A stretch of DNA of 64,000 nucleotides from Escherichia coli O157:H7 str. 2011EL-2287. Its GTDB lineage: Bacteria > Pseudomonadota > Gammaproteobacteria > Enterobacterales > Enterobacteriaceae. The position numbers were made by a program, and so were the translations under genes. The stretch lies in the NCBI GenBank assembly GCA_000614405.2, contig GCA_000614405.2_3612.1; one strand, 5' to 3'. Of this stretch, positions 1-64,000 are shown piece by piece. The notes under the pieces are model-generated. The model saw nothing but the letters and a program-made list of their open reading frames with translations, did no database searches and had not been told where the DNA came from. Every line of letters begins with the position of its first letter. Position 1 is the stretch's first letter.

Positions 1-2
1 TG

Positions 3-1373
3 GACCAGAACAACAATATGATGGGTGTTGATCCTCGACAGGTGAGAAGGATTTTAATACCGCTTATGCCTAAAGATTGGGTAAGCAATAGCACAAACCC
101 AAGAACGGAAAATGTAGAGTGTGAGTTGCGCCTAGATCTGCTTCAGCCAGACACAGGCTGGAAAATGATGCAACTTAACAATATTCAGGTGAAAGAACAC
201 GACGTTGGGATCTGCACAGCATATGACGATATGTGGAACGTGTCTCCTTTAAGGGTGTTGAACAATATCAAGCGTCTGGGCTATACCGGAACCATAAACC
301 ACTATGTTGGTATGAGTCATTATTATGACTACACATGGTCAGGAACCCAATGGTCTATAAACAGAACAGGGGCGCTAAACGCTGCAGCTTATAAATGGCA
401 TGATGATTTTATGTACAATGCCAAACGACATAACTTCGACGTTATGCAGTCTGTAAGTTTTGAGCTTTACAGCGATGCCTGCCCGTTGGAATGGACCCAA
501 AGAGACTGGAATGATAACTACGCTAAAACAGGATATACACCTTGTAGCTACCTCCTGTCTCCAACCATTGAAGAGGGTATGAATTTCCTTACGGCAGTAT
601 TTAAGAATTTTGCATCAGCCGCTATGAGAAACAACCTGCCAGTGATTATGCAGGTTGGTGAACCGTGGTGGTGGTTCAATACCGATACTCGTAGACCTTG
701 TATTTATGATTACCCTACAAAACAGGCGTTTTATGATGAGACAGGTGAGTATGCATTAGATATTGGGACTATTGACGATCCTAAAACTGGCGGTGTTTAC
801 GACAAGTATGTAGCATTTTGTCGTGGTAAGCTTGGCGCTCGTATTGCGGCTATTTCAAAGGCAATAAAGGCACACGCTGCATCAGCTCAGATGACAGCTC
901 TGCTGTTTTTCCCAACCATTATGGAAACCGAGCTTACGCAAAAGCTGAACCTTGCTGACCAATATAAAAAAGAAGCAGGTGCTCTTGATTTCTTCTGCAC
1001 CGAGTGCTACGATTGGGTGATGCAGGGAGGTATTGAAAAGGCAAAAGAGTCTGTAAACATACCTATCGTTAAGCTAGGTTGGCAACCGTCTGAAATACAA
1101 TACCTTGCAGGGTTCGTTCCTAGTAAAGAGCTTGCTCCGGTATATGGATACGACCCAACTAGGAATTACCAAGAATTTTTATGGAGATGTATTTGCGGAA
1201 ACATGGCAACTATAGAGTATAGATACCCTGAGGTAAAACAGTATGTGTGGGCATACCCGCAAGTAATGTCTGACAGCATCACTGTTACCGCTAGAGATTC
1301 TACCGTGCTTCATATGGGGCAGGTTGCTCTGAAAGGGTATGTAGAAGATGTTGTCCCGCCAGACTTCTCATAA
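3..1373 (+). CDS. virion structural protein (tail/baseplate-associated), 5'-partial
   Basis: Reading frame is open to the window start; lies directly upstream of the tail-fibre genes; no catalytic motif recognised. Confidence 0.4.
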   Translation, partial: DQNNNMMGVDPRQVRRILIPLMPKDWVSNSTNPRTENVECELRLDLLQPDTGWKMMQLNNIQVKEHDVGICTAYDDMWNVSPLRVLNNIKRLGYTGTINHYVGMSHYYDYTWSGTQWSINRTGALNAAAYKWHDDFMYNAKRHNFDVMQSVSFELYSDACPLEWTQRDWNDNYAKTGYTPCSYLLSPTIEEGMNFLTAVFKNFASAAMRNNLPVIMQVGEPWWWFNTDTRRPCIYDYPTKQAFYDETGEYALDIGTIDDPKTGGVYDKYVAFCRGKLGARIAAISKAIKAHAASAQMTALLFFPTIMETELTQKLNLADQYKKEAGALDFFCTECYDWVMQGGIEKAKESVNIPIVKLGWQPSEIQYLAGFVPSKELAPVYGYDPTRNYQEFLWRCICGNMATIEYRYPEVKQYVWAYPQVMSDSITVTARDSTVLHMGQVALKGYVEDVVPPDFS

Positions 1374-1385
1374 TCAGGAGATAAA

Positions 1386-2426
1386 ATGTCAAAACCTAGT
1401 TTTCCATTAGAGATTTGGGCAGAGGAGGATCAGGTTCTGCCTAACACCCACAGACAGAACAGGCTACGCCCGATTGATGATTTGTGGAGAAAAGGTTGGG
1501 ATCTTGGTCAAAAGCCCTCATGTGAAGAACTTAACTATATTTTCAATATGCTCGGAACTTGGGCAAAATACATTGCTGACGAGCAGATCCCCGCTCAAGA
1601 AGGCCGTTATCTGGTACGTGATAATAACTTGAGTGATCTTTTGAACATCCCTGTTGCCCGTAGAAACCTTGGGATTATTACTAAGGAAGAGGCAGACGCC
1701 AGGTATGTAAAAGTTACAGGTGATACAATGACAGGCCCATTGGGTTTGCAGCGTATCAACTTTAAAGCTGCCGAGACAGATAAGGCTTGGATAGAGACAA
1801 CTATTGGCCCAGATAAGACAACTCTCGACTTTGGGTTAAGTGATAATACTGGGTCGTTTGATGATGGTGGTACATCTACGGTAGATGCGTTTCGTTGGAG
1901 ATTCCAGCCAACTCAGCCGGATATTAATCCAGAGTTCACTTTGATGTACCTTAACGCGATCACGGCTAACCGTGCGCTGTTGAAAGTGGTAGGCAATGTT
2001 GAAGTTGTCGATAACATGAGGTGCAATAACCTTACTATCAGCAATACAGCAACATTCACCAACTGTAATGTGGCTAGTCAGTTGACGACTGGGTCAGTGT
2101 ATGTTAATGGTGGTGCAAGTTGTGACAGTATGGTTGTAAGAAGTCAGCACTGTGTTGTCGGTAACAGAAATGTGGTGCGCTCTGTGAATGGAGTGACGGC
2201 TAACGGTAACGGTGATGTAACAATCACTATCCCGCAGACAGGTGTGCAAGACATCAGAATCGGTGCAAGACTTGTTGACGGCGTTTCTGAATCTCCAATT
2301 CGCAACGGCTACGTTGTCACAGGCTGGCATTTCGGTGACAAAAAAGAGATGCGTGGTTCAACCTACTGGGCAGGACCTTTACAAAAACTTGTAAATGGTC
2401 AATGGATCACTGTTAATTATGCATAG
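1386..2426 (+). CDS. tail fibre protein, paralog 1
   Basis: NLSDL..ARRNLG and GDTMTG tail-fibre motifs; C-terminus LQKLVNGQWITVNYA shared with ORF 3441-4484; AGGAGA RBS. Confidence 0.7.
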   Translation: MSKPSFPLEIWAEEDQVLPNTHRQNRLRPIDDLWRKGWDLGQKPSCEELNYIFNMLGTWAKYIADEQIPAQEGRYLVRDNNLSDLLNIPVARRNLGIITKEEADARYVKVTGDTMTGPLGLQRINFKAAETDKAWIETTIGPDKTTLDFGLSDNTGSFDDGGTSTVDAFRWRFQPTQPDINPEFTLMYLNAITANRALLKVVGNVEVVDNMRCNNLTISNTATFTNCNVASQLTTGSVYVNGGASCDSMVVRSQHCVVGNRNVVRSVNGVTANGNGDVTITIPQTGVQDIRIGARLVDGVSESPIRNGYVVTGWHFGDKKEMRGSTYWAGPLQKLVNGQWITVNYA

Positions 2427-2440
2427 ATCGGAGGACTAGC

Positions 2441-3025
2441 ATGAAAATACTTCAAGAGTTTAAACTTTACCAACCGGGATCTGGCGAATACCACTCCAAC
2501 AAGGAAACCAAGGAGCTGACCCCTCAAGAGGTTGAGGATTACACCGCATACACTGGGTATTTTTTACGTAATGATGATGGCGATTGGTATGTGCAGTCAC
2601 GAACATTACGACAAGAAAATCCGGGTTGTATCTTCCTACTTGTTGACGAGAAGGGAATTCTTAAGACATCTACAGAAGAACCTGATGCCTTATGGCCTGC
2701 TCCAGGTCTTCGTGTGGTTATCGCCAAAAAAGAAGAGGTACCAGAAAACATTATGCTTCACCACGACGCTTTGCGTTTAGTTGGTGATGAATTTGTCACA
2801 GATAATGAATTCTTTGTTCAACAGGCAGAGGGTGTCATAGAGACAGAACTTGCTTGGGCTACTGCTAGAATTGGTGCCTATCAAGACATGATTGACCTTG
2901 AATATGATCTTACTGATGACCAGAAACGTAACATCAGAGATTTGAAAATGTACAGGGTAAAACTTCTTGAAATAGATACATCTAAAGCCCCTGACATTTT
3001 CTTCCCGGAGCGACCTACCCTCTAA
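2441..3025 (+). CDS. tfa: tail fibre assembly chaperone (Tfa-like)
   Basis: C-terminal KMYRVKLLEIDTSKAPDIFFPERP matches the Tfa signature (YRVxLxxVDxSxAPDIxWPxxP); immediately downstream of a tail fibre gene. Confidence 0.75.
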   Translation: MKILQEFKLYQPGSGEYHSNKETKELTPQEVEDYTAYTGYFLRNDDGDWYVQSRTLRQENPGCIFLLVDEKGILKTSTEEPDALWPAPGLRVVIAKKEEVPENIMLHHDALRLVGDEFVTDNEFFVQQAEGVIETELAWATARIGAYQDMIDLEYDLTDDQKRNIRDLKMYRVKLLEIDTSKAPDIFFPERPTL

Positions 3026-3036
3026 GAGGAGGTGTT

Positions 3037-3351
3037 GTGGAGTTGGATTTGGCGGCATTGTACGGTATCTGCATGGGTACCGTTGTCCCGATCTGTGTAT
3101 GGGCTTTCAACCAGTGGCACACCAAATGGAAAGGCATTTCCAAGAGGTTGGATGAACTGGAGAAAGACCTCATCTTAGTGAAAAACAGTATGGTTACAAA
3201 AGATAAACTTGATTCCGTTATCGAGACCCGGTTAAGCAAGCTAGAGGCCGATATTAACGACCTTAAGCAGGATGTCAGGACAGATGTCTCCGGTATCCGA
3301 GCTGATGTACAAAAGATTTTGCACATGCTCGTAGAGCATAGTAAAAGGTAA
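3037..3351 (+). CDS. membrane-anchored coiled-coil protein
   Basis: N-terminal hydrophobic segment then charged heptad-like region; RBS GAGGAGG upstream. Confidence 0.4.
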   Translation: MELDLAALYGICMGTVVPICVWAFNQWHTKWKGISKRLDELEKDLILVKNSMVTKDKLDSVIETRLSKLEADINDLKQDVRTDVSGIRADVQKILHMLVEHSKR

Positions 3352-3440
3352 ACAAAGGTCAGAACGGAAAGGACTCCGTTCTTGCATTTTGTTCTCTAAA
3401 GTGTTAAAATAGTCCTAAGGAATTTTCTCAGGAGAACGCG

Positions 3441-4484
3441 ATGACTAAACCAGTTATCCCTCTTGATATTTGGGCCAATCAGGATGTTGTGCTTGAAAAT
3501 ACGGGAGAGTTGAATAAGTCTCAACCAAAAAAAGAAGAGAGATTGAAAGGTTGGGATATGACACAAAGAGTGGCATGTGAAGTTGTTAACTTTGAACTTC
3601 ACATGCTTTCTGCGTGGTTAAAGCATCTAACAGAAGATGTTGTCCCAGGATGGGATAATAGATTCTTAAGGGTCACTAATAATCTAGCAGACGTTCCAGA
3701 CAAAGCTGCTGCACGTCAAGTTCTCAATGTATACTCGCCTGAAGAAATGGACGATCTGTATGTTGACAAGTCTGGAGACATAATGACTCAGACTCAAACT
3801 TTAGGTCTTCAAAGAATCGAGTTTGCATCTGCGTCAACAGACAATGCGGCAATATATACCACCATAACTCCAGACAAGACGACGATGGATTTCTGGATTA
3901 TGGACAACATCGGTGGTGCTGACGGCACAGACCTTGATGATCCTTCTCACCAAATAGACGGGTTCCGTTGGAGATTTCAACCTTCTGGTGGGCAGCCTGT
4001 GTTTTCGGCTATGAAGCTCAATGCTATAACTGCCAACCGTGCAAGACTGGCCATCCAAGGAAATCTTGAATGCAACGATGCAAAAAGTTCCTCTGCAAAT
4101 GCCAATGCGGTCACGATACCAAGAGCCACTGTTAACGGACAACAATCCTGCGGAAGCGCTCAAATAGGTGGAAGAGTTGATTGTAACGATGAAACAGTCA
4201 GGGGTCAATATGCAACAGTTGGTGGAAGAAACGTGGTCCGCAGGGTAAATGGTAACGGCGCAGACAGTAGTGGTAACCTTACTATCCCTATGCCCAGCAG
4301 AGGGGTTGATGATGTAAGGATAGCAAACCGTTTCAAAACCACCTACAGAGAGTCAAGAGTCTACCCTGGACATGTGATGTGCTCTGGTAACTACGCTTAT
4401 AAACACCCTTATCAAGGTGATTACTGGACAGGTGCTATCCAAAAACTTGTAAATGGTCAATGGATCACTATATCTTATGCTTAA
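3441..4484 (+). CDS. tail fibre protein, paralog 2
   Basis: N-terminus and C-terminus (AIQKLVNGQWITISYA) parallel ORF 1386-2426; NNLADV..AARQVLN and GDIMTQ motifs; divergent central region. Confidence 0.7.
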   Translation: MTKPVIPLDIWANQDVVLENTGELNKSQPKKEERLKGWDMTQRVACEVVNFELHMLSAWLKHLTEDVVPGWDNRFLRVTNNLADVPDKAAARQVLNVYSPEEMDDLYVDKSGDIMTQTQTLGLQRIEFASASTDNAAIYTTITPDKTTMDFWIMDNIGGADGTDLDDPSHQIDGFRWRFQPSGGQPVFSAMKLNAITANRARLAIQGNLECNDAKSSSANANAVTIPRATVNGQQSCGSAQIGGRVDCNDETVRGQYATVGGRNVVRRVNGNGADSSGNLTIPMPSRGVDDVRIANRFKTTYRESRVYPGHVMCSGNYAYKHPYQGDYWTGAIQKLVNGQWITISYA

Positions 4485-4495
4485 AAAGAGGGTAA

Positions 4496-4762
4496 ATGAA
4501 ACTAACTCAGTTTTTATGGGGACTGGTTGCGGCATCTGATGACCCTACGAAAGTGTCCCAAACTAAGCTATGGTCGAACATAGGCATGGCGGTGATGACT
4601 GGGGTGTTTATTCATATGGGGTATAATGATACGCTTCCTGAATGGTATGCGTGGATATACGCGCCTTCAGTAGCTTGCCCCCAGCTTATTAGCAAATTCA
4701 TCTCGCTCCGGTGGGGTTGCCAGCACCCTGACCACGTTAAAAACGAAGAGCAAAAAGCTTAA
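4496..4762 (+). CDS. hypothetical small hydrophobic protein
   Basis: ORF with hydrophobic core, between tail fibre genes. Confidence 0.35.
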   Translation: MKLTQFLWGLVAASDDPTKVSQTKLWSNIGMAVMTGVFIHMGYNDTLPEWYAWIYAPSVACPQLISKFISLRWGCQHPDHVKNEEQKA

Positions 4763-4771
4763 GGAGAAATC

Positions 4772-6517
4772 ATGGCGCAAGACATGACAAGCTTTGAGCA
4801 GGCGGTAGATCAAGTAATTGTTGATTCTGAACGTTTGCACTTGGTTGTCAACGGTAACGCTGTGGATGAAGTTGTCGTAGAGGATGGGACCACCATCCCT
4901 ACGGTACGAAAAGCCATGCTTGACAACCTTTATTTTAAAACGCCACCGATCCCTTGGGCGTATGGTGCATCCACAACAGTTTTTAACCAGCTGTACGAGT
5001 TTAAAGGGGACACAGGCCCTCAGTGGTGGTACGCTCCCGCAGCATCAAAATCTAACCCGGTTAGAATGCCAGCAGATCCTTCACAATCTCCAAACTGGAG
5101 ATTATATACCGACTCTGCAGTAATGGCAAAATACTACGCAAAACTTAACAGCCCGAGGTTCGAAGGTGACCCACGAGTACCTACACCTCCAATGGACGAT
5201 AAGTCAGAGTCCATAGCAAACACAGAGTTTGTTGTTGACTATGTTGATAGCATATTTAAAGCCATGGAGGGGATGAAAGTTACTGTAGGGTCTTTGGTGG
5301 TAAAAGGTCTTACAGAACTCGCTAACACTATAGTTGGTGGCACCCTTACCTTACATGGACCTGTTAATGGGGCAGATTCTACTGCACGCTTTAGGAATCT
5401 AATCCTCACGGCAAATACTTCTACACTTACTTTTGCGTGGAGCGATCCTAAGCATGCAGACTGGAGAAGTACAGAGCTGCAACCTCATGAAGTGTCCACC
5501 CACAGGGTTATAGCTGACACTATAACTTCTGGGAAACCAGTGGCTAATAATAACGATGTGCATTTTGATGGTCTGGGTAATAACTTTTTTGACTACGTGT
5601 ACATTCGTGGTAATGCCATGAAGGCAGCAACCGAACCGACATTGCAGGTCGATGGGACCACCAGGGTTAAGAACCTTGAGGTGACAGGTACCGTTACAGG
5701 GATAACATACTCTGTCGATGGCACCATGATCTACCCTAGCTATATTGAAAGCACGGGTGATGCATTGATAAATGGCGATTTGGAGGTTGGCGGGTCTGTA
5801 GTTATTCGAGGTACAGCCTCTATCCAAAATATAGCTCTGAATACTCTAAGAGTCAATGAGCGTGCAACTTTTGAAGGAGAAGGGCTTACAGCCAATAAAG
5901 GTACAATTACCGAGCTAACCACCACCACTTTAACTGCAACAACTGCAAACTCTGAAAACTGCAACATTACCAGAAACTTGCAGGTAAATGGAGATGTTAG
6001 TTTAAACGCCGCAGGGACTGGCACCACCCACCTTCACAACCTTGAAATATCCGGCACAGTGACCGGGTGGCTGCCAGACTTCTCTAATGTCAACTTTGTC
6101 TGTAATGGCATTAACTCCAGTGGTAAGATAACCACCTCTCAAGAAATTGAGGCGGGTAAAACCATTACTGCCCCTACTTTCCACGCAGGAAAGGTAGATT
6201 TTGACTTAGAGGAGGTTGACGCGTCCAGTGGGACATGGACACCTAACGGGCAGGCCAGCATGTATGTTGTCCACTCGAAAGGGGATTTTACAATAGGACA
6301 GTGGCCTGGGACATCAGCGGAAGATAAACCTTATCCATTCACTGCAGTTATCTATGTCATTCAGGATGCTGTAGGTCACAACGTGACTTTGCACGATAAG
6401 TATGCTATCCTGTCGGCAACACCTGTTATTAACAACAAGGCTAACAGTGTTACCTTGCTGCAATTAACGTATTGTGGTGTTGGTGATATTGTAGACGTAG
6501 TAATTGCACAACGTTAA
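4772..6517 (+). CDS. beta-rich tail fibre / tail spike-like protein
   Basis: Repetitive Thr/Gly/Val-rich segments (VTGTVTG, TTTTLTATTAN) typical of fibre shafts; located in tail module. Confidence 0.5.
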   Translation: MAQDMTSFEQAVDQVIVDSERLHLVVNGNAVDEVVVEDGTTIPTVRKAMLDNLYFKTPPIPWAYGASTTVFNQLYEFKGDTGPQWWYAPAASKSNPVRMPADPSQSPNWRLYTDSAVMAKYYAKLNSPRFEGDPRVPTPPMDDKSESIANTEFVVDYVDSIFKAMEGMKVTVGSLVVKGLTELANTIVGGTLTLHGPVNGADSTARFRNLILTANTSTLTFAWSDPKHADWRSTELQPHEVSTHRVIADTITSGKPVANNNDVHFDGLGNNFFDYVYIRGNAMKAATEPTLQVDGTTRVKNLEVTGTVTGITYSVDGTMIYPSYIESTGDALINGDLEVGGSVVIRGTASIQNIALNTLRVNERATFEGEGLTANKGTITELTTTTLTATTANSENCNITRNLQVNGDVSLNAAGTGTTHLHNLEISGTVTGWLPDFSNVNFVCNGINSSGKITTSQEIEAGKTITAPTFHAGKVDFDLEEVDASSGTWTPNGQASMYVVHSKGDFTIGQWPGTSAEDKPYPFTAVIYVIQDAVGHNVTLHDKYAILSATPVINNKANSVTLLQLTYCGVGDIVDVVIAQR

Positions 6518-6565
6518 TATATCTAACCGCTCCTGACGGGGCGGTTTTCTTATCTGGAGAACACA

Positions 6566-9500
6566 ATGCTTCCAATCCCTTTGCTAAAACTTGGTCGTCA
6601 TTTCCTCGATAAGAGGGGTGGAATTAAGGAACTTGCTGTTCTGTCATACCCAATAGACAACAGTGATGGTACAAGCAACACAGTATCCTATGTAAATAGC
6701 TTAGCTATACTTTTTGATGATGGTCAGCTTAATATTACTGGCTATAATAGGTTCGGAGAGTGTCGGACTGGAGATCTTGATACAATAAACTATCCTAATG
6801 AGGCAGCTTGGAACGTAGACCATGTTTGGAGAGCTGACCGTGCATTTGTAATCCGCACATTCGATAATAAATTTTTCTATATTGGTTGCACAGCTGGTCT
6901 TATCGGATCGGAGGCAGCAGGTGGAAACGATGTTTGTGTCAGAGAGTGGACACCTTTGCCGGAACAGATCGTAACAGGGTTGCATTTGGACACCCATCCT
7001 GAGAGACTTGTTGAAGTAATGGGTGGCGTAAACAATACAGTGTGGGTAATTGCTGCACCAGAGGCTGATGGTATGCTTCACCTGTACGGCTCTGGCAATA
7101 ATACTTACGGCTCTCTTCATGTTGACAAAAGTCAACACGCTACTCCAGTTAAGATAGGTGAAACATCTGAAAGTCCAGAGACAGGTCCTTGGAAAAATCC
7201 AAGAATTAATTGTGAAGTTCATGACAACTCGGTTATTTTTGGTGGTCCTAACGGATTCTGGATTGCAGGTTATGATTTCTTAAGAAATAACAGCAAAAAC
7301 ACACTAGTTTATCCAGCCGAGCATGTGACTCTTGACCAGTTTAAAGGCATCCCGGTGGGCGAGACATGGAAAGGGTTCATGTGTGGACCTAATGGTGCAA
7401 TTATAGCCACAGAAAGGATGCACAAACCTGATGACCAACAGCTTGTTAATGTGTTTTATGGTCAGGATGTTTGGGGTGACGACACGTGGAGAAGCCTTAA
7501 CATCACCTATACCCATGAAGTAATTATGGCTCGCGGGTACGGGACTAGTGGAATTTTCTTCAATAATGGTACAAAACAGTACCGTGGTTTCTCCAGAAAC
7601 CTGTGTAACGATATTGGTGCTCAATCTGCTAATAATAGTCCTAGGGCCAATTTTATTCATTACAGAGCGCTGGCAACAGCTAAGTTTGTTGAACAGACAG
7701 AGCCAGTAAGCTGGACAGAAAGCGTTTATTTTCAAGGGATCCACAGGGAAGGTTTCTTAGGCACATTCTGTGTGGTAAATGGAAAGCTTTGGTGGTCAGG
7801 AATACCACGTGGTAGTTTTTCAGGATCTAATAACCTCTTTGGCGGCAGACTTAACAGCCAAGGGTTCACAGAGATTCCGGAGAATTGGTATAAAAATGTC
7901 CCGGTAGATAGCTGGGGTATCGAAGACATCTTTGATGTCAATGGTGTGAGCAATGTTAGCAACATTTACATCGGAGATACTGTCAAGATGAAATTGAAAC
8001 CTCAGCCGGAGGGTGCTACGTTCATTATTGACAAGATTGAGTTGGTAAATGCTGCAGGCACTGTTGTTACAGATGCAAACTATCAGTTCTCCACTAACTG
8101 GAACCATGGTGGTGCTAACGAAGTTGTGGTCACCCAGTATAACCGTAACATCAACAGACGTGGTTTGTATTCTATCAAGATCACCTACCATGACAAGCAT
8201 GGCACTGGAAGAACCTATACGACAAGGACTTTGAACTGGAACACTATAGTTCCTGCGTATCCGTCCAACGGCAAGTGGCATACCGTTGGTAGAAACAAGC
8301 AGTTCCATGTTAACGATACTGTATACTTTGGGCTGAATGGGACCCAGCCTGCAGTAGAAGGGGATACATCGTATATGGTCAGACTCCACAGAATGGATGC
8401 TGGATCAGTCACTTATGATGTGACCCAAGAGATCTACGATCAAAGACGCGCCACGTATGACAATATTGTGAAAACACAAGCCTTGTGGGAGTTCAATCCT
8501 AATGGCAAGGGTGGTAAAATGTTGCAGGTTAATGAGCAGAACGGAACGTCGTTGACTGTTCACGAACACCCAGACCCTTGGCCTGATCCTGGAAAACCTC
8601 ACCCGGGAGCTCGTACACTGAAAATTGTCAGCCATGATGCAGGATATTTCGGAATACGCTGGGAAGCTACAGTAAGATATGTCGACGGGACAACAAACAA
8701 CATAGGGATTACACTTGGCGGCACTAGTGAAGATAACTCGCTGAAAATTGCCTACACGCCCAGAGGTATCTCTATTGATAATATGGATGTTGTTCGCAAT
8801 GGCTACGGCGATGTGAATGTCAAAGTTACTCTTGGCGAACATCTTGGTGGGGAAAGGATCATCATGTATGCCTTTGATCATGATCCACGCACCAATGGAA
8901 CTTATGCAAATCAGGCATGGAGTTACCTGATAAATGCACCTGAGCCGAATACTAAAGAGTTCTACTATGGTATGAAGCGAGATGTGTGCAAGAAAACAGG
9001 AACACATGACTGGATTGCTATCTGCGTTAAAGATGAGCGCACAGCTTGGGATGAGCCTGTTAACAGATGGTTCATAGGTATTCCTACCAGAAGTGATAAG
9101 TATGTCGCAGAATATATTGTATGCATGGGCGGTACCAACCTAAACATGTGTTGGAACGAAGATGTAAACAAATACTCTGATTATGACTATATGAGGGATT
9201 ACTCTTGTAATTTGTGGTTTAACCAAACTACAGGTTACCCTCCAAGACAGGCAAGGGTAAATCCTGCAATCTTTACAGATACTCAGGTTTTCTTGACAAA
9301 ACAGGCAAACGAGGTTCAGACCTTCAAGAATAACTATGACCCTAACAAGTGGTTCTATAATTGTTACGGGGCATACTTTTGGGGGCCTGCTGAACTGCCT
9401 GACAGCGGTTCTTGCTTCGAGGCTGCAACCTACGGCAGCGACTATATCATGGGACAGGTCAAGAAGTACAAGATGATCCCAGGGCCTGAAACTTTAGGTA

Positions 9501-12202
9501 ACGCTGTTGACCCATACATAAATTTCGCAGCTTTGCATGCGAATATGGATGGTGCAAGGTATCCGTTCGACGTTCCAGTTGCCAATGGGTACAAACGTGT
9601 TGTGATGATCATTAAGTGCGACCTGATAGGTAAACAAGTTCTTGCAGAAAACGGGACATCCACACATCCTTTTGAGATCGCTCTGCACTATCAGTTTGCT
9701 GACTCACCTTTTGCAGGGGATAAGAGAATATCTGATACAGACGCACAGCGTTGTAAGAAAGTATTGTTGGGTGCAGGTTGGTGGTGGTATGAGTTTGATT
9801 TAACAGATAAGTTCACAGATGATACCAAGACTCTCACAGGTATCCGTCTGGATCTTGGTGAGAACATGCACAAAGCTGTTTGTGATGGCACCTACGGTGA
9901 TCCTACAGTATACTTGAAGTATGTCTCTCTTGAGCATCCAGAGGATGCCGTAATCGGTCCTAAACTGAAATTATTCGGCGCATGGATTGCCAAGGATAGA
10001 GTAGGTATGGGTAAGAAAGTGAGAGGATTCCTGATAGATGCAGGAACAGAGGACATGCTGGTTAATGCAGTGTGGCCTACGCTAGAAGGAACTGCCTACA
10101 ACAATGCAGCCAGGTCTATAAATTGGTTCAACATTCACAGAGCTATGTGGACTACCAACTGCTACTTGTGGAGAGAGCTCAACGATCAGGCCTTTGGCTT
10201 TAGTAACGGCAGAAGGATGGCGATCATCTGCTGGACAACACTGCAAAGATGTTATGACCATGACTACGAGATTGGCGGTAGAGCATGGAAAGATATCCGA
10301 GATAGAATCATATACAATTTTGCAGATGATAATGGTGGCGGGGCATATAACTTTGGCACAAGCCGACTTATCCACTTGAACGGATCTTCAGCCTACAAGA
10401 AAGAAGGTTACTCTGGATCCATGATCGAGTGGGGTCTGGTGAAAGATGCTCGCGTATTGATGGGCCAGCAACTTGCTGCCGCAATAGGTCCCAGCGCAGT
10501 GCAGTCGGTTAAACCAGCGTGGTTTGATATTCCATTGTGGTCACCCGGAACACCGGGAACTGCTGCAATCAACCCTACCACTGGGGATCTAGAAATCTCC
10601 TGGGAGGACTTGAAGCAGGTCGGCGGTTGGGACAAAACAGGGTATCAGGTTCAGTGGTGGAGAGCTGATGGATCTTTAGCTGCTGATGAGTTTGTTAAGG
10701 ACAATTTCTACACTATGTCCTCTGCAAAAGCACAGCAATTATTTGGTCAGGCCACTCCGTCAACAATCACCATGTCTATGTGCTGTAAAGACAACAGGAC
10801 TGGAGCTTTGGGGCCAAGGGTTGCTAAGGTTTTCTCAGGTATTAAATGGAATCTTCCTGTTCAAAGTGTTTCATGGAAGCAAATAGGTGATAACAAGCTG
10901 CTGGTTACCCCTGCCTGTCAGTTCAACGCAACTCTTAACGTTAATCCTGCTGTTGCGGCAAACTCAGCTAAAGCTTCTGACTTCTCTGTGTCTAACACCG
11001 CTATGGCAGATGTGAGGAAGATTGACACACTGAACGCCAGAATTACCTGTAAAAACACTTATGGCACATTCCAGATCATCAACAACTTCACAGATGCTGA
11101 TTCTAAGGTAGTGAGGACAGCAAGCCAGACTTTGAGTTTAGGAACTCTGGCCTATGCGGCCCTGATCACTGAACAGTCGGCAACACTCCAAGGAGGTGGT
11201 GTAGGCAAGTCCATTACAACACCTGTGTGGAAGCCAAATGAGTGGGTTGTGTTTGATTTGACTGTGGACTTCTCCAGCGATAATAACTGGACATGGGTAA
11301 GGAATTGTTTGTCACAGTTGATGGGCGGTCCAAGCTCCGTTAGTGATAGTCACGACTCTACTGACCCGAGTGTGTTCCAGGTAGGTAAAACTCACCCAGA
11401 GACTGGAGAAACGTTGCCTGACAGGAAGTATGCTTTGGTTTGCATCTCTTACGGAAAAGCAGATGTCACCTTCTCAGGGACACACACTTATAACGGAACT
11501 TACAACTTCTCAAGGAAGTATAGTCTCAAAGCAGGGAACATTATAGACGAGGTTGGTGTGCTGTATAATCCGGGCAACGGCATAGGGATTGTTGGTGGTA
11601 AACTGCAGATGCAGGAACCTTCTATTACCCCTTCCAACGTAGCCGGGATTAGAAAGACTTGGGAAAGTAGTAATACCAACATTGCAACAGTGGATGCCAC
11701 CACAGGACTGGTAACATTTAAAGCTACTGGGAATGTCACCATAAAGTTTGTAGTTACTGATGATGCAGGGCGCAAAACGTCTTCAACATCTTTTACTGTC
11801 AAACAGATGGCACCACAGTGGAGAATGTGGATAGGTACAGCAACAAACGGGGCATACCCTAATCCGGCAGGTACTTCTGGTATGAAGACTTTCTCTACAA
11901 GCAAACCGATGGAGTACGGCAGCGGTCCTAAGGTAGGGCAGATGGTGTACTTTGGTGCGTATATTCCTGAAATTATAGGGCTTCCGAGAAGTCAGCTTCA
12001 GTTGCTGTTTGGGGCTGGTGTTGACGATCTTGCCACTTTCGGGTATAGCGACAACATCGAGGCTGCAAGGAGTTCAGGATGGGTAGGGTTCAGAATGGAG
12101 CCTGGAAAGGAAGGCAGGATTCTAGGGACAGCCTCTATAGGTGTTATGTTCCCTGGTGACCAGCAGTATCGTCTAGAAGCCTACGCAACCTTTTCTCGTT
12201 AA
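6566..12202 (+). CDS. giant virion/tail-associated protein with Ig-like (Big_2-type) domain
   Basis: 1878-aa ORF; Ig-like segment (TWESSNTNIATVDATTGLVTFKATGNVTIKFVVTDDAG); N-terminal Gly-rich repeats; last gene of late operon. Confidence 0.55.
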   Translation: MLPIPLLKLGRHFLDKRGGIKELAVLSYPIDNSDGTSNTVSYVNSLAILFDDGQLNITGYNRFGECRTGDLDTINYPNEAAWNVDHVWRADRAFVIRTFDNKFFYIGCTAGLIGSEAAGGNDVCVREWTPLPEQIVTGLHLDTHPERLVEVMGGVNNTVWVIAAPEADGMLHLYGSGNNTYGSLHVDKSQHATPVKIGETSESPETGPWKNPRINCEVHDNSVIFGGPNGFWIAGYDFLRNNSKNTLVYPAEHVTLDQFKGIPVGETWKGFMCGPNGAIIATERMHKPDDQQLVNVFYGQDVWGDDTWRSLNITYTHEVIMARGYGTSGIFFNNGTKQYRGFSRNLCNDIGAQSANNSPRANFIHYRALATAKFVEQTEPVSWTESVYFQGIHREGFLGTFCVVNGKLWWSGIPRGSFSGSNNLFGGRLNSQGFTEIPENWYKNVPVDSWGIEDIFDVNGVSNVSNIYIGDTVKMKLKPQPEGATFIIDKIELVNAAGTVVTDANYQFSTNWNHGGANEVVVTQYNRNINRRGLYSIKITYHDKHGTGRTYTTRTLNWNTIVPAYPSNGKWHTVGRNKQFHVNDTVYFGLNGTQPAVEGDTSYMVRLHRMDAGSVTYDVTQEIYDQRRATYDNIVKTQALWEFNPNGKGGKMLQVNEQNGTSLTVHEHPDPWPDPGKPHPGARTLKIVSHDAGYFGIRWEATVRYVDGTTNNIGITLGGTSEDNSLKIAYTPRGISIDNMDVVRNGYGDVNVKVTLGEHLGGERIIMYAFDHDPRTNGTYANQAWSYLINAPEPNTKEFYYGMKRDVCKKTGTHDWIAICVKDERTAWDEPVNRWFIGIPTRSDKYVAEYIVCMGGTNLNMCWNEDVNKYSDYDYMRDYSCNLWFNQTTGYPPRQARVNPAIFTDTQVFLTKQANEVQTFKNNYDPNKWFYNCYGAYFWGPAELPDSGSCFEAATYGSDYIMGQVKKYKMIPGPETLGNAVDPYINFAALHANMDGARYPFDVPVANGYKRVVMIIKCDLIGKQVLAENGTSTHPFEIALHYQFADSPFAGDKRISDTDAQRCKKVLLGAGWWWYEFDLTDKFTDDTKTLTGIRLDLGENMHKAVCDGTYGDPTVYLKYVSLEHPEDAVIGPKLKLFGAWIAKDRVGMGKKVRGFLIDAGTEDMLVNAVWPTLEGTAYNNAARSINWFNIHRAMWTTNCYLWRELNDQAFGFSNGRRMAIICWTTLQRCYDHDYEIGGRAWKDIRDRIIYNFADDNGGGAYNFGTSRLIHLNGSSAYKKEGYSGSMIEWGLVKDARVLMGQQLAAAIGPSAVQSVKPAWFDIPLWSPGTPGTAAINPTTGDLEISWEDLKQVGGWDKTGYQVQWWRADGSLAADEFVKDNFYTMSSAKAQQLFGQATPSTITMSMCCKDNRTGALGPRVAKVFSGIKWNLPVQSVSWKQIGDNKLLVTPACQFNATLNVNPAVAANSAKASDFSVSNTAMADVRKIDTLNARITCKNTYGTFQIINNFTDADSKVVRTASQTLSLGTLAYAALITEQSATLQGGGVGKSITTPVWKPNEWVVFDLTVDFSSDNNWTWVRNCLSQLMGGPSSVSDSHDSTDPSVFQVGKTHPETGETLPDRKYALVCISYGKADVTFSGTHTYNGTYNFSRKYSLKAGNIIDEVGVLYNPGNGIGIVGGKLQMQEPSITPSNVAGIRKTWESSNTNIATVDATTGLVTFKATGNVTIKFVVTDDAGRKTSSTSFTVKQMAPQWRMWIGTATNGAYPNPAGTSGMKTFSTSKPMEYGSGPKVGQMVYFGAYIPEIIGLPRSQLQLLFGAGVDDLATFGYSDNIEAARSSGWVGFRMEPGKEGRILGTASIGVMFPGDQQYRLEAYATFSR

Positions 12203-12218
12203 CAAGAGGGGGTAAATA

Positions 12219-12250
12219 AAAAGGGGCCAAACGGCCCCTTTCTTTTTATA
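12219..12250. terminator. bidirectional rho-independent terminator
   Basis: Hairpin AAGGGGCC-AAAC-GGCCCCTT flanked by T-run on + strand and A-run (T-run on - strand); sits between convergent clusters. Confidence 0.6.
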
Positions 12251-12251
12251 G

Positions 12252-12452
12252 TTAGTAATACTCCCAACATGCACCATCTTCAGACGGCTTGACGCGCTTA
12301 CCTTTATGGTCAACATAGGTATAGCCACAACCTTCACAAATAACAGGTGCTGCATAGCCTTCCTTCCACTGATCCTCAGTGATCAGACCTTCCAAATCTT
12401 TGCAGTCAAAGCCAAACAACTCTTCAGAGCAATCTTTACAAAAATCAGCCAT
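12252..12452 (-). CDS. zinc-ribbon protein
   Basis: CxxC ... CxxC cysteine pairs (CKDC, CEGC) in a 66-aa ORF. Confidence 0.45.
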   Translation of the reverse strand: MADFCKDCSEELFGFDCKDLEGLITEDQWKEGYAAPVICEGCGYTYVDHKGKRVKPSEDGACWEYY

Positions 12453-12455
12453 TTC

Positions 12456-12863
12456 TCAGTCCTCGCATTTAACAAATTTTTCTACAGATCCACCAAGCAC
12501 AGCTTGTTGTTTGATGGCACTTTCTTCATCATAGTGAATAGACTTATGTTCCGTACCTCCAAACTTACCTGTGTGGAAGGTGTGCACCCAAATCTCTTTA
12601 GGAAGGGATTTATTCTCTTCTTCCACCAACTCCCACATTCCCCATAAGTGATCTGTGATATCTCTGATGAAATATCCCTCGCCTAGGTTTGTATTCACAC
12701 TATAAGCTGATTCGTGATCTCCACAAATATAACGGAAGGCTGTGTACTCTTTACCTGGTGTGAAGTGGGTATCCATTAGTATAGCTGTTAAAGAATAAGG
12801 GTCTCGAAAGCCCAAGAACTTTAGTTTAACAATTTCGACATTCACACTTGCAAGATTCTCCAT
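12456..12863 (-). CDS. hypothetical protein
   Basis: ORF tightly packed with neighbours; no motif recognised. Confidence 0.4.
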   Translation of the reverse strand: MENLASVNVEIVKLKFLGFRDPYSLTAILMDTHFTPGKEYTAFRYICGDHESAYSVNTNLGEGYFIRDITDHLWGMWELVEEENKSLPKEIWVHTFHTGKFGGTEHKSIHYDEESAIKQQAVLGGSVEKFVKCED

Positions 12864-13026
12864 GGCAGTCTCCTCTGTTTGGTTGGTGAGATAATCCTAT
12901 ACAAATCTGTTGTTGGTGTCAAGATTAATTTTAAGAGATCTGAGAGGGTATTTTATTCAGGAAGGCAATCGCACAGGGTGGGGCAATTTATGAAGGCACA
13001 GGCCTCGTTTGAGGCCTTAAATTATA

Positions 13027-13407
13027 TTATGACACTTTGACATAGCGCTCTGACAAAGCTGGGAAGCCAAAAGTAGTGCCTATACTACCATAGGCTATCC
13101 ACCATTGAAGTTCATCGTGACACCATTTTCCGATCAGGAAGGTGCTGGGATAGCGGGTCAGTATTTTGGCATAAGCTTTAGGATCTGCATCTTCTGGGAT
13201 AATGATGCTTGGAACATCTTTGTTATGACCACAGCAGCAGTTTAGCGTTTTCAATCCTGCCGCCCATAGACTCATGATAGGCTTAGCCATGCACTTATCA
13301 AGGCACACACGTTTTTTGCCGTCACGGAGCTTTTTAGGCACATCAACGATAACATTTTGATGCTTGGCACCTTTCACTTTCCAATTATAGGATTTACACT
13401 TGCACAT
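13027..13407 (-). CDS. cysteine-rich hypothetical protein
   Basis: Multiple Cys clusters (CKCK, CLDKC, NCCCGHN). Confidence 0.4.
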   Translation of the reverse strand: MCKCKSYNWKVKGAKHQNVIVDVPKKLRDGKKRVCLDKCMAKPIMSLWAAGLKTLNCCCGHNKDVPSIIIPEDADPKAYAKILTRYPSTFLIGKWCHDELQWWIAYGSIGTTFGFPALSERYVKVS

Positions 13408-13434
13408 TTAATCAGTCTCCATCTAGAAAGCAAT

Positions 13435-13608
13435 ACTTTACTTAAAATCTTTGTCACCTATTACGATTGCACGAATCCACTCATTGTGATGTTCAATGGC
13501 GGTAAGGTGTAACATAATGCAGTGATTGTCATTACCAAACACGGTGCGGTAAGCTTTAGCAGCACCATGATATAACTTCCACATCAGGTAATGATATCTT
13601 AGCCTCAT
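13435..13608 (-). CDS. small hypothetical protein (57 aa)
   Basis: Below ORF-track threshold; start codon overlaps stop of upstream gene (ATGA) suggesting translational coupling. Confidence 0.3.
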
Positions 13609-14084
13609 GGCTCTTTCTCCGGTTCAGGATCTGGGTAATCTTCAATAATAAAAGGCCATCCATTACGCTTTGCTTCAGACTTATACTTAATCTCCTTCAT
13701 TGCAAACTCTAATTGATTCTTAGCCGGAATACATGCCGGAGAATCATCAATCCAGATATCTGGGTAGATATCAAACTGAGCCAGATAGGCTGCCTTCTGA
13801 ACACCTCCAGTATAAAACACACCAACATCAAGCTCCTTGCGCCAATACTCAATGTCTACATTGTCTTGAGTAATGAATCGGAAAGTCACAAGGTAGACTG
13901 CCCACCCCTCCTTCTTCAGATCCCTGATCAGGCGGGAGAAGATGAAAGGGCTCGCATTAAACGTTCCATCAAAGTCAATGGCAATGATGTGCGTGCCGTG
14001 GCGAGTCTCATATGGATTGCTTGTGGTAAGATTGCTGTAGTTAAAAGGAACTTCTTCCCCGCAGTAGCTGTAGTCCATATTCAC
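13605..14084 (-). CDS. HAD-superfamily phosphatase
   Basis: HAD motif I IAIDFDGT and distal IWIDD motif. Confidence 0.6.
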   Translation of the reverse strand: MNMDYSYCGEEVPFNYSNLTTSNPYETRHGTHIIAIDFDGTFNASPFIFSRLIRDLKKEGWAVYLVTFRFITQDNVDIEYWRKELDVGVFYTGGVQKAAYLAQFDIYPDIWIDDSPACIPAKNQLEFAMKEIKYKSEAKRNGWPFIIEDYPDPEPEKEP

Positions 14085-14356
14085 ACCTTCTCGTTGATAA
14101 ATTTACGGGCGGTTTGGTGAGTTGTTTCTGCTGTCTTCAGAATGATATTAATCTTATTGTCAAGATCATTCATCTCTGCAGTTAATTCAGGAATCTCTCC
14201 GGCATGCATAGTGAAATCATACATAGACATGCCCAGAATCTCATTGATTCGGCGGTTGCATTCTGCAGCACGCTGGTTCATTTTCCAAGCTAACACCAGA
14301 GCCTCTTGCGTAGCCTCCAGTGCAAAGTCTAATACGTCAGCTTCTTCTTTCGTCAT
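14081..14356 (-). CDS. hypothetical protein
   Basis: Overlapping stop/start with neighbours in leftward operon. Confidence 0.4.
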   Translation of the reverse strand: MTKEEADVLDFALEATQEALVLAWKMNQRAAECNRRINEILGMSMYDFTMHAGEIPELTAEMNDLDNKINIILKTAETTHQTARKFINEKV

Positions 14357-14411
14357 CTCAGTCTCTCTTGTTGTATTGTTGGTAGGTGCATGAACACCTT
14401 ATATCTCACTT

Positions 14412-14978
14412 TTATTCAAACTGCAATAGCAAGTCCACCACCGCACTAGGCCTGTCAACAAATTCCCCAGGCCCACATGCCCATAGAGGGTATCCATCAA
14501 CATACCGCCATATCCAACCTGCAGTGTGAAGCTCAAGCAGGGCAGTGCCGTCCTTACTGTCAACCACCCTTTCCCACAGTGTTGGGCAGCGAAGCTTGAG
14601 AATCGGGTCCCCGCCCTTATACCCGTCCATGTAGATACCCATTGCAAAGTTCAGCATCATCTTTTTGTGCACTGATCTCTTACTGAGAGTGCTCATCACT
14701 TCCTCTTTGTGAATGTTTGTAAGCTTCTCCTTGGCTACCCGCAGATTGTTGCAACCATTGTTCAGCAGATCTTCCAGACACTTGATCCGAAGGTCGTGAA
14801 TGTCTTTGTCGTGTACCGTTGGCACAGGGTCGTAGCGGTATAGCACTGTTGATACAAGGTTGCTCGGGTGTGGGTCTGACAGCAACCCATAACCCCAATA
14901 CTCTTCTGTATCTGAAAGGACAAGACACCCAATGTCTCTGTCAAGCTTTCCTGTGTTGTAAGCCACATTGACCGCCAT
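14412..14978 (-). CDS. hypothetical protein
   Basis: 188-aa ORF in operon context. Confidence 0.4.
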   Translation of the reverse strand: MAVNVAYNTGKLDRDIGCLVLSDTEEYWGYGLLSDPHPSNLVSTVLYRYDPVPTVHDKDIHDLRIKCLEDLLNNGCNNLRVAKEKLTNIHKEEVMSTLSKRSVHKKMMLNFAMGIYMDGYKGGDPILKLRCPTLWERVVDSKDGTALLELHTAGWIWRYVDGYPLWACGPGEFVDRPSAVVDLLLQFE

Positions 14979-14980
14979 GA

Positions 14981-15226
14981 CTATAGCTCCACTAGCAAAG
15001 TGCTTTCAAAGTGCCGTTCATGCAAACCGTTGTAAGGGACCACTTCTACAACGCCATCACGGACATATGGGGCCATCATGGTGGTATAATCTCCAAACGG
15101 GTTGGTATTGTCACTAACCACAACCACCTTCTGCCCTTCCTTGGCAGAGTGCCAAATAGATCTGCACTTCATCAGGTGTTCGAGAGCTCCAGGTAAAATT
15201 TTGTTACGTTCTTTACGGGTCTTCAT
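14981..15226 (-). CDS. hypothetical protein
   Basis: ORF in operon context. Confidence 0.35.
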   Translation of the reverse strand: MKTRKERNKILPGALEHLMKCRSIWHSAKEGQKVVVVSDNTNPFGDYTTMMAPYVRDGVVEVVPYNGLHERHFESTLLVEL

Positions 15227-15672
15227 AACAGATATAGCTCCTTATGAAAGTGGTCTTTTAATTTCTCACTGAGAAACTTCTTGATACCTTCCTCTAAAGT
15301 GTTTTCGATGTAGTCCAGCTTAACTGCTTCGATGGACATATCATAGATCGCCAGCTCTAAGCTGTCAAGTCCCATCATAGCATGAACCATAAGATTTTCA
15401 TCTTCAGATACATTCAGGGGACTTCCTATAACATCTGTAGGTAGGATAGTTTCCCAATTATTCTGGGGGGTAGTTCTCCCACCATCCACTTTACGGCGCA
15501 GTTCGAAGGTGTTCTTAGTGTAGAACACTTCATAAGAAACGATACGACTATCGCTCTCATAATAAACGAAGTTCAGGTAGGAGCCTAGCCGCAGTCGGCA
15601 AACTTCTACCCCAAACCATTGTTTCTTATAAGAATTCAGGCTAATGCTGTCGCATTCACGCTTGCTCAACAC
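15223..15672 (-). CDS. hypothetical protein
   Basis: ORF with overlapping stop/start. Confidence 0.4.
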   Translation of the reverse strand: MLSKRECDSISLNSYKKQWFGVEVCRLRLGSYLNFVYYESDSRIVSYEVFYTKNTFELRRKVDGGRTTPQNNWETILPTDVIGSPLNVSEDENLMVHAMMGLDSLELAIYDMSIEAVKLDYIENTLEEGIKKFLSEKLKDHFHKELYLL

Positions 15673-15688
15673 GGCTATCTCCTTTTTG

Positions 15689-15922
15689 TTAATCTTCGTA
15701 AATCAGGATTTCTGCTTTAGGTTTTCGTGCTTTCAAGTTCAGCTCTATCCAGTGCACCATAGCTGTTTCAAGAAAAACAGCTTGGATGCATCCGTCCTCA
15801 GCGTGCCCCACCAACATAACAAGATCTTCACCTTCGTCATCTGCATCACGAACATACAGAATCTCTCCAGATTCAAAGTCTTTCACAACCTGATTGCTGG
15901 ATAATTTACGAATTTTTGCCAT
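15689..15922 (-). CDS. hypothetical protein
   Basis: ORF in operon context. Confidence 0.35.
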   Translation of the reverse strand: MAKIRKLSSNQVVKDFESGEILYVRDADDEGEDLVMLVGHAEDGCIQAVFLETAMVHWIELNLKARKPKAEILIYED

Positions 15923-15923
15923 A

Positions 15924-16187
15924 TCAGAAACCCTCTAAAAAGCTCTTGTAGAAAATAATTTCAGTATCAACACCAGTCACGATCTTGTCGTTCCTGATTT
16001 CATCGGTAAGATAGGTGTCAAAACGCAGAACCTGTGTGGTATTGTCGCACATCCACTCAGCTGTGACCATGGCGAAAATCTTAGCATCTTCATTATCTGG
16101 TGTAAATGTTACCACCTCACCACATTTAAATTTTTCGATAGGTTGCGTGTTAGCTTTCGGTTCTGCAATAGTGATTTTCGTGGTCAT
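15924..16187 (-). CDS. hypothetical protein
   Basis: ORF in operon context. Confidence 0.35.
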   Translation of the reverse strand: MTTKITIAEPKANTQPIEKFKCGEVVTFTPDNEDAKIFAMVTAEWMCDNTTQVLRFDTYLTDEIRNDKIVTGVDTEIIFYKSFLEGF

Positions 16188-16453
16188 TACTCTTCCTCCA
16201 TAGTTTCACCAAATACTTCGATACGAGCATCGAGCTCGGTTGCTTTCAGCTCCCCAACAAAATATTTTAGTTCTTTCTTGTCCAGATCGTAAGCCCACAC
16301 ACAAGAAGAACATGCAGATTTCACAATCAGCAGCGTAGATACACGACCTGACTCTGTGATCATGCTCACAATGGTTCCCACAGGGAACGTGTTGATAGCT
16401 TTTTTAACTGGGCGTTCAGCTTTAATTACTACCTCTGTTGCCATAAATAACAT
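16187..16453 (-). CDS. hypothetical protein
   Basis: ORF in operon context. Confidence 0.35.
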   Translation of the reverse strand: MLFMATEVVIKAERPVKKAINTFPVGTIVSMITESGRVSTLLIVKSACSSCVWAYDLDKKELKYFVGELKATELDARIEVFGETMEEE

Positions 16454-16459
16454 CCTCTC

Positions 16460-17941
16460 TTACTTAGCGTACTCGATTAATTCCACAGTTTTCCCAAAGC
16501 TAGGGATATAATTTTTATTATACCCTTCGGTGAGAACCCATAAAGTATCGTACTTTTTCCACTTGTTGTCAACAGCCTTTTGTTCAAAGTTATGCTCAAA
16601 GTATAGGTCGGTCAGGACGATGACATCTTTTGCATTCGGTATGTTGGCATCCAGATACTCGAACACGCAAGCAGCTGTTGTGCCCCATGTTGAGTGTACC
16701 TCATAGTTGATCATCTCGTCTATGTTGCCGCGAGTGTATACTTTAACCTCTCCGACTTCAGTTGACCAACAGAACATTGTAACCTTAAACTCTTTATACA
16801 GATTGCACAATCCGGTGATTTCATTGAACATTTTCTTTAAAGTTCTTTGAGAGATCGAGCCAGAAACGTCTAAAGCTACCACAATATCTATGGTGTTTTC
16901 CGGATTACGACCAGGAACAATAACGTGCTGGTTCTTGTTTATAGCCCCAACTTTTCGCATTGTGCTGGTCAAAGACCCAGATCGGCGACCAGGTTTTCTG
17001 TAGGTCAGTTCAGCCTTTCGTTTAGACAACATGCGTTGCTTGATGATGTCTATATAATTAATTACAGGCTTACCTCTATTCTTGACAAACTCACGAACCG
17101 CCTCAGGGCAACGGCCTCCGGAAGCTTGCATTGCTGCCTCCAGCATGTCACCAGAGTCCTGCATGGCCTGATCTTTATCAGATTGACTGATTACAGGTTG
17201 TGGCTGATCATACCCCATAGCCTTTCCAAGATCATCACTGGTGCCACCGTTACCACTCATGTGATCATCGGTTTGTCGCTTATCTTCTTGAGAGTTCTCA
17301 CCTTTACCGCTCTTACTTTTACCGTTATTCTGATCTCTTTGCTTATCAAGAACTGCATAAACGTTCTCAGCAATCCATCCATGAAACTTCATGTCGCAGT
17401 AGCAGCTGGCTAAGAAGCCAAAAGGCTTACCTTTCACGAACGTAGTGCTTTTCCCCTTCGAGAAGAAAACACAAGGAGGTTTGCTAAAGTCAACCACAAG
17501 GCCTGTGTTGATAACGTGATCACAAGCAATATTGAACAGTTCCGGCTCAAAGCTTTTACCACGGACCAGGTGATCACAGATAATATGCCCCACCTCATGC
17601 GACAGAAGAAAGGCCACCTCTTTCACAGATTTGGGGGAATAGAAAACCTCAGCCATCTCAAACTGCTTGTCAGTTAGAGAGGCCTTAAGAATAGCCTTGC
17701 GTTCATCAGCCAATCCCATAATGAACTCAGGGCTGTAATAGATGCGTTTATGGTCGGTTGCCATGGTGGAGCACCATGTGTGGTTTTCTACGAACTGCAA
17801 CCCTGACAGCAGTGTGCCATAAAACGGCAGCTTTTCAAGGAGATACATACGTGCAGCCTGCAACATTCTCAGGGCATCATCTTTCTGTGAGGCAACGATT
17901 TCTGAACTTCTGCTATCCATTAAAACTCCAGAAGGGGCCAT
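16460..17941 (-). CDS. vWA-domain protein with N-terminal HExxH metallopeptidase-like domain (DUF2201-type)
   Basis: HEVGHIICDH zinc-binding motif in N-terminal half; MIDAS motif IVVALDVSGSI in C-terminal half. Confidence 0.75.
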   Translation of the reverse strand: MAPSGVLMDSRSSEIVASQKDDALRMLQAARMYLLEKLPFYGTLLSGLQFVENHTWCSTMATDHKRIYYSPEFIMGLADERKAILKASLTDKQFEMAEVFYSPKSVKEVAFLLSHEVGHIICDHLVRGKSFEPELFNIACDHVINTGLVVDFSKPPCVFFSKGKSTTFVKGKPFGFLASCYCDMKFHGWIAENVYAVLDKQRDQNNGKSKSGKGENSQEDKRQTDDHMSGNGGTSDDLGKAMGYDQPQPVISQSDKDQAMQDSGDMLEAAMQASGGRCPEAVREFVKNRGKPVINYIDIIKQRMLSKRKAELTYRKPGRRSGSLTSTMRKVGAINKNQHVIVPGRNPENTIDIVVALDVSGSISQRTLKKMFNEITGLCNLYKEFKVTMFCWSTEVGEVKVYTRGNIDEMINYEVHSTWGTTAACVFEYLDANIPNAKDVIVLTDLYFEHNFEQKAVDNKWKKYDTLWVLTEGYNKNYIPSFGKTVELIEYAK

Positions 17942-17953
17942 TGGCCCCTGTCA

Positions 17954-18997
17954 TTATTTAACGTGTTTGAAAATACCTGCCAACTCGGTCATTGTCATGC
18001 GGGTGGTCTTCATAAGATCTGTCATAGCTTTCTCCATAATTGGAGATACTACCATAAAGTTTCCTTTAGTGAAACCTTTATTCCAGTCAGTCACCAACAG
18101 CGGTTTAAGTCCAGCTCCGAGACGTTCACCAGTTAAAGCACAGCATTTGCGAATATACGAACCCTTAAATTGGCTGAACGACAGATCAACTTTCATACCT
18201 GCATCGTAGAACGTTTGACAATAGAAAGTGTAAGCCTTAGCAATCTCAACATCATCAGGCAGTGCAGGAACCTCTTCTGCAATCTCCTCTTCGACCTCCT
18301 GAGGCTCTTTTTCTTCTTCAGAGGTCTGTTCTTCAATTTCTTCTGTCACAGTCTCGTTTACGATGTCTGAAATGTGTTTGTTGGCTGCACGATCAGCCAT
18401 GAAATTTTTAAAATCCTGCATCGGTGACATATCTTCTTCCTCTTCGTCAAATAGTGCTAGTTTATCTTCTTCTGTCCCGTATTGCAAGATGAAATCTTCA
18501 AAAGTATAATCACCTTTCAATTTCTCCATACGCTCTTCGCTCAGGTGGAGCATCATCTGCTGGACAATTTTTCGATCAGTTTTGTCTTTAATCAGGATTG
18601 CAGTCTTTTTATCTACCAGACAGTCTTTCAGAGCATTGCACCTCAACCCTACCACACAACAATTGTCAATTGCGTAAGGACCTTCATCATCTATACGCTC
18701 CAGAGATGGGTAGAAAGGATTTCCCAGCCCGTTTTCATCTGTGTGCATGTCAAAAGGTATAAGGGTATAGTCGCATACTCCATCTCCTAAAAGTTTTTTA
18801 CCAAATAGGAGGTATTCTTCCCATGACAGGTCGAACTCTATATCTCGTTTCCGTGCGTTATTCTGTTTGCGTCTATATTTTTTGAGCAAGCGCTCTAACT
18901 CTTCTGGTGTATAATATTTTTCAAGATTCATGAGTCGTCTCTCGTGCTCTGTAAGTGAAGAAATCGTATCAATTGTCTCAACAGATGTCAACATCAA
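17954..18997 (-). CDS. HNH-like nuclease-fold protein with acidic linker
   Basis: SLERIDDEGPYAIDNCCVVGLRCNALK resembles HNH/His-Me finger core; long Glu-rich linker; second related C-terminal segment. Confidence 0.45.
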   Translation of the reverse strand: MMLTSVETIDTISSLTEHERRLMNLEKYYTPEELERLLKKYRRKQNNARKRDIEFDLSWEEYLLFGKKLLGDGVCDYTLIPFDMHTDENGLGNPFYPSLERIDDEGPYAIDNCCVVGLRCNALKDCLVDKKTAILIKDKTDRKIVQQMMLHLSEERMEKLKGDYTFEDFILQYGTEEDKLALFDEEEEDMSPMQDFKNFMADRAANKHISDIVNETVTEEIEEQTSEEEKEPQEVEEEIAEEVPALPDDVEIAKAYTFYCQTFYDAGMKVDLSFSQFKGSYIRKCCALTGERLGAGLKPLLVTDWNKGFTKGNFMVVSPIMEKAMTDLMKTTRMTMTELAGIFKHVK

Positions 18998-19004
18998 AAA
19001 CGTG

Positions 19005-19033
19005 TTGACTTTACTCTAACTCCACAATATAGT
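19005..19033 (+). promoter_or_regulatory. sigma70-like promoter for 19074 operon
   Basis: TTGACT-N17-TATAGT followed by TAGGAG RBS and ATG at 19074. Confidence 0.5.
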
Positions 19034-19073
19034 GCACCCATTCGAAAGAAAACTAACATAGGAGCACTTACTT

Positions 19074-19973
19074 ATGGCAAATCTTAACAGTTTTAGTACG
19101 CGGTGGAAACAGGACATAACAACCAATCTTTCAGCTGGGGACATCCTTTCTGCAATTTACGAGGCTTTAGATGATAAAGCTACTTCAAAAGCGGTTTGTA
19201 CCAACCCACTAATTCCTGTAGTGATGAAGGTTATTGAGCGTAGATTGGTATCTGGGTCTGATAAGTGGACATATTTAGATAATGAAGGACACACCTATTC
19301 CAATGGGTACGTCGATATAAAAGTAGAATACGCGGTATCATACCGCCGGAGCGGTTCTGTAACTTTCAACTTCTCTGGAGGTTTTCGATCTCTGGCTACC
19401 TCACCTTTTGTTTCCTCAGAGGAGAAGTATGAGCTGCCATTTCTTTGGATGATGGCTAACGCGACAGGAAAAACCCCCGTTAGCATCCGAGTAAAATACA
19501 ACTACAACGGATCTAGTAAGATCTGTGCCGAAAGTGTCTCAGCAAGTTTTTATTTTGTGATGGGGGATGGAATCCTCAAACATATAAAGATGTGCGATAT
19601 GCATGATGTTATAAATGAAGTGACTGATAAGAATGTTCTAGTGAAAGACCTCAACAATTTTTATACACCCGGAGACTATTACGTCAGCCGTCCACTGTGC
19701 ATCTTTAATGCCGCACACCCTCTAGGTGAGTATTTGATCGCCAATAGCGATATTGCCAATAACCGCTTCGAGGTAGCAAGAGTTCAGAATGAGGTATTGA
19801 CATCTTGCAAGAGCGGTGATAAGTTTACCGAAGAAGAGATGGGTGTTTTAGAAATGATGGGATATAAGTGTAGCCTTTGGGTAGATGAGGTGTTTAATGA
19901 TTGCATCTATGGACAGGATATTTACCCATTAAAGAAGTATACTGATACAAGTTTAATTTATGCGAGGGTTTGA
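19074..19973 (+). CDS. hypothetical protein
   Basis: 299-aa ORF with RBS, first gene of rightward block. Confidence 0.45.
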   Translation: MANLNSFSTRWKQDITTNLSAGDILSAIYEALDDKATSKAVCTNPLIPVVMKVIERRLVSGSDKWTYLDNEGHTYSNGYVDIKVEYAVSYRRSGSVTFNFSGGFRSLATSPFVSSEEKYELPFLWMMANATGKTPVSIRVKYNYNGSSKICAESVSASFYFVMGDGILKHIKMCDMHDVINEVTDKNVLVKDLNNFYTPGDYYVSRPLCIFNAAHPLGEYLIANSDIANNRFEVARVQNEVLTSCKSGDKFTEEEMGVLEMMGYKCSLWVDEVFNDCIYGQDIYPLKKYTDTSLIYARV

Positions 19974-20248
19974 CTATGATGAAGGCATGTGGTAATGTAT
20001 ATTACGTCGGTGAACATGTTCAGGCAGACAGTGTGTGGAAATCTATTAAGTCCACCACTGACGATGCCTTTCTGAGTGGACTATGTTTCCCCAATCCGGG
20101 AGACATCCTCCCTCATCCTGGAGATTTTGTTGTCAACAAGATGGACGGTTATACCGTGTGCCTGATGGTTGAAAAAATCTTTTTAGACACTAGACACAAT
20201 CACCGTCTTGTGTTAAAATTTCAAGAATGTAAAATGACAATTGCCTAA
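19970..20248 (+). CDS. hypothetical protein
   Basis: ORF overlapping upstream stop. Confidence 0.35.
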   Translation: MTMMKACGNVYYVGEHVQADSVWKSIKSTTDDAFLSGLCFPNPGDILPHPGDFVVNKMDGYTVCLMVEKIFLDTRHNHRLVLKFQECKMTIA

Positions 20249-20618
20249 GGAGACCTTACCGATGTCTAAAGTTACTTATCGTGCAGCTATTTACTGCAAT
20301 GAACACCCAATCAATAATGATGGTCACTGCCTTTTTAAAGAAAATCAATTGGGCTGTATTGTCCTCCCTGATGAAGGGAAAGGTTATCTGATTGCATTGA
20401 CAGGGTTTGAACCTGAAGCTCTGGAAGCCAATCTGGACTACCTGGTAGAAGAGGGTGCTGCAGACCTGGTTGCCAATGGCTTCTCCATAAGCCTTGACGA
20501 AGTGGAGCGCTTCATGGGCAATTACCGTGTAGTGCGTGAGTTTACTATCGAGGTGGAAACTCCAGAGTGGGGTAGCCATGAAACTAATGCCGAAGAAAAA
20601 GAAGAGGAGGTAGAATAA
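20241..20618 (+). CDS. hypothetical acidic protein
   Basis: ORF with RBS AAGGAGA. Confidence 0.4.
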   Translation: MPKETLPMSKVTYRAAIYCNEHPINNDGHCLFKENQLGCIVLPDEGKGYLIALTGFEPEALEANLDYLVEEGAADLVANGFSISLDEVERFMGNYRVVREFTIEVETPEWGSHETNAEEKEEEVE

Positions 20619-20875
20619 TGAAAGTGCAGATCTTGACTAATGCCGAGAAGATGTTTATTGAAGATACACCTTTTGAAGCTGGTGAGCTACAGTTCATTTA
20701 TTTTGTTGACTTAGATAAGGTGTTCCCTGCACTGAATCTTGGTCTGGATGAAGTTCCTCATAAGGTTTTGTGCCAAGTTGTTCGTGCATTAGCGGCAGAT
20801 GGGGAGTTCCACACCCTTGAAGATGTCCAGACCTACGGGTATCTTGAACTACAACGAGAAGAAGAGGTGGACTGA
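20618..20875 (+). CDS. hypothetical protein
   Basis: ORF, start overlaps upstream stop. Confidence 0.4.
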   Translation: MKVQILTNAEKMFIEDTPFEAGELQFIYFVDLDKVFPALNLGLDEVPHKVLCQVVRALAADGEFHTLEDVQTYGYLELQREEEVD

Positions 20876-20877
20876 TA

Positions 20878-21258
20878 ATGGCCCTGTGGAAGACAACAGT
20901 TGACCTTCATGATCAGTGGTTAGGACGCATCACTGAAGACGGGAAGCTAGTGGAGTGGGACAATAAGCATGTTAGCGAGTTGGCAAGTATTGTGGCTGGC
21001 AAGTTACGCTCCAAGTTCCCTGAACAACTGGATCCTGATAGTTCAAAGTTCGATCCTGAGTTGGAGGATGTTGTATACTACTTCGACACCGTTGATGACT
21101 ACGACGCGTGGTTTGCAGCACGGGAACTTTACCCACAAGGCTCTGCTATGCGTCAGATGGAAGAAGATTATCCTCCGTGTGAGCAATTCAATAGTGCAAT
21201 GACTTGCCTCTATGATTGGGCAGATAAGAACCTTGTCTGGATTCGGACTGCATTTTAG
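20878..21258 (+). CDS. hypothetical protein
   Basis: ORF in operon. Confidence 0.4.
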   Translation: MALWKTTVDLHDQWLGRITEDGKLVEWDNKHVSELASIVAGKLRSKFPEQLDPDSSKFDPELEDVVYYFDTVDDYDAWFAARELYPQGSAMRQMEEDYPPCEQFNSAMTCLYDWADKNLVWIRTAF

Positions 21259-21302
21259 TGGGCAGGAATGGCGGCAAGGATGCTGCTTAAGGAGTAGTAG
21301 AG

Positions 21303-21572
21303 ATGTTATACCAGCAATATGAACTTCGTGCAGAAAAAGAGTTAAATTTTGACAAAGATATTCACAGATATTATTATGGGAAAGTTAGAGGGCAAGCAAG
21401 AAAGTGTACTCCAACACTCTTTTATGCCAGCAGACGACTAGCGCCAGAAGAGGCAACAGCAGAAAGGGTTGCGTACAACTGGAGAGTCACGTATGATATT
21501 GACAGATTCGATGTGATATCTGTTTTGGAAAACTTTGAAAACACTTACACACAAGTAGAGGACTTTTACTAA
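21303..21572 (+). CDS. hypothetical protein
   Basis: ORF in operon. Confidence 0.4.
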   Translation: MLYQQYELRAEKELNFDKDIHRYYYGKVRGQARKCTPTLFYASRRLAPEEATAERVAYNWRVTYDIDRFDVISVLENFENTYTQVEDFY

Positions 21573-22756
21573 TGTCAAGAAACGTATTCGAAAGTGGTCA
21601 AATCACTGTCCGTGAGTTGCCAGCTATTATTCAGTTTGCCCAACGTCATAGCCGATCTGTCCTAATTTTGGGACCAATGGGTGTGGGTAAAAGCCAGGTG
21701 ATGAAGCAGATCGCTGATAATATGTTCGGTGAGCGAGATGACAACCTTGTTGACGTGCGACTGTCAGATAAAGATCCTGCCGACTTATCTGGGCTACCTA
21801 TCCCTGTAGAAGCGGATGGAACTACACGTACAGTGTTTGCAATTCCAGAATTTTGGCCTGCGGATCCTGACTGGAGCGGAATTATCTTTCTGGATGAGCT
21901 CACTCATGCAGATAACTACCTGCAAAAGGTTGCAATGCAAATTATGCTTGACCACAAGTGCGGCACCTATGCATTCCCTAAGGGTTCTGTTTTTGTGGCT
22001 GCGGGTAACCGTTCTACAGATGGTGCGGTTCTTTCGGCGCTCGAAGCCCCTCTGGCTAACCGTTTTATCATTGTAGAGGTTACAAGCAATGCAGAGGTGT
22101 TTATTGAGGACTACGCATTCCTCAACGGGGTTCACTCCTCTGTGATTGGGTATCTGAAAAGAGTTCCATCAGCTATTGATAATTATGAGGCTATGGCTGA
22201 GATTAATTGTCCATCTTTTGCCACACCACGATCTTGGGTTGCTGCATCTGACATCTTGCACGATTTTGACAGCGGTATTATTTCTGACGCTATGGCCCGT
22301 GTTCTTCTGCAAGGTGCTATTGGTCACACTGCAGCGGTAGAGATCTGGACATACCACACCAAGAAACGCAATTTACCGGAAATCGGTCGGATTATGGCAG
22401 GTGGCTGCAAAGAATACATGGGTCCTAAGCAGCCAGACATTTTGTGGATTCTTGGATCTGAAGGTTGTATCGCTATTCGTAACATGATGGAAAATGCAAG
22501 TATCTCAGACGAAGATCTTGTCAGCTGCGTGGCAAACTTCCTAGATTTCCTTTGGGAAAACTTCAAGGACGAGAACCGAGATTTTGTATTCTCAGTCTTT
22601 ATGGCGATGATGAAACCTAATGCCTTAGGAAATGCCTTGCTTATCGGTAAAGGGCGTGACAAGATTGTTGCTCAGCTGATCAAAGCATACCCAAACCTGA
22701 TGAAGATTGTAAAAGAGTTTGGTGAAGAGTTTAGCGCCATTTTGGCTAAAGCTTAA
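21572..22756 (+). CDS. MoxR-type AAA+ ATPase
   Basis: Walker A GPMGVGKS, Walker B IIFLDELTHA, AAA_5-like organisation. Confidence 0.75.
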   Translation: MSRNVFESGQITVRELPAIIQFAQRHSRSVLILGPMGVGKSQVMKQIADNMFGERDDNLVDVRLSDKDPADLSGLPIPVEADGTTRTVFAIPEFWPADPDWSGIIFLDELTHADNYLQKVAMQIMLDHKCGTYAFPKGSVFVAAGNRSTDGAVLSALEAPLANRFIIVEVTSNAEVFIEDYAFLNGVHSSVIGYLKRVPSAIDNYEAMAEINCPSFATPRSWVAASDILHDFDSGIISDAMARVLLQGAIGHTAAVEIWTYHTKKRNLPEIGRIMAGGCKEYMGPKQPDILWILGSEGCIAIRNMMENASISDEDLVSCVANFLDFLWENFKDENRDFVFSVFMAMMKPNALGNALLIGKGRDKIVAQLIKAYPNLMKIVKEFGEEFSAILAKA

Positions 22757-22765
22757 GGGGGTTGT

Positions 22766-23146
22766 ATGGCTAAAGTAGGTAAGCGGGGAAACTACCTGGT
22801 GGTATTGACCGAGGAGCCGGAGAAGGAGTACGAATGCAGCTCCACTTGCGTGATCGATATCCGAGAAAAAGATGTAGATGAAATCTGGTTTAAAATATTG
22901 GACGCTTGCGATAGCAGTGATTATTTCTTCATCTATGTCAACGATAAGGCTGGGTTCTTCCATGACGACGGAGAGTTGCCGTATGAAATCTATGAACTTG
23001 TAGAGGCTTGCCATCGTGGAGATGCGGAGTTGTTTGGCTTACGGCTGAAAAGCGGTAAATTCTTCTATCAAGATGAGTGCATGAATCTTCATAACTTTGT
23101 AGAGGGAACTTGCAACGATGGAGAGATTTTGGCACACTACGATTAA
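22766..23146 (+). CDS. hypothetical protein
   Basis: ORF with RBS, ends before terminator. Confidence 0.4.
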   Translation: MAKVGKRGNYLVVLTEEPEKEYECSSTCVIDIREKDVDEIWFKILDACDSSDYFFIYVNDKAGFFHDDGELPYEIYELVEACHRGDAELFGLRLKSGKFFYQDECMNLHNFVEGTCNDGEILAHYD

Positions 23147-23156
23147 TTTCTAAGAC

Positions 23157-23187
23157 CTCCCCCGCTTCGGCGGGGATTTTCTATTTG
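23157..23187 (+). terminator. rho-independent terminator
   Basis: Hairpin CCCCCGC-TTCG-GCGGGG followed by ATTTTCTATTT. Confidence 0.55.
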
Positions 23188-23195
23188 GAGTTATT

Positions 23196-23696
23196 GTGAA
23201 AATTAAGATCTTTGCTATTATTTTGAGCGCATTTTTATCGCTGCCTGTTGTTGCAGCACCAAAACAAAAAGTATATCATACTTGCAAGCCCTCAGATACT
23301 AAGGAAAACATTCTGGCATGCAATATCTACAGGGAGGCTAGAGGGGATGGCACGATGGGTATGCTGGCATCCGGGTTTGCCACACTAAACAGGAAATCTC
23401 ACCCCAAATACCCAGACACTATAAGAAAGATTGTCTACCAACCTAACCAGTTTTCGTGGACAAACCACGGCAAAACTTTTAAGGTGACAGAAAAAGATTC
23501 ATGGGATCACGCTAAAAGTCTTGCAAAGATGCTTCTAAAGGTCTATAATAACAACCATGTTGCATACATGGCTATGGACATAACAGGTGGAGCAACACAC
23601 TACCATACAACCAAAGTACGACCGAAATGGGCAAAAAAGATGCAGAGGACAGCTCAATTCGGGAGTCATATCTACTACAAGGAGCGCAATAAATGA
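23196..23696 (+). CDS. secreted SleB-like cell wall hydrolase (Hydrolase_2 family)
   Basis: GTG start with RBS; N-terminal signal peptide (MKIKIFAIILSAFLSLPVVAAP); motifs NIYREARGD, ATLNRKSHPKYPDTI, QPNQFSW. Confidence 0.7.
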   Translation: MKIKIFAIILSAFLSLPVVAAPKQKVYHTCKPSDTKENILACNIYREARGDGTMGMLASGFATLNRKSHPKYPDTIRKIVYQPNQFSWTNHGKTFKVTEKDSWDHAKSLAKMLLKVYNNNHVAYMAMDITGGATHYHTTKVRPKWAKKMQRTAQFGSHIYYKERNK

Positions 23697-25675
23697 TTGT
23701 AAACAGTAATGAAACTAAAGCAGTACTAACCGGAAATATGGAGGTCACCAGGGGCTCAATTTCTCTGAACAAAGAGACTTTTGGGCTAATCATTAAAGGG
23801 ATTTACGAAGATAAGGTGCTGGCAAGCTGCCGTGAACCAATCTTCAATGCTGTGGACTCCCATGTTGAGTCTGGACGGGGTGATGTACCGATCATCATTC
23901 ACTCCCCTACAGACCTTGAACCATACTTCTTTGTGCAGGACGTTGGATTGGGCATGTCAGAAGAGATGGTCCGCAACACTTTCATGAACCTCGGGGAGTC
24001 AACCAAGCGCAACAGCAACGCTCTGGTAGGTAATAAAGGTGTTGGTTCAAAGGCTCCGTTCAGCATGGTGGACACTTTCGATGTTATCAGTGTGCACAAT
24101 GGTGTTGAAAGCACATATCTATTGTTCTTGGATCAGGGTATCCCAAACGTTACCAAGATCCGCGAGCGGAAGACTGAAGAGCACAACGGGGTAAAAGTTC
24201 AGTTTCATGTTAAGAAAGAGCATGTCCTGAAATATCGCACTGCTATTGCATCGTGCTTACGCTATGCGAAGTTTCCGTTCACCGTCACCGATCCCATGAC
24301 TAGTAAGATGTTAGAAGGTGACAAGGTTGAGGCGCAGTATCGCTACGAGAAAGATGGTTGGAAAATGACTATCCTGAAAGGTTATACCAGCTCTGATGAG
24401 AGCCGTGTGGTGATGGGACACCAACCTTACCGCTCTAAGTTTCTGGAAACATTGACCGATTACCCTGCAATCTGCGTGGAAATTCCTATTGGGGATTGCA
24501 ATATTAACCCTGGGCGTGAATGGACCATAGAGGGCCATGACGACGGTGGATTCCAGGATCGCCTGGAGGCCTTTGTCAAAGAAGGTATACGTCTTCGCGG
24601 GGCAGAAGTTGTTGCAGAACTGGAGACGGCAAAAACCTCCGCAGAAGCACGTGAAATGATGAAGAATAGTGGAGTGTTCGGACACATCTTCGGCAAAAAC
24701 TTTATGTGGAACCGTTGGGAAGAAACAGGGCTTGGCGACTTAGGCGATTGTGAAATTTTCGCTGGCGGCTTAAATAAAGGCCGCATAGGCTATGCCAGTT
24801 ACGGGAAGTCGGAGTTCTTACGAGGCGTATACCTTGTATTTAACGACGGAGACGGCAAATATAACCGAAATAAGTGTAACTACTTAAGCGAGATCACCGG
24901 ACGCAACGTTTTCTATTGCCGTAACACGGATCTGGTGGAAGAGTTTAAAGAAGCGGCACACCACCCGTTCTTTGCAGATACGGTCAAATTGTTATCAGAA
25001 CTCCCTCGCCGACCTGTCAAGAAAGGTGAAACAAAAACTCGTTATGAGCCAGGCTATTGGGTTAAAAAACTTGAGAAGGATGGTTACTTCCGCCGTGAGC
25101 GTATTACTAAGGCAGAGTTCCGGAAGATTAAACACTGCATCCCTTATGAGGGTGATATCCAACGTGGAAGTTGTTGGCTGGGGCAGATGAGTAACATCTA
25201 CCAGCAAGATTATGACCGTGTACGTGCGGCACTTCAGATTCCTGAAGGTGAAGATCTGTATCTGGTATCTGAATCTCGTCTGCTTTGGACTGATCCTGAT
25301 TGCCAGTATGTTACAGAGAAGAATGTGGAGCACCTGTTGAAAGAGGATGCTTGGAAATTCTTACTGACCCGTGCAGCAAATGAGACTTCTTATGACAGCC
25401 TGTATAGACAATTAGGGAAAATTATTCCCATGCAAGATTTTGGAAATTATCGGCCACATTTCCACAAGTGGGAAGGTAACACCACGTGGAAGCACAGTGA
25501 GCTAAATCATCGTGCCAAAATCTTAATCGCCAACCGAGTTAAATGCGGGAAGGCCTATATTGCAAGATTGGAAAAGAAATACCCGCTTTTGAAGCATGTA
25601 GGCTTGAAATATTGGGACACTCCTGCTATGATTGAATACCGTGAACTGATCGATACAAAGAATAACATCAAATAA
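23693..25675 (+). CDS. rIIA-like protein with N-terminal GHKL ATPase domain
   Basis: GHKL boxes: N-box REPIFNAVDS, G1 VQDVGLGMS, G2 GNKGVGSKA; ~660 aa followed by a ~400-aa partner, as in rIIA-rIIB. Confidence 0.55.
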   Translation: MIVNSNETKAVLTGNMEVTRGSISLNKETFGLIIKGIYEDKVLASCREPIFNAVDSHVESGRGDVPIIIHSPTDLEPYFFVQDVGLGMSEEMVRNTFMNLGESTKRNSNALVGNKGVGSKAPFSMVDTFDVISVHNGVESTYLLFLDQGIPNVTKIRERKTEEHNGVKVQFHVKKEHVLKYRTAIASCLRYAKFPFTVTDPMTSKMLEGDKVEAQYRYEKDGWKMTILKGYTSSDESRVVMGHQPYRSKFLETLTDYPAICVEIPIGDCNINPGREWTIEGHDDGGFQDRLEAFVKEGIRLRGAEVVAELETAKTSAEAREMMKNSGVFGHIFGKNFMWNRWEETGLGDLGDCEIFAGGLNKGRIGYASYGKSEFLRGVYLVFNDGDGKYNRNKCNYLSEITGRNVFYCRNTDLVEEFKEAAHHPFFADTVKLLSELPRRPVKKGETKTRYEPGYWVKKLEKDGYFRRERITKAEFRKIKHCIPYEGDIQRGSCWLGQMSNIYQQDYDRVRAALQIPEGEDLYLVSESRLLWTDPDCQYVTEKNVEHLLKEDAWKFLLTRAANETSYDSLYRQLGKIIPMQDFGNYRPHFHKWEGNTTWKHSELNHRAKILIANRVKCGKAYIARLEKKYPLLKHVGLKYWDTPAMIEYRELIDTKNNIK

Positions 25676-25685
25676 GGAGACCAAG

Positions 25686-26891
25686 ATGATTTTCATCTAC
25701 GAACATTTCAAAACTCGTAAAGAAGCACGCGACCGCCGTGCAGAACTTGAGAAGAAGGGTTTCACATGTGCCATTGAGAAAGGTGACACAACCTGGACAC
25801 TGGCAGTGGGTGCCCCAGAATTGTTCGATCCTGACCGTGACAGCGTCTGCTACACCCGTGAGGATTTTGAAACCCGTGAAGAGGCCCGTCTATTTCGATA
25901 TGGGCTGGAAGATAACGGTAAGTACGCCATGATCTTAGACTTAGGCGAAGGTTCCGTTAAACGTTGGGGCGTGATATACCCACTGTGTGTTGTTCACGGT
26001 GTGGGGTTCACCGGGGTGGCAATCAAGTCAGAAGAACCTTTAGTAGAAGTCAAAGACCCGGTGCTGGAGGTGGTGAGCAGTGTGTCTCAGCAACAGACTC
26101 GAAGCATCGAGCCTTTAGTAGTTATTTGTGGGGAACTCCTCCAGATCACCTGCAACGAAGGCATTTTTGAAATTCGCCGCAGCGAAAGTGAGGAAGTTTA
26201 CCAGAAAGTCTTCGACCATATCTCTGTTCAGGAATATGATGAGGCAATTGGTGAAATCCTTGTCTGGCTGGAACGCAAGAATGAGTTCACCACACTTGCA
26301 GACAACCTGATCATGAAAGATGGTAAGCTCTACTACTACGGTGTAGAGATGCGATCCACCATTGCAAAGAAAATTGAGAAAGACTATGCAGACGGAACAC
26401 TGGATGACCGCTATGTGAAATTCCTCGTTCGCCTGCTACGCAATCCTTCTGCAAAATCTGTAAACATGCTCTACGATTTTATGCAGGCCAACGATATCCA
26501 GATTGCAGAAGATGGTCGAATCATTTGCTACAAAGGGGTTCAGTTTAACGGCAGCAAGTGGGTGGATTGGCACAGTGGTAAAGTTCCACAATACCAGGGT
26601 GCTTTTGTATCCATGCCTCGTAACTTTGTAGAGGATGATCCTGAAGCTGCGTGCTCCTATGGCTTACACTGCGCCAGCAAGGAGTATGCAAAGAGCTACG
26701 GCACTGTAATGACTGTCATGGTTGACCCTGCAGATGTGGTTAGTGTGCCATACCAACACAATAGCGCTAAGTGCCGTGCATGCCGCTATGAGATTGTGGT
26801 AGCTCCGGAAGCACGCAAGGACGGAGACCCGATTGAATACGTGGTTGACCGAGACGGTAACACTATCGACATTCTTTACGAGGAGGCGTAA
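25686..26891 (+). CDS. putative rIIB-like protein
   Basis: Assigned by synteny only (immediately downstream of rIIA-like gene, size ~400 aa); no motif verified. Confidence 0.35.
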   Translation: MIFIYEHFKTRKEARDRRAELEKKGFTCAIEKGDTTWTLAVGAPELFDPDRDSVCYTREDFETREEARLFRYGLEDNGKYAMILDLGEGSVKRWGVIYPLCVVHGVGFTGVAIKSEEPLVEVKDPVLEVVSSVSQQQTRSIEPLVVICGELLQITCNEGIFEIRRSESEEVYQKVFDHISVQEYDEAIGEILVWLERKNEFTTLADNLIMKDGKLYYYGVEMRSTIAKKIEKDYADGTLDDRYVKFLVRLLRNPSAKSVNMLYDFMQANDIQIAEDGRIICYKGVQFNGSKWVDWHSGKVPQYQGAFVSMPRNFVEDDPEAACSYGLHCASKEYAKSYGTVMTVMVDPADVVSVPYQHNSAKCRACRYEIVVAPEARKDGDPIEYVVDRDGNTIDILYEEA

Positions 26892-28261
26892 TGGAAAAAG
26901 GGCAGTATGATGTAGGCACAGATGCTGCCCTCGTTGCAATCATGAGCGGTGAGAATGTCTTCGTTTCAGGACCCGCAGGTTGTGGGAAGACGTACCTCAT
27001 CAACATGATCCAGTCAATGTATGGAGACTCTTGCATAACGGTTGCCCCGACAGGGGTAGCCGCTTTAAACGTTAATGGAGCAACAGCACACCGAACCTTC
27101 GATCTTGCAGCAGGTGTGAGCATGGAGTCAGACTGGACCGCAATAAGGGCAAAAACAGCAAAGCCTTTGAAAAGCAAGGCATTTACCATCCTAATTATCG
27201 ATGAAATCTCTATGATCCGTGCTGATAAGTTTATAGAGATGGATAGGAAACTCCGCTTCCTTCGAAAAAATGACAAACCTTTCGGAGGCATACAGGTCAT
27301 ATTGTTTGGCGATTTTTACCAGGCACCTCCTGTTGTCTCTTCTATGGAGAAGGAAGCCTACTTCAACTTCTACCATACGGACCTGTGTTGCTACACCGAA
27401 TCTTGGAAAGAACTTGACCTCCACAACATAGCTCTAATAGATCAGTTCCGACAGGAGTCTATTCGATTTGCCACAATGCTCAACTGTGTTCGTGAGGGTC
27501 GTCGCATAAAAGAGGTTGTAGCAGAACTTAATGCTCGCTGTTACAAAGGCGGTGTACCAACAGACGCTCTCACAATTTGCGCCACCAACAAACAAGCAGA
27601 GGAAGTGAACAGAAGGTTCTATGATGCCATCAACGCCCCAGAGAAGGTATACACTGGTGAAATGAAGGGTAAGTTTCCCTCCACCCTGCCAGTTGAGCAG
27701 GAGATGAAGTTGAAAATTGGCATGAAAGTTATGATAACCGCCAACGATGTTGACCCGACGCACAAAGTACCTTATTATGTTAACGGAACACGTGCCACAA
27801 TTGTTAAATTTAAGAACAAGGCAGTGGTGGTAGAGCTTGAAGATGGAACACAGGTTGACATAGAGCAGAGGTTGTGGGAGAATAACGAGTATAAGCCCTC
27901 TCAGAGATACAACATTGCAGAAAGGAAGATGGAGAAGTTTATAGAGAGGGTAGTGATTGGGTCATACAAGCAACTTCCTCTGAAATCTGGGTACGCCGTA
28001 ACATCTCATAAAAGTCAAGGACTTACTCTAGATTGTTACAACCTAGACCTTGGAAAGAACGGAGCTTTCTCTCCTGGGATGACGTATGTCGCTTTGAGTA
28101 GAGTTAAGACAATACAGGGAATAAACTTGTTGCGTCCACTAAGAGAAGTTGACATTATTGTTGACCCGCGAGTCGTAGAGTTTTACAATACAACATTCCC
28201 TGACTTAGACAAAATTGTCAGGAAAGATTTTGAAACCAGAGCAGAAGAGGGGGACGTATGA
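26891..28261 (+). CDS. dda: Dda-like SF1 DNA helicase
   Basis: Walker A GPAGCGKT, Walker B IIDEISM, GDFYQAPPV, motif VI VTSHKSQGLT; ~456 aa. Confidence 0.8.
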   Translation: MEKGQYDVGTDAALVAIMSGENVFVSGPAGCGKTYLINMIQSMYGDSCITVAPTGVAALNVNGATAHRTFDLAAGVSMESDWTAIRAKTAKPLKSKAFTILIIDEISMIRADKFIEMDRKLRFLRKNDKPFGGIQVILFGDFYQAPPVVSSMEKEAYFNFYHTDLCCYTESWKELDLHNIALIDQFRQESIRFATMLNCVREGRRIKEVVAELNARCYKGGVPTDALTICATNKQAEEVNRRFYDAINAPEKVYTGEMKGKFPSTLPVEQEMKLKIGMKVMITANDVDPTHKVPYYVNGTRATIVKFKNKAVVVELEDGTQVDIEQRLWENNEYKPSQRYNIAERKMEKFIERVVIGSYKQLPLKSGYAVTSHKSQGLTLDCYNLDLGKNGAFSPGMTYVALSRVKTIQGINLLRPLREVDIIVDPRVVEFYNTTFPDLDKIVRKDFETRAEEGDV

Positions 28262-28599
28262 GTTTGTGGAGAAATATCGTTAACTACGTGTGTGGCAATC
28301 CAACTCCTGAAGAGAAGGATGTTGTGATTCACGATTTTACTAAAAGATCTCGTGAAAAAGATCTACTGCTAACAAAGGTGACTGATAAAGATCCTGCAGT
28401 AGGGGACTGGGCAGGTTTTGCGTTTACATCGGACGAATACACCTTTAACAAAGGTGACTACCTTGTTGTGGATTTTAACGAAGACATTGAGGGTGCTGAA
28501 CCTTACTATCAAACCCTTATTGTTGCAGGGTGTGTTAATCTCTCTGCAGGTATGCACAGTTTGATTCTTTTTGAGCTTGACTCTGAAGACCTTCAGTAG
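28258..28599 (+). CDS. hypothetical protein
   Basis: ORF overlapping dda stop (ATGA). Confidence 0.4.
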   Translation: MSLWRNIVNYVCGNPTPEEKDVVIHDFTKRSREKDLLLTKVTDKDPAVGDWAGFAFTSDEYTFNKGDYLVVDFNEDIEGAEPYYQTLIVAGCVNLSAGMHSLILFELDSEDLQ

Positions 28600-28659
28600 T
28601 AAGATGTAAGTCTAAAGGGGAGGCACTCCTCCCCACAAAAACTAAGGAAGCACTAAACG

Positions 28660-29868
28660 ATGAGTAAAACCAAATTAGAACTTACCTGGATAGGTAAAAA
28701 CGAGCGCAAAAAGTTAGAGCCGCACATTTTGTTAGAAGATTCTAGCAAATCTTACCACAGCCAGAAAGTGACCGAAAACGATATTTTTGATAATAAACTG
28801 ATTTTTGGAGATAACTTATTAGCATTGAAGGCGCTAGAGCAAGAGTATGCAGGTAAAGTGAAGTGTGTTTACATAGACCCGCCATTCAATACCGGGAGGG
28901 CTTTTGAGCACTACGATGATAGCCTGGAGCATTCCATTTGGCTGGGCTTAATGAGGGATAGGTTAGAAATAATTCGTAATCTTCTAAGTGATGATGGGGT
29001 AATATTCGTTCACTTAGATGATTGCGAAATGGCGTATTTAAAAGTTTTGATGGACGAGATTTTTGGTCGTGCAAATCAGTTAAATACCATATCGATGACC
29101 ACAAATTCCCCTTCGGGATTTAAGGCAACAGGAGCCACAGTTTTCTCCACAGCAAACTTTTTGCTTGTATATGCAAAAGATCGCACCCAGAAACCGCTTA
29201 ACAAAATCTATATACCTAAAGGGTATGATACAGGGTATAACAAATACTTATTAAACCCGGACGACCATTATAAAAATTGGACGTGGTGCGGTATTGCCGA
29301 TGCGTTTGCAAAGGCCAATGGCTATAAAGATGCAAAAGAAGCCAAGAAAAAACTGCCTGATACATTCGATGATGAATTAGCACAATTCGCAATTGATAAT
29401 GCAGAACGTGTATTTCAATCTGTTGCAATTGGTGGTGGAGCTAAAATAAAGAGAAAAGAAACTATCGAGAAGTCAAAGAGAGATAGGAATAAGGTTTATG
29501 TACATCCAAATGAGGATGTTGAAGGATTTTATATCGCAAATGGTAGGCAAATGGTCTTTTACTCCAATAGACTTTTGGAAATTGACGGTGAGATGCAACC
29601 TGCAGAACTAATAACTGATGTTTGGACAGACATTAGTTGGAATGGAATAGCAAATGAAGGCGGCGTTAGTTTCAAAAATGGGAAAAAACCAGAAGCTCTT
29701 TTGAAGCGGATTTTCGAAATGTGTACGCTAGAAGGCGATTTGGTATTGGATTCATTCGGTGGTTCGGGAACTACTGCTGCTGTAGCTCACAAGATGAAAA
29801 GACGTTGGATCTCAATCGAGCTAGGTGATCATTGTCATACCCATATTATTCCGCGCTTGGAAAAGTGA
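28660..29868 (+). CDS. Mod-like (beta-class) N6-adenine/N4-cytosine DNA methyltransferase
   Basis: N-terminus LTWIGKN...DNKLIFGDNLLALKAL; motif IV IDPPFNTG precedes motif I DSFGGSGTT (beta-class order). Confidence 0.8.
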   Translation: MSKTKLELTWIGKNERKKLEPHILLEDSSKSYHSQKVTENDIFDNKLIFGDNLLALKALEQEYAGKVKCVYIDPPFNTGRAFEHYDDSLEHSIWLGLMRDRLEIIRNLLSDDGVIFVHLDDCEMAYLKVLMDEIFGRANQLNTISMTTNSPSGFKATGATVFSTANFLLVYAKDRTQKPLNKIYIPKGYDTGYNKYLLNPDDHYKNWTWCGIADAFAKANGYKDAKEAKKKLPDTFDDELAQFAIDNAERVFQSVAIGGGAKIKRKETIEKSKRDRNKVYVHPNEDVEGFYIANGRQMVFYSNRLLEIDGEMQPAELITDVWTDISWNGIANEGGVSFKNGKKPEALLKRIFEMCTLEGDLVLDSFGGSGTTAAVAHKMKRRWISIELGDHCHTHIIPRLEK

Positions 29869-29997
29869 TCGATGGTGAAGATCAAGGGGGTATTTCTAAG
29901 TCTGTAAACTGGCAAGGTGGTGGTGGCTTCCGCTATTACAAACTTACTCCGACCTTAATTACGAAAGATAAGTCTGATCAATAAAGAGTACAATCAA

Positions 29998-30303
29998 ATG
30001 ATGAAACGTTATAAACCATACACTTTTGAAATCGATTTCGAACTTGACGATATGTTCACTGTGGAAGCTCAGGCAGTTGTCCAGTTGCCAGACCCAGAGT
30101 GCCGTGATTCTGATGTTGACTATTATGGATTTAGACAAATCACTGATGTGCATGTTTACCACAACGGTGAAGAGGTGGACTTCCACCAACTGCCAAACGA
30201 TATGCGCCACTCAATTTACAAACGTGCAGCCCGTGAACTAGAGTCATATCTGGATGCAGCGACGACAGCAGCTGCATTTGCTGAAGAAGTGGGAGGTTTC
30301 TGA
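29998..30303 (+). CDS. hypothetical protein
   Basis: ORF with RBS. Confidence 0.4.
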   Translation: MMKRYKPYTFEIDFELDDMFTVEAQAVVQLPDPECRDSDVDYYGFRQITDVHVYHNGEEVDFHQLPNDMRHSIYKRAARELESYLDAATTAAAFAEEVGGF

Positions 30304-30698
30304 TGATTACAGGTGTGAAGATTATCCAATACCACTTAACCAAATTGGAAGATGCTGAAAAAGAGCTTGCAGAAGTTCTGAATAGTGGATATACTTTACT
30401 ATCATGCGCCTGCTCAGACACCTACGCTGTGTGGACACTTATCCGGAAGGAAGAGCCTGCGGGGATCTTGGTGCCAAACCCTAAGATCATTAGTGAGGTG
30501 GATGACTACGCTCAGGACGGCCTGCCAGAAGGCTGGGAAGTATGGGAAGGTGGTGAAAACCCTGCACCAGGTAAGTGGGTAAAATACAAACTGCGTAGTG
30601 GCGCACAGTACGCTGACTATTCTGATGACCTGGACTGGAGTCATTCTTCACCAGAATCATCTGCAAGTTCCTATGATATCATAGCTTTTAAGGAATAA
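30303..30698 (+). CDS. hypothetical protein
   Basis: ORF, start overlaps upstream stop. Confidence 0.4.
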   Translation: MITGVKIIQYHLTKLEDAEKELAEVLNSGYTLLSCACSDTYAVWTLIRKEEPAGILVPNPKIISEVDDYAQDGLPEGWEVWEGGENPAPGKWVKYKLRSGAQYADYSDDLDWSHSSPESSASSYDIIAFKE

Positions 30699-30710
30699 GG
30701 AGAAGGCGGT

Positions 30711-31193
30711 ATGTCAGATTTTATGTGGAAAGTAGGTTACGCAGCCCCTGAAATGTGCGAAGCCTGCTTTGTGAAAATAGGCCGCGAGGATATCGACAAG
30801 GTGATCCTTAAGTTTCGTGATGTGGCTGTAATCGGCAACCGAGTGCTTAAGCACTTGAAGAATCTGAAGCTCACCAAAAAGAAGTTCTTCGGGCTTTTCG
30901 AAGAGAAGGTTGATGCTTGGACGCATTGCATTCAGGAAGCTAAATCTCACTACAGTGCTATCGTTACCCCAGAACGGGTAGCCAAGATGGAAGGGTTCAT
31001 CAACAGCACAGAGTTTGAGTGCCTGAAAGCTGCACTTGATAGTTATCCGAAATGCCTCAAGCACTTGGACAAATATGTAGAAAAGGATGGGGAAATGTAT
31101 CTCACCCTGGACGCATACTATGAGATGCAAGAAATTTTAAATTTAGATTTGACATTGGTATCCACCGAGTATACAATAGGTATCCGGGTTTAA
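30711..31193 (+). CDS. hypothetical protein
   Basis: ORF with RBS AGGAGAAGG. Confidence 0.4.
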   Translation: MSDFMWKVGYAAPEMCEACFVKIGREDIDKVILKFRDVAVIGNRVLKHLKNLKLTKKKFFGLFEEKVDAWTHCIQEAKSHYSAIVTPERVAKMEGFINSTEFECLKAALDSYPKCLKHLDKYVEKDGEMYLTLDAYYEMQEILNLDLTLVSTEYTIGIRV

Positions 31194-31198
31194 CATTA

Positions 31199-31228
31199 GG
31201 CCCTGCCCGAAAGGGTGGGGCTTTTTGC
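31199..31228 (+). terminator. rho-independent terminator
   Basis: Hairpin GCCCTGCCC-GAAA-GGGTGGGGC followed by TTTTT; same sequence recurs at 41622. Confidence 0.6.
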
Positions 31229-31242
31229 ATTAGGAGACAGCA

Positions 31243-32009
31243 AATTGAAATTCATCTACAAAGAACACTACCACAAAGGTGTTGTGTGGAGCCTATTTGA
31301 CGGGTCTGGTGGTGCAGTTATTGACTGGGCAAAAGCTGGGTACCTGTGCCTGTGCTTTAATGCAGAAGGTGCTGACCACGGCAGTTATGCAGAGGTGATC
31401 ACCGATCATCCAAATATTCACTATGTAGATTATTGGATTGATCCATGGTTCCCTCAGGAAACTTTCTGCATGTACCCAGCTCCGGACTTTGTTCTTGCAT
31501 TTCCTCCGTGCACCCACTTAGCGGTGTCAGGTGCTGCACACTTTAAGAAGAAGCTGGCTAAGGACCCGCTGATCCAGATTAATGCTGTAAAGGATGCTCG
31601 GGTTGCAGAAGAGTTGGGAGAGATTTACGATTGCCCGTGGCATGTAGAGAATCCTGTGGGTGTTATGTCCACACTGTGGCGCAAACCTGATTACCGTTTT
31701 CACCCTTCTGACTATGGCGGGTATTTACCGGAGGATGATGTAAACCCCTGGTTTCCTGAATTTATAGCTCCACGTGATGCCTATCCAAAAATAACTTGCG
31801 GCTGGATAGGTAATGGATTTATAATCCCGGCCACAAAACCTGTCCCGCAAATAGTTGACGCGGTTAGCGGGTATTCCATGCAACACGCCAAGCTGGGTGG
31901 AAAGAGTGCAAGAACGAAGATGATCCGAAGCCTCACACCACGTGGCTGGGCAAAAGCCGTATTCTTAGCAAACGAGCCTGTAGTAAGGAGCAGAATTAAT
32001 GGGAAGTAA
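31243..32009 (+). CDS. DNA (cytosine-5) methyltransferase
   Basis: Motif I SLFDGSGG, motif IV FPPCTHLAVSG, motif VI HVENPVG; probable TTG start after AGGAGA RBS (ORF track starts at 31215). Confidence 0.65.
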
Positions 32010-34077
32010 ATTTATGGCATCTGCATACAACCGTTTCGGTGAGCCAAACCCGAAAGCAACTAAGTATAAAAGTGGGGGAAGTGTGAAACGAGACTATCGT
32101 GATGAAAAAGAAGTTGAAACTGTAGAGACTGTTTTAGAAAATACTAAAATTGTCCCTGTCCCACAACAAAATATCGGTCTGATGGCTGCACAATATTTTG
32201 GTGTGCGATCAGCATTGTCCCAAGAAGACGGTGTGACAGTCACTGCAACATATTTCCCATATTACGACCGCTACGGAAATCTGTCTGGTTTCAAAAAGCG
32301 TGACTGGACTATTCCTAAAGAGCAAAGGGGCCATTTCTCCGTTGTTGGCATCGTAAAGGCCAACTCCCAGATGTTTGGTCAAAAGCTGTGTGCATCTTCC
32401 AACAACCGTAAGCAGATTAACGTTTGTGAGGGAGAAGGTGATGTTATTGCAGCATGGCAGGCTGCATATCAGATACAAGTAAAAGGGATTCTCACCAACG
32501 CTAAAGCCCCGGCAAAGGTGAAGCAGTGGGCTAAAGAGGTCCAGGACGGGATCGACGCAGTTATCAACGGTGGTGATCTGGCAGGAAAACCCTGCCTGCC
32601 TTTTGTTGGAATTAACTGTGGATGTGCAAACGCAGTAGATACTTTTGCAAACAATGAGAAGTTTATCCGTAGCTATGGAACAGTTGTGCTGGCAATGGAT
32701 AACGATGCAGCTAACGAGGTAGAGAAGCAAAAACACGTCATTAAAGGTGTTGAGGCCACGCACAATATCGCAGCATTTTTGATGGCTGATAACGTTTACC
32801 ACGTAGAATACCCTGGTGAAGTAAATGACCCTGACGGTGTAAAAGATATCCGAGACATGCTGAAGGCTAAAAAGCTGGAAGATATTGTCAACATGTTCCG
32901 GCACCCTGTTAAATATGTGCCTGATGCTGTGTCGGATTTAGAAGACTTCTCTATCGAGTCTTTGCGGAAAAAGACTTCCAACGGGGTAGATATCAGTGCA
33001 GAGTTCCCAAAACTGCAAAAAATGCTAAAAGGCTTGCACAAAGGGACACTCGTAATGCTTACAGGTCCATCAGGCGGCGGTAAAACAACCGTGGCTAAAA
33101 AACTGGAACACTGTATTGCAAGATACCTAATGGACCCGACATGCCCGAAGGCCGATGACTATGAAGAGGATGATCGTCTATGCATGATCCATCTTGAGGA
33201 GGATCCAGAGGAAGCAATTAACTCCTTGTATGCAAACCAGTTAGGGTTTGATGTTAAAGAGTTTGTTGAAGATCCTAGCCAGTTTTTAACTGATCAAGAA
33301 CATGCAGAGATTCACCAATCATGGGCAAAAGCTGGAAAAATCAAAGTGTTCAAACATTTCGGGTCTATTCCAGTGGACGAGTTGATTACCAAGCTTAAGC
33401 AAATGGTCTGCCTATACCATTGTCGCTATATTGTGCTGGATCACCTGTCTATGGTAATTTCAGGGCTTAATGTTAAAGATGAGCGAAAAGAACTGGACAT
33501 GGCTATGACTCAGCTGGCTGCGTTTTGTAAGCAGTTTAACGTGTTTATCTTGGTGATCGCTCACCTCAAACGTACAGAGATTGTGCCTCCTAAGGACAAG
33601 GATGGTAACCCATTACCTTTCTGGTATCCTGTGCGAAAAGAGAATTTGCGAGGATCGGCTGGGCTTGAACAGTTGAGTTGGGTAGTCATAGGTGTCGAGG
33701 CCGAAGAAATGGTGGATCGTTCTCGTGGGCGTGTCCGTCTGGTAGGTCTTAAAAACCGTCCAGCAAAAACTTTAGGTATTGCTGACACTTTAGTTATGGA
33801 CCCACATACAGGTAAGTTCCATGATGCCAGTAATTGGTACTGGGACAAAGAAATGCAGATGTTTACAGACGGAGAAGGTGGGGAGATTGTTTGGAGACCT
33901 CAGGCCATGTTTGAGGACCAAGAGCATGCAGTTGTAGAAACACCTATGGGCAAGGTTGTAGCCGATAAGGTTGTAACTCCTACTATTAAGCCTGTTGACA
34001 CGCAGGAAGACCTCCAGTACGATGATCCATCCTCTGATCCGGTCCCCGGTTTTGAGGATGATGAAACACCTTTTTAA
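31999..34077 (+). CDS. bifunctional DNA primase-helicase (TOPRIM + SF4, T7 gp4-like)
   Basis: TOPRIM Glu (VCEGEGD) and DxD (LAMDNDAANE); helicase Walker A LTGPSGGGKTT, Walker B RYIVLDHL; acidic C-terminus FEDDETPF. Confidence 0.8.
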   Translation: MGSKFMASAYNRFGEPNPKATKYKSGGSVKRDYRDEKEVETVETVLENTKIVPVPQQNIGLMAAQYFGVRSALSQEDGVTVTATYFPYYDRYGNLSGFKKRDWTIPKEQRGHFSVVGIVKANSQMFGQKLCASSNNRKQINVCEGEGDVIAAWQAAYQIQVKGILTNAKAPAKVKQWAKEVQDGIDAVINGGDLAGKPCLPFVGINCGCANAVDTFANNEKFIRSYGTVVLAMDNDAANEVEKQKHVIKGVEATHNIAAFLMADNVYHVEYPGEVNDPDGVKDIRDMLKAKKLEDIVNMFRHPVKYVPDAVSDLEDFSIESLRKKTSNGVDISAEFPKLQKMLKGLHKGTLVMLTGPSGGGKTTVAKKLEHCIARYLMDPTCPKADDYEEDDRLCMIHLEEDPEEAINSLYANQLGFDVKEFVEDPSQFLTDQEHAEIHQSWAKAGKIKVFKHFGSIPVDELITKLKQMVCLYHCRYIVLDHLSMVISGLNVKDERKELDMAMTQLAAFCKQFNVFILVIAHLKRTEIVPPKDKDGNPLPFWYPVRKENLRGSAGLEQLSWVVIGVEAEEMVDRSRGRVRLVGLKNRPAKTLGIADTLVMDPHTGKFHDASNWYWDKEMQMFTDGEGGEIVWRPQAMFEDQEHAVVETPMGKVVADKVVTPTIKPVDTQEDLQYDDPSSDPVPGFEDDETPF

Positions 34078-34135
34078 TGTTTAACAAAGAGTGGGAGGGG
34101 TAGTACAACCGCCTCCCCTTTAAGGAGAACTGTAT

Positions 34136-36559
34136 ATGAGCATGTGGTCGTTCGACTTTGAGTCATCCGGTTTGCTGGAAGACCCAGATCTTTATTATCA
34201 CTGCGGCCTGTTTAAAGAGCTGAATAAGAACCGTTTTATGCTGTTCCTTCCTCTAAATGACCGCACACACTACTCCGAGGAGGATATAGAAAAGGCTAAG
34301 AACTTCATTCTGGCAAAGAAAACTCTTTATAAAGATTTTGAAGTTCGCATAGCAGATTTTTCAGAGTTGGAAGGTTGGCTTACAGGAAATTCTGACTGGT
34401 CACCAACAGCTTTGAACTGCCATAACTGCTACAGTTATGACTTTATGCTGATGGAAAGATTATCTGGTATTCATTTTGATATGTTCCGTGATCCTAAATG
34501 TATGGGGACTATCAACGATCACCAGGTTAACCTGTTTGATACGTTGGCGATGAGCCGAATCTTGTGGCCTGATCGCCCTTTACCAAAAGGTTGTCCGGAC
34601 TCTGTATTCAACCCGGTTACTAAGAAAATGCAGCCTGTTGGTCCTCACGGCCTTATGGCATGGGGCTACGCCCTTGGTAACCAGAAAGTTCAAATTGATG
34701 ACTGGCGCGATCTTCCGTTATGGAAGTATGTGGATCGTGTATTTGAGGACGTTATCATCCAGGAGCTGCTCTGGAAAGAGCTGGTAGCGGAATCAAAAGG
34801 TGTATTCTACGGCAAATCTGACATGCAGAACTTTATGTACGATCCTGCCAAAGAGAAGCCGAAAGGGTTCAAGAAGATCACCTGGAAGAACGCATTACGT
34901 CGAGGCATGTTGCAGCACTTCCTGATGGAGCTGCAGGCCCGTCAGGGTGTATACTTCGACATAGATGGAGCTATTGCTTTACGTGACCGTTGCGATGCGT
35001 GGATGAAAGAAATCGCTGATCGTGTTGAACCACAACTGCCTTTAAAAGAGCTGTTAATGTCTCAGCGGCCCAAGTTCCCTGAAAAGCCGTTTAACCAAGA
35101 TGGGACAATCTCTAATAATGGTTGGAAATGGTTAAAAGATAAGCTTGGCTATCCTGTGGACATGAGTGCTTTAGAGTTCAAAGCCCCACCTAAGCGAGCA
35201 TTTACCTCTACAGGAGATGTCAGTAAGATGGGGATAAAATGGTGTGAAGAGATGGGCTGCAAAGACCACGATAAGATGGCTGATTTCTTGAGAGGCTATA
35301 TTAAGGGCACCTCCACACCACAACCTTTACCTAAAGAGCTGATGGATCAGGCAATAAGCGATCTGCAGCAGAAGCGAATGCCTGACTGCAAGATACCTAT
35401 GAAAATCAGCAATCAGGACGATATTAAGCGATACCTGATCAGTGCTGGTTGGCTTCCGACAATGTGGAGAACTAAGGATGTAACTAAAGACAGCAAGAAG
35501 AAAGCTTTACCTGATGCAGATGTTGATGCACGAGTATATGCATATATGGACGAGCTTTTGGAGTCAGAGTATTGTGACCTAATTATCAACTTCTGGAACA
35601 AAACTGATGCTAAGTTCCAGACAACCGTGCACAAGTTCCGAAGCTTTCCTAACTCCGAAAGGATTAAAAAGGAAGTATTCGGGAAAATACGTAGAAAAGC
35701 TAGGGCACTTATTACTTCTCCGCAACTGAAAGATACGTTTGGACACCTGTGTCCGAATCTTGAAAAATTGAACGGAGAGATGGCTAAAGATATCGTCTTA
35801 TGGTTATCATTGCGAAACCGCAGATCGGTCCTTGATCCACTCAAGGAGGATAAGGTTGACACTGGTCTTCTTAATCACCCACGCTTGAAGATTGACCATA
35901 AGCTTCCTGCTAAAAGTTCTGGGCTAACAAACACTTCCAGACAGAAACACAGTATTTGTGCAAACATGCCTAAACCATCTCCTAAAGTGGTTATGGGTAA
36001 AGAGATGCGTAGTCTATGGGGTGTTCCTCCGGGATACTTTGAGATCGGTATTGACGGGTCCAACTTAGAGCAGCTTATCGGAGCTTGGGGTGCCTTTGAG
36101 TTCGACAACGGCTTGTATTATGATGTTGTAAGTAACGGGGACGCACACCAAAACAATGCTGAGGCATATACAAAAGTAGCAGGTAGAGAGGTGTCTCGTA
36201 ACGACGGTAAACCTATCACGTATGGGGTTATGTACGGGGCACAAAAAGATAAAGTTGCAGACATGCTGGATATCTCTCCAGAGTTGGGACAAAGGGTAAT
36301 CGATGCACTCTGGGATGCCAACCCTGGTCTTAAGGGGCGCAAAGAGGATCTGGAGAAATTCTGGGAAGCAACAGGTAAGAAGTTTATCTACTCTTTTGAT
36401 GGTCATGCTATCTGGACCCGATCTAAACACTCTTTACTTAATGCATACCAACAGAATGGTGGTGCATCGCTGTGTGACTTAGTTGGGATACTCATGCACC
36501 ACCAAATGGTGAAGCGTGGGTGGTACGATGAAGGTGTTCGTCGTATTATTTATTACCAT
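34136..36559 (+). CDS. family A DNA polymerase, exon 1 (3'-5' exonuclease + polymerase motifs A and B)
   Basis: Exo I FDFESSG, HCGLF and WGYALG align to T7 gp5 as I recall it; motif A GIDGSNLEQLIGAWGAFEFDNG; motif B RNDGKPITYGVMYGA; ORF stops right at the His of motif C. Confidence 0.85.
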
Positions 36560-36835
36560 AAATAACATTGTGGCTTCATAGAGTAATCTATGTCGAATAA
36601 CCTCTTTAACTGCGGGAAGCCTAAACCTTATGGCAAGGTAATCCGCAACGAAGCGCTCAAAAGAGCGAACGCTCAGAGGCCATTCCGAAAGGAAGTAGAC
36701 CAGCAAGTGCGGTCGAAATGGGAGGATTCCTGTGGTTGCTTATCATAGGAATATGAGATGGTCCGATCCTACGTGAAAACGTATGGCTATGCACGTAATG
36801 GTGCGGGGTAGCTTAACGACCTACCTGAACTATTG
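36560..36835 (+). ncRNA. group I self-splicing intron (no ORF) in DNA polymerase gene
   Basis: Inserted between His and Asp-Glu of motif C; follows exon U, ends with G; GUGG guide near 5' end pairs with exon CCAU; core elements AACUGCGGGAAG, AAUCCGCAAC, GUAGACCAGC, GAGAUGGUCC. Confidence 0.7.
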
Positions 36836-37189
36836 GATGAGTACCAACTTCAGGTCCCTGACACACCTAAGTATAAGACTGTGTACACCTTCGACACAAT
36901 TGAAGAACTGGAAGCATTTAAGGCAGAGCAGGAAGCCAAACTTCATGTGTTCGACGGTCATAAGTACAAAAAGGCACGCAAGGATGAAAACGGAAACGAG
37001 GTGGTTGACAGAGACGGAAACACGGTGTACGATCCTATCCTGAACGATGACGGAAAGCTTGAACTTATCTGGAGCCCTGTGGGCGAGATGGTGGTACATT
37101 GCTTCTGGCAAGCTTCTAAAATGATGGGAGTCCCGTTCCAGATCACAGGTGAATACTTGTGTGGTCGTAACTGGGGTGATTGTCACTAA
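36836..37189 (+). CDS. family A DNA polymerase, exon 2 (motif C Asp-Glu to C-terminus)
   Basis: Begins DEYQLQV (cf. HDEIQV of T7 gp5); ends GRNWGDCH, matching the conserved Pol A C-terminal NW..H. Confidence 0.65.
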   Translation, partial: DEYQLQVPDTPKYKTVYTFDTIEELEAFKAEQEAKLHVFDGHKYKKARKDENGNEVVDRDGNTVYDPILNDDGKLELIWSPVGEMVVHCFWQASKMMGVPFQITGEYLCGRNWGDCH

Positions 37190-37238
37190 TGTAAACTATC
37201 AGCACAGGGAGGTGCTGTTGAGCAAAGAGGAGACTTTT

Positions 37239-37523
37239 ATGGTAGTAGAGCCAACAAAAACATTTACATCCATGACCATTCCTGTTATTATGCAGGTGGA
37301 GTGTGTTCAGGTATCTCAAGTGTGGCCTGGCACCAAAATCCCAACAGGGCCTGATTTCTTTCAGGTTGGGAAAGTGTACAATGTCTGGAAGGCACCAGAT
37401 TGTTACCCTTTCATTAAAGATGACCGTGGGATGCTGTGGTATCTTGGAAATGACTTGACACTGCACCTTGGGAATGCTATTATTGCAGTATTCAGACTTA
37501 ACAAGAAGGAGACCGATCAATGA
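37239..37523 (+). CDS. small paralog-family protein
   Basis: RBS AGAGGAG; shares GKxYxV...IKDDxGxxW pattern with neighbours. Confidence 0.4.
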   Translation: MVVEPTKTFTSMTIPVIMQVECVQVSQVWPGTKIPTGPDFFQVGKVYNVWKAPDCYPFIKDDRGMLWYLGNDLTLHLGNAIIAVFRLNKKETDQ

Positions 37524-37747
37524 CAACTTTGGTTAAAGCTACTTTTGTAGAAGAAAAGATGACAGACCTGTCCTTCTTTAAAGAAGGAAAGACCTACGAG
37601 GTTTATTACGATAAAAATCGTGCAAACAAGATGATTAAAGACGAGGAAGGGATTGCCTGGTTTATCTCCCATCTGGCAAACGGTGAGTATCATATCTACG
37701 GAACCGCCCTGCTTGCCAAGTTTGTAGCTGTTGAAGAGGGCCTATGA
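37520..37747 (+). CDS. small paralog-family protein
   Basis: ATGA start-stop overlap; KEGKTYEVYYD...IKDEEGIAWF pattern. Confidence 0.4.
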   Translation: MTTLVKATFVEEKMTDLSFFKEGKTYEVYYDKNRANKMIKDEEGIAWFISHLANGEYHIYGTALLAKFVAVEEGL

Positions 37748-37938
37748 AAGTAAAGTATCTGGCTGAGGGTATGAGTAGGTATTTCACCCTTGGTGAAGAA
37801 TATTGGCCCTTTACAAGCAACGGCGATGTCTACGTGAAAGATAATTTCGGCACGCCGTGGTTTCTGCACTCTAATGGGTTGGGATATTCCATTTACTGCG
37901 GTGCAGTGAACAACACAACTCTTGCAGAGTTCGTTTAG
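37744..37938 (+). CDS. small paralog-family protein
   Basis: ATGA overlap; GEEYWPF...VKDNFGTPWF pattern. Confidence 0.4.
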   Translation: MKVKYLAEGMSRYFTLGEEYWPFTSNGDVYVKDNFGTPWFLHSNGLGYSIYCGAVNNTTLAEFV

Positions 37939-37948
37939 AGGAGGTAGG

Positions 37949-38320
37949 ATGTTAGTAAAAGGTACCCACACAGTCAAACAACGTATCGAAGTTGAGATCG
38001 ATGACTGCGAGCTGAAGCATATTTTACGGTCATGTTCTAACGTTTTGCTACTCAGTATTCTCCAGGAGCGAGCGGAGAACGAGTTCTTAAATGCATTGGC
38101 AGGCCGTCCTGGTGACTTCTGCGTGCGTAAACGTGAAGGTCATAAGTCATGGTTGTGGGAAATCGATGCCGACTGGGATTACCACAAAAATGAGGGTATA
38201 GATGAGCCTATTCGTGAACTGACGGACAAAGAGATTCAGATGTACAATGAAGTTTGTCATTGGGCAACACGCCAACAAATTTACCTCGACCCTGTGTGGC
38301 TGATTGAAAATAGCCATTGA
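37949..38320 (+). CDS. hypothetical protein
   Basis: ATG after RBS AGAGGAGG (ORF track start 37922 lies upstream of it). Confidence 0.4.
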   Translation: MLVKGTHTVKQRIEVEIDDCELKHILRSCSNVLLLSILQERAENEFLNALAGRPGDFCVRKREGHKSWLWEIDADWDYHKNEGIDEPIRELTDKEIQMYNEVCHWATRQQIYLDPVWLIENSH

Positions 38321-38396
38321 CAAGAAGTAAGATTAGATATAAGATGCTTCACACAAACAGAGCGTTGATTTTTAAATAACTAAGGAGACTGCCAAG

Positions 38397-38651
38397 ATGA
38401 AAATTACTTTGAAGCCAGAATGCGTTGCAAATGACCGAGCTTTTAAAGATTGCACAGTCGGTGCAATTTATGAAGCAGAGTTTTGTGAGAACCCTCTGGT
38501 AAAAGCCCTTCTGGAAGAAGGGGCCCCTTTATCACAAGAAGAGATCGATGAGCTGGAAAACTCAGCACAGTGCCTTACCTTTAAAGATGATGAAGGAGAC
38601 TCTGTCTGGTGCACTGTTAATGAAGTCGTTTTTGTAAAACCTGAACATTAA
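38397..38651 (+). CDS. small paralog-family protein
   Basis: RBS AAGGAG; NDRAFKDCTVGAIYEA...FKDDEGDSVWCTVNEV pattern. Confidence 0.4.
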   Translation: MKITLKPECVANDRAFKDCTVGAIYEAEFCENPLVKALLEEGAPLSQEEIDELENSAQCLTFKDDEGDSVWCTVNEVVFVKPEH

Positions 38652-38714
38652 TACTTGACAACAGCGATAGGACCTAATACAATGGTCCTATCAAAACGAA
38701 AGGGGACCACAACA

Positions 38715-38987
38715 ATGACCAAACAATACCAACGAATTAAAGCCAAGGTTAAGCCAGACTATCTGGAGAAGGACTCTGCTTTTCGGGACTGCACAGCTGA
38801 CAAAGTTTACACAGGGGCCGTCCTGTTGAACGATGAACTTGAAGTAGATATTCTTGGTAAAGAGGCCACTATTAAGGACGACCAAGGCGATTATGTTTGC
38901 TGCACCACACGGGAGCTAGAAATCTTAGAATACTTCGGTGAAATCTTCACCTCTCTTGATGATTACTTAGATGACGAGGAAGCGTAA
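38715..38987 (+). CDS. small paralog-family protein
   Basis: DSAFRDCTADKVYTGA...IKDDQGDYVCCTTREL, paralog of 38397 ORF; promoter-like TTGACA upstream. Confidence 0.4.
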   Translation: MTKQYQRIKAKVKPDYLEKDSAFRDCTADKVYTGAVLLNDELEVDILGKEATIKDDQGDYVCCTTRELEILEYFGEIFTSLDDYLDDEEA

Positions 38988-39376
38988 TGAAAAATATTTG
39001 GGATATTGATATCTTTGAAGCCTCTAAGCTTGACGGTGCTGATGGAGTGATTATGGTGTCTGATGGCAAGGCAACACTAACTTCCGGAGATATCATCTAT
39101 GCCTTGGACGAGCTGGCGCTTCTGAAGTCTACCGGTAACACTCTAGAGGAGCGTCTTCAAGGCTTCGCCTTCAAAGAAGGCACAAATACCGCCATGATGT
39201 GCACCACACGGACAGTTCAGGTGGGTAACGGTGTCTATATGATCATTGCTGTGTGTCCTAAATTCAGCAACGTCAACAAAGATGATACTGACGCTGTCAA
39301 CGATGTGGTTGTTCTCTTCGTTGGTGACGCTATGGCAGATCTGATGAATGCAGGAGAGGCAGCAAATGAAGACTGA
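38987..39376 (+). CDS. hypothetical protein
   Basis: ATGA start-stop overlap. Confidence 0.4.
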   Translation: MKNIWDIDIFEASKLDGADGVIMVSDGKATLTSGDIIYALDELALLKSTGNTLEERLQGFAFKEGTNTAMMCTTRTVQVGNGVYMIIAVCPKFSNVNKDDTDAVNDVVVLFVGDAMADLMNAGEAANED

Positions 39377-39668
39377 AAACATCACCCCCGCAGGGTTCTT
39401 AAAAGTATACCGTGAACTGCTATACACTACAGAGGACAGTATTCTAGAGTATCCAGAGTATCTTTTGCTGTATAAGTATCTGCAGGAGGCTGGTGAAAAT
39501 CTGCCAGTTAGTGCAGAAGGTGGTCCGAACTGGATATACAGCGCATGGAGAAAGGTTGACATTCTCCCAGACCCAGGTAAAGATATGGTAGTTTGGCAGC
39601 TTATCAACAACATCGGGATTCCAATCTTTGATGAAGCTGTTAAAATCTATTTTGAACTTGACGATTAA
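39366..39668 (+). CDS. hypothetical protein
   Basis: ATG after GGAGAGG RBS (ORF track start 39348). Confidence 0.4.
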   Translation: MKTENITPAGFLKVYRELLYTTEDSILEYPEYLLLYKYLQEAGENLPVSAEGGPNWIYSAWRKVDILPDPGKDMVVWQLINNIGIPIFDEAVKIYFELDD

Positions 39669-39685
39669 TATCAGGAGACCTTAAG

Positions 39686-39931
39686 ATGGCTGAAGTAGTT
39701 GCTCGCGCAGGACAGAAAGTACGTTGTGTGGAAGTAGGTTTTGGTGGCAAAGGGTGTCAAAACTTGACTCAAGGTAAGGAATACGCTGTTATTTCTGGTG
39801 GTGGCGACGAGAGTATTGTGTTCGAGGGCCACATCCTGGATGCTGAAAACTTTGAAATCTTTGACGACGATGGAGATCCGATCACCTGCCTGCTGGACGG
39901 GAATTGGGGAACTTTCGAAGTGATTGGCTAA
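39686..39931 (+). CDS. small paralog-family protein
   Basis: GKEYAVIS...FDDDGDPITC pattern; RBS AGGAGA. Confidence 0.4.
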   Translation: MAEVVARAGQKVRCVEVGFGGKGCQNLTQGKEYAVISGGGDESIVFEGHILDAENFEIFDDDGDPITCLLDGNWGTFEVIG

Positions 39932-40014
39932 CAAATACCTATTGTAATTTACAGAAGGGGATGCTAAAATAGTGTCTCCTTCTATGTTGTTCAAATAAAA
40001 TCGGAGATTCCATA

Positions 40015-40380
40015 ATGGAACAAATGAACGATCAAGCGTCGGTTGCGATGAACGAGCAAGAACAACCTCAAGAATTTTTCTTAGGGTTAAGTAAAGATCA
40101 AGTGTCTCTTCTGCTAGTGCTTTCTTCTTTCATGGGAAGACTTCAGGAGCTCACACAACAGCCAGAGGCTGAACAATTATTCCAAGCTTTGCGTGAAGAA
40201 GAAAAATATCGTCGTTTGGACTATGCCTTAGGTTGGGTAGCTCAACAACGGGATATGCTGATGGCCCTCTCTGGGACCACAAGTTTTGCAATGGGCCTGT
40301 TGGCTCAAGTTCAGGACAAATTAATTCAAGCAGGGTTCGCACACACGGCAAGCACTAACGAAGAACAAGGAGACAAATAA
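40015..40380 (+). CDS. hypothetical protein
   Basis: ORF with RBS GGAGA. Confidence 0.4.
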   Translation: MEQMNDQASVAMNEQEQPQEFFLGLSKDQVSLLLVLSSFMGRLQELTQQPEAEQLFQALREEEKYRRLDYALGWVAQQRDMLMALSGTTSFAMGLLAQVQDKLIQAGFAHTASTNEEQGDK

Positions 40381-41606
40381 TGAGCGTTATTCAACAATTC
40401 GCTAACCCAATGAATCCGCGTGAAACTGTTTTACTAGCTCACGGCATGATTAAACGTGTTAGCATCAAGCCTATTAAAGGTGCTGATCCTACAACAGGTA
40501 TTAAAACCACTGTGTGGCAAGGTAAGAAAATTGAATCCAGCCACACCATCTCTTTACTGATTTCTGAACTGGATTCCTCTGATAACCTGCTTCAAGGTGG
40601 TGAAGAAGTCTGGATCAGCATGGGTGATAAGCTGCTTAAACCCGGTCATCAAGACTCTGTCTCTGTTAAGATTGATGACAAGTGGGAAACCGTAACGCCA
40701 GGATGGATCGTAAATATCCCTTTGAAGGCAAACGAGCATAACGGTAAGACCTATTACAAGGGCTCACTGGCTAAGATGGTTAAGCTGGGTGCAGGAGAGG
40801 CTCCAGCAGCGACTCAGCAGCAAAAACAGCAACAAGGTGCACAATCACAAGGCCAGAAGCAGAAACCTCAGCAGAATGCCAATCAGGACGTTTTACGCAT
40901 CTATGGTGATGTGACTCAGATTGTTGGCAACGTGGTTACTGTTAATGACCACAAGATTGGCGAAGGTGCTATGGTTGTAACTGATGAGCAGCTTAAAGAC
41001 CTGGTGGTAGGTGGTCGTGTTGCAGCCATTGTTGACAAAGACACCGGAAACATTATCAGTGGTTTCAAGGCCTATCCTCCTAAGGCAGAGAACGGCACTC
41101 AAGGATCTGGTGGCAAGCGTAAATCCTCTTACGACCCTATCGGTGTGGAAACGGGGCATAGCATCAATGCGTTGCAGATCATCCTGGATCGCGGGTTTAA
41201 GGTAGACGACCCACTGGGCGTGGCTAAAACACTGCACGTAGTCACCATTGAGCTTAAGAAAGAGTATGCTCAAGCCACCAACCGAACTGAAGATGAAGTA
41301 GGTGCCAGTGTCGGTAATGCGGTGTTGAACGCTTGTCGCCGTATTGACAAGAAAACGAAAGTTGATGATTTTGCAGCGGCAATTACTGCAGAAGCAAAAG
41401 ATGTCTTGACTAATCTGGCTGAACCGTTGTACGATTGGATCAAGAACGGTGCTGGGTCAACCGACCATCAAGAACCTCAGGCTGCCAAACAGGAAGCAGC
41501 TCCACAGCAAAACACTGTAGACGCTCCTCCTGTAAATGATGCGGAAGATGACCCAATGGATCAGAATCCAGCACAGTACGCCTTTGATGATGACATCCCT
41601 TTTTAA
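40380..41606 (+). CDS. ssb: single-stranded DNA-binding protein
   Basis: C-terminal acidic tail ...AFDDDIPF identical in form to bacterial SSB tail; Gln/Gly-rich linker; replication-module context. Confidence 0.6.
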   Translation: MSVIQQFANPMNPRETVLLAHGMIKRVSIKPIKGADPTTGIKTTVWQGKKIESSHTISLLISELDSSDNLLQGGEEVWISMGDKLLKPGHQDSVSVKIDDKWETVTPGWIVNIPLKANEHNGKTYYKGSLAKMVKLGAGEAPAATQQQKQQQGAQSQGQKQKPQQNANQDVLRIYGDVTQIVGNVVTVNDHKIGEGAMVVTDEQLKDLVVGGRVAAIVDKDTGNIISGFKAYPPKAENGTQGSGGKRKSSYDPIGVETGHSINALQIILDRGFKVDDPLGVAKTLHVVTIELKKEYAQATNRTEDEVGASVGNAVLNACRRIDKKTKVDDFAAAITAEAKDVLTNLAEPLYDWIKNGAGSTDHQEPQAAKQEAAPQQNTVDAPPVNDAEDDPMDQNPAQYAFDDDIPF

Positions 41607-41621
41607 CAATTAGTTAACATA

Positions 41622-41650
41622 GCCCTGCCCGAAAGGGTGGGGCATTTTTG
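41622..41650 (+). terminator. rho-independent terminator (copy of 31199 terminator)
   Basis: Hairpin GCCCTGCCC-GAAA-GGGTGGGGC + ATTTTTG. Confidence 0.6.
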
Positions 41651-41668
41651 TATAAGGAGATCTGAAAA

Positions 41669-42085
41669 ATGACATTAGAAGATATCATTGTTAAACCTGA
41701 GAACTATGACCAATACAACCTGTCAACTCAATCTGTAGACCTCGGATGCGCCACAGTCAGTGCATGGCTGGTTAACGGAAAAGAGCTTGACGAGTGCCTG
41801 GAAGCACACATGTCGGTGAATAAATTTCTTGATGAAAATACCCACTGGATAGAGGGTGCAGGAGTATATGCTTCATGGTTGGAGAGTATGGGATTCGACT
41901 ACCAATCTGAAGAGGGGTGGTGGAGCTATTTAGCTGTCTGCCCAGAGACGCTGCAATGCTTCATGAAATATTCTGAAGATTTGGAGTACCGGGCGGTGGT
42001 TGATAGTGCCATTGCCCGTTATAGCCGTAAACCTTTTTCCCACGACATTAAAACTGTGGAAGAATTTGTTGAAGTTTTCTGTTGA
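41669..42085 (+). CDS. hypothetical protein
   Basis: ORF with RBS AAGGAGA. Confidence 0.4.
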   Translation: MTLEDIIVKPENYDQYNLSTQSVDLGCATVSAWLVNGKELDECLEAHMSVNKFLDENTHWIEGAGVYASWLESMGFDYQSEEGWWSYLAVCPETLQCFMKYSEDLEYRAVVDSAIARYSRKPFSHDIKTVEEFVEVFC

Positions 42086-42181
42086 CACAGGTTGAAAGGT
42101 GTGCAATTATAACTTCATATAACGGGAGGACGCGATGAACGAAGAAAACTGGGATGTATAACTAACAGGAGGCCACTGCCC

Positions 42182-42379
42182 ATGATTTATCGAATCCGTG
42201 TAAGAGAAGACGCACCAGGCTGTTACTTTGACTGGCGTGGGTGGTGGTTTCTCCACCCAATGGATGGACTCACAGATAGAATGCTGGATGCTGCCCTTTA
42301 CACAGATACCGACATAGAATATAATCTCTATCTGAAGGACGGTATAGATAACGGCCTGTTTGAAGCAATTCCTGTGTAA
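42182..42379 (+). CDS. hypothetical protein
   Basis: ORF with RBS AGGAGG. Confidence 0.35.
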   Translation: MIYRIRVREDAPGCYFDWRGWWFLHPMDGLTDRMLDAALYTDTDIEYNLYLKDGIDNGLFEAIPV

Positions 42380-42447
42380 GAGACTGTGATAACTATGTTT
42401 TATGATCTTCCTGTAGCGCCACCACCTGTTGAACCCGGAGAACTAAG

Positions 42448-42873
42448 ATGATCTATGAAATGCCAAAACTGATTCGTGACGATGCCCAAAACGCTCACAC
42501 CATTATTATGGGCAAACGCATGGATATTATTTGTCATAAAGATTTCTGGGAAGGAAGTTACTTCACAGAGTATTTTGGTAAACTGGACAATGGTCTGCTG
42601 ATCCAGTTCTACACCGATGCGGAAAACAATATCTGCTGGGAGTTCGAAACTGAAGATATCCATAAACTTTTCACCTTCCTCGGTATTAAGGTTGAGGCCA
42701 AGTTTGAAGAAGGTGAGTGCGACGATTGTGGATTCTACGAGGTAACAGATTTCTACCTCCCGAGCGGTGAGAACCTTTACTATGAAAGCCACTTCGGTAA
42801 CTCCAATATGCCACAGTGCTGGACTGAGTTTTTTGAAATTGCGGAAGAGGAGCTGGCATACCGTGATTATTGA
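42448..42873 (+). CDS. hypothetical protein
   Basis: ORF immediately upstream of macro-domain gene. Confidence 0.4.
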   Translation: MIYEMPKLIRDDAQNAHTIIMGKRMDIICHKDFWEGSYFTEYFGKLDNGLLIQFYTDAENNICWEFETEDIHKLFTFLGIKVEAKFEEGECDDCGFYEVTDFYLPSGENLYYESHFGNSNMPQCWTEFFEIAEEELAYRDY

Positions 42874-42922
42874 TACTGTAGGGGGAGATCTAATCTCTCT
42901 TTTCAAGAAAGGGTCGGGCCAC

Positions 42923-43321
42923 ATGATCCACGGTTGTAACTGCTTTCACACAATGGGTGCAGGCATAGCGAAAGACATTGCCCGTGAGTTCCCTCAAGCA
43001 CTGGCAGCCGACAAAGAGACTGCTTATGGTAATCTAGACAAGCTGGGTATGTTTTCTTGTTGGGAGCATTTTGCCAAGAACAGGGCCGTATATGGAATCA
43101 ACCTGTATACCCAGTTCTACCCAGGGCCCAATGCTGAATACTTCTCAATCATGAAAGGTTTTGAGCGAGTCAACGAGGTATTCAAAGGTGTGTCATTGCC
43201 GTTCTACATTCCTAAAATCGGATGCGGTATTGGCGGTCTAAAGTGGGAACATGTAGAAGATGTAATTAATCTTGCAACCACAGATATTGATGTGGTTGTA
43301 GTAGAGTACAAAAAGTGTTGA
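42923..43321 (+). CDS. macro-domain (ADP-ribose binding/processing) protein
   Basis: HGCNCFHTMGAGIAKDI and IPKIGCGIGGLKW resemble macro-domain Gly-rich loops; start uncertain (ORF track frame opens at 42767). Confidence 0.55.
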   Translation: MIHGCNCFHTMGAGIAKDIAREFPQALAADKETAYGNLDKLGMFSCWEHFAKNRAVYGINLYTQFYPGPNAEYFSIMKGFERVNEVFKGVSLPFYIPKIGCGIGGLKWEHVEDVINLATTDIDVVVVEYKKC

Positions 43322-43375
43322 CGACCATCTTCTGAGGTGATATAGTCTCCACAACAACTAAGAGAGGAGAGCACT

Positions 43376-43546
43376 GTGGAGACTAAAATCTTAATTCTTG
43401 CTGTGGTAGATACAACCGAAGGAGCTATATTCGAATCTGCAGGAGGGTATTTCTACCTACCATACGGAAAAAGAACTTCCGAGCCAAGTAAAGATTCAAT
43501 CCGCAAAGTGTTCCCGTGTGCTTTCTGGCTGGAGATTTTGGTATAA
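43376..43546 (+). CDS. small hypothetical protein (56 aa, GTG start)
   Basis: Below ORF-track threshold; strong RBS AGAGGAGAG 7 nt upstream of GTG. Confidence 0.3.
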   Translation: METKILILAVVDTTEGAIFESAGGYFYLPYGKRTSEPSKDSIRKVFPCAFWLEILV

Positions 43547-43572
43547 GATTGCAGAGGATTTGGGAGAGAATT

Positions 43573-43767
43573 ATGAGAAACAAGAAAGAGCTTTACTCTG
43601 GTGAGTGGATCAACGATCAACAGGTGGGAGAGGTAACCTGCTTCCGATGTTTTACCAGGTACAATCTTAAAACTGCACCAAAAAGTGTTCCAAAGACTGA
43701 TGGTTATTACATAAAAGAACCTTATTGCCCAAAATGTAAATGCCGATTATACTGGAGTAACCTGTAA
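43573..43767 (+). CDS. zinc-ribbon protein
   Basis: CFRC ... CPKCKC cysteine pairs; ATG after GGGAGAG RBS. Confidence 0.4.
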   Translation: MRNKKELYSGEWINDQQVGEVTCFRCFTRYNLKTAPKSVPKTDGYYIKEPYCPKCKCRLYWSNL

Positions 43768-43830
43768 AAGATTGACATCTGAAAACTGCAGTGTATAATA
43801 TATGCATAAACTAACAGAGAGTGATGTATT

Positions 43831-44022
43831 ATGGTAATTTTTAACCGGGATGGTATCATAGTTAGACAGCACCCGTTCCTTGAATACTATCAAATTGAGC
43901 AATGGTGCTACGGGGATTGCAGTCACTCCTATGGGCAAAGTTGGGGATATCGTACAGTTTTTGAATCCACAGACCTTGACAAAGTAAGACAGAAAGTTTT
44001 AGAACTTATTAACAACAAGTGA
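43831..44022 (+). CDS. hypothetical protein
   Basis: ORF with RBS. Confidence 0.35.
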   Translation: MVIFNRDGIIVRQHPFLEYYQIEQWCYGDCSHSYGQSWGYRTVFESTDLDKVRQKVLELINNK

Positions 44023-44029
44023 GTATGAT

Positions 44030-44362
44030 ATGGTAACATTAGAAAGACGTAAAGCTATCGCCGCCACACTGGCAGACATCTTTTGGGAGTGCAATTTAAA
44101 AGATACTAGATATTGTGGCGCATCTGTAGATGCATTGTTCCCACGGCCTACTATTGTTGCAATGGGCAACCTGCTCGATGTGGTATATGGAGCATGGGAC
44201 AAGGAAGGTGGATTCTATATCTGGCAACCTGACTACGGGACTTGGAAAGAGGTTAGTGGTTCTTCGGACTTCACTCCTGCAGTGGCTAAAATGGATGGCT
44301 GGAAAATCTATGTCGGTAACGACATGGAACTGAAAGGCGAAATTGTTTACTGGTTACCTTAA
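44030..44362 (+). CDS. hypothetical protein
   Basis: ORF in operon. Confidence 0.4.
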   Translation: MVTLERRKAIAATLADIFWECNLKDTRYCGASVDALFPRPTIVAMGNLLDVVYGAWDKEGGFYIWQPDYGTWKEVSGSSDFTPAVAKMDGWKIYVGNDMELKGEIVYWLP

Positions 44363-44383
44363 GAAAGTCCAGGAGATAAAGTT

Positions 44384-44629
44384 ATGAACAAAGGGTGGAC
44401 ATTTGTAGACGGCGTTAAAAACATGCCTCTAGGAAAGTATATTGTAGCCATGGCAGATGAGAATGGCAATGTGGATTTCGGAGCTTGCGAGGTTGTTCTT
44501 GCAGGATCTGGTAACTATGTGGACAAAACCGGGATAATTAACGGTCAGTTCTACTTTGATCACAACCCTGTTGTAGCGTATATGGCTATGCCAGAGTTCA
44601 AGTTCCCAAAGGAGGGTGCAGATGTTTAA
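44384..44629 (+). CDS. small paralog-family protein
   Basis: RBS AGGAGA; beta-rich small protein. Confidence 0.4.
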   Translation: MNKGWTFVDGVKNMPLGKYIVAMADENGNVDFGACEVVLAGSGNYVDKTGIINGQFYFDHNPVVAYMAMPEFKFPKEGADV

Positions 44630-44819
44630 GCTTAAATCTGCATGGAACATCGCTGTGGGGGACGAGATCCGTATCCCAGGTGGAAAGACCATTATGAAGA
44701 TATCTCGTATCGAGTACGAAGGTGATCGTGTATTTCATATCTTTGCAGAGGATGGTCGAGAAATTTATATACAGGCAGGCTCTCACATCTATATTCGTAA
44801 GAAAGGGGACGACAAATGA
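44616..44819 (+). CDS. small paralog-family protein
   Basis: Overlaps upstream stop; AEDGREIYIQAGSHIYI pattern. Confidence 0.35.
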   Translation: MQMFKLKSAWNIAVGDEIRIPGGKTIMKISRIEYEGDRVFHIFAEDGREIYIQAGSHIYIRKKGDDK

Positions 44820-45145
44820 CAGAGATCATCATTTCAACTGCAGGGTATGTGTTCCTGACAATCATTGCACTGACCATTCTGGTGGTGGTATATGGAATTG
44901 TTATTCTCCCTATTCTTGAGACAATTAGTTTGTGTCGGTGTTGGAGAAAGGCTTACGGTCCACAGCCGTGGAAGGACTGGCCCCACCTGGTGCACATAGC
45001 GTTCTCTTATGCTTATGATCACGCCAGCAGTGCATGCATAACCGGGTATCACGCCCACAACTGGAGCTGGGAAGGGTTGAGGAAATGGAATGTTACAAAG
45101 ACCATACCTCTGCGCATGTACAAACCTAAAAACAAAGACAGCTGA
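44816..45145 (+). CDS. membrane protein
   Basis: N-terminal hydrophobic helix FLTIIALTILVVVYGIVILPIL; ATGA overlap. Confidence 0.4.
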   Translation: MTEIIISTAGYVFLTIIALTILVVVYGIVILPILETISLCRCWRKAYGPQPWKDWPHLVHIAFSYAYDHASSACITGYHAHNWSWEGLRKWNVTKTIPLRMYKPKNKDS

Positions 45146-45454
45146 TACTTGAAAATTCCTGGCATATCAAGTATAAGGGGGATTTCTAAAATGGATTTCC
45201 TCCTTTTGATATTTCACCGGGCCGGATATTTTAAAATTCTTAGAAAATCAGAAAATGGATCGAAAACTAAAATGGATTTTTCAGAGTAGGCGCGACAAGC
45301 TGAATAACTCATCCTATCGTTTGCACCATATTCCAGACCACCATTATAGATTTCCCGCACATGCTTACATCTCGCTACTAGAACTTCCTCCACTTACCCT
45401 TGACCTTTTATAGCAATAATCCAACCACTATCTTGAAGTTGCGGTGCAGCTTTC

Positions 45455-45620
45455 CAGGTACTCGATCTGTTTTTCGTTTCAAAGATTGAATTTTCTGAAA
45501 ATTTTTCTCGATAAATTTCTCAGTACTCGATCTGTTTTTCGTTTTCTGAATCGGATTTTCTGGAAATCGCTCCGGCTCTTGGCCTAAACTTTTTGGGGAC
45601 GAAATCGATTTTTCGTTTTC
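45455..45620. repeat. direct repeats (CAGGTACTCGATCTGTTTTTCGTTT x2 plus related CGAAATCGATTTTTCGTTTTC)
   Basis: Near-identical 25-bp copies at 45455 and 45521; related copy at 45600; AT-rich non-coding context. Confidence 0.5.
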
Positions 45621-45747
45621 AGAAATGGATTTTTAAAATTTCTATATGGGAATATTTTAGTGGATACTATTTTATAGGAAATTGTTACGGAGGGTAATTA
45701 GCGTGCTAATTAAATTTATTAAATGCGAGGAGTTCTCATTTAGAATT

Positions 45748-45766
45748 TTGAATGATAATCATTCTC
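45748..45766. promoter_or_regulatory. Fur-box-like operator (copy 1)
   Basis: TTGAATGATAATCATTCTC matches the Fur consensus GATAATGATAATCATTATC at 15/19. Confidence 0.45.
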
Positions 45767-45780
45767 GTTTGCAGAATAAC

Positions 45781-45821
45781 GGGCAGGCCCGGTGATTGTC
45801 TCCCGGCCCCTACTGCCCCGG
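45781..45821 (+). repeat. GC-rich structured element (copy 1)
   Basis: GGCAGGCCCGGTGATTGTCTCCC core shared with 45921 and, inverted, 54594. Confidence 0.5.
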
Positions 45822-45883
45822 CTTGTTATTATAGTAACACACAGGACAAAGAAAGCAAGAAGTTTTTGCATAAATTTTTAGAC

Positions 45884-45902
45884 GATAATGATAATCGTTC
45901 TC
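45884..45902. promoter_or_regulatory. Fur-box-like operator (copy 2)
   Basis: GATAATGATAATCGTTCTC matches Fur consensus at 17/19; overlaps a GATAAT -10-like hexamer with TTGCAT 18 nt upstream. Confidence 0.5.
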
Positions 45903-45920
45903 ATTTCATGCAGCGCCCAT

Positions 45921-45957
45921 CCCCGGTGGTTGTCTCCCCCGTCACCGGTGCCTGCCG
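45921..45957 (+). repeat. GC-rich structured element (copy 2)
   Basis: CCGGTGGTTGTCTCCCCCGTCACCGGTGCCTGCCG; internal inverted repeat CCGGTG/CACCGG. Confidence 0.5.
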
Positions 45958-46164
45958 TCCTTTCGATAGGTATATTTTGCCACCTGGCGGGGCCGCTGTC
46001 AACACTTTTCAAAAAAAAAAATTTCTAACCTGATGCGCTGACCGCTGCAACCTGGCGGGGCCAGCCTGGCAGGGCCTAACTGACCAGGTAGGAGAGAATG
46101 AAGGCTTGCAAACCTGGTGGGCCTATGCTATAGGATAGGTAACAATTGAAGAGGAGGTACAAAA

Positions 46165-46341
46165 ATGGAAGGTAATATGATCCCCCTGGAAAATGTAGCT
46201 ATTAATGACGCTGAGGCTATCGCCCTGGTTGAAAAGGCTATGGCGGGAGCGTTGGAACATAAAGAAGAGTACGAAAAAATGATGGTTAACCTGGCAGGGG
46301 CGGCGGCTGGAGAATTCTACCCAAAAAATAATTTTAACTAA
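46165..46341 (+). CDS. small hypothetical protein (58 aa)
   Basis: Below ORF-track threshold; strong RBS GAGGAGG before ATG. Confidence 0.45.
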   Translation: MEGNMIPLENVAINDAEAIALVEKAMAGALEHKEEYEKMMVNLAGAAAGEFYPKNNFN

Positions 46342-46344
46342 TGG

Positions 46345-46373
46345 TTGACAGCTCGGACAGTTCTTGTTATTCT
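46345..46373 (+). promoter_or_regulatory. sigma70-like promoter
   Basis: TTGACA-N17-TATTCT upstream of 46429 gene. Confidence 0.5.
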
Positions 46374-46428
46374 TATCCTCGCAAGGTGAACAACACCACA
46401 CCAATTAACAGAGAGGATAAAAAAAATC

Positions 46429-46626
46429 ATGAACGCCTACGGAATTAAAGTACGTCGCAACACTCGCCAGGTGGTCACCAATCAAGTGATTTGCCGGGTG
46501 GATGTAACCATCAACAACGGGCAAGGCCTTTATAAATTTCGTCGCGGTCATAGCTATACCCTGCAACAGCTTAACCGTTGCGCCCTGACAAAAGGTCAGA
46601 TCAACCACTGGTTTAATAAAAAATAA
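46429..46626 (+). CDS. hypothetical small basic protein
   Basis: RBS AGAGGA; own promoter. Confidence 0.45.
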   Translation: MNAYGIKVRRNTRQVVTNQVICRVDVTINNGQGLYKFRRGHSYTLQQLNRCALTKGQINHWFNKK

Positions 46627-46628
46627 TG

Positions 46629-46657
46629 TTGACATATGGTCTGACACAAAATACACT
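46629..46657 (+). promoter_or_regulatory. sigma70-like promoter
   Basis: TTGACA-N17-TACACT upstream of 46690 gene. Confidence 0.5.
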
Positions 46658-46689
46658 GAAATCGCAAAAGACACTAAGAGGATAAAATC

Positions 46690-47088
46690 ATGAAAACCAC
46701 TACCTTTAATTTTGATAATGCGGACTTTTCTTTTTCTGATGTCAAGAACTGCCGCCGTGATCGTGGATTTTACAAGGCTTATAATCTGGTGGGCCTGGAC
46801 GATGACAATAATTTGCACGAAGTAGCTGAGATCCGGTATTATGCCGCCGCCAGTGGTAACACTCACTACTGCGTGTTTTGGATTCACGACAACAAGAACA
46901 ATAAGTACGGTTATACTGGCGGCAAGGCGAGCGGTCACGGTTACGATAAAGCTAACGCAGCACTTGAGAGTGCATTAAATGCTATGGGGATCACTGCCGA
47001 CGGCTGGATCTACGAAGAAGAGTTTTTGTCGGCACTTGCTGACCACCTGGGCTATAAAAAGCACATTGTGACATGCGCCCACGAATAA
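46690..47088 (+). CDS. hypothetical protein
   Basis: RBS AAGAGGA; own promoter. Confidence 0.5.
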   Translation: MKTTTFNFDNADFSFSDVKNCRRDRGFYKAYNLVGLDDDNNLHEVAEIRYYAAASGNTHYCVFWIHDNKNNKYGYTGGKASGHGYDKANAALESALNAMGITADGWIYEEEFLSALADHLGYKKHIVTCAHE

Positions 47089-47102
47089 AAATCATTGACA
47101 CG

Positions 47103-47130
47103 CTGCAAAATTTAAGTAAACTAGACACAA
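47103..47130 (+). promoter_or_regulatory. sigma70-like promoter
   Basis: TTGACA-N16-TAAACT then leader hairpin GGCGGGAA-TGT-TTCCCGCC. Confidence 0.5.
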
Positions 47131-47170
47131 AAGGCGGGAATGTTTCCCGCCAGCACAAAGGAAAAAGATC

Positions 47171-47575
47171 ATGAATAAGAACGTACGCCGCATCATGAAC
47201 GAACTGGCAAACGATGAAAAAATTATTGACATGCACTTAGTGAACATTTGCCGCCGTTGTGTAACCTATAACAACCGCGCCGCAAAAGCGCGTGAGATGA
47301 ACGCAAAAGGCACCTTAAAGCCCTTCCAGGTGGTGGTAAAGGCCATTAAAGATGTAGCTAATACGGCAAACCAGGTACAGGGGAACACCAACGAGAGTAC
47401 CAATATTGATCCGGCTTACATCATGAAACGGATCCGGACCTGCAAGAACAAAGAGCAAGTGTATAACGTCATAGACTGGTTGGATTCCATGGGCGACGTG
47501 GTTTATAATAGGTTTTCTGCAGCCATTGAGATCCAGCTAGACAGGTTGGACGGGAAAGTACTAAAAACTTATTGA
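47171..47575 (+). CDS. hypothetical protein
   Basis: RBS AAAGGAAAAAG; own promoter and leader hairpin. Confidence 0.5.
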   Translation: MNKNVRRIMNELANDEKIIDMHLVNICRRCVTYNNRAAKAREMNAKGTLKPFQVVVKAIKDVANTANQVQGNTNESTNIDPAYIMKRIRTCKNKEQVYNVIDWLDSMGDVVYNRFSAAIEIQLDRLDGKVLKTY

Positions 47576-47576
47576 G

Positions 47577-47623
47577 TTTATTTTTAGATGGCCTTGACTC
47601 CAGGGCCATCGATAAAGTAAACT
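47577..47623 (+). repeat. promoter-stem-loop repeat (PeSL-like) copy 1
   Basis: TTTATTTTTAGATGGCCTTGACTCCAGGGCCATCGATAAAGTAAACT; hairpin GATGGCC/GGCCATC with TTGACT in loop. Confidence 0.55.
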
Positions 47624-47655
47624 AATCTCAGTTAAGCGAAAAAGGGGGCTTTAAG

Positions 47656-47775
47656 ATGGGCACTACACGCCAATACACAAAGGTAACTATTATCGTCTGC
47701 GTTGTCGGTTACATCCTGGCGCAAATGTTAATGAGTAGCGCTAACAGTTTTGCAAAATTTTTCTTAAATTTTTAA
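47656..47775 (+). CDS. hydrophobic micro-protein (39 aa)
   Basis: Below ORF-track threshold; RBS AAAGGGGG; central hydrophobic stretch VTIIVCVVGYILAQML. Confidence 0.35.
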   Translation: MGTTRQYTKVTIIVCVVGYILAQMLMSSANSFAKFFLNF

Positions 47776-47803
47776 TTGACAAGCTAACTTAGATCGGTAT
47801 ACT
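47776..47803 (+). promoter_or_regulatory. sigma70-like promoter
   Basis: TTGACA-N16-TATACT; leader hairpin GGGAA-AAC-TTCCC. Confidence 0.5.
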
Positions 47804-47854
47804 TAAACCCGTAAACGGGAAAACTTCCCAGAACACACAAAAGGAGAAAACACC

Positions 47855-48196
47855 ATGACCACTATGACCGCCGCAGAAAAAGCTATTCAGGTTGCCGCAC
47901 TGAAAAAACAGATCGCAGACCTTGAGAACAAGATCGATACCTTTGAAATCGACGAGGACAAGTACGACGAAAACTATGATGAATGGTTAGACGAGATCTA
48001 CGGAGAAATCATGATCGGAAACATTTCTTTTCTTCCGTCGCGTATCCTCAAGGAGCTAGATCCTATCGCTTACCGCTGCGGATTTAGCGACTACATCGAC
48101 AGCCTGGATATTGAGGACGATGAAGAATACCAGGAATTACAGACAGAGTTAGAAGAAGCAAAAGAAGAGCTTGCGGAGCTGGAAGAAAACGAGTAA
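47855..48196 (+). CDS. hypothetical acidic protein
   Basis: RBS AAGGAGAAAA; Glu/Asp-rich C-terminal half. Confidence 0.5.
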   Translation: MTTMTAAEKAIQVAALKKQIADLENKIDTFEIDEDKYDENYDEWLDEIYGEIMIGNISFLPSRILKELDPIAYRCGFSDYIDSLDIEDDEEYQELQTELEEAKEELAELEENE

Positions 48197-48198
48197 GA

Positions 48199-48244
48199 TT
48201 ATTTTTAGATGGCCTTGACTCCAGGGCCATCAATAAAGTAAACT
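48199..48244 (+). repeat. promoter-stem-loop repeat (PeSL-like) copy 2
   Basis: Near-identical to 47577 element (single G/A difference). Confidence 0.55.
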
Positions 48245-48285
48245 TTATACTGTTAACACTGAACTAATGCATAGGAGTTAAAACC

Positions 48286-48531
48286 ATGGCAGCACTAATC
48301 ACCAAATATTATGCCCCTACCAACACCAAAAGCGCCCGTATCATGGTAAAAGGCTTCGGACGTAAAAAGGTTTACACCTGGGATTATGCCTTAGACACGG
48401 AAGACAACTACACCAACGCGATGACAGATTTTATTAATGAGCTGAACACGCGGATCTTGACAAATTATAAAATTACCGATATTGCCTATATAGGGGAAGG
48501 CGGGATCTGTTTTGTCGGTATCGTCAAATAA
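48286..48531 (+). CDS. hypothetical protein
   Basis: RBS TAGGAG. Confidence 0.45.
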   Translation: MAALITKYYAPTNTKSARIMVKGFGRKKVYTWDYALDTEDNYTNAMTDFINELNTRILTNYKITDIAYIGEGGICFVGIVK

Positions 48532-48532
48532 G

Positions 48533-48580
48533 CTGTTTTTTCGGTGGTCCTGGTAGCAGGGCCATCTATAAAGATAGTTT
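48533..48580 (+). repeat. degenerate promoter-stem-loop-like element
   Basis: GGTCCTGGTAGCAGGGCCATCTATAAAG shares GGGCCATC-ATAAAG core with PeSL-like repeats. Confidence 0.3.
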
Positions 48581-48606
48581 ATCAACACAATGAAAGGAGA
48601 AAGTAC

Positions 48607-48960
48607 ATGATCAGCGGGGCAAGTTTTATTATTGGCGCTATTGCTACGGCTTTAATTGTAAACAAGATCCAATCTAAAAACGAAAAAGAGAGCAACGCGC
48701 TCACAGAATACCCATTTTGGGTATTCAACGACAATGAAGACTACATTATCAAGTACAAGAATGAGAAGGGCGACCAGGTAACACCGCGACCGATCCCGGC
48801 TTACAAGATGCAAGAAACACTATACCGCCTAAAGGCTGGAGGCGCAAAAATCGTAGACTTTTGGGGATATGATTGCAAGGATCAGGAGGTTATAAAGCGC
48901 CGTATCCGGGCTATTCAGGCCAATATTGAAGTTAGCAAGGGGGGAATATATGAAGATTAA
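48607..48960 (+). CDS. membrane protein
   Basis: ATG after AAAGGAGAAAG RBS; N-terminal helix ISGASFIIGAIATALIV (ORF track start 48544). Confidence 0.45.
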   Translation: MISGASFIIGAIATALIVNKIQSKNEKESNALTEYPFWVFNDNEDYIIKYKNEKGDQVTPRPIPAYKMQETLYRLKAGGAKIVDFWGYDCKDQEVIKRRIRAIQANIEVSKGGIYED

Positions 48961-49147
48961 TTTTGAGAAGATTGTAAAGCGATCTCATGATTCCGAAGAG
49001 CTGCCGGAACGACGCCAGCGTAACAATAAACTGAATAAGCCGAAAAGATTTGGGAAGATCTGGCGAAATCACTATGATCGCAAATTACCCAGCCTGCTTT
49101 TGGAACGTGAACGACAAGCGGAACGATACCGCCACAAAGACAAATAG
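48950..49147 (+). CDS. small basic protein
   Basis: ATG after AGGGGGGAATAT; Arg/Lys-rich; overlaps upstream gene end. Confidence 0.35.
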   Translation: MKINFEKIVKRSHDSEELPERRQRNNKLNKPKRFGKIWRNHYDRKLPSLLLERERQAERYRHKDK

Positions 49148-49154
49148 CAACCAA

Positions 49155-49184
49155 CGCCCCGCCATTGTGCGGGGTTTTTTATTT
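49155..49184 (+). terminator. rho-independent terminator
   Basis: Hairpin CCCCGC-CATTGT-GCGGGG + TTTTTT. Confidence 0.6.
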
Positions 49185-49328
49185 CTATCCTACGAATAGC
49201 GCCCCTGGTTGGCCCCACAAACGCCACAAAAGCCCCTACCTATGCAATCCCCTTTATTAACCTGAAAACATCACCCAGGGCCGTTTTATGGTGTTAAAAA
49301 ATATCATTGACAGTGATTTTATTTAAAG

Positions 49329-49357
49329 CTTGACACCTTGGAATAGTCCGGATATAC
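49329..49357 (+). promoter_or_regulatory. sigma70-like promoter
   Basis: TTGACA-N17-TATACT upstream of 49394 gene. Confidence 0.5.
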
Positions 49358-49393
49358 TAACCACATCAAAGCAAGAAGGAAGGAGTAAACGCC

Positions 49394-49654
49394 ATGCGTA
49401 AATTAAAAAATTTTGATAAAGTTGATGTTGTCCTGAATAATTTTTACTACTGCAATAACAAGGCCATTTGGTGGCGTGATAGTTCCACCGATAAAGTCAA
49501 GGCGCGCTTTCTCCAGGGGCACTGGCAAGGCCGTCCAGTGATTAAAATCATGGGGCAATTGGTAGCGTTTAAAAATTGCCGCCGTGTTGATGACGTTGAA
49601 GAGATTTTAAGCATTTTGCGCCACAATAATTTAAAAAATAGTGTTGACAAGTAA
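49394..49654 (+). CDS. hypothetical protein
   Basis: RBS AAGGAAGGAG. Confidence 0.45.
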   Translation: MRKLKNFDKVDVVLNNFYYCNNKAIWWRDSSTDKVKARFLQGHWQGRPVIKIMGQLVAFKNCRRVDDVEEILSILRHNNLKNSVDK

Positions 49655-49671
49655 ATCTCGATAAGTATACT
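49644..49671 (+). promoter_or_regulatory. sigma70-like promoter
   Basis: TTGACA-N16-TATACT; leader hairpin GGCGGGAA-AAC-TTCCCGCC. Confidence 0.5.
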
Positions 49672-49728
49672 TAAACACACAGGCGGGAAAACTTCCCGCC
49701 ACTAACAAAGAAAATAGGAGAAAATATC

Positions 49729-50352
49729 ATGACCACCGTTAACATTACCACAGGTTACAATTTATCTTTCGACGTGCTGACCGATGAACAAAAAGAAAAA
49801 GCTATTGAAATGGTCCGCGAAAGAGAAGAACACAGCGGGGATAACTTTTTTGCAGAAAGTGTAATTGAAGACTATAAAGAACATATCTTTCCAGAGTATG
49901 GCCTTGAAGATACCAAGGTACATTGGTCCGGCTTTTGGTGCCAGGGCGACGGCGCGTCAATCAGTGCGGAAAACGTGGATTTAGAAAAATTCTTGCGTAA
50001 AGTCAAGTCTCTGACTAAATTCCGCTCAATTCGTCACTTGTTCGGCACAATGCACGATGGCGAGCTATCCGCAAGTGTTGAGCGTGATCCATATAGCCGC
50101 TATAGTCACGAAAATACTGTGAGCGGGTACATCGATACTACATGGCTAGACCTGACAGCCAAGCAAGAAAGTAAGGTTGAAGAGCTGGAAGAGTTGATCA
50201 CCGAGAACGTACGGGAACTATCCCGCAAGGTTTACGTAGACCTGGAGCAAGCTTATCTTGAACAATTTACTACCGAAAACCTGATCGGCCTTATCGAGGC
50301 CAATGATTGGCGGTTTGATGTGGATGAATATGGAGAGATGAGTTTTTCATAA
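49729..50352 (+). CDS. hypothetical protein
   Basis: 207-aa ORF, RBS TAGGAGAAAA. Confidence 0.5.
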   Translation: MTTVNITTGYNLSFDVLTDEQKEKAIEMVREREEHSGDNFFAESVIEDYKEHIFPEYGLEDTKVHWSGFWCQGDGASISAENVDLEKFLRKVKSLTKFRSIRHLFGTMHDGELSASVERDPYSRYSHENTVSGYIDTTWLDLTAKQESKVEELEELITENVRELSRKVYVDLEQAYLEQFTTENLIGLIEANDWRFDVDEYGEMSFS

Positions 50353-50360
50353 ATAAAGTG

Positions 50361-50388
50361 TTGCAATAATCTAAAAACCTGCTATATT
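50361..50388 (+). promoter_or_regulatory. sigma70-like promoter
   Basis: TTGCAA-N16-TATATT; leader hairpin GGGGCAA-GACG-TTTGCCCC. Confidence 0.45.
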
Positions 50389-50442
50389 AAAACTCAAGGG
50401 GCAAGACGTTTGCCCCCCACACAAAACAAAGAGGAAAACATC

Positions 50443-50823
50443 ATGAAAAACACTACTAAAGCTATTGACACCGTCATGTTTAACCTGGTTACCTTTCGCG
50501 AGGATATGAAAGATCTTCCACGTGAAACAGTGTGCGATCACATTGAAAACTATCGCAAACTAATCAAAGAGTTGCCTTTAAAACGTGATCAGTATGCGGC
50601 TAACGCCATGCTTAATGCCATGATCAAAAAGATGATCCAGTGTGATTTAACTCTGGCCTATGACTATGCGGGTGGTCGTTTTGCAGTATACAATCAGCCC
50701 GTGCCCGGTATGGGCACCACCGAAGAATTGCACGCGTTAAATCTGAAGCAAGATGTATGGGATAACATGCCCCGCGTGGTGGTGTGGGCAGAAAGCGGAA
50801 AGATTTACGGCGATAATTTTTAA
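50443..50823 (+). CDS. hypothetical protein
   Basis: ATG after AAAGAGGAAAACATC leader (ORF track start 50410 lies within the leader hairpin). Confidence 0.45.
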   Translation: MKNTTKAIDTVMFNLVTFREDMKDLPRETVCDHIENYRKLIKELPLKRDQYAANAMLNAMIKKMIQCDLTLAYDYAGGRFAVYNQPVPGMGTTEELHALNLKQDVWDNMPRVVVWAESGKIYGDNF

Positions 50824-50832
50824 TCAGGTAAC

Positions 50833-50860
50833 AGGCGGCATATTTGCCGCCTTATTGTTA
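50833..50860 (+). terminator. putative terminator hairpin
   Basis: AGGCGGCA-TATT-TGCCGCCT followed by TATTGTT. Confidence 0.45.
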
Positions 50861-50887
50861 AACAGAGTTGCAAAAGAGGTACATAGA

Positions 50888-51259
50888 ATGGAATTTATTA
50901 TTTTGGCTGTAGTAGTTGCCTTGTTCAACGCCTGGATAGCTGGCAAAATAGGTAGATCCGCTTTTCTATGGTTTGTTATATCTATTTTCCTGGGAGTGGT
51001 TGCAACCATTGTACTAGTTATCCTTGCAATTGTTGACAAGGATAATAATAAGAAGGGTAAAGTATTTTCCGACCTGTATGACGCCCAAACTTTTGTTAAC
51101 GCCTATTATAGTGATCTTCCGGTCTCCTTGCGCTGCAGCCTGGCGCAACAAGTTTTTGATGAGGCTAAAACCAGAGATCAAGCCCATGAGATATGTTTAA
51201 CTGAGGCGGATCGCCTATTTGAGAGGAATAGAAAATATGTGGGCCAGCCGTTTAAATAA
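50888..51259 (+). CDS. membrane protein
   Basis: ATG after AAAAGAGG; two predicted TM helices (ORF track start 50753). Confidence 0.45.
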   Translation: MEFIILAVVVALFNAWIAGKIGRSAFLWFVISIFLGVVATIVLVILAIVDKDNNKKGKVFSDLYDAQTFVNAYYSDLPVSLRCSLAQQVFDEAKTRDQAHEICLTEADRLFERNRKYVGQPFK

Positions 51260-51482
51260 TACCACGTTAATTAATCCCTTTAATGAAGATTTGAAGCCAG
51301 CCGCCTGGCGTGATGGATTCAATAACGAACGCTTTATTTTCAGGCCTGATCTTGAGGAATTTTATAACAATGGATCGAACAACGACAGAGATAATTTTTC
51401 TTGTGATGTGCGTGGTGATGGTACTCCTGGGGGACATTGTAAACCACGTCACTACTACCAGGAGGAAAGGGGGAGACGATGA
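51237..51482 (+). CDS. hypothetical protein
   Basis: ATG after AGAGGAATAG; overlaps 3' end of upstream gene; start uncertain. Confidence 0.3.
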   Translation: MWASRLNNTTLINPFNEDLKPAAWRDGFNNERFIFRPDLEEFYNNGSNNDRDNFSCDVRGDGTPGGHCKPRHYYQEERGRR

Positions 51483-51598
51483 CAACCAAGGATAAGCCCC
51501 GCACCGATAAGGTGCGCCAGGTTATGGTATGGCTTGAGATCATCGCCCTTGAAATATTGTTAGGGGTAGGAATGTACTTTATTGCTATAAGTAACTGA
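51479..51598 (+). CDS. hydrophobic micro-protein (39 aa)
   Basis: Below ORF-track threshold; ATGA overlap; RBS GAAAGGGGGAG; TM segment WLEIIALEILLGVGMYFIAI. Confidence 0.35.
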   Translation: MTTKDKPRTDKVRQVMVWLEIIALEILLGVGMYFIAISN

Positions 51599-51602
51599 TA
51601 AC

Positions 51603-51631
51603 GCCCCCGATCATGGGGGCTTAACTTTTTC
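51603..51631 (+). terminator. rho-independent terminator
   Basis: Hairpin GCCCCC-GATCAT-GGGGGC + TTAACTTTTT. Confidence 0.5.
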
Positions 51632-51653
51632 AAAAAATTTTTCTTCCAGGGTG

Positions 51654-51681
51654 TTGCAATCTGGTCCGCAATATGGATAAT
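51654..51681 (+). promoter_or_regulatory. sigma70-like promoter
   Basis: TTGCAA-N17-GATAAT; leader hairpin GGGGA-AACA-TCCCC. Confidence 0.4.
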
Positions 51682-51737
51682 AACAATCAACGGGGAAACA
51701 TCCCCACCAACACAAAAACCAGAAAGGAGAAACAAAA

Positions 51738-51938
51738 ATGAGCAACAATATCCGCGTTATTAACTTCAAAAAAGAAGAAAAAATTGCCGTGCTGATTGAC
51801 GGTCAAGAAATCTTCAAGGGCGACTATGAAGATCATCAAACGGCGATTAGTATCACTCGCGTGATTGGTTACCATAATTTTTACCCCCAAGGCGCTGAGG
51901 CGGCGGTTAAACGAATCAAAGAGATTGTAGGCCTGTAA
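51738..51938 (+). CDS. hypothetical protein
   Basis: RBS AAAGGAGAAA. Confidence 0.45.
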   Translation: MSNNIRVINFKKEEKIAVLIDGQEIFKGDYEDHQTAISITRVIGYHNFYPQGAEAAVKRIKEIVGL

Positions 51939-51939
51939 A

Positions 51940-51985
51940 ATTTATTTTTAGATGGCCTTGACTCTAGGGCCATCAATAAAGTAAA
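51940..51985 (+). repeat. promoter-stem-loop repeat (PeSL-like) copy 3
   Basis: TTTATTTTTAGATGGCCTTGACTCTAGGGCCATCAATAAAGTAAAT; near-identical to copies at 47577 and 48199. Confidence 0.55.
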
Positions 51986-52031
51986 TTTAAACCCTGTTAA
52001 AATACCACGCAGTTAACAAGGAGTGATAGAC

Positions 52032-52331
52032 ATGTTTATCCAGGCTAATAATCTTTATTTCTTTGATGGTCAGATCGTAGATGGTGTGGAAGTGGAGATC
52101 ACTGGGTGCCCTGGTGGTCAGGCTATGACTTTTCGGAATAATGCCTTTGATGATTCTCATATCGTTATGAGAATGGAAGTTACAAAGCTGGACGACAAGA
52201 AAACGCTCATTGACTATTCCGTGAAAGATCATCCAGACTACCACATGATCTATGGTGATTTGTGCATTGTTGACCGTGACAAGGTGGGCGGCATTGTGAT
52301 CGCTATTGTGAACGATGTTTTCTCTGTATAG
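52032..52331 (+). CDS. hypothetical protein
   Basis: ATG after AAGGAG (ORF track start 52023). Confidence 0.45.
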   Translation: MFIQANNLYFFDGQIVDGVEVEITGCPGGQAMTFRNNAFDDSHIVMRMEVTKLDDKKTLIDYSVKDHPDYHMIYGDLCIVDRDKVGGIVIAIVNDVFSV

Positions 52332-52389
52332 TTCCGGCAAATGATGCAAAATAAGGCCCCTAGCAGGGCCTGCAGCGATATAATCACAT

Positions 52390-52425
52390 AAAGGCCATGC
52401 GGTTGCATGGCCTTTATTATTTTGG
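52390..52425 (+). terminator. rho-independent terminator
   Basis: 10-bp stem AAGGCCATGC-GGTT-GCATGGCCTT + TATTATTTT. Confidence 0.65.
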
Positions 52426-52471
52426 CGTTACAACGGCCTCCAAGGCGCTTAAAAATTTTTTAAAGAAGTAC

Positions 52472-52500
52472 TTGCATCAAGCCCTACAATATGGATAATA
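52472..52500 (+). promoter_or_regulatory. sigma70-like promoter
   Basis: TTGCAT-N17-GATAAT; leader hairpin GGGGGC/GCCCCC. Confidence 0.4.
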
Positions 52501-52552
52501 GTACGTGTCAGGGGGCGGCCCCCAATCATTAACAGAAACAGGAGTTAAAACT

Positions 52553-52837
52553 ATGGCTATTGTTACCGCTGGCGATGTAGTAGAAATGGAAGCAAAATAC
52601 TTAAAAGCGGGTATGCATATCCTGCGCAACGATCTTGAACTGGTCTTGACAATGGTTGACTATAACCCAGGGCAAGATTATCCAAGTGTTGACTACTTTT
52701 TTGAGTATGTTGATGAAGAGTTGAAAGAGGATGAGGCCTATTGCGGTGAGTTCTGCAACTTCTTTTGTCCTGATGAGGTTGTAAAGGTTATCTATCAACC
52801 TGGCGTAGCTTTCCCGCTGCACGCTATCAATAAATAA
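52553..52837 (+). CDS. hypothetical protein
   Basis: ATG after ACAGGAG (ORF track start 52505). Confidence 0.45.
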   Translation: MAIVTAGDVVEMEAKYLKAGMHILRNDLELVLTMVDYNPGQDYPSVDYFFEYVDEELKEDEAYCGEFCNFFCPDEVVKVIYQPGVAFPLHAINK

Positions 52838-52899
52838 ACCTGGCGGGGCCGAAAAGGCCTCCGCCTGAAATTATGAAAAATAAAAAGAGGCAAACTATC

Positions 52900-53130
52900 A
52901 TGATGGAACAAATTAAACGCGCTGAGGCTATTAATGGCAATGTGATCTATTTTGTCAGCAATAACGAAAAAGGCGTACCATATGCGGCGGTAATAGTACA
53001 GCCTGACGGCGATTATTGGTTTACTGTGTACGGCGCTTACTCTTTTGGGCGTCCAGTGCATGATAAAATTTTGAAAGTAGCGAACCCTACCGGGAAGAAT
53101 ATCACAGCAGAAAAATTTTTTGAAAAATAG
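52900..53130 (+). CDS. hypothetical protein
   Basis: ATG after AAAAGAGG (ORF track start 52873). Confidence 0.45.
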   Translation: MMEQIKRAEAINGNVIYFVSNNEKGVPYAAVIVQPDGDYWFTVYGAYSFGRPVHDKILKVANPTGKNITAEKFFEK

Positions 53131-53158
53131 TTGACATGGCCTTATAAGACTGTAGAAT
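53131..53158 (+). promoter_or_regulatory. sigma70-like promoter
   Basis: TTGACA-N16-TAGAAT; leader hairpin GGGGGC-AACAA-GCCCC. Confidence 0.5.
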
Positions 53159-53210
53159 ATAAATCAAAGGGGGCAACAAGCCCCACCAACCACAAAGAGG
53201 ATAAAAAATC

Positions 53211-53390
53211 ATGGCTATTATTGCAAAGACTGAGATCGTAGGCTTAGATTCTATTCTCCTCGCATATGAGGAAGCTATAGAAATGTATGTGGTTTCCTAT
53301 GGTGAATATATCCGTGAATATAAATCTATTGATCTGGCTTTTGAATGTTATATTCGCCAGGTTAATAAAGCGTACGATGATTATCGTTAA
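53211..53390 (+). CDS. small hypothetical protein (59 aa)
   Basis: Below ORF-track threshold; RBS AAAGAGGATAAAAAATC. Confidence 0.35.
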   Translation: MAIIAKTEIVGLDSILLAYEEAIEMYVVSYGEYIREYKSIDLAFECYIRQVNKAYDDYR

Positions 53391-53480
53391 AATAGCTTGA
53401 CAACAAACAACCATCTAACAAAGCATAATACATAAGGCGGTGGAATGGTCCGCCACCTGGAACAAGAAGAGGAAAACAAG

Positions 53481-53585
53481 ATGAAACAGAAATTAATTGA
53501 TGCGGTGATCCTGGTTATTGCCCTGGGTATTGGCCTGATTGCAACCATGTCTAATATGATCTTGTCTTCCAACGGTATCGGGTGA
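53481..53585 (+). CDS. hydrophobic micro-protein (34 aa)
   Basis: RBS AAGAGGAAAA; single TM-like segment AVILVIALGIGLIATM. Confidence 0.35.
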   Translation: MKQKLIDAVILVIALGIGLIATMSNMILSSNGIG

Positions 53586-53594
53586 GGTTGGCAA

Positions 53595-53810
53595 ATGATC
53601 ACTAACAAAACAGGCAAAACAGAATTTTTACGCAACTTACAGATCGGCAAGCCTGAGATCTGGTATTGCACTAAAACACCACGTGACGAAATGAAAGACT
53701 TCACCGCCACGCTGCAACGGGTAAAGATATCCATCACGCAGAAAAAGGCCTTATTAGTGGTGGAAGGTGAGATCCCCCAAACCGTTGTTATAGTTGAGCG
53801 TACAGCATAG
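53595..53810 (+). CDS. hypothetical protein
   Basis: ORF with RBS GGTGAGG. Confidence 0.4.
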   Translation: MITNKTGKTEFLRNLQIGKPEIWYCTKTPRDEMKDFTATLQRVKISITQKKALLVVEGEIPQTVVIVERTA

Positions 53811-53901
53811 TTTAATTTATACCGATACCCGAAAATTAACCAACAAAGCATAAACAGGCGGTTACCGCCGCCTTAAACGTAGCAGAAAGAGGATAGACAC
53901 A

Positions 53902-54186
53902 ATGAAAAAGATGATCGCAGCGGTTGCCCTGGTTGTTGGACTTAATGCGCCTGTAATGGCTAAAGAGCTGGCAAAAGAGGTTAATCTAACGGATATTCAT
54001 GCCGTCAATCAAATCGGGGTTACTTATCGCTTATGCCTTGCCGCTAAAACTTTCCAGGACGGCACGACAGAGTACTACGGATTCGAGGGTATCCGGTGCG
54101 GTGAGCTTGCTCGCGACCTTAAGGAAGATCCAGACCTGGAAGATCTGCCCATCACCGTAAACGGTAAAGCTTACGTAAACCGTTAA
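53902..54186 (+). CDS. secreted small protein
   Basis: Signal-peptide-like N-terminus MKKMIAAVALVVGLNAPVMA; RBS AAAGAGGA. Confidence 0.45.
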   Translation: MKKMIAAVALVVGLNAPVMAKELAKEVNLTDIHAVNQIGVTYRLCLAAKTFQDGTTEYYGFEGIRCGELARDLKEDPDLEDLPITVNGKAYVNR

Positions 54187-54188
54187 CC

Positions 54189-54323
54189 ATGAGAAAGATA
54201 ATCATCACCTTGGGGATTGTGGCGGGATCGCTGGCGCTCTTTCCCATTATGGTTAGGTATGTGCTGATCAGTATTGTCCTGGTAGTCAGTGATCTATTGG
54301 AAACGGTTGGCACCTTGTTTTAA
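54189..54323 (+). CDS. hydrophobic micro-protein (44 aa)
   Basis: Start overlaps upstream stop region; two hydrophobic stretches; weak RBS. Confidence 0.3.
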   Translation: MRKIIITLGIVAGSLALFPIMVRYVLISIVLVVSDLLETVGTLF

Positions 54324-54342
54324 AGAGCGATAAAAAAAAAAA

Positions 54343-54534
54343 ATGAATGTCGAACAAGTTAGAAAGGTATTGGCGGTACTGCGTTATCATAATCATAGAA
54401 AGGTCATAGACGATCCTGATTATGTCGATTCAAACCTGGAAGAGGATACACTACAAGCCATAAGTAACATGCAAGAATTGCTAAAGCGCATGACAGAGAA
54501 AAACCGACCGGACTACATAGGCGAAAAAATATAA
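54343..54534 (+). CDS. hypothetical protein
   Basis: ORF; weak RBS. Confidence 0.35.
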   Translation: MNVEQVRKVLAVLRYHNHRKVIDDPDYVDSNLEEDTLQAISNMQELLKRMTEKNRPDYIGEKI

Positions 54535-54550
54535 TATTTATAAACTACAA

Positions 54551-54580
54551 AACAGGGCTTGCAATGGTCCTGTTTTTTGT
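54551..54580 (+). terminator. rho-independent terminator
   Basis: Hairpin ACAGGGC-TTGCAATG-GTCCTGT + TTTTTT. Confidence 0.55.
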
Positions 54581-54593
54581 TATACTTATTCCA

Positions 54594-54640
54594 CGGCAGG
54601 CACCTGGCGACGGGGGAGACAATCACCGGGCCTGCCTGTC
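54594..54640 (-). repeat. GC-rich structured element (copy 3, inverted)
   Basis: Reverse complement GGCAGGCCCGGTGATTGTCTCCCCCGTCGCCAGGTGCCTGCCGT matches copy 1 (23 nt exact) and copy 2. Confidence 0.5.
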
Positions 54641-54661
54641 ATATAAGAACTATAAAAACCG

Positions 54662-54690
54662 TTGACATCTGCCATGGGGTGGGGTAACAT
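54662..54690 (+). promoter_or_regulatory. sigma70-like promoter
   Basis: TTGACA-N17-TAACAT; leader hairpin GGGCA-AAAG-TGCCC. Confidence 0.5.
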
Positions 54691-54744
54691 TTATCTTGAA
54701 GGGGCAAAAGTGCCCACACAACACCCAGGAGAGAGGAAAACATT

Positions 54745-55017
54745 ATGTCAAGCTGGATTAATCAAGAAGTCGAATCACGTTTTAATGCTATATGGGATCT
54801 CATCGAAAAAGAGGACGGAACATCAAGCCCCTACCTCAACAATTTGGAATTCCATTTTGTGGAAGCGATGAACGCAGAACATGATCACGAAGGTGGCGCA
54901 GATGAGTTCGCTAAAGGTTATGGCTTTAACAATGCCAACGAAATGATCGAGGCGGTAGTACTCCAGGCTGAGGAAGATTATCAATTAAAAACGCTTGAAT
55001 TCTGCCGCCGTAAGTAA
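54745..55017 (+). CDS. hypothetical protein
   Basis: RBS AGGAGAGAGG. Confidence 0.45.
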   Translation: MSSWINQEVESRFNAIWDLIEKEDGTSSPYLNNLEFHFVEAMNAEHDHEGGADEFAKGYGFNNANEMIEAVVLQAEEDYQLKTLEFCRRK

Positions 55018-55077
55018 TAAGATAATGACACGGGCCAAAAGGCCCACTAATCAGAACCACACAAAGAGAGAAAGAAA

Positions 55078-55296
55078 ATGACAACCCGTAAAATTAAAGT
55101 TGTTTGCATTGAATCGACTGGGGGCGCTTTTGTAGTTGGTCAGGAATATAATGCGGTTTTAATGGGTACGGATTGGAAGGTTAAAGGCCTTAATGGTTAC
55201 GAGTACGGCACTACTTGCGGCTTGCGTGGTCGAATCGGATACGTGAGTTTAGACAATAAAGAAAAATTTGTTTTCGACACCCTTGTGAGTAAATAG
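55078..55296 (+). CDS. small paralog-family protein
   Basis: RBS AAAGAGAGAAAG; beta-rich small protein similar to the 37-39 kb family. Confidence 0.45.
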   Translation: MTTRKIKVVCIESTGGAFVVGQEYNAVLMGTDWKVKGLNGYEYGTTCGLRGRIGYVSLDNKEKFVFDTLVSK

Positions 55297-55373
55297 CATG
55301 AATTGCTAAAAACTGATCTGCGAACTGCTGTATTATCAACTAATCAAAACGAACCACATAAAGAGGAAACATC

Positions 55374-55637
55374 ATGAAACGTCTGGATCAGCTTAAACTA
55401 GTTCAGTACATGGCCTACAAAGTTCTTGAAGTCCAAAAAGGTAGCAAAAAAGAGGTTTGCGAGAAAGCTTATAAGATCTTTACCCGCAAAAAAGATGACT
55501 GGATGCTACGCCAGACCAAAAAGGCTGACATCTTGGGGTACCTGGAAGAAGAGATCCGCCTTGAAGAGCAAGAAGAGATCCGCCGCAGTGAAGCAGATTA
55601 TCAGGCAGCCTGGGAAAACTGGATGAATAACAAATAA
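55374..55637 (+). CDS. hypothetical protein
   Basis: RBS AAAGAGGAAA. Confidence 0.45.
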   Translation: MKRLDQLKLVQYMAYKVLEVQKGSKKEVCEKAYKIFTRKKDDWMLRQTKKADILGYLEEEIRLEEQEEIRRSEADYQAAWENWMNNK

Positions 55638-55704
55638 TACAACAAGTTACATGGTCAGGGGGGCAATAAAGCCCCTTGATCACATAAAAATTATGCTATC
55701 CTTA

Positions 55705-55733
55705 TTGACAAGGATCGGCAGTTTTGCTATATT
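55705..55733 (+). promoter_or_regulatory. sigma70-like promoter
   Basis: TTGACA-N17-TATATT upstream of 55783 gene. Confidence 0.5.
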
Positions 55734-55782
55734 CTTTTTTAAAGGGAAGTTGTAAGAAAATTAACTAAGAGGTAAAAACACC

Positions 55783-56202
55783 ATGAACATTAAATCTAAT
55801 AATCCGGCATATAGCTTTGATAACGCTTTTTGTCACGGTCCGGCGGCGAAAGGATTCGAAATCGATGGTAAACTAATTATTGTCAATGTTGACGGGGAAG
55901 AGGTTGCAGTATATCCGGTGGCAGACGTAAAAAGCCGTTTACAATGCCGCATTGATGTTACCGCCTATCAGCTTGATCCGGTCCGCATAGTTGCCCTGGT
56001 CCTGGAAGAAGAAATTAAAGCCATGCACCATAGCAACAGGTTTATTGGTGACGCTCAGGATAATATGAAGGTGTGCCGCCATAAAGTTAATGAAGTGCTT
56101 AAAGAGTACGGCTATAAAGATCTTATGATCAAACGTGATGAAAAATTCCGGTACCGTAACGACCTGGCAAATCGGATTTTTGAAATATACGAATCATTAT
56201 AA
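55783..56202 (+). CDS. hypothetical protein
   Basis: RBS AAGAGG; last gene before non-coding region. Confidence 0.5.
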   Translation: MNIKSNNPAYSFDNAFCHGPAAKGFEIDGKLIIVNVDGEEVAVYPVADVKSRLQCRIDVTAYQLDPVRIVALVLEEEIKAMHHSNRFIGDAQDNMKVCRHKVNEVLKEYGYKDLMIKRDEKFRYRNDLANRIFEIYESL

Positions 56203-56220
56203 TTTTTTAACTGAATTATC

Positions 56221-56246
56221 AAGGGGCTTAGGCCCCTTTCTTTTTG
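56221..56246 (+). terminator. rho-independent terminator
   Basis: Hairpin AAGGGGC-TTAG-GCCCCTT + TCTTTTTG. Confidence 0.6.
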
Positions 56247-56854
56247 TCTGATCTTCCCCCTACCATAAACGGCCCTACCTGGCAAGTGGAATAATTGACG
56301 AGCCATCAACCCCACACACTGTACAAATATACATGGAAAATAACTATTGCATAATTTTTCATTGTGTGGTAGCAAGTCCATTTTTACCCGTTTTCTCTCC
56401 CAAAAGTGCACGTAATGCCGCTATTGCACAAATTTTAACCTGATGCACATCTCCAATATCTTGTCAACAACTAAAAATCTTTATAAGTCATACACTTACA
56501 CAGCATCGAAAGCGTGTTCTACGCGAAAAATCGAGTATAACTATAGCCGCCAGATCTCAGAATTCACGTACGCACGCCATTCTATAGCCTGCAAAGTATT
56601 TATTCCAACCACAGAATAACGGAATAGTCAATACCTGCATAAAATAATTATTCGTGTAAACTGCATAACATAAATCAGCTCAGGTGTCAACATTTTTCGT
56701 AAACAGTCCGAAATTATCACGATGAGTTATCATAAACAGAGAAATCTTTAGTCGTCTAATGTTTACTGTACATTACTATATTGACTGGAATCATTAGATG
56801 ACTAATAGAAAGATAAGAAATAATTAACAATACAATTATTTTATCTGTAACAAT

Positions 56855-57052
56855 AAGGCAACTATGCAAACGAATGGCATGGCGCGACGGAGTCGCGACA
56901 TAATATAAAAGCAGTAACCATCACCCCCGTGATAGTTTGTCTGCAATCTATTAATCAGATCATAGTTGCCTTGTATTTAGTTAATCATGACATAACAAGC
57001 AAGGCAACTATAGATCTGCTAATAGTTGCCCTGCTTTTATATTATGTCATAG
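56855..57052. repeat. nested palindromes / inverted iterons (AGGCAACTAT x4 alternating; 18-bp inverted repeat)
   Basis: AGGCAACTAT at 56856 and 57002, inverse at 56962 and 57023; GACATAATATAAAAGCAG (56893) inverted at 57031; GCAAACGAATGGCATGGC repeated at 56865 and 57127. Confidence 0.5.
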
Positions 57053-57157
57053 AAACACCCGAAGGGGTGACCAAAGGTCACCTGGCATAGCCAGTGAAAT
57101 ATTGTAAACAAGTTAATTATTGTCATGCAAACGAATGGCATGGCTTATCATCTCTGT

Positions 57158-57289
57158 GTAAACAGTTTGTTTGTAAACAGTTTATACGTGAACAGTTAAC
57201 TATGTAAACTATTGAGAATGTAAACAGTAAAGGAAGTGAATAGTAAGCGAGTGAATATTAATAGCGTGAATAGTGACAGCGTAAACAGT
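57158..57289 (+). repeat. iteron array: nine 9-bp direct repeats GT(A/G)AA(C/T)A(G/T)T at ~15-bp periodicity
   Basis: Copies start at 57158, 57173, 57188, 57205, 57220, 57236, 57251, 57266, 57281; non-coding context. Confidence 0.6.
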
Positions 57290-57873
57290 CAGGCATGTCA
57301 ATTAAGTCTAAAGTGTCAAAGGTGTCATATTATGTCACCATTATGTCAGACAAGTTTTTCTCCTCTTTGTCAAGTGCTGCATGAAAATTTACAATCTGGT
57401 ATGGTAGCATTTTTGCGGCCCTGTTTACATTCAGTTGTGTATGTATAAGCCTTGTTGTGTGGGCGTTTAGACGTCTAGACGGTTGGAAGTCTACAGGTCA
57501 ATATCTAATCTATTGGTTGCTAACTATATCCCACACAAATAGTAAGAAATATAATTGTTATGTGTGTAAACTGTAACTCATGTTATCAATCCCTGTATGG
57601 ATCGCCAGTGGTGCGCATAATGGGTATTATGTTAAATTGCCCGTAATGATAACAGTTCTCACAATGATAGGTATTCTCATTCACCCCACAAGATAGGTTG
57701 CAAATGTTGTGCCACTGTGTGAACGGCCTCACCTATTAATTTGCCTCACTGCCTCGATATTTGAGAATTATTATAAGAATGAGAAGTATTCCCATTCCGT
57801 CCGCCTGGCAGCACTCCTGTCGGTCAGGTCAAAATCGTGGTAGAATTGGGCCTATTCAGATATTTCTGGCTGA

Positions 57874-58068
57874 CTCTTCAGGTCTGTGTGGGAAAAGCCA
57901 ACCTCTCCGGCGGGGCAGGGGGAGGTCAATTAAAAAATTTACGTGGTGTATGAAGCGCTCTTCAGGTAAGGCAGGTATTATGGGATGAAACCCTCTTCAG
58001 GCAATGATATTTGTGGGTGTGATATTTGCTGGAAAGCCAGATATGACGGGACTCCCGGCGGGGCAGGG
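57874..58068 (+). repeat. direct repeats (CTCTTCAGG x3; CCGGCGGGGCAGGG x2)
   Basis: CTCTTCAGG at 57874, 57958, 57993; CCGGCGGGGCAGGG at 57907 and 58055. Confidence 0.4.
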
Positions 58069-58765
58069 GTAGTACAGACAGGGAAAATATGGGGATGTAG
58101 TTGGGTGAATTGATCGGGCAGGTAGAGTATGGAATATGTTACAAGTATGTTAAATATGGAGGTTGAATATCTGTAGGATTTGTGTGTAAAATCAAAGACT
58201 TAAGGGGTGTTGTGGTATTTTCTATAAATAATTCAAGTTTAATAGGCAATATTTGTCTCTATCCGCTTTGTGTGGTAAACAGATTCAGATTAGATTGGTT
58301 TACAAGTGTATACATAATATACAAATTAAAGATACAAGAAACCCCCCTCCCCCCTTCGGCTACCATTCACCTTTTCCTCTGACTGGTACTTAAACACTTA
58401 TTCAGACTCTTCAGGTTATCACCCATATATCATATGGCAGTGACTGGTGTCCTCCGGCCCCTCTTTCGTCACCCGTCCGCTTCGCCATGCTAATGCCATA
58501 GCTAATGGTTCGGTTGTTCACCCTGTTCACTCAGGTGTATCTCTATACCCCTTCAAACCGAAGAGAACAGAAAACCCGAATTACTCGGTAAAAGAAAAGA
58601 GAAGAACTTAATTTTATCAGGATAGGCAAGAATGTCAAGGCATGACTGCTCACTAAACAAGCAAACAGTCATGTGTGGGAGGTAAGTGATTGTGGTGGTA
58701 GGAAATTTAGTTGAAAGATGTGTTATAGGTGCTTCCAGCACTTTAGCCGGGCAGCTAATTGTGTG

Positions 58766-58981
58766 TCAGTCCAGCGGTTCATCCTCTACTTCACTGAAAT
58801 CAATGTTCATGGTCTCTTCCCAACCATCGATCTCAGCACAAGAGTGGAGTTCTTTAGGGTTTACTCCCAAAGCCTCAGCAACAGAGTCTATATTTAACAC
58901 CTCTGGCAGGTATGATTCATCGAATTCAAGGTAAATCAGGCCACGAGTGTTGTCAGCTCCACCAAATATTTCTATCTTCAT
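58766..58981 (-). CDS. small acidic protein
   Basis: ORF at 3' end of leftward cluster; Glu/Asp-rich. Confidence 0.4.
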   Translation of the reverse strand: MKIEIFGGADNTRGLIYLEFDESYLPEVLNIDSVAEALGVNPKELHSCAEIDGWEETMNIDFSEVEDEPLD

Positions 58982-59102
58982 AAAATCTCCTCTGGGAATG
59001 AAAGTGTGAACAGGGTTTTATACGTTCTAATGCACAGGAATTATACACGTTTGCCTCTTCAGGCCATGCTTTAGCATGAGGAACCTGTGTGGGCTCGGTG
59101 CT

Positions 59103-59516
59103 TCATAGTCTACCACCTCTGAACTCTTCGTGCTCAGGCATAATAGAGAACCAGATATCTACGATGTCCTCCCACGTCAGGTCATCAGCCTCAGGATCTG
59201 TCTGGGACGAAGATGAAGAGTCCTCAGAATCTAAGTTTTCCTCTTTAACTGGCTCATCCAAGGGACATATGGTCACTCCTTCGGATGTCTCTTCAGATGC
59301 ATGTGTGTTGATCATGTTCCACCCGTGAGTATTCCGGCAACAGCCGCTATGGAAGTAATGATCATCAGGATCACCACTAAAACTTCGGACAATGTTCTCA
59401 TTGTGTATTCCATATTCTCCAAATGATGTGTGGATATTATCACTGGAGCGGCAATGTGTCAACAGAAACGCCGCGAGGGTTTGGTTAAAATCCGAGCGTA
59501 TGGTGATTTGGGTCAA
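59103..59516 (-). CDS. hypothetical acidic protein (start uncertain)
   Basis: ORF with Ser/Asp/Glu-rich C-terminal half; alternative internal start near 59315. Confidence 0.3.
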   Translation of the reverse strand: MTQITIRSDFNQTLAAFLLTHCRSSDNIHTSFGEYGIHNENIVRSFSGDPDDHYFHSGCCRNTHGWNMINTHASEETSEGVTICPLDEPVKEENLDSEDSSSSSQTDPEADDLTWEDIVDIWFSIMPEHEEFRGGRL

Positions 59517-59617
59517 AACGGACGTGCGTTCTCGCTACGCTCGAAAAAGAGAGTTGTTTGTAGGAAGCTCTTAAACGCTCTGTAAGGAGATTATCTGTCC
59601 AAGGTATGCAATCGTGC

Positions 59618-59652
59618 ACCAGATAAAGAAAAGGACGCCACAGAGCGTCCTA
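59618..59652 (-). terminator. putative rho-independent terminator
   Basis: Hairpin AGGACGC/GCGTCCT with T-run TTTTCTTTATCT on - strand. Confidence 0.45.
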
Positions 59653-59675
59653 GGTGTCTTAAATTTGATATTTTG

Positions 59676-59987
59676 CTATACCCATGAGGGCTTATCAAGG
59701 TTGGAGTAGCTAAAAGGTGTCAAAAGGTGACTGTCAAAATCTCTCAAACTATCCAAATCTTTTTCCTCGTCCTGACACCATCTGTGCCTACATTTATTGT
59801 TGTAGTGCATAGAATGCATAGCGTTCTGCAACTTAACAGGCACAATTGATTCAGGAGTAGTTAGTATTGTTGGGTATGCCAGAACCACCTCAAACAGTGG
59901 AAACACATCGAAACTAAAATCTACCTCTGCAGAGGTTGATGGCATGTAGGAGTATTTAGCCGTCTTTGTAGACATAATCCACCTCAC
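59676..59987 (-). CDS. hypothetical protein
   Basis: ORF; overlapping start/stop with next gene. Confidence 0.4.
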   Translation of the reverse strand: MRWIMSTKTAKYSYMPSTSAEVDFSFDVFPLFEVVLAYPTILTTPESIVPVKLQNAMHSMHYNNKCRHRWCQDEEKDLDSLRDFDSHLLTPFSYSNLDKPSWV

Positions 59988-60310
59988 ACAGGTTTGATAA
60001 TACCTTCACCGAATAACTCTTCATATCTAATCTTATCCGGATCCCACTCCTGGATAATTTCGAAGACAATATCCAACCCTGGGATAATCACTTCTCCAGT
60101 GTCAAGTTTGGCAAGAACAAAACCAGAAGGCTGAATGGTTTCCCAGTTGCGACGATTGGAATAGAAGACCTCGAAAATATCACCGACCTTGATCTGTTGA
60201 TCAAGATGTTCAAGGTTCTCTTTCATGTAGACGCAGCGTATTTTTCGTGCAGGCCATAGACCACCTGCATCGCGTTCATTCAATTCTTTTACAGTGATCG
60301 GTATACTCAT
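59984..60310 (-). CDS. hypothetical protein
   Basis: ORF in leftward operon. Confidence 0.4.
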   Translation of the reverse strand: MSIPITVKELNERDAGGLWPARKIRCVYMKENLEHLDQQIKVGDIFEVFYSNRRNWETIQPSGFVLAKLDTGEVIIPGLDIVFEIIQEWDPDKIRYEELFGEGIIKPV

Positions 60311-60327
60311 CTCAAATCTCCTTCATA

Positions 60328-60358
60328 GATAGTAAAAAGAGGGGCCCAAGCCCCTCTC
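60328..60358 (-). terminator. putative intra-operon terminator/attenuator
   Basis: Hairpin AGAGGGGC-TTGG-GCCCCTCT followed by TTTTTACT on - strand. Confidence 0.45.
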
Positions 60359-60365
60359 TTTGTCA

Positions 60366-60671
60366 TTATTCTACAGAGCGTTTGAACAGAATGTCTGCCT
60401 CGGACATGTGCTCAACCTCTTCTTCGATTTTAGCTCGACGTTTTTCAGCCTCATATCGAATATCGAACTCGGTAGCCACCAGAGATTTGATGAATTTAGG
60501 AGAATACAGATGATCCTGCTTCTCAACAAGAATGATATCCTTGATGGCATCTTTCAGATCTTTAATCTGAAGTTGGAGTTCCACCAGTTCTTCGATTGTT
60601 TTGCGAAGGCGATCACGCTCTGCAGTGTCAGAAGGAAGAGAGGTGAACAGTTCAACTTTAGATTTAGCCAT
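60366..60671 (-). CDS. coiled-coil protein
   Basis: Charged heptad-like sequence (ELVELQLQIKDLKDAIKD). Confidence 0.45.
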   Translation of the reverse strand: MAKSKVELFTSLPSDTAERDRLRKTIEELVELQLQIKDLKDAIKDIILVEKQDHLYSPKFIKSLVATEFDIRYEAEKRRAKIEEEVEHMSEADILFKRSVE

Positions 60672-60699
60672 AGTAAGAGTCTCCTTATGTTGTTTTAAA

Positions 60700-60951
60700 T
60701 TAACGTTCTACAAAAATACCGTTCAGTTCAATAACCAGGAATTTCTGGTCTTCACTATCGTCTCGTGCCAGCACCTCACAGACGTATCGGTCATCCCCAT
60801 CATCATCGCAGTCAAATACAAGACTGAGGACTTTATCATGATAAACCTTCGCCACTACCGCCTCGTAAGTATTGCCGATTGTGAATCCAAGATAATCTCC
60901 GATGCATTTGACAACAACATGGTCGCCAGCATTCAAGTCAATCTTCGTCAT
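60700..60951 (-). CDS. small acidic protein
   Basis: ATG after AAGGAG RBS on - strand (ORF track extends to 61017); DCDDDGDD acidic patch. Confidence 0.4.
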   Translation of the reverse strand: MTKIDLNAGDHVVVKCIGDYLGFTIGNTYEAVVAKVYHDKVLSLVFDCDDDGDDRYVCEVLARDDSEDQKFLVIELNGIFVER

Positions 60952-61106
60952 TACTGCGCTCCTTGGGTAATAATACTGTATGTAAAACTTTAACCAGAGA
61001 TGTGAATAACGCCCCAAAACACACCGATAGCGCTAAAACAGACAAGGCCATCATTAAAGCTTCAGTAAAATCTGTCATTCCTCACCTCTTGTTAGTCACT
61101 ATACTA

Positions 61107-61370
61107 TCATTTATCCTTACCGTCAAGAACTTTTTTAAATCTTTCAGGGATATCTCCCGTTCTTAGATAGTTCATGACCTCACAAGGTTCCCACTTGAAT
61201 TTCTTACAAAGCAGGGCGGCTGATATTGTCTCATTGCGAAAAGAAAGGATATTAATATCCCATTCTGAGAACCCCAACTTCCGAAGGGTAGCTACAGAAA
61301 TCCTCACCGCAACCCAGCAGCAAAAACATGCAACAAACGCCACTGCTATAACCCACATCAGGATGTTCAT
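61107..61370 (-). CDS. membrane protein
   Basis: N-terminal TM helix ILMWVIAVAFVACFCCWVAV. Confidence 0.4.
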   Translation of the reverse strand: MNILMWVIAVAFVACFCCWVAVRISVATLRKLGFSEWDINILSFRNETISAALLCKKFKWEPCEVMNYLRTGDIPERFKKVLDGKDK

Positions 61371-61459
61371 ACAAGCACCTCACTGAAATACAAGACACAG
61401 TGTTAAGGTTACTGACCAGCAAATAATTAACAGTGCCGTTGCAACCTTGGCAAGATTTA

Positions 61460-61747
61460 TCATAGTGCCTCTAAGATTTCATATCCTTCGGGTCGGAATA
61501 CAAGCCACTCCGTGGCTCCGTTTGGTCGATACGCTTTATACAGAACAACCTGATCTCGGCACATGCACATAGCTACATAGTTTTCATCCACACCTGCAGC
61601 CTGCATTGCAGCTTCTTCTCCGGCAACTGCTTTGCTTACAACCTCCTTGGTAGGCAGGTGTGCGATCAGCTCGTCACCATCATTAATTCCAAAATGGCTG
61701 AGCTCTCCATTGGTATCTTTAATCTTAATCTTAACCAGATCTTTCAT
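61460..61747 (-). CDS. small paralog-family protein (leftward cluster)
   Basis: ORF; acidic, similar size and composition to neighbours. Confidence 0.4.
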   Translation of the reverse strand: MKDLVKIKIKDTNGELSHFGINDGDELIAHLPTKEVVSKAVAGEEAAMQAAGVDENYVAMCMCRDQVVLYKAYRPNGATEWLVFRPEGYEILEAL

Positions 61748-62076
61748 TAGTCTTCCTCCAGGTTCAAAGGCCCTAAGATTTCATATGCCAGATTAGAAGT
61801 TACCAGAGGGTCTTCTGCATCTTTAGTATTATACCACCCGTGAATAACCAGAGTCCCACTCTGTTTCATATCCAACTGGAACTGTTCTGCAGTTTCCTCA
61901 TCCATCTCTAAGATCTCCATGAGGTATTTGATGTTAGGAAGGTATGCAGCTGTTACAGTTCCCTCCACCAAACCTTCGGGCCAACCTACATCTGGATGAC
62001 AAGTAGGAACCAGGTTGGTCAGCTTAATGGTGTACGCTTTTTCTGCACGAGCCTTCAGTAACGGGTCAATCTTCAT
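61747..62076 (-). CDS. small paralog-family protein (leftward cluster)
   Basis: Overlapping start/stop. Confidence 0.4.
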   Translation of the reverse strand: MKIDPLLKARAEKAYTIKLTNLVPTCHPDVGWPEGLVEGTVTAAYLPNIKYLMEILEMDEETAEQFQLDMKQSGTLVIHGWYNTKDAEDPLVTSNLAYEILGPLNLEED

Positions 62077-62426
62077 TATTCGTCCTCCTCTTCGGTGCCT
62101 GCTTCCAGTAATAAGTTAAGAATATCTTCTGCACAAGGCTCATAGAACTCTTGGCCTTCATTATCGATGATTTTGTAGTCATCTCCACGAATAATCAGAG
62201 GATCACTCTCAAAATTATCGAGACCTTTAACAACGACAACACGATCGATTGCCATCATTGTAAGAACTTTATCAACATCTTCCTCTGCTACACCATACTG
62301 CAGCAGAATGTCTTTGGTAGGAGGAACAGCATCCACCACAACACCGTTACCAAAACCTTCCGGCAATTTAGATAAAATATCTTCCGGAACCGCATTCACA
62401 TCAAAACCGGTAATTTCTACTTTCAT
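62076..62426 (-). CDS. small paralog-family protein (leftward cluster)
   Basis: Overlapping start/stop; acidic. Confidence 0.4.
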   Translation of the reverse strand: MKVEITGFDVNAVPEDILSKLPEGFGNGVVVDAVPPTKDILLQYGVAEEDVDKVLTMMAIDRVVVVKGLDNFESDPLIIRGDDYKIIDNEGQEFYEPCAEDILNLLLEAGTEEEDE

Positions 62427-62687
62427 TTACAGCACCTCTTCGTCGACTACTTCATAAAAATGGCTTGGGATTGCAATAGCGTTCTCACCTTCACCTACAA
62501 ACACAGTTCCGTCAAGAATCAACATCATAAGAATTTCTGGAATATCCTCTTCCGGAACGTTGCCAAAACCTTTAATCAGCGTGTAGGTTGGAAGATTTAC
62601 CTCTAAGATGTCACCATCTTTAGAACGGAAATCTACACCGTCCTGAATCTCTGCCGTTTCAAGGTTTTTCAATTTAATCTTCATCAA
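62427..62687 (-). CDS. small paralog-family protein (leftward cluster)
   Basis: ORF; ...ILMMLILDGTVFVGEGE... resembles neighbours. Confidence 0.4.
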   Translation of the reverse strand: MMKIKLKNLETAEIQDGVDFRSKDGDILEVNLPTYTLIKGFGNVPEEDIPEILMMLILDGTVFVGEGENAIAIPSHFYEVVDEEVL

Positions 62688-62763
62688 TCGGTCTCCTGTC
62701 TTGTTAAGATGAAGGTATTATTTCACACAGGGTTGGCGTTGTCAACACCTGTGTGCAAGAAAA

Positions 62764-63159
62764 TTACTGAAACAGTGCGGATAAATTACCTTCTGGTGGA
62801 AACTTATCTGCCAAAAACGGTGTTAGCACAGTAGCCTTCTGAAGATCTGGGGTCCACTCGTTGTTCAGAACATCCCAGTAGTACGCAATGTTGCTGTGTG
62901 GGTGCCGCATTACGAACTTTTTCCCTTCGTAGTCATCTGAAACCTCTACAGAAGAAATAACAACAGAATCTTCAAGGGTTTCTTCATAGAAAGATCCACC
63001 TTCAAATTTCCAACGAGATGCAAGAGCCCCTGCCTTGAACGCTGCAGATAACGGACTGTCGGCAAGAACATACATTTCTTGCACTCTGTCGCTGCGATCT
63101 TTGCTTCTTACGTTGTATACAGTATCTGAGCTATACTCAACACGGTATAGTCTTACCAT
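62764..63159 (-). CDS. hypothetical protein
   Basis: ORF in leftward operon. Confidence 0.4.
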   Translation of the reverse strand: MVRLYRVEYSSDTVYNVRSKDRSDRVQEMYVLADSPLSAAFKAGALASRWKFEGGSFYEETLEDSVVISSVEVSDDYEGKKFVMRHPHSNIAYYWDVLNNEWTPDLQKATVLTPFLADKFPPEGNLSALFQ

Positions 63160-63491
63160 TACCGCACCTCCTCAATAACTTCCACATCTGAACCTACCAC
63201 AAATGCAAAAGGACAGGTTTCATGAAAGACATCCGGATCGCCGCCAAGCTTGCTAACAATTTCTCCACCACTAATAAACACAAGCTCACCGATATTCATC
63301 AGATTGCTGAAATAGTATCCATAATGATTAAAGAATGCAGCAGGGTCAGGTAAACTAGTAGCCTCAAGTTCTACATCGTTTGAGATTACTTTCTTATCAT
63401 AACCTCTCGCCTTCTGAGATGCAAGATCTGCAGAATCTTCAGGCGACCGGAGATGCACAGGAATTGTTTCACCAATAAATCGTACTTTCAT
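63159..63491 (-). CDS. hypothetical protein
   Basis: ATG at 63491 after GGGTGAG RBS (ORF track extends to 63518). Confidence 0.4.
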   Translation of the reverse strand: MKVRFIGETIPVHLRSPEDSADLASQKARGYDKKVISNDVELEATSLPDPAAFFNHYGYYFSNLMNIGELVFISGGEIVSKLGGDPDVFHETCPFAFVVGSDVEVIEEVR

Positions 63492-63495
63492 ATTC

Positions 63496-63759
63496 TCACC
63501 CAACAACCATAGCTTCAAAAGGAGTCATGAACGAATAAACGGCATCATCATCTGCTTCAGGGAATGCTCCCAAAGACTTCATGTCTGAGCCCTTGACAAA
63601 TACAAGGTTTTGATCAAAAGCTTCTTGGGGATCAATCCGATACATATCTCGTAGAATATCGCTTACCTCCTCATCAAGAGGTGAGTATGCTGTGCACGTT
63701 TTTCCGATCAAGCTTTGAGAATCAGGGTATCCACCTGAAGTTTTAAAATAAACAATCAT
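63496..63759 (-). CDS. small paralog-family protein (leftward cluster)
   Basis: ORF in operon. Confidence 0.4.
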   Translation of the reverse strand: MIVYFKTSGGYPDSQSLIGKTCTAYSPLDEEVSDILRDMYRIDPQEAFDQNLVFVKGSDMKSLGAFPEADDDAVYSFMTPFEAMVVG

Positions 63760-63854
63760 ATAGTATCACCTCTGGCAAGAGATGGGGATTCCTTTCCCAC
63801 AAATAATTACAAACTTTTCTTTTTATTGAGAGAAGTATGCTAATCCAAGCAGGA

Positions 63855-64000
63855 TTACTCTTCTACAATCTCATACACATCAGGAGTTACAATCAACTCT
63901 TCTCCGTTACCCGGTGCAACAAACACCACCAAGCCTTCAGGTGTGTGCTTTTTAGCCATCTCGATAACATCTTCCCGCAGAGCTGGCTCCATCAGATCAA
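63855..64000 (-). CDS. small paralog-family protein, 5'-partial (runs off window end)
   Basis: Open frame from window end to TAA at 63855; C-terminus ...LVVFVAPGNGEELIVTPDVYEIVEE resembles 62427 ORF. Confidence 0.35.
   Translation of the reverse strand, partial: DLMEPALREDVIEMAKKHTPEGLVVFVAPGNGEELIVTPDVYEIVEE

What the first reader, a model, noticed from the sequence alone, without database searches (positions are those of the whole stretch)
46165..56202. Hyperplastic region: ~30 small genes, each with its own promoter, a GC leader hairpin and a conserved CACAAAGAGGAAAA leader
Most genes here are 34-140 codons. Each is preceded by a near-consensus sigma70 promoter (TTGACA-N16/17-TATACT and variants), often a short GC hairpin in the 5' UTR (GGCGGGAA..TTCCCGCC, GGGGCAA..TTGCCCC, GGGGGC..GCCCC) and a leader resembling CCACACAAAGAGGAAAACATC before the ATG. 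Many are followed by their own terminator. None has a recognisable enzymatic motif; several are membrane or secreted. This monocistronic, promoter-dense layout suggests early host-takeover or anti-defence genes, with the recurrent leader hairpin a possible shared post-transcriptional control.
Basis: partly seen in the sequence, partly recalled or inferred. Interest (0 to 1): 0.55.

Follow-up and report, generated by a model that had tools for sequence, protein, structure and literature searches.

The report
Promoter–hairpin–leader cassettes of phage early genes
This is the small-gene early region of an rV5-like E. coli phage, where about half of 29 unknown-function genes sit behind a reusable "promoter + hairpin + ribosome-site" cassette, as already described for T4-like phages, and these cassettes seem to help swap genes between phage lineages.

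Summary
The window is an rV5-like coliphage (Vequintavirus; 94% identical to phage V5 ORFs 164-197). There are 29 conserved + strand ORFs of 34-207 aa. All have full-length PHROG matches of unknown function, and only one has a Pfam hit (T7 gene 1.1). Promoters are fewer than claimed: 16 genes have a good sigma70 promoter, 4 a weak one and 9 none. Eleven genes have a G-first GC hairpin 8-11 nt after the -10 and 20-33 nt before the ATG, with no T-run after it. The "CACAAAGAGGAAAA" leader is a degenerate A/C-rich extended Shine-Dalgarno. Only 6-8 terminators exist, so the layout is not monocistronic. The closest known system is the PeSL cassette of T4-like phages RB49/phi1. Supporting this, three of six indels among relatives join inside leader or hairpin repeats. 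The same cassette family also occurs in Stephanstirmvirinae and the jumbo phage PBECO4, but not in RB49. Promoter density here was already published. Verdict: a new variant of a known kind, moderately interesting.

The parts
46165..46341 (+). g1, 58 aa, acidic
   Evidence: SD AGGAGG; phrog_21957 full length
46345..46428 (+). cassette of g2: promoter TTGACA-17-TATTCT (TG-extended), no strong hairpin, leader CAGAGAGGATAAAAAAAATC
46429..46626 (+). g2, 65 aa, basic
   Evidence: phrog_7119
46629..46689 (+). cassette of g3: TTGACA-17-TACACT, 32-nt leader without hairpin, TAAGAGGATAAAATC
46690..47088 (+). g3, 132 aa
   Evidence: phrog_7028
47095..47170 (+). class A cassette of g4: TTGACA-16-TAAACT; hairpin GGCGGGAAtgtTTCCCGCC at 47133-47151 (-14.6 kcal/mol); leader CACAAAGGAAAAAGATC
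   Evidence: model R1 hit E=8e-6
47171..47575 (+). g4, 134 aa
   Evidence: phrog_13245
47575..47623 (+). class B element, copy 1: two-tier sense-RNA hairpin with TTGACT (-35) in the apical loop and TAAACT (-10) in the 3' outer arm
   Evidence: (-26.2 kcal/mol, z -6.6)
47656..47775 (+). g5, 39 aa, one TM segment
   Evidence: phrog_16391; KD 2.36
47776..47854 (+). class A cassette of g6: TTGACA-16-TATACT; weak hairpins at 47808-47819 and 47817-47829; leader CACACAAAAGGAGAAAACACC; 74% identical over 66 nt to the g11 cassette
   Evidence: (D6)
47855..48196 (+). g6, 113 aa, pI 4.1
   Evidence: phrog_9294
48196..48244 (+). class B element, copy 2
48286..48531 (+). g7, 81 aa
   Evidence: phrog_3199
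48531..48579 (+). class B element, diverged copy 3: promoter hexamers degenerate, hairpin fully kept through compensatory and G-U changes (-28.2 kcal/mol)
48607..48960 (+). g8, 117 aa, N-terminal TM
   Evidence: phrog_12734
48950..49147 (+). g9, 65 aa, basic; homologue of T7 gene 1.1; overlaps the end of g8 and has no promoter of its own
   Evidence: Pfam PF08200, E=1.5e-11, above the cut-off
49156..49185 (+). intrinsic terminator GCCCCGCcattgtGCGGGGT followed by TTTTTTATTT
49330..49393 (+). cassette of g10: TTGACA-17-TATACT (a second TTGACA lies about 20 nt upstream), 35-nt leader without hairpin
49394..49654 (+). g10, 86 aa
   Evidence: phrog_11241
49644..49728 (+). class A cassette of g11: TTGACA-16-TATACT; hairpin GGCGGGAAaacTTCCCGCC at 49682-49700; leader CAAAGAAAATAGGAGAAAATATC
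   Evidence: model R1 hit E=3e-6
49729..50352 (+). g11, 207 aa, acidic; homologues in jumbo phages (PBECO4, RaK2) and Bacillus phages; confident model, no known fold
50361..50442 (+). class A cassette of g12: TTGCAA-16-TATATT (TG); hairpin GGGGCAAgacgtTTGCCCC at 50398-50416; leader CCACACAAAACAAAGAGGAAAACATC
50443..50823 (+). g12, 126 aa
   Evidence: phrog_7352
50833..50860 (+). terminator AGGCGGCAtattTGCCGCCT followed by TATTGTT
50888..51259 (+). g13, 123 aa, membrane protein
   Evidence: phrog_13090; KD 3.28
51237..51482 (+). g14, 81 aa, overlaps g13
   Evidence: phrog_12060
51479..51598 (+). g15, 39 aa, TM, ATGA-coupled to g14
   Evidence: phrog_13629
51603..51630 (+). terminator GCCCCCgatcatGGGGGC followed by TTAACTTTTT
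51654..51737 (+). class A cassette of g16: TTGCAA-16-GATAAT; hairpin GGGGAaacaTCCCC at 51692-51705 (loop differs in inoa and Mangalyan, stem kept)
51738..51938 (+). g16, 66 aa
   Evidence: phrog_12347
51939..51987 (+). class B element, copy 4 (G-C to A-U compensatory change in the outer stem)
52032..52331 (+). g17, 99 aa (split into ORF177/178 in the rV5 record)
   Evidence: phrog_7366
52354..52417 (.). pair of hairpins after g17: 52354-52371 (T-run only on the - strand) and 52388-52417 (13-bp stem followed by TATTTTGG); probable terminator block
52472..52552 (+). class A cassette of g18: TTGCAT-16-GATAAT; hairpin GGGGGcggCCCCC at 52511-52523
52553..52837 (+). g18, 94 aa, pI 4.2
   Evidence: phrog_12610
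52842..52865 (+). unassigned G-first hairpin GGCGGGGCCgaaaaGGCCTCCGCC between g18 and g19; no promoter and no T-run
52900..53130 (+). g19, 76 aa; shared as a single-gene block with Stephanstirmvirinae
53131..53210 (+). class A cassette of g20: TTGACA-16-TAGAAT; hairpin GGGGCaacaaGCCCC at 53170-53184; leader CCACAAAGAGGATAAAAAATC
53211..53390 (+). g20, 59 aa; 93-94% DNA identity in Justusliebigvirus phages, limited to leader plus gene
53397..53480 (+). class A cassette of g21: TTGACA with poor spacing (18 nt to AAGCAT, 21 nt to CATAAT); hairpin GGCGGTGGaatgGTCCGCCACC at 53436-53457; leader CAAGAAGAGGAAAACAAG; a recombination junction in inoa and Mangalyan
53481..53585 (+). g21, 34 aa, TM
   Evidence: phrog_14631, 1-34/34
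53595..53810 (+). g22, 71 aa
   Evidence: phrog_5988
53856..53901 (+). hairpin AGGCGGttaccgCCGCCT at 53856-53873 plus leader CAGAAAGAGGATAGACACA before g23; no convincing promoter
53902..54186 (+). g23, 94 aa, signal peptide
   Evidence: phrog_9845
54189..54323 (+). g24, 44 aa, membrane
   Evidence: phrog_16005
54343..54534 (+). g25, 63 aa
   Evidence: phrog_9599
54549..54586 (+). composite terminator/promoter: hairpin AAAACAGGGC(TTGCAA)TGGTCCTGTTTT with the -35 in its loop, a T-run in the spacer, then -10 TATACT
54662..54744 (+). class A cassette of g26: TTGACA-17-TAACAT; hairpin GGGCAaaagTGCCC at 54702-54715; leader GAGAGAGGAAAACATT
54745..55017 (+). g26, 90 aa; rV5 ORF167, annotated as similar to an RB49 protein
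54995..55077 (+). class A cassette of g27: TTGAAT-17-TAAGAT; hairpin GGGCCaaaaGGCCC at 55032-55045; leader ACTAATCAGAACCACACAAAGAGAGAAAGAAA (recombination repeat)
55078..55296 (+). g27, 72 aa; absent from phage inoa; 90% identical leader-to-leader block in Schickermooser
55329..55373 (+). extended -10 TGTATTAT plus leader ACTAATCAAAACGAACCACATAAAGAGGAAACATC before g28
55374..55637 (+). g28, 87 aa
   Evidence: phrog_11701
55660..55675 (+). hairpin GGGGCaataaaGCCCC after g28 (weak T tail); left boundary of the g29 module
55705..55782 (+). cassette of g29: TTGACA-17-TATATT (TG), no hairpin, leader TAAGAGGTAAAAACACC
55783..56202 (+). g29, 139 aa; absent from phage Gotham
56221..56248 (+). terminator AAGGGGCttagGCCCCTT followed by TCTTTTTGTC; end of the transcription unit

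Best explanation
The region is the distal half of the early, host-RNA-polymerase-transcribed unit of an rV5-like coliphage. It carries 29 conserved small genes of unknown function and ends about 1 kb before the genome's terminal repeat. Expression is organised by short, reusable intergenic cassettes of the same kind as the PeSL ('promoter-early stem-loop') cassettes of T4-like phages.

Class A (11 genes) has four pieces in fixed order:
- an A/T-rich stretch;
- a near-consensus sigma70 promoter;
- 8-11 nt later, a G-first GC hairpin of 5-8 bp;
- then about 15 nt of unstructured A/C-rich leader, a strong Shine-Dalgarno (AAGAGGA/AAGGAG), an A-rich spacer and the ATG.

Five to six further genes have the same promoter and leader without the hairpin.

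Class B (4 copies) is a 49-nt two-tier hairpin placed directly after a stop codon. It holds a TTGACT -35 in its loop and a TAAACT -10 in its 3' arm.

How it most likely works:
1. Shown by sequence only: host sigma70 RNA polymerase starts at many internal promoters. Because there are only 6 clear terminators (plus 2 weak ones), transcripts overlap and read through.
2. Inferred: the class A hairpin would begin at about +2 to +5 of its own transcript. It would act as a 5'-terminal stabiliser, hindering RppH and 5'-end-dependent RNase E attack. The unstructured A/C-rich leader would give uniformly strong translation.
3. Inferred: class B folds in read-through RNA from the upstream gene. It has the geometry of a T7-type RNase III processing site or a 3'-end protective hairpin.
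4. Supported by comparison: the repeated leaders and hairpins supply the short homologies at which genes are inserted, deleted and exchanged. This exchange reaches across Vequintavirus, Stephanstirmvirinae and the jumbo Asteriusvirus.
For: Identity and context:
- The region is 94% identical to rV5 ORFs 164-197.
- The rV5 and CB7 papers already place sigma70 promoters here.
- The Gotham record annotates 14 promoters in the orthologous region.

Features beyond chance:
- Promoters are 10 on the + strand and 0 on the - strand, against 1.8 in shuffles.
- Hairpins are 25 against 4.5 in shuffles.
- Leader-motif matches are 34 against 10.3.

Fixed geometry:
- The distance from the -10 to the hairpin is 8-11 nt.
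- The distance from the hairpin to the ATG is 20-33 nt.
- The distance from the end of the -10 to the ATG is 48-57 nt with a hairpin and 32-49 nt (mostly 32-44) without one.
- Tails after leader hairpins hold 0-3 T in 10 nt; tails after terminators hold 5-9 T.
- The sequence upstream of the -35 is 72% A+T, against 57% for the region.

PeSL definition:
- A PeSL is a sigma70 promoter with an AT-rich upstream stretch, a polyG/polyC stem-loop in one of five positions (including downstream of the -10 and overlapping the -35), and a Shine-Dalgarno plus ATG.
- PeSLs lie in hyperplastic regions and flank ORFans (PMC2839356).

Structure is kept while sequence changes:
- Loops differ between orthologues while stems are kept.
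- On the class A model alignment the covariation score is 0.235, against 0.137 in shuffles (0 of 500 reach it).
- In class B, 98.4% of cells are paired, 4 pairs show compensatory change, and one-sided changes preserve G-U pairs.
- Class B sense RNA folds at -23.4 kcal/mol against -14.1 for antisense, in 19 of 19 copies, with z-scores of -5 to -7.

Recombination junctions:
- In inoa, an extra gene is flanked by a 32-nt leader repeat.
- In inoa, the g27 deletion lies between two ACTAATCA..CACA(C/T)AAAGAG leaders and leaves a chimeric leader.
- In Gotham, the g29 module lies between two TCA(A)GGGGC hairpins.
- Schickermooser shares g12, g19, g20, g22, g23-25, g27 and g29 as separate blocks in a different order, with block ends in leaders.

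Spread to other lineages:
- The same cassette type occurs in inny, Schickermooser and PBECO4.
- Model R1 finds 5 sense-strand hits in PBECO4, which was not used to build the model.

RNase III criteria:
- Substrates typically span about two helical turns.
- An internal loop limits cleavage to one strand and leaves a protective 3' hairpin (PMC1540722).
Against: - No transcript ends were mapped, so transcription starts, read-through and any processing are all inferred.
- The predicted 5' overhang of 2-5 nt is at the edge of what I recall blocks RppH and RNase E (my own knowledge of Belasco-lab work, not checked here).
- Internal stem-loops are poor obstacles to RNase E scanning (PMC9943677). The hairpin could therefore protect only the transcript that starts at its own promoter.
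- Class A stems in the window are all Watson-Crick. Sense and antisense fold equally well (p=0.26), so RNA-level and DNA-level roles cannot be separated for class A.
- Three of the six real indels (the insertions at 52324/52344 and 54535/54575, and Mangalyan's replacement at 53496-53530, whose left junction lies five codons inside g21) are not at cassette repeats.
- The G-first orientation and the leader similarity may partly reflect common descent of duplicated cassettes rather than selection (D6).
- The covariance model gives no hit in RB49, so this is an analogue of the PeSL, not a demonstrated homologue.
Confidence: 0.62

Rival explanations
1. The stem-loops are transcription terminators or attenuators that stop read-through from upstream promoters. 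Each gene would then be expressed mainly from its own promoter. This is the role originally proposed for PeSL stem-loops.
For: - In RB49, one PeSL stem-loop placed before lacZ reduced expression as much as the rrnB T1 terminator (PMC2839356).
- Class B elements and the hairpins at 52842 and 55660 sit right after stop codons.
- One element (54549-54586) really is a terminator with a promoter built into it.
Against: - Class A hairpins lie downstream of their own predicted start, so they would terminate their own transcript.
- They are followed by A/C-rich sequence with 0-3 T in 10 nt, whereas the six canonical terminators have 5-9 T.
- Class B has its T-run before the stem and an A-run after it. 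The two pair with each other, so neither strand has a U-tail.
- The terminator scan did not flag class B.
Confidence: 0.15
2. The leader hairpins are operators for one shared RNA-binding regulator. Candidates would be a phage translational repressor, an antiterminator of the lambda N/boxB kind, or an early-mRNA nuclease. Such a regulator would switch the whole gene set off or on together.
For: - Position and G-first orientation are the same in 11 of 11 cassettes here and in more than 35 in other phages.
- Several hairpins resemble boxB in size, with 5-bp GC stems and A-rich loops of 4-5 nt (53170, 54702, 55032).
- GGCGG(G/C)A is common in Stephanstirmvirinae.
Against: - Stem sequences differ widely within this one genome: GGCGGGAA, GGGGCAA, GGGGA, GGGGG, GGGCA, GGGCC.
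- Loops differ between orthologues (AACA to GCTAA, AAAA to GGGA) while the stems are kept.
- No boxA-like motif was seen by eye next to the hairpins; no motif search was run.
- More than half of the genes lack the hairpin.
- No RNA-binding protein family was found among the 29 products.
Confidence: 0.08
3. The repeats have no expression role of their own. They would be selfish or neutral palindromic repeats, and duplicated promoter copies kept similar by gene conversion. Class B in particular would be a small mobile palindrome like bacterial REP elements.
For: - Three class B copies are 92-96% identical while their flanking genes are unrelated.
- The g6 and g11 cassettes are 74% identical over 66 nt (D6).
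- Leader repeats extend into the first codons (D15).
Against: - The diverged class B copy lost its promoter hexamers but kept all 20 pairs through compensatory and G-U-preserving changes. That asymmetry only makes sense for the sense-strand RNA.
- Class B copies are conserved at orthologous sites in five relatives.
- Class A geometry relative to the -10 and the ATG is fixed across four phage lineages.
Confidence: 0.1
4. The GC hairpins act on the opposite strand, as terminators that stop antisense transcription coming from the convergent gene block beyond the genome terminus.
For: - The simple scan flags several of them as - strand terminators, for example 49700-49682 followed by TGTGTGTTTA and 47151-47133 followed by TTTTGTGTCT.
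- The rV5 paper expected, but did not find, a bidirectional terminator between genes 163 and 164.
Against: - The - strand tails are interrupted by G and are weak.
- A strong terminator (56221) and about 1.5 kb of non-coding DNA already separate the blocks.
- The hairpins track + strand promoters and start codons at fixed distances.
- In Stephanstirmvirinae the stems contain G-U pairs that would be A-C mismatches on the other strand.
- All model R1 hits with E below 0.1 are on the sense strand.
Confidence: 0.05

Closest known systems
PeSL (promoter-early stem-loop) cassettes of T4-like phages RB49/phi1, PST and nt-1 (Arbiol et al. 2010, PMC2839356; Comeau et al. 2014, PMC4122927)
   Same: - Intergenic cassettes of about 60-100 bp lie in a plastic region of small ORFans.
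- Each has an AT-rich stretch, a consensus sigma70 early promoter, a stem-loop with a G-tract followed by a C-tract, a conserved leader, a Shine-Dalgarno and an ATG.
- The stem-loop may lie downstream of the -10 (class A here), over the -35 (class B and 54549 here) or elsewhere.
- Indels between close relatives join inside the cassettes.
   Different: - The phage lineage differs: Vequintavirus, not Straboviridae.
- There is no sequence relationship. The RB49 leader is ACATCGAAACGA..AGGAGAATCAAA, its stems lie mostly between or over the promoter hexamers, and model R1 gives no hit there.
- Here the dominant position is the 5' UTR, with no U-tract, so a terminator role is unlikely.
- Mini-circles and promoter or terminator activity were not tested here.
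Sigma70-type early promoters already reported for Vequintavirinae (rV5, PMC3606486; Certrevirus CB7/CR3/CR8/CR9, PMC7344957; GenBank MT682716 Gotham)
   Same: The same region and the same promoters are involved. rV5 annotates P195A/B, P192, P186, P168 and P164 in the orthologous stretch, and Gotham annotates 14 promoters there. Concentration of promoters in the small-ORF region is stated for Certrevirus.
   Different: In the passages I retrieved from the two papers by term search, and in the two GenBank annotations, the downstream hairpin, the common leader, the class B RNA element and the link to recombination are not described. In eight papers that mention PeSLs, none deals with rV5-like or phAPEC8-like phages.
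Host-takeover module in the terminal redundancy of Bacillus phage SPO1 (Stewart et al. 1998; recalled from memory, not checked here)
   Same: Both are a block of about two dozen very small genes next to the genome end. Both have many strong early promoters, several terminators and unusually strong ribosome-binding sites. The products are mostly of unknown function and are thought to act on the host.
   Different: The host and phage family differ, and no homology was tested. The SPO1 genes lie inside the terminal repeat, whereas here the block ends about 1 kb before a 459-bp repeat. No 5' hairpin family has been described there, to my knowledge.
5'-terminal stabilising stem-loops of E. coli mRNAs (ompA type; Emory, Bouvet and Belasco 1992; the RppH/RNase E 5'-end pathway summarised in PMC9943677)
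   Same: A stable hairpin lies within a few nucleotides of the predicted 5' end. It is followed by a single-stranded leader and a ribosome-binding site placed far enough away not to be occluded.
   Different: Transcription starts are only predicted here. The predicted overhang of 2-5 nt may be too long for full protection. No half-life data exist.
RNase III processing signals of the T7 early region (R0.3-R1.3; features summarised in PMC1540722)
   Same: Class B is an intercistronic hairpin of two roughly 10-bp helices separated by an asymmetric 2x3 internal loop. That is about two helical turns, the geometry that gives single-strand cleavage and leaves a protective 3' hairpin on the upstream mRNA.
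   Different: Cleavage was not tested. The proximal and distal box rules were not evaluated. Unlike the T7 sites, the element also carries sigma70 promoter hexamers, and its outer helix is almost pure A-U.

Membership tests
PeSL cassette (T4-like phages) | Consensus sigma70 early promoter in an intergenic spacer | tested here: met
   Sites with at least 10/12 matches number 10 on the + strand and 0 on the - strand, against 1.8 +/- 1.3 in shuffles. 16 of 29 genes have a promoter with at least 9/12 matches.
PeSL cassette (T4-like phages) | AT-rich stretch upstream of the -35 | tested here: met
   The 25 nt upstream of the -35 average about 72% A+T, against 57% for the region.
PeSL cassette (T4-like phages) | Stable stem-loop with a G-tract then a C-tract, in one of five positions relative to the promoter | tested here: met
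   11 hairpins lie downstream of the -10 and all are G-first. Four class B copies and the 54549 element have the -35 in the loop.
PeSL cassette (T4-like phages) | Shine-Dalgarno and start codon at the 3' end of the cassette | tested here: met
   (families D2-D5, D7)
PeSL cassette (T4-like phages) | Preferential association with ORFans in a hyperplastic region | tested here: met
   All 29 of 29 products are of unknown function. Gene content varies among relatives. Only one similar cassette (28577) was found elsewhere in the 64-kb window.
PeSL cassette (T4-like phages) | Indel junctions between relatives fall inside the cassettes | tested here: inconclusive
   Three of six real events join in leader or hairpin repeats (inoa extra gene, g27, g29). 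A fourth (Mangalyan) has its left junction five codons inside g21, just past the shared leader. Two lie at gene ends without repeats. One apparent event was an N-run artefact. Only five relatives were examined.
PeSL cassette (T4-like phages) | Stem-loop acts as a transcription terminator | not testable with these tools
   No U-tract follows class A or class B hairpins, which argues against it, but activity was not measured.
PeSL cassette (T4-like phages) | Excised mini-circles formed by PeSL-PeSL recombination | not testable with these tools
   This needs inverse PCR on infected cells or virions.
PeSL cassette (T4-like phages) | Sequence relatedness to the RB49/phi1 cassettes, in a T4-like genome | tested here: not met
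   The phage is a Vequintavirus. RB49 cassettes have a different leader and stem placement. Model R1 gives no hit in 16 kb of the RB49 hyperplastic region.
5'-terminal mRNA stabiliser hairpin | Hairpin begins within about 2-4 nt of the transcript 5' end | tested here: inconclusive
   The hairpin begins 8-11 nt after the -10, which predicts 2-5 unpaired nt if the start is at position 7-8. Starts were not mapped.
5'-terminal mRNA stabiliser hairpin | Removal shortens mRNA half-life in an RNase E/RppH-dependent way | not testable with these tools
   experiment needed
T7-type RNase III processing site (class B element) | About two helical turns of dsRNA, with an internal loop, in an intercistronic position on the sense RNA | tested here: met
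   The element has 10 + 10 bp with a 2x3 internal loop and a 4-nt apical loop, folding at -21 to -28 kcal/mol. 98.4% of cells are paired, with compensatory changes. The sense strand is 9 kcal/mol more stable than the antisense in 19 of 19 copies. Criteria are from PMC1540722.
T7-type RNase III processing site (class B element) | Cleavage by RNase III in vivo or in vitro; absence of antideterminant base pairs in the proximal and distal boxes | not tested
   The box rules were not evaluated, and cleavage cannot be tested here.
lambda-type nut site (boxA-boxB) | Conserved boxA next to a hairpin with a conserved GNRA-like loop | tested here: not met
   Flanks read by eye are ACACAAAA/CACAAAG with no boxA-like motif; no motif search was run. 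Loops differ between genes and between orthologues.
Rfam RNA families | Match to any curated covariance model | tested here: not met
   There were two matches at E about 0.9, both far below their gathering scores.

The most novel reading that the evidence does not exclude
Two linked readings are not excluded by the evidence.

1. The class B element is a dual-use signal. As DNA it is a sigma70 promoter, with an UP-like T-tract, the -35 in the loop and the -10 in the 3' arm. As sense RNA in read-through transcripts it is an RNase III-type processing or 3'-protection hairpin. Processed and primary mRNAs of the downstream gene would then get nearly the same 5' end, and the upstream mRNA would get a protective 3' hairpin.

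2. The class A promoter-hairpin-leader cassette is a common 'exchange currency' for early genes. It is shared by at least three unrelated E. coli myovirus lineages (Vequintavirus, Stephanstirmvirinae, jumbo Asteriusvirus). A gene arriving by recombination in the leader would be expressed correctly at once.
Probability: 0.3. Interest if true: 0.6.

Novelty: new variant of a known kind. Interest (0 to 1): 0.42.

Why it matters
Early regions of large lytic phages hold most of the unknown host-takeover and anti-defence genes, and they change fastest. A defined, recognisable cassette would be useful in three ways:
1. It corrects start-codon calls. For example, rV5 ORF173 and ORF196 are annotated with starts inside the cassette.
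2. It marks which small ORFs are independently expressed early genes.
3. It explains how single genes move between phage subfamilies. g20 is 93-94% identical in Justusliebigvirus, limited to its leader and coding sequence, and g27 is shared with Schickermooser (Phapecoctavirus) as a 90% identical block running from its own leader to the next gene's leader.

The cassettes are also compact natural parts for synthetic biology: a strong promoter, a 5' hairpin and a strong ribosome-binding site. If class B is an RNase III site fused to a promoter, it would be an unusual economy of signals. The general idea, however, is already established for T4-like phages, and the promoter density is already published for rV5-like phages.

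Tried and rejected
- RNAalifold on a MAFFT alignment of 39 class A leaders predicted no pairs, because stem and loop lengths differ. I built a covariance model instead. Its alignment still mis-registers the outer helix (58.6% paired), so the class A covariation figure is only modest support.
- A sense-versus-antisense folding test for class A showed no asymmetry (p=0.26). RNA-level and DNA-level roles therefore remain open for class A.
- One apparent breakpoint in O157 typing phage 14 (49546/49695) was a run of N in that record and was discarded.
- The Rfam scan gave nothing.
- Pfam gave one real hit in 29 proteins, and PHROGs gave only unknown-function families.
- For g11 I made a homologue search, an alignment and an AlphaFold model (pLDDT 86.5). 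Neither the PDB sequence search nor the Foldseek search gave a significant match.
- I looked for a link to RNase E stimulation through the Srd-like gp11 named in the rV5 paper. The candidate ORF 17954-18997 (- strand) has no Pfam hit, so I dropped the idea.
- The lambda nut/boxB and antisense-terminator readings were considered and rejected (see the rival explanations).
- A paper that mentions both Vequintavirus and transcriptomics (PMC13250531) concerns a T5-like phage and is not relevant.

Full report
**What the window is.** The 10-kb stretch is 94% identical over its full length to Escherichia phage V5/rV5 (DQ832317, ORFs 164-197, opposite strand). It is 93-97% identical to many other Vequintavirus records, and 239 records match in all. 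The rV5 record annotates 34 small hypothetical genes, six sigma70 promoters and two terminators under the match. The rV5 paper assigns these genes to one transcription unit, 10-1-238-164. It reports 33 sigma70-type promoters and 20 terminators genome-wide (PMC3606486). The record of phage Gotham annotates 14 predicted promoters in the orthologous stretch. For the sister genus Certrevirus, a sigma70-like promoter is reported to be concentrated in the region of short hypothetical ORFs (PMC7344957). The promoter-dense, small-gene character of this region is therefore already published.

**Genes.** I called 29 + strand genes between 46165 and 56202 from ORFs with Shine-Dalgarno sites.
- They encode 34-207 aa.
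- All 29 give full-length matches to PHROG families, every one labelled unknown function. They are real, conserved genes, and most start codons are confirmed; for example g21 matches 1-34 of a 34-residue profile.
- Pfam finds only one family above its cut-off: g9 (48950-49147) belongs to Phage_1_1, the T7 gene 1.1 family.
- Seven products have a hydrophobic segment or signal peptide (g5, g8, g13, g15, g21, g23, g24), and many others are strongly acidic or basic.
- The largest product, g11, has homologues in jumbo phages (PBECO4, RaK2) and in Bacillus phages. It gave a confident AlphaFold model (pLDDT 86.5), but no significant match to the PDB by sequence or by fold.
- A host-takeover or anti-defence role therefore remains untested.

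**Promoters.**
- Sites with at least 10 of 12 consensus matches number 10 on the + strand and 0 on the - strand, against 1.8 +/- 1.3 (maximum 5) in dinucleotide shuffles.
- At 9 of 12 matches or better the counts are 34 on the + strand and 6 on the - strand, against 13.8 +/- 4.0.
- Nine of the ten strongest sit just upstream of a gene; the tenth (49413) lies inside g10.
- The 25 nt upstream of the -35 are about 72% A+T, against 57% for the region.
Those nine are overlapping or closely packed with the gene before.

**Class A hairpins.**
- The region holds 25 perfect GC-rich hairpins against 4.5 +/- 2.1 expected, and 17 lie in the non-coding quarter. They fall into two position classes.
- Eleven are leader hairpins: g4, g6 (weak), g11, g12, g16, g18, g20, g21, g23, g26 and g27.
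- They begin 8-11 nt after the -10 and end 20-33 nt before the ATG.
- The ten nucleotides that follow are A/C-rich, with 0-3 T.
- All have the G-rich arm first.
- Leaders with a hairpin measure 48-57 nt from the -10 to the ATG. Leaders without one measure 32-49 nt, mostly 32-44, so the hairpin looks like an inserted module.

**Terminators.** The other hairpin class lies 5-25 nt after a stop codon and is followed by 5-9 T in ten nucleotides. These are ordinary intrinsic terminators, at 49156, 50833, 51603, 52388, 54549 and 56221, with two weak cases at 52354 and 55660. Six clear terminators for 29 genes means the layout is not monocistronic.

**Leader.** The quoted consensus has no exact copy. 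With up to three mismatches there are 34 matches in the window against 10.3 +/- 3.3 expected. Fourteen are on the + strand of this region, and ten of those lie directly before start codons. Compared with 32 other + strand genes of the window, these leaders are richer in A and C and poorer in G and T. They also often end in ATC-ATG or ACC-ATG. The repeat finder recovered the same families independently, and some repeats extend into the first codons (D2-D5, D7, D15, D20). The 'leader' is thus a degenerate, extended Shine-Dalgarno in an unstructured A/C-rich context.

- A 49-nt element occurs four times, each time starting at or within three nucleotides of the end of a stop codon: 47575, 48196, 48531 (diverged) and 51939.
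- It folds into a two-tier hairpin: an outer A-U helix of 10 bp, a 2x3 internal loop, an inner GC helix of 10 bp and a 4-nt loop.
- Folding energy is -21 to -28 kcal/mol, with z-scores of -5 to -7.
- The -35 hexamer TTGACT lies at the tip and the -10 TAAACT lies in the 3' outer arm.
- In 19 distinct copies from six genomes, 98.4% of cells are paired. Four pairs show compensatory changes, and the one-sided changes all preserve G-U pairs.
- The sense RNA is on average 9 kcal/mol more stable than the antisense, in 19 of 19 copies.
- The diverged copy has lost recognisable promoter hexamers but has kept every pair.
- This is therefore a sense-strand RNA structure. Because it lies upstream of its own embedded start, it can exist only in transcripts reading through from the gene before.
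- It has no U-tail on either strand.
- Its geometry matches what is described for E. coli RNase III substrates: about two helical turns, with an internal loop that limits cleavage to one strand and leaves a protective 3' hairpin (PMC1540722). Cleavage itself is untested.

**Closest known system.** PeSLs (promoter-early stem-loops) of the T4-like phages RB49 and phi1 are defined as follows.
- They are intergenic motifs concentrated in hyperplastic regions.
- They contain a consensus sigma70 promoter with an AT-rich upstream stretch.
- They contain a stem-loop, often a G-tract followed by a C-tract, in one of five positions. These include downstream of the -10 and overlapping the -35.
- They end with a Shine-Dalgarno and a start codon.
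- They flank ORFans and mediate insertion, deletion and replacement by recombination (PMC2839356; PMC4122927).

Class A, class B and the composite terminator/promoter at 54549-54586 all fit this description. I read RB49's own cassettes. Their stems lie mostly between or over the promoter hexamers, and their leader is different (ACATCGAAACGA..AGGAGAATCAAA). A covariance model of class A found no match in 16 kb of the RB49 hyperplastic region. The resemblance is therefore one of design, not of demonstrable common origin. None of the eight papers that mention PeSLs deals with rV5-like or phAPEC8-like phages.

**Test of the recombination prediction.** I compared the region with five Vequintavirus relatives.
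- Of seven apparent events, one was an assembly gap.
- Three of the remaining six join inside cassette repeats:
  - inoa carries an extra gene flanked by a 32-nt leader repeat;
  - inoa lacks g27, with the junction between two ACTAATCA..CACA(C/T)AAAGAG leaders, leaving a chimeric leader;
  - Gotham lacks the g29 module, which lies between two TCA(A)GGGGC hairpins.
- Mangalyan has two extra genes inserted at the g21 leader, and both carry Stephanstirmvirinae-type cassettes.
- Two insertions lie at gene ends without repeats.
- Schickermooser belongs to a different subfamily. It shares g12, g19, g20, g22, g23-25, g27 and g29 as separate blocks in a different order. The block ends lie in leaders; the g27 block runs from its leader to the next ATG at 90% identity.
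- g20 is 93-94% identical in Justusliebigvirus phages, limited to leader plus gene.

**Spread of the cassette.** The early regions of inny (Justusliebigvirus), Schickermooser (Phapecoctavirus) and the jumbo phage PBECO4 (Asteriusvirus) show the same order at the same spacings: promoter, about 10 nt, G-first hairpin, A-rich leader with AGAGA/GAGG, ATG. The model built without PBECO4 finds five sense-strand hits there, each just upstream of a gene. All hits with E below 0.1 in every locus are on the sense strand.

**Mechanism.**
- Shown by sequence: there are many host-type promoters, few terminators, a fixed cassette geometry, a sense-RNA structure for class B, and recombination junctions in the repeats.
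- Inferred: class A hairpins would start at about +2 to +5 of their own transcript and so could act as 5'-terminal stabilisers against RppH and 5'-end-dependent RNase E. Internal stem-loops are poor obstacles to RNase E scanning (PMC9943677), so this protection would apply only to the transcript started at the adjacent promoter.
- A terminator role is unlikely because U-tracts are missing.
- A specific operator role is unlikely because stems differ between genes and loops differ between orthologues.
- For class A, sense and antisense fold equally well, and covariation on the model alignment is modest (0.235 against 0.137). An RNA-level role is therefore favoured by position, not proven.

**Context.** Gotham's record has 459-bp repeats at both ends, which places the physical terminus at about window 57250-57700. 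The gene block is transcribed towards this end and stops about 1 kb before it. This recalls, from memory, the host-takeover module of SPO1, but nothing here tests which end enters the cell first.

**Verdict.** The best description is a PeSL-like system of early-gene expression and exchange cassettes in an rV5-like phage. It is a new variant of a known kind. The class B RNA hairpin and the cross-lineage spread are the parts most worth an experiment.

Noticed in passing
window 54590-54660: Downstream of the composite terminator/promoter (54549-54586) lies a roughly 60-nt GC-rich structured stretch (GGCAGGC...GCCTGCC; the 126-nt segment folds at -40.5 kcal/mol, z -3.6) with no ORF. The segment 54546-54629 is 84% conserved in Schickermooser, a different subfamily. 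It may be a small RNA or a long structured leader.
   Followed up: partly
window 56240-57700: This is about 1.5 kb of non-coding DNA after g29, containing clusters of short direct repeats (GTAAACAG, GTGAATA, TGTCA). By alignment to phage Gotham it contains the 459-bp terminal repeat and the physical genome end. The rV5 paper marks a 'non-coding' box here.
   Followed up: partly
window 28577-28659: This is the only other class A-like cassette in the window: TTGACT-17-TAAGAT, hairpin GGGGAGGcactCCTCCCC, leader ACAAAAACTAAGGAAG. It lies upstream of a 402-aa gene (28660-29868), outside the small-gene block.
   Followed up: no
window 45978, 46046, 52834: The 17-nt motif (A/C)ACCTGGCGGGGCC is repeated. 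It contains a CCWGG site, and similar CCTGG-rich GC stretches occur at 49200-49240, 54590 and 56275. Its function is unknown.
   Followed up: no
window 48950-49147: g9 is a homologue of T7 gene 1.1 (Pfam PF08200). It is the only product of the block with any curated family.
   Followed up: yes
window 49729-50352: g11 (207 aa, acidic; invariant GF..QGDG, R119, E154 and R162) is conserved from rV5-like phages to jumbo phages and Bacillus phages. Its confident predicted fold has no PDB match.
   Followed up: partly
L001 (rV5 record DQ832317): Several annotation problems appear in the reference record. ORF196 and ORF173 have starts inside the promoter/hairpin cassette. ORF177 and ORF178 split a gene that is a single 99-aa ORF here. 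A 'terminator' feature spans 285 nt. Small ORFs 187, 188, 180 and 168 overlap intergenic cassettes.
   Followed up: partly
search hits: 23 GenBank records named 'Campylobacter phage' (MG0656xx, host C. jejuni) are 92-97% identical to this E. coli phage region and carry no annotation. They are probably mislabelled or are contaminating coliphages.
   Followed up: no
L005 (KP869112) 3874-4147: A run of N in O157 typing phage 14 mimics a replacement breakpoint at window 49546/49695.
   Followed up: yes
window 36600-46165: The small-gene block really starts near 36.6 kb. Its first half also has sigma70 promoters (37455, 38317, 38655, 42297, 43772), but the genes are tightly packed or overlapping and lack GC leader hairpins. 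The cassette style changes at about 46 kb.
   Followed up: partly

Follow-up and report, generated by a model that had tools for sequence, protein, structure and literature searches.

The 64,000-nucleotide stretch of DNA analyzed here (the window) belongs to an rV5-like coliphage (Vequintavirus), not a T4-like phage, and contains four copies of a long plus-strand hairpin, each starting at the stop codon of an upstream gene. It is proposed, with about even confidence, that these copies are composite, PeSL-like boundaries of early gene cassettes, in which a hairpin, a processing signal, a promoter (in copies 1-3) and a recombination substrate are combined. What all four copies have in common is the predicted structure and not the promoter.

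The first-pass annotation had described three near-identical repeats at 47577, 48199 and 51940 with one or two mismatches; the repeats are real, but the last two starts are off by one and the mismatches number zero or one. A 45-nt pattern matches the plus strand at 47577-47621 (0 mismatches), 48198-48242 (1) and 51941-51985 (1), and dinucleotide shuffles give 0 matches, none being expected by chance. The degenerate fourth copy that had been placed at 48533 is present at 48531-48579, with 67% identity in register. A covariance model finds four copies in the window; a complete 137-kb relative has exactly four, all within 4.4 kb of its early region, and the same four orthologous sites are occupied in every genome examined. 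The copies are listed below, the bit scores being those of the covariance model.

47575..47623, plus strand: copy 1, two-helix hairpin (MFE -26.2 kcal/mol, z -6.6, 81.2 bits)
47575-47584 with 47614-47623, plus strand: lower stem of copy 1, from the fold
47587-47596 with 47601-47610, plus strand: upper stem of copy 1, loop ACTC, from the fold
48196..48244, plus strand: copy 2, hairpin as in copy 1 (pattern match, fold, 82.4 bits)
51938..51988, plus strand: copy 3, hairpin as in copy 1 (pattern match, fold, 78.2 bits)
48528..48582, plus strand: copy 4, diverged hairpin (MFE -28.2 kcal/mol, z -7.05, 72.3 bits, 67% identity)

The earlier placement of the repeats right after a stop codon and upstream of a small gene was borne out for all four copies: a stop codon lies 1-2 nt ahead of each (the upstream ORFs end at 47575, 48196, 48531 and 51938), and the next ATG follows at 47656, 48286, 48607 and 52032, respectively. 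Copy 1 begins with the final base of the stop codon (TGA) of a 134-aa gene, and copy 2 with that of the stop codon (TAA) of a 113-aa gene; copy 3 comes after the TAA stop of a 66-aa gene, and a C-to-T change makes its closing pair G.U. The neighboring genes are small and of unknown function, with homologs scattered over unrelated phages. An origin of the copies by segmental duplication is ruled out, since the flanking genes all come from different PHROG families.

Folding of the plus-strand RNA gives two 10-bp helices with a 2x3-nt internal loop between them. The upper helix (GATGGCCTTG/CAGGGCCATC) comprises 10 bp, one of them U.G, and is topped by a 4-nt loop, and the lower helix, across the internal loop, is A/U-rich and 10-13 bp long, the whole hairpin measuring ~20-23 bp. 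Copy 4 has a 13-bp lower stem, the same 2x3 internal loop and the loop GUAG, and two of the pairs in its upper stem (GGUGGUCCUG/CAGGGCCAUC) are G.U. A stem-loop had been recognized, but as a 7-bp stem with TTGACT in its loop, which understates the paired region (a 10-bp upper and a 10-13-bp lower helix) and misplaces the hexamer, which straddles stem and loop in equal parts. On the plus strand, the MFE values of the four copies range from -28.2 to -21.5 kcal/mol and their z-scores from -7.1 to -5.1; on the minus strand the z-scores are only -2.0 to -3.1. Folding the entire window in overlapping 64-nt segments returned hits at or below -19 kcal/mol too numerous to discriminate, and a scan of 46500-53000 against Rfam at E values up to 10 gave only sub-threshold chance matches, the top overlap being the rhtB sRNA (23.4 bits, where the gathering score is 55; E=1.6).

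Covariation was assessed on 30 distinct copies, drawn from 15 genomes and contigs among which the window is counted; diversity was taken from GenBank records because a locus search with the 81-aa gene gave only two viral and four metagenome loci. Pair cells are paired in 98.8% of cases overall and in 100% in the upper helix, and sliding the 3' partners by 1-3 columns lowers pairing to 35-57%. Both-sided changes occur in four lower-helix pairs (AU/GC, UA/CG, UA/GU/AU and AU/UA), and all four changes in the upper helix pass through G.U, which on the minus strand would be an A.C mismatch. Because the covariation lies mostly between copy 4 and copies 1-3, it stands for few independent events. As copy 4 retains the fold, with compensatory changes, but lacks the -35 hexamer, the hairpin is selected independently of any promoter. 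The suggestion that the repeats are conserved beyond what a promoter needs found no support, the conservation among orthologous copies (0.93-0.96) being no higher than that of coding sequence.

Copies 1-3 carry a sigma70-like motif, TTGACN-N18-TAAAYT, which matches 9/12 consensus positions with a spacer of 18 nt and is preceded by a T-rich tract (TTTATTTTTA).

47594..47623, plus strand: putative promoter in copy 1, TTGACT 47594-47599, 18-nt spacer, TAAACT 47618-47623 (9/12, prediction only)
48215-48220 and 48239-48244, plus strand: putative promoter in copy 2, TTGACT and TAAACT (prediction)
51958-51963 and 51982-51987, plus strand: putative promoter in copy 3, TTGACT and TAAATT (prediction)

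TTGAC is invariant in intact copies 1-3, the sole exception being one degenerate copy 1, and loop positions 3-4 vary (ACTC, ACTT, ACGC, ACAC). PhagePromoter predictions in the Gotham record overlap copies 2 and 3. Copy 4 has neither TTGAC nor a sigma70 match. The promoter role assigned earlier to the repeats is retained as a prediction for copies 1-3, qualified by the 9/12 match, the 18-nt spacer and the lack of a -35 hexamer in copy 4. The spacer is suboptimal and all the -10 bases are paired in the lower stem, so that chance resemblance within an A/U-rich helix could explain the predicted promoter. The first T of TTGACT comes from a U.G pair for which the distal box of an RNase III site is an equally good explanation.

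The elements lie within transcription units that are closed by two canonical intrinsic terminators.

49156..49181, plus strand: GCCCCGC...GCGGGGT followed by TTTTTT, terminator scan; closes the unit with copies 1, 2 and 4
52388..52427, plus strand: 13-bp stem with a T-rich tail, terminator scan; closes the unit with copy 3

None of the four elements is on the list from this terminator scan. Their 3' flank reads (G/A)ATAAAGTAAA on the plus strand and TAAAAATAAA on the minus strand, and a canonical intrinsic terminator is ruled out by the missing U-tract on both strands. This, together with the position of the hairpins inside units closed by canonical terminators, speaks against the hairpin being the terminator half of a PeSL.

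Each copy encodes a conserved plus-strand hairpin that starts from the stop codon of the upstream gene and is located within polycistronic early transcripts with ordinary terminators at their ends. We propose that, in such read-through RNA, the hairpin most likely acts as an intercistronic processing and 3'-end-stabilizing signal of the T7 R1.1/RNase III type; cleavage, predicted on the 3' side of the internal loop, would let the upstream mRNA keep the 10-bp GC-rich hairpin as its cap. The DNA of copies 1-3 would also be a predicted moderate sigma70 promoter, from which fresh transcripts would start just 3' of the hairpin. Unequal exchange between copy 1 and copy 2 has taken the 621-bp cassette out of natural relatives.

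RNase III substrates span two helical turns, and an internal loop confines the cut to a single strand, with a protective 3' hairpin remaining; the distance from tetraloop to cut is ~11 bp, the distal box is UA/UG, and the enzyme is indifferent to tetraloop sequence (PMC1540722). The rV5-like hairpin resembles the T7 R1.1 and R1.3 sites studied in Nicholson's laboratory (PMC1540722) in its length of about two helical turns (here 20-23 bp in two coaxial helices) and, as in R1.1, in a 10-bp upper stem with a tetraloop. In its geometry the hairpin also fits an RNase III site: beyond the 10-bp upper helix come an A x N mismatch and the 2x3 internal loop, ~11 bp from the tetraloop. Counted from the loop, positions 2-3 (the distal box) are U-A and U.G, as in the T7 sites, in copies 1-3 and U-A/C-G in copy 4, position 5 is C-G, and position 11 is the mismatch at the internal loop; in the proximal box, position 2 (A-U) is acceptable, and positions 1 (U-A) and 3 (G-C) are not preferred pairs. 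R1.1 sits between the promoters phi1.1A and phi1.1B, and the rV5-like hairpin is likewise intercistronic, just after a stop codon and adjacent to a putative promoter. The two hairpins differ in sharing no sequence homology and in that the putative rV5-like promoter is of the host sigma70 type and embedded in the hairpin, not beside it. A search for transcript mapping, transcript ends and cleavage data for rV5-like phages found none in the searchable literature, and the element goes unmentioned in the rV5 genome paper.

A purely RNA signal, either an intercistronic RNase III site or an exonuclease barrier, is a less likely alternative, in which the likeness to a promoter arises by accident from the U.G pair of the apical stem and the A/U-richness of the lower stem. 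The fold is present in all four copies and the -35 hexamer in three; the -10 hexamer is paired throughout, and its C/T change is offset by a G/A change opposite (pair 7:53). The usual early promoters of this phage (TAAAAAATANTGTTGACA-N16/17-TATACT) and the consensus reported for a related genus both differ from the motif, and read-through would express the downstream genes anyway. However, loop positions 1-2 (A, C) are kept in intact copies 1-3 and positions 3-4 are free, which fits TTGACN better than a sequence-indifferent tetraloop, and the T-rich tract stands where an UP element is expected.

A classical PeSL, namely a sigma70 early promoter with an overlapping stem-loop that terminates or attenuates upstream transcription, is improbable. 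PeSL cassettes are described in the T4-like phages RB49/phi1, PST/T4 and nt-1/KVP40 (Arbiol 2010, PMC2839356; Comeau 2014, PMC4122927), and a subclass whose stem-loop covers the -35 box is explicitly listed, with terminator activity demonstrated for one stem-loop (Arbiol 2010, PMC2839356). PeSLs are further characterized by minicircles that form when neighboring copies recombine. The rV5-like elements are alike in being intergenic repeats of an early plastic region, set amid small genes whose function is unknown, in combining an AT-rich tract, sigma70-like -35 and -10 hexamers and a stem-loop able to overlap the -35, and in that, where one phage has a cassette flanked by two copies, relatives have just one chimeric copy, as for ORF192 of RB49 compared with phi1; their position, the AT-rich upstream tract and the cassette deletion are all consistent with this reading. 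Against it, (G/A)AUAAAGUAAA follows the hairpin with no U-tract on either strand, the terminator scan is silent at the elements, true U-tract terminators serve at the ends of the transcription units, and copy 4 is a hairpin without a promoter. The elements are further unlike PeSLs in belonging to the Vequintavirinae lineage, in number (4 copies per genome, whereas PeSLs occur in many copies in hyperplastic regions) and in their predicted promoter, which is non-consensus with an 18-nt spacer where that of PeSLs is strong with about 17 nt; the hairpin is long, two-helix, free of a U-tract and conserved at the RNA level, and one copy lacks the promoter motif.

The PeSL reading made at first pass is partly supported: the resemblance extends to stem-loops between small genes and chimeric cassette loss, but not to copy number, a U-tract or a -35 hexamer in copy 4. 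Overall, the rV5-like elements are best described as a small family of PeSL-like elements outside the T4-like phages.

A DNA-level operator or recombination site, at which a phage DNA-binding protein would recognize the GATGGCC/GGCCATC inverted repeat, is very unlikely. The 7-bp inverted repeat is perfect, the 16-nt 3' arm (AGGGCCATC-N-ATAAAG) is invariant in the four copies except for one A-to-G in one copy, and there are just four clustered sites per genome. Nevertheless, changes in the 5' arm preserve G.U pairing and not DNA symmetry, the covariance model scores the minus strand half as well, covariation of the lower helix is not predicted by a protein half-site model, and no DNA-binding protein was found among the neighboring genes.

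The family was detected only in the genus Vequintavirus among the genomes and viral contigs scanned. An exact 17-mer scan of IMG/VR found it genuinely in two rV5-like contigs only, plus 14 single chance matches in unrelated sequence, and the covariance model had no match in the early regions of three distant relatives, Salmonella SSBI34, Klebsiella FKP3 and Serratia ChuuTotoro. A mobile miniature repeat (REP- or MITE-like) spreading through the genome is hardly credible, as the resemblance of a short extragenic palindrome beside stop codons to E. coli REPs is outweighed by exactly four copies at fixed orthologous positions, by this confinement to one genus, and by the lack of target duplications and of a transposase. 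The REPs of E. coli are extragenic palindromes after stop codons in operons, which protect upstream mRNA from 3' exonucleases and are substrates of recombination; they occur in hundreds of copies linked to the RAYT transposase, and their sequence and fold differ from those of the rV5-like repeat.

The elements also leave a trace in gene content between copies 1 and 2.

47624..48195, plus strand: cassette between copies 1 and 2 (ORFs, promoter scan, deletion in relatives)
47656-47775, plus strand: 39-aa gene in the cassette (ORF)
47776-47803, plus strand: strong promoter in the cassette, TTGACA-N16-TATACT, followed by a 5' UTR hairpin (sequence scan)
47855-48196, plus strand: 113-aa gene in the cassette (ORF)

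The cassette and one repeat copy form a 621-bp unit that is missing in phages ime and ECP26 and in the IMG/VR contig 2051223002_000007, all of which have a single chimeric element with the left flank of copy 1 and the right flank of copy 2; in these genomes, the left flank and the right flank have different nearest relatives. Comparison of these genomes shows the copies, at the level of sequence, to be 49-nt direct repeats that serve as substrates of homologous recombination, the 621-bp cassette having been lost by unequal exchange between copies 1 and 2. Identical loop alleles and the same G/A variant are found at different loci in different genomes, and the alignments likewise show sequence variants to move between the loci of copies 1-3. 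One of the three gene-content indels of the region is at the elements and two are elsewhere, and the elements show no excess of ordinary mosaic breakpoints (25 observed, 23.3 ± 5.1 expected, P=0.40). The expectation that breakpoints in related genomes coincide with the elements is thus borne out by the junction inside the chimeric element of three relatives, but not by the mosaic breakpoints or the two other indels. Exchange between the repeats may simply follow from their similarity and not be a selected function.

In a more far-reaching version, advanced only tentatively, the 49-nt unit would be dual-coded, as a sigma70 promoter in DNA and as an RNase III-type hairpin in read-through RNA. 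It would insulate cassettes by cutting and capping the upstream message and restarting transcription downstream, and would be a portable linker whose homology allows cassettes to be lost and gained, PeSL-style shuffling having evolved independently outside the T4-like phages. The same logic may apply in related phages with promoter boxes buried inside hairpins. If this is true, the PeSL idea, in which cassette boundaries are recombination linkers for small accessory genes, would reach beyond the T4-like phages, and the unit would be a compact example, open to experiment, of a single sequence under two constraints at once, that of a promoter and that of a structure for RNA processing. The rV5-like group is widely used in the biocontrol of E. 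coli O157 and is represented in the BASEL collection; the repeats would predict sites of spontaneous deletion in therapeutic or engineered rV5-like phages and mark junctions safe for cassette insertion.

Copy 1 is dispensable at least in Gotham, where a 5-nt deletion destroys its stem and the flanking genes are intact.

The DNA is that of a Vequintavirus, an rV5-like myovirus. A region of 5.5 kb shares 96.9% identity with Escherichia phage navn and 93.8% with rV5, and has matches in 124 phage records. Seventeen GenBank records of the MG0656xx series, labelled 'Campylobacter phage', share 93-96% identity with rV5-like phages of E. coli; D1, the one record of the series that was opened, carries an UNVERIFIED flag, the 'Campylobacter' host label is doubtful, and in two of the records the assembly starts at or right beside copy 1 of the repeated element analyzed here, which occurs four times between small early genes:

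47577-47621, + strand: copy 1, 45-nt pattern with 0 mismatches
48198-48242, + strand: copy 2, 45-nt pattern with 1 mismatch
51941-51985, + strand: copy 3, 45-nt pattern with 1 mismatch
48531-48579, + strand: copy 4, diverged, 67% identity in register

Three near-identical copies and a degenerate fourth had been proposed in the first-pass annotation; the three are present, but two of their coordinates were off by one base and the mismatches number 0, 1 and 1, and the fourth is borne out. The proposed placement also holds for all four: the ORFs that precede the copies have their ends at 47575, 48196, 48531 and 51938, each copy lies 1-2 nt past the stop codon, and the next small gene follows downstream. 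Dinucleotide shuffles gave 0 matches to the 45-nt pattern. Element matches occur in 121 records, at three places in nearly all of them, and a pattern scan of IMG/VR yielded, apart from chance matches, rV5-like contigs only. In the 64-kb window, searched with filters off, a covariance model trained on 13 copies gave no hit beyond these four; it detected exactly four, all within 4.4 kb, in a complete 137-kb relative, and had no match in the early regions of three relatives further removed. The rV5 genome paper makes no mention of the element, and no earlier description in rV5-like phages was found.

Folding of the + strand RNA gives one common long hairpin in all four copies:

Lower helix, + strand: 10-13 bp; the 5' arm is rich in U and begins at the stop codon, the 3' arm is rich in A
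Internal loop, + strand: 2x3 nt, separating the lower and upper helices
Upper helix, + strand: 10 bp, GC-rich, closed by a tetraloop

The hairpin has an MFE of -21.5 to -28.2 kcal/mol and z-scores of -5.1 to -7.1, and folding of the - strand is far weaker (z -2.0 to -3.1). The 7-bp stem described earlier is thus present in the predicted fold, but as the core of a longer structure (about 20 bp), and the TTGACT hexamer, said to sit in the loop, instead straddles stem and loop. For covariation, 52 further + strand copies from rV5, Gotham, navn, FFH2, A51.2, rV5_ev168, ime, ECP26, D1 and five metagenomic/viral contigs were sampled, and 30 distinct sequences were analyzed. Standard pairs fill 98.8% of the 600 pair cells (100% in the upper helix), and pairing drops to 35-57% when the 3' partners are slid by 1-3 columns, a pattern also given by the earlier set of 13 sequences. 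Two-sided changes occur at four lower-helix pairs (AU/GC/GU, UA/CG, UA/GU/AU and AU/UA), and all four variable upper-helix pairs change via G.U. Independent events are few, because much of the covariation is between copies 1-3 on one side and copy 4 on the other; pair 7:53 covaries inside copies 1-3 and pair 10:50 among copy-4 orthologues. Copy 1 of Gotham has lost GGGCC, which breaks the stem. Since a G.U pair on the + strand is an A.C mismatch on the other strand, where the covariance model scores half the bits, the selected object is a single-stranded + strand structure, most simply mRNA. Conservation of the element between orthologues (0.93-0.96) is about equal to that of coding sequence and clearly above that of the spacer directly downstream (0.76-0.83).

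The architecture of the hairpin is that of T7-type RNase III signals. Substrates of RNase III typically span two helical turns with about 11 bp from tetraloop to cut; internal loops limit cutting to a single strand, leaving a 3' hairpin that protects, and two boxes modulate recognition, one distal (UA/UG) and one proximal (4 bp) (PMC1540722). These boxes were placed first on the upper stem of natural R1.1, the T7 processing signal between promoters phi1.1A and phi1.1B (AAGGUCAUUC-GCAA-GAGUGGCCUU), and then on the present hairpin, with positions counted from the tetraloop:

Copies 1-3, positions 2-3: U-A and U.G, canonical distal box
Copies 1-3, position 5: C-G, identical to R1.1
Copies 1-3, position 8 (proximal box 1): U-A, not preferred
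Copies 1-3, position 9 (proximal box 2): A-U, acceptable
Copies 1-3, position 10 (proximal box 3): G-C, not preferred
Copies 1-3, position 11: mismatch at the internal loop, like natural R1.1

Copy 4 has C-G in place of U.G at position 3. The likeness is real but partial, and cleavage is putative.

A promoter reading draws on copies 1-3, which match a sigma70-like motif, TTGACT-N18-TAAACT or TAAATT, at 9 of 12 positions (putative promoter). All intact copies 1-3 keep TTGAC, whereas the loop is variable at positions 3 and 4 (ACTC, ACTT, ACGC, ACAC), and a T-rich tract stands roughly where an UP element would; against this, the spacer is 18 nt, the usual early promoters of the phage family look different, and each of the six -10 bases pairs within the lower helix, the sole variable one covarying with its partner. 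PhagePromoter calls in the Gotham record overlap copies 2 and 3, the rV5 record annotates no promoter at any of these copies, and no transcript-mapping data for rV5-like phages were found in the literature. Copy 4 is decisive for the interpretation. It reads CCTGGTAG where the other copies have CCTTGACT and has no sigma70 match, and its fold is kept through compensatory and wobble changes in a copy found in every genome examined, so upkeep of the hairpin does not depend on any promoter.

A canonical terminator is ruled out by the 3' flank, (G/A)AUAAAGUAAA, which has no U-tract on either strand. A terminator scan did not report the elements; it did report textbook terminators at 49156 and 52388 that close both transcription units holding them, which places the hairpins between cistrons within polycistronic early transcripts.

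A second repeated unit in the region consists of a near-consensus sigma70 promoter, TTGACA-N16/17-TATACT, a GC-rich 5' UTR hairpin (e.g. GGCGGGAAAACTTCCCGCC) and a common leader, ACACAAA...AGGAGAAAA...ATG:

47776-47841 and 49644-49709: best two copies, 74% identity over 66 nt
47095-47151, 50361-50419 and 51654-51711: further copies

Sigma70-like promoters buried in hairpins were also seen in Salmonella SSBI34 and Serratia ChuuTotoro, more distant relatives (L021 11920-12005 and 12355-12435; L023 12300-12425). One reads TTGACA-GGGGCGGTAAAACGCCC-CATAAT with a stem-loop within the spacer, and the others have the -10 CATAAT in the loop of a 14-17-bp stem; promoter-in-hairpin composites may be general across the subfamily.

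The segment 47624-48244, which holds a 39-aa gene, the strong promoter P47776, a 113-aa gene and one repeat unit, is absent from three relatives that keep a single element with the copy-1 left flank and the copy-2 right flank:

IMG/VR contig 2051223002_000007: deletion; 26-264 = window 47385-47623, 216-700 = window 48196-48680
Phage ime: same deletion, single chimeric element
Phage ECP26: same deletion, single chimeric element

The genomes nearest to their left flanks differ in all three cases and lack the deletion (SKEA 97.8%, Gotham 98.4%, rV5 and A51.2 96.2%), and those nearest to their right flanks are others again (window 98.0%, SKEA 98.3%, SKEA 95.9%), a pattern that fits, and could reflect, repeated or inter-genomic unequal crossovers. 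The same loop alleles, and the same G/A variant of the internal loop, occupy different loci depending on the genome, suggesting that copies exchange sequence. A two-state HMM over all genome pairs (46990-52320) yielded 240 distinct identity-block boundaries, 25 of which fall on an element (expected 23.3 +/- 5.1; P=0.40), so ordinary mosaic breakpoints are not concentrated at the elements; the suspected coincidence of breakpoints with the elements is seen in the cassette loss, whose junction lies inside an element in three relatives. Gene content also differs away from the elements, through a 365-bp gene inserted at 52324-52344 and a 540-bp small-ORF cassette at 49307-49312 present only in the 137-kb viral contig (L025 6010-6600), both junctions of which are at TTGACA -35 hexamers in the promoter region upstream of an 86-aa gene.

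The cassette loss matches RB49 ORF192 versus phi1, the case that defined shuffling by promoter-early stem-loops (PeSLs) of T4-like phages. As published, PeSLs combine an AT-rich tract, a sigma70-like promoter and a stem-loop possibly overlapping the -35, and lie between small ORFs at indel junctions. The likeness to PeSLs first proposed stands as regards behavior; the present elements differ in belonging to another phage lineage, in numbering only four copies, in their non-consensus putative promoter, in a hairpin that looks like a processing signal and not like a terminator, and in one copy without a promoter.

Elsewhere, a 52-nt unit is repeated three times head-to-tail at 45451-45641 (62-79% identity, spacing 65 and 74 nt), adjoining the early gene block on its upstream side, with a possible iteron-like or regulatory role. 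At 48950-49147, a 65-aa ORF, which overlaps the gene before it at that gene's end, has a Pfam match to PF08200 (bacteriophage T7 protein 1.1; E=1.5e-11) and is annotated likewise in phage A51.2. A pair of long, very stable hairpins with direct repeats (MFE -28 to -32 kcal/mol, 25-26 bp) occupies 56948-57050, within the lowest-GC stretch of the window (0.386) and near a GC-skew reversal.

Follow-up and report, generated by a model that had tools for sequence, protein, structure and literature searches.

Four hydrophobic micro-genes of an rV5-like coliphage very probably encode real small membrane proteins

Introduction

Four hydrophobic open reading frames (ORFs) of 34–44 codons lie within a 64,000-nucleotide stretch of DNA from Escherichia coli O157:H7 str. 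2011EL-2287 (hereafter, the window), and they raise the question of whether such short sequences are genes at all and, if they are, what kind of membrane protein they encode. A first-pass annotation had proposed holin-like or membrane-perturbing peptides, or small regulatory membrane proteins. Little studied as a class, small membrane proteins are numerous in virulent phages.

Holins usually comprise at least ~60 amino acids, with a charged C-terminal domain and late expression, and most adjoin the endolysin gene; exceptions are T4 t and gp129, the putative holin of rV5. Bacterial regulators of the MgrB, AcrZ, MgtS and SgrT class are shorter than 50 amino acids, have a single N-in transmembrane (TM) helix and bind a larger membrane protein. 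The superinfection-exclusion or immunity membrane proteins of phages, such as T4 Imm and Sp and HK97 gp15, are non-structural, accessory and dispensable, and vary between relatives; Imm and Sp are early genes, and HK97 gp15 is expressed from the prophage.

Results

The four ORFs in rV5 and its relatives

The window belongs to a Vequintavirus, an rV5-like coliphage with 93–96% identity to phages rV5 and navn. Coordinate mapping shows that the window matches 24.9–0 kb plus 137.9–98.8 kb of rV5 only. All four ORFs were found on the plus strand with the length and hydrophobic character first described for them, and are named A, B, C and D here (Table 1). Their rV5 orthologues are gp193, gp181, gp173 and gp170, respectively, with which they share order, neighbours, lengths and 70–100% amino acid identity, the differences being allelic changes only. 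The gene order is also that of rV5 at the annotated loci of navn, Gotham, A51.2, Mangalyan, JES2013 and SophiaRose. Each ORF gives a full-length match to a PHROG family of its own (E-values in parentheses in Table 1), all four families being of the function-unknown class.

The implication that annotation had overlooked these ORFs is not borne out. The 2006 GenBank record of rV5 (DQ832317) annotates ORFs 193, 181, 173 and 170 at matching positions, and most relatives likewise list the four; the A51.2 record labels three of them 'putative membrane protein'. All four rV5 proteins are tabulated as 'membrane protein, 1 TMD' on the basis of TMHMM/Phobius (Kropinski et al. 2013, PMC3606486, Table S3), while the mass spectrometry of rV5 covered virions only. 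The genes and their membrane-protein prediction are therefore already known, having been published since 2013.

Table 1. Coordinates of the four micro-genes and of the features that surround them
Feature	Position	Strand	Details
Repeated promoter-like module	47577-47623	+	33 nt upstream of A; 9/12 match at 47594-47623
Micro-gene A	47656-47775	+	39 aa, MGTTRQYTKVTIIVCVVGYILAQMLMSSANSFAKFFLNF; rV5 ORF193 orthologue; phrog_16391 (3.5e-30)
Strong sigma-70-type promoter	47776-47803	+	TTGACA-16-TATACT, 11/12 match; directly after A stop
Upstream gene, rV5 ORF182 orthologue	51237-51482	+	TGA stop overlaps B ATG (ATGA)
Micro-gene B	51479-51598	+	39 aa, MTTKDKPRTDKVRQVMVWLEIIALEILLGVGMYFIAISN; rV5 ORF181 orthologue; phrog_13629 (8.2e-31)
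Intrinsic-terminator-like hairpin	51603-51630	+	GCCCCCGATCATGGGGGC + T-rich tail, 4 nt past B stop
Sigma-70-type promoter	53131-53158	+	TTGACA-16-TAGAAT, 11/12 match; heads six-gene unit with C and D
Micro-gene C	53481-53585	+	34 aa, MKQKLIDAVILVIALGIGLIATMSNMILSSNGIG; rV5 ORF173 orthologue; phrog_14631 (2.2e-22)
rV5 ORF172 orthologue	53595-53810	+	71 aa, phrog_5988; 9 nt downstream of C
rV5 ORF171 orthologue	53902-54186	+	94 aa, phrog_9845; TAA (54184-54186) 2 nt before D ATG
Micro-gene D	54189-54323	+	44 aa, MRKIIITLGIVAGSLALFPIMVRYVLISIVLVVSDLLETVGTLF; rV5 ORF170 orthologue; phrog_16005 (2.3e-26)
rV5 ORF169 orthologue	54343-54534	+	Precedes terminator-like hairpin
Terminator-like hairpin + T-run	54549-54586	+	After ORF169 orthologue; ends C/D transcription unit

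Evidence for coding

The best 17-residue Kyte-Doolittle windows of A–D score 2.36–2.78, which is TM-grade. Hydrophobic ORFs are by themselves not rare: 6.7% of the six-frame ATG-initiated ORFs of 30–59 amino acids in the window (n=223) reach 2.3, and the hydrophobic fraction ranges from 6.7 to 19% depending on the threshold. Among the small plus-strand ORFs that occupy gaps between longer plus-strand ORFs at 46–56 kb, four of ten are this hydrophobic, against 6.7% (P ~0.003 by binomial arithmetic). What sets A–D above chance is that they are conserved, with a synonymous excess in frame. All copies found in the 14–17 related loci available per ORF are unbroken and keep their length. The synonymous excess is confined to the sense frame (omega 0.19–0.45, with substitution events counted by a per-column minimum-spanning approximation and not a phylogenetic model), and the +1 and +2 frames are non-significant and carry stops. 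The antisense frames give weaker signals than the sense frame, with some synonymous excess in the wobble-sharing antisense frame for A, B and D (p 0.001–0.011). As neighbouring genes have omega values of 0.07–0.25, well below those of C and D (0.41–0.45), the constraint on the latter is moderate. Both C and D are retained at 50–77% amino acid identity, with the same length and the same neighbours, in phAPEC8-type phages, which belong to another subfamily.

Taken together, the intact copies, the in-frame synonymous excess, an in-frame indel and the presence across subfamilies identify A–D as genuine protein-coding genes. Purifying selection, conserved start, stop and length, a Shine-Dalgarno (SD) sequence or coupling, and the published call of one TMD make it very probable that they encode genuine small membrane proteins.

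Micro-genes A and B

A is predicted to have a single N-in TM helix at approximately residues 10–26, followed by a 13-residue C-terminal tail. Its SD sequence, AGGGGG, lies 7 nt upstream (AGGAGG in rV5). Across 14 related loci the ORF is unbroken at 39 codons, or at 38 counted from the ATG in the divergent L004; omega is ~0.26 in frame (p=1.4e-5), and the shifted frames contain stops. Upstream of A is its own copy of a repeated module that resembles a promoter. It comprises an A/T-rich stretch and a -35 element (TTGACT), the latter embedded in a 7-bp hairpin (GATGGCC...GGCCATC), with an 18-nt spacer separating the -35 from a -10 element (TAAACT). Two further copies lie ahead of the accepted genes at 48286 and 52023, giving three copies against 0.01 expected, and the module keeps its position upstream of A orthologues in seven loci, including those of rV5, Mangalyan and JES2013. 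The promoter that follows A is equivalent to rV5 P192, annotated at the corresponding place, and the A/T-rich stretch ahead of its -35 element is formed by the final codons of A (AAATTTTTCTTAAATTTTTAA).

B has a charged N-terminus followed by an invariant stretch, WLEIIALEILLGVGMYFIA, and two invariant Glu residues lie within the hydrophobic helix. The SD sequence, GGGGGAG, is 3 nt upstream of the start. B is unbroken in 15 loci, two of which (L004 and L018) have a 3-nt insertion that keeps the frame; its omega is ~0.19 (p=4.9e-5), and it is restricted to Vequintavirus-type phages. The position of the hairpin and T-rich tail immediately after the stop indicates that B closes its transcription unit, and the Murica record annotates a terminator at the same place.

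Micro-genes C and D

C comprises a single TM helix and a conserved tail, ATM(A/S)N(M/A/V)ILSS(N/H)GIG. In rV5 the gene is annotated with 46 codons, starting from an ATG at 53445. An SD sequence (GAGGA, 7 nt upstream) is present only before 53481, homologues in other contexts begin at that Met, and the phrog_14631 profile is 34 residues long; for the window, 34 amino acids is the better reading. There are two allele classes of C, with ~53% amino acid identity to each other, and C is also found in phAPEC8-type phages; omega is ~0.41 (p=5.2e-4). The ORF172 orthologue usually accompanies C and has an omega of 0.08. In the FFH2 record, antisense ORFs are annotated in place of C and ORF172, an arrangement ruled out by that plus-strand value.

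D contains an invariant S34-D35-L36. It is unbroken at 43–44 codons in 17 loci, Phapecoctavirus included, with an omega of ~0.45 (p=1.9e-4), and has only three cluster representatives among 1.84 billion proteins. The tail of the window's D (...SDLLETVGTLF) differs from that of rV5 gp170 (...SDLVLYINSLF). An AF2 model gives one continuous helix over residues 2–43 (42 residues, pLDDT 92.5), and the TMHMM/Phobius call for gp170 is likewise one TMD; a break at R23-Y24 could allow a hairpin, i.e. two spans. Resemblance of D to Pfam DUF7396 (12.3 bits for the window's D and 17.7 bits, E 0.0042, for the best member, with a gathering threshold of 27) was treated as compositional similarity.

The earlier expectation of clear ribosome binding sites on three of the four ORFs agrees with the SD sequences of A, B and C; a search upstream of 54189 found none for D. 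Two ORFs had also been said to overlap the upstream stop as ATGA. This is correct for B, but at D the TGA within the ATGA belongs to no upstream-gene stop, the preceding gene ending in the TAA listed in Table 1. Wherever a gene precedes D in the loci examined, D starts 0–5 nt from the upstream stop, and in SYGMH1 D takes over the SD sequence of ORF171; D is probably translated by coupling to ORF171.

Natural isolates lack one or the other gene: D is missing from Murica and MiataMamis, and C from NHEP1 and L004. Swapped alleles are seen both for C and for the C-terminus of D, beside flanking genes that are 95–100% identical.

Transcription layout

Both promoter-like sites (31 versus 19.9 expected) and terminator-like sites (25 versus 9.2 expected) are enriched in the region. 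C and D share one promoter-to-terminator unit with the ORF171 protein. The latter has two invariant Cys residues and an N-terminus (MKKMIAAVALVVGLNAPVMA/KE) that, on reading the sequence by eye and not with a predictor, looks like a Sec-type signal peptide. Host RNA polymerase would transcribe A–D from sigma-70-type promoters in a block of small genes, and promoter type and gene layout suggest that this block is presumably early.

Position relative to the lysis genes

The lysin of rV5, gp89, lies at 71.6 kb and its putative holin, gp129 (78 amino acids, 2 TMDs), at 94.1 kb (PMC3606486); given the rV5 span that the window covers, both are outside it. Searches of Pfam, PHROGs and NCBIfam gave no match of A–D to a holin family at E<=1, nor did A–D match any named family there. 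The C-termini are SSANSFAKFFLNF (A), SN (B), SNMILSSNGIG (C) and SDLLETVGTLF (D), none of them basic or rich in charge, so that a TMD is present and the charged C-terminal domain of holins is absent.

Discussion

The explanation that best accounts for these observations, and in which we place considerable confidence, is that A–D are genuine translated genes of rV5-like (Vequintavirus) coliphages, orthologous to gp193, gp181, gp173 and gp170, and not a lysis holin. Each peptide is dominated by one hydrophobic helix, although D may have two, and by the positive-inside rule A–D would insert into the E. coli inner membrane in an N-in/C-out orientation. There they may possibly serve as accessory host-takeover factors that bind larger host or phage membrane proteins, a role that we propose tentatively by analogy; effects might include superinfection exclusion, in which secondary DNA entry is blocked, or an altered transporter or sensor. 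The analogy is with the bacterial small membrane-protein regulators, which A–D resemble in being shorter than 50 amino acids, in the one TMD called for the rV5 orthologues and in a predicted N-in topology; they are phage-encoded and have no sequence relationship to these regulators, and the comparison is a working analogy and not membership. Among phage proteins, T4 Imm and HK97 gp15 offer a parallel for this mode of action; they and Sp are ~2–3 times larger (Imm, 83 amino acids), with no homology detected. Profile and protein-database searches found no homologue of known function for A–D.

Small phage-encoded TM proteins are also what holins (class I–III and pinholins) are, and A–D could in principle be holins, antiholins, pinholin-like or other lysis-timing components, the more so as rV5 gp129 is itself putative, no holin homologue having been found. 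A–D differ from holins, however, in every respect set out above: they are smaller, mostly with one TMD and without a basic C-terminal tail, they lie in a sigma-70-promoter small-gene block that points away from late expression, and they are distant from the lysin gene. Natural isolates moreover do without C or D. With the lysin and putative holin elsewhere and basic tails absent, we regard the holin-like role first suggested as very unlikely. It is likewise very unlikely that A–D are not functional proteins, but ORFs that arose by chance or short ones whose translation serves only coupling or a leader role, their conservation reflecting recent shared ancestry or overlapping DNA or RNA signals (UP elements, SD sequences, antisense). 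Chance does yield hydrophobic small ORFs, the end of A overlaps a promoter element, the FFH2 record replaces C and ORF172 with antisense ORFs, and omega exceeds that of neighbouring genes. Against this, the frame-specific synonymous excess is significant for all four ORFs, no disrupted copy occurs in 14–17 loci per ORF while other frames carry stops, the indel in B is in frame, C and D stay open and constant in length at only 50–57% amino acid identity across two subfamilies, and the ORF172 value excludes the antisense ORF.

A non-specific action on the membrane, viroporin-like or type-I-toxin-like and independent of any specific partner, is unlikely but deserves more weight. Such peptides would act early in infection by depolarising or permeabilising the inner membrane, for host shut-off or exclusion of other phages. 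The size and hydrophobicity of A–D are like those of Hok, TisB or Ldr-type toxins, and the invariant Glu pair of B and S-D-L of D could line an oligomeric pore. Type I toxins have a cognate antisense RNA antitoxin and a primary transcript that is translationally inert; the SD sequences of three of the four ORFs are accessible. Yet Pfam and NCBIfam gave no match to type I toxin families (Hok, Ldr, TisB, Ibs, ShoB, Zor), early depolarisation would harm a phage that must replicate and package 130+ kb, and the four distinct peptides have conserved non-hydrophobic motifs of their own, such as the C tail ATMxNxILSSxGIG, which argues for specific contacts.

We return to A–D as translated phage genes, most likely ordinary small phage membrane proteins whose function is predicted by inference only. 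They reveal no new kind of element, and nothing indicates a specific new mechanism. The case for their being real genes is now stronger, with selection tests and conservation across subfamilies joining the earlier annotation, which makes it reasonable to take them into screens for expression, toxicity and partners. A more speculative proposal, which we consider rather unlikely, is that C and D are specific phage modulators of a host inner-membrane complex, and might keep out the DNA of superinfecting phages or rewire a transporter or sensor; if so, the swapped alleles (two C classes and two D tails) would reflect an arms race with a host target or competing phages. From promoter 53131 to terminator 54549, C, D and the signal-peptide-like ORF171 form a putative small envelope-directed operon, the core of which is common to two myovirus subfamilies, Vequintavirinae and Stephanstirmvirinae.

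Identity and sequence features of the micro-ORFs

The region of the window between 47000 and 55000 (8 kb) is a dense run of small plus-strand genes that matches 231 phage records, with 96% identity to Escherichia phage navn and 93.5% to phage rV5 (Vequintavirus, Vequintavirinae). About 20 unannotated MG0656xx records that bear the name 'Campylobacter phage', with C. jejuni as host, are 92–96% identical to this region of the rV5-like coliphage; they probably derive from E. coli phages and were given a wrong label, or carried over, in that submission.

The four hydrophobic ORFs reported here by the first-pass annotation, designated A–D (orthologues of rV5 gp193, gp181, gp173 and gp170), are present in the window sequence where it had placed them, and the observation is correct (see table). 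Each encodes a hydrophobic stretch of transmembrane grade, in which the best Kyte-Doolittle mean over 17 residues is 2.36–2.78. A value of at least 2.3 is found in just 6.7% of the 223 six-frame ATG-initiated ORFs of 30–59 aa in the window, and is reached by 4 of the 10 small plus-strand ORFs that occupy gaps between longer plus-strand ORFs at 46–56 kb (binomial P ~0.003 for 4/10 at the 6.7% background, by our own arithmetic).

Coordinates of the micro-ORFs and associated features, with selection statistics for the proposed reading frames (omega, approximate event-count ratio; p, synonymous excess)
Feature	Position	Strand	Length (aa)	Omega	p	Remark
A	47656-47775	+	39	~0.26	1.4e-5	
B	51479-51598	+	39	~0.19	4.9e-5	
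C	53481-53585	+	34	~0.41	5.2e-4	
D	54189-54323	+	44	~0.45	1.9e-4	
46-nt promoter-like module	47577-47623					upstream of A
46-nt promoter-like module	48198-48244					before accepted gene 48286
46-nt promoter-like module	51941-51987					before accepted gene 52023
C/D unit	promoter 53131 to hairpin 54549	+				gene order ORF174, C, ORF172, ORF171, D, ORF169
Block ORF172-ORF171-D-ORF169	53595-54534					
Fifth hydrophobic micro-ORF	60938-61078	-	46			
Adjoining ORF	61107-61370	-	87			

Three of the ORFs had been credited with clear ribosome binding sites, and Shine-Dalgarno (SD) sequences are indeed found 3–7 nt upstream of A, B and C; D has none. The further suggestion that two ORFs overlap the upstream stop codon (ATGA) holds for B and not for D, in which the ATG lies 2 nt past the TAA of the upstream gene. 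Wherever the loci examined have a gene ahead of D, the stop of that gene and the start of D are 0–5 nt apart, and in SYGMH1, from which ORF171 is absent, D is placed behind the ORF171 SD. For C, a 46-aa form starting from the ATG at 53445 is annotated in rV5, Gotham and nom. The 34-aa form is preferred and the longer one was rejected, because the SD precedes 53481, the matching PHROG profile comprises 34 residues, and C begins at the 53481 methionine in phages with another gene or other sequence upstream.

Previous annotation and homologues

Annotations and a publication already exist for the four proteins, which are described there as predicted membrane proteins of unknown function. ORF193, ORF181, ORF173 and ORF170 are annotated at the equivalent positions in rV5 (DQ832317), and gp170 (44 aa), gp173 (46 aa), gp181 (39 aa) and gp193 (39 aa) are each described as 'membrane protein, 1 TMD' according to TMHMM and Phobius (PMC3606486 Table S3). 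All four are also annotated in Gotham, JES2013 and SophiaRose, and most of them in Mangalyan, A51.2 and other relatives; in A51.2, three of the four carry the label 'putative membrane protein'. For a large virulent phage such a finding is unremarkable; it is of modest use, as a set of vetted micro-protein candidates that experiments could take up.

Each peptide is matched over its full length by its own PHROG (phrog_16391, 13629, 14631 and 16005 for A to D), all of unknown function. Scans of the four peptides and nine neighbour proteins against Pfam, NCBIfam and PHROGs returned only PHROGs of unknown function and sub-threshold Pfam noise (LPAM_1, DUF7396, DUF6524). One D homologue is named 'DUF3096 domain-containing' in UniRef; this assignment was discarded, as hmmscan gave no such match at E<=1. 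Searches of PDB sequences with D, B and an ORF171 profile returned nothing significant. An exhaustive HMMER search of 1.84 billion representatives with the D profile turned up three clusters only and no additional family, in agreement with phage-only matches for D, so that no cellular relative of D is apparent at the sequence level. Large-database searches with B and C gave only close Vequintavirus-type phage relatives, and IMG/VR scans added few loci.

In the literature searched, no study by transcriptomics, Ribo-seq or functional assay was found for A–D in rV5-like phages. A PhageMaP essentiality preprint concerns Bas63, and was judged not applicable to these phages and set aside because Bas63 falls outside the range assigned to vequintaviruses in the BASEL numbering (Bas48-59). 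In an anthracycline paper, vequintaviruses appear only as sensitive phages.

Selection on the proposed reading frames

To compare the ORFs, 29 related loci were fetched, of which 14–17 were used per ORF. Every copy found is intact, with an ATG start and constant length (39, 39–40, 34 and 43–44 codons for A to D); in a divergent IMG/VR locus the ATG of A is displaced one codon downstream, which leaves 38 codons. Minimal substitution events were counted per codon column, and by these approximate counts a significant synonymous excess is seen in the proposed frame of each ORF only. The +1 and +2 frames give no significance and contain stop codons in some phages. Four accepted neighbour genes, used as positive controls, have omega values of 0.07–0.25. 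Signals in the antisense frames are weaker, and the sole partly significant one shares wobble positions with the sense frame, as expected. In B, two loci carry an in-frame 3-nt insertion, and the helix WLEIIALEILLGVGMYFIA is invariant across loci. Chance ORFs, or sequences conserved at the nucleotide level only, would not produce this pattern. The four ORFs are thus very probably real genes.

Long antisense ORFs on the minus strand at 51340-51735 and 53387-51 (the latter annotated in FFH2) were rejected as real genes because the plus-strand genes that they overlap are under strong frame-specific purifying selection. In FFH2 (KJ190158), ORF157 and ORF155 are annotated on the minus strand (6994-7158 and 7415-7807), antisense to what are elsewhere C and ORF172 on the plus strand; given the strong plus-strand selection (omega 0.08 for ORF172), they look like misannotations.

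Allelic exchange and accessory status

phAPEC8, TSP7_1, phiWec181 and WPEC1 (Phapecoctavirus, Stephanstirmvirinae) also carry C and D, in the same gene neighbourhood and at 50–77% identity. C falls into two allele classes of only ~53% identity; both are hydrophobic and of equal length, and both have the tail ATM(A/S)N(M/A/V)ILSS(N/H)GIG. Clustered substitutions, and no frameshifts, separate the two C-terminal variants of D. Variable presence and swapped alleles beside nearly identical flanking genes mark these as accessory genes.

The block from ORF172 to ORF169 is common, in whole or in part, to Vequintavirus and Phapecoctavirus genomes; the loci listed as sharing it are L020 (phAPEC8), L024, L025, L027 and L028. 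Several vequintaviruses carry a 'MLEKIF...' allele of C that hardly differs from the Phapecoctavirus one, while their flanking genes track the Vequintavirus lineage, which suggests recent exchange between the two subfamilies.

Transcription signals

The region is enriched in promoter-like sites (31, versus 19.9 +/- 4.6 expected) and terminator-like sites (25, versus 9.2 +/- 3.3 expected). A 46-nt module, TTATTTTTAGATGGCCTTGACTC(C/T)AGGGCCATC(A/G)ATAAAGTAAA(C/T)T, ends 33 nt upstream of A and comprises an A/T-rich stretch, a -35 element (TTGACT) lying within the loop of a 7-bp hairpin and, after a spacer of 18 nt, a -10 element (TAAACT). It has three copies in the window versus 0.01 expected, each just past the stop of one gene and 30–45 nt ahead of the next start, and it is found at the same places in relatives, including upstream of A orthologues. 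One possible reading of the module is a regulated promoter specific to the phage, in which the hairpin or palindrome would serve as operator or processing site.

A strong promoter at 47776 (rV5 P192) abuts the stop codon of A. Immediately ahead of the -35 of this promoter lies an A/T-rich tract made up of the last codons of A (AAA TTT TTC TTA AAT TTT TAA; 47737-47775), so that selection on the end of A may act on two levels, on the encoded protein and on an UP-element-like signal. At 51603 a terminator-like hairpin follows B, with no gene in between. In the C/D unit, the ORF171 product starts with a signal-peptide-like segment and contains two invariant cysteines; with C and D, at least three products of the unit are predicted to be destined for the envelope.

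Possible functions

In the AF2 model, D forms a single continuous helix (residues 2–43, pLDDT 92.5), compatible with one span or two; the ORF171 model, made without an alignment, reached a pLDDT of only 48, too low to be of use. No relative of known function was found for A–D, with no above-threshold Pfam or NCBIfam match and no PDB match for B or D. The first-pass annotation had proposed holin-like peptides, and both context and anatomy oppose this: the rV5 lysin (gp89) and putative holin (gp129; 78 aa, 2 TMD, basic C-terminus) are encoded elsewhere in the genome (PMC3606486), a charged C-terminal domain is absent from all four peptides, and C or D is missing from some natural isolates. Our best inference, drawn by analogy, is that A–D would be small inner-membrane proteins, probably expressed early, whose targets would be membrane proteins of the host or of the phage; roles in superinfection exclusion or host takeover would be examples. 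The main rival, likewise by analogy, would be a non-specific depolarising role.

A fifth hydrophobic micro-ORF, MTDFTEALMMALSVLALSVCFGALFTSLVKVLHTVLLPKERSNDED, lies beyond the range of the four; its position and length match it to rV5 gp156 ('membrane protein, 46 aa, 1 TMD'). The 87-aa ORF that adjoins it also has a hydrophobic helix at its start.
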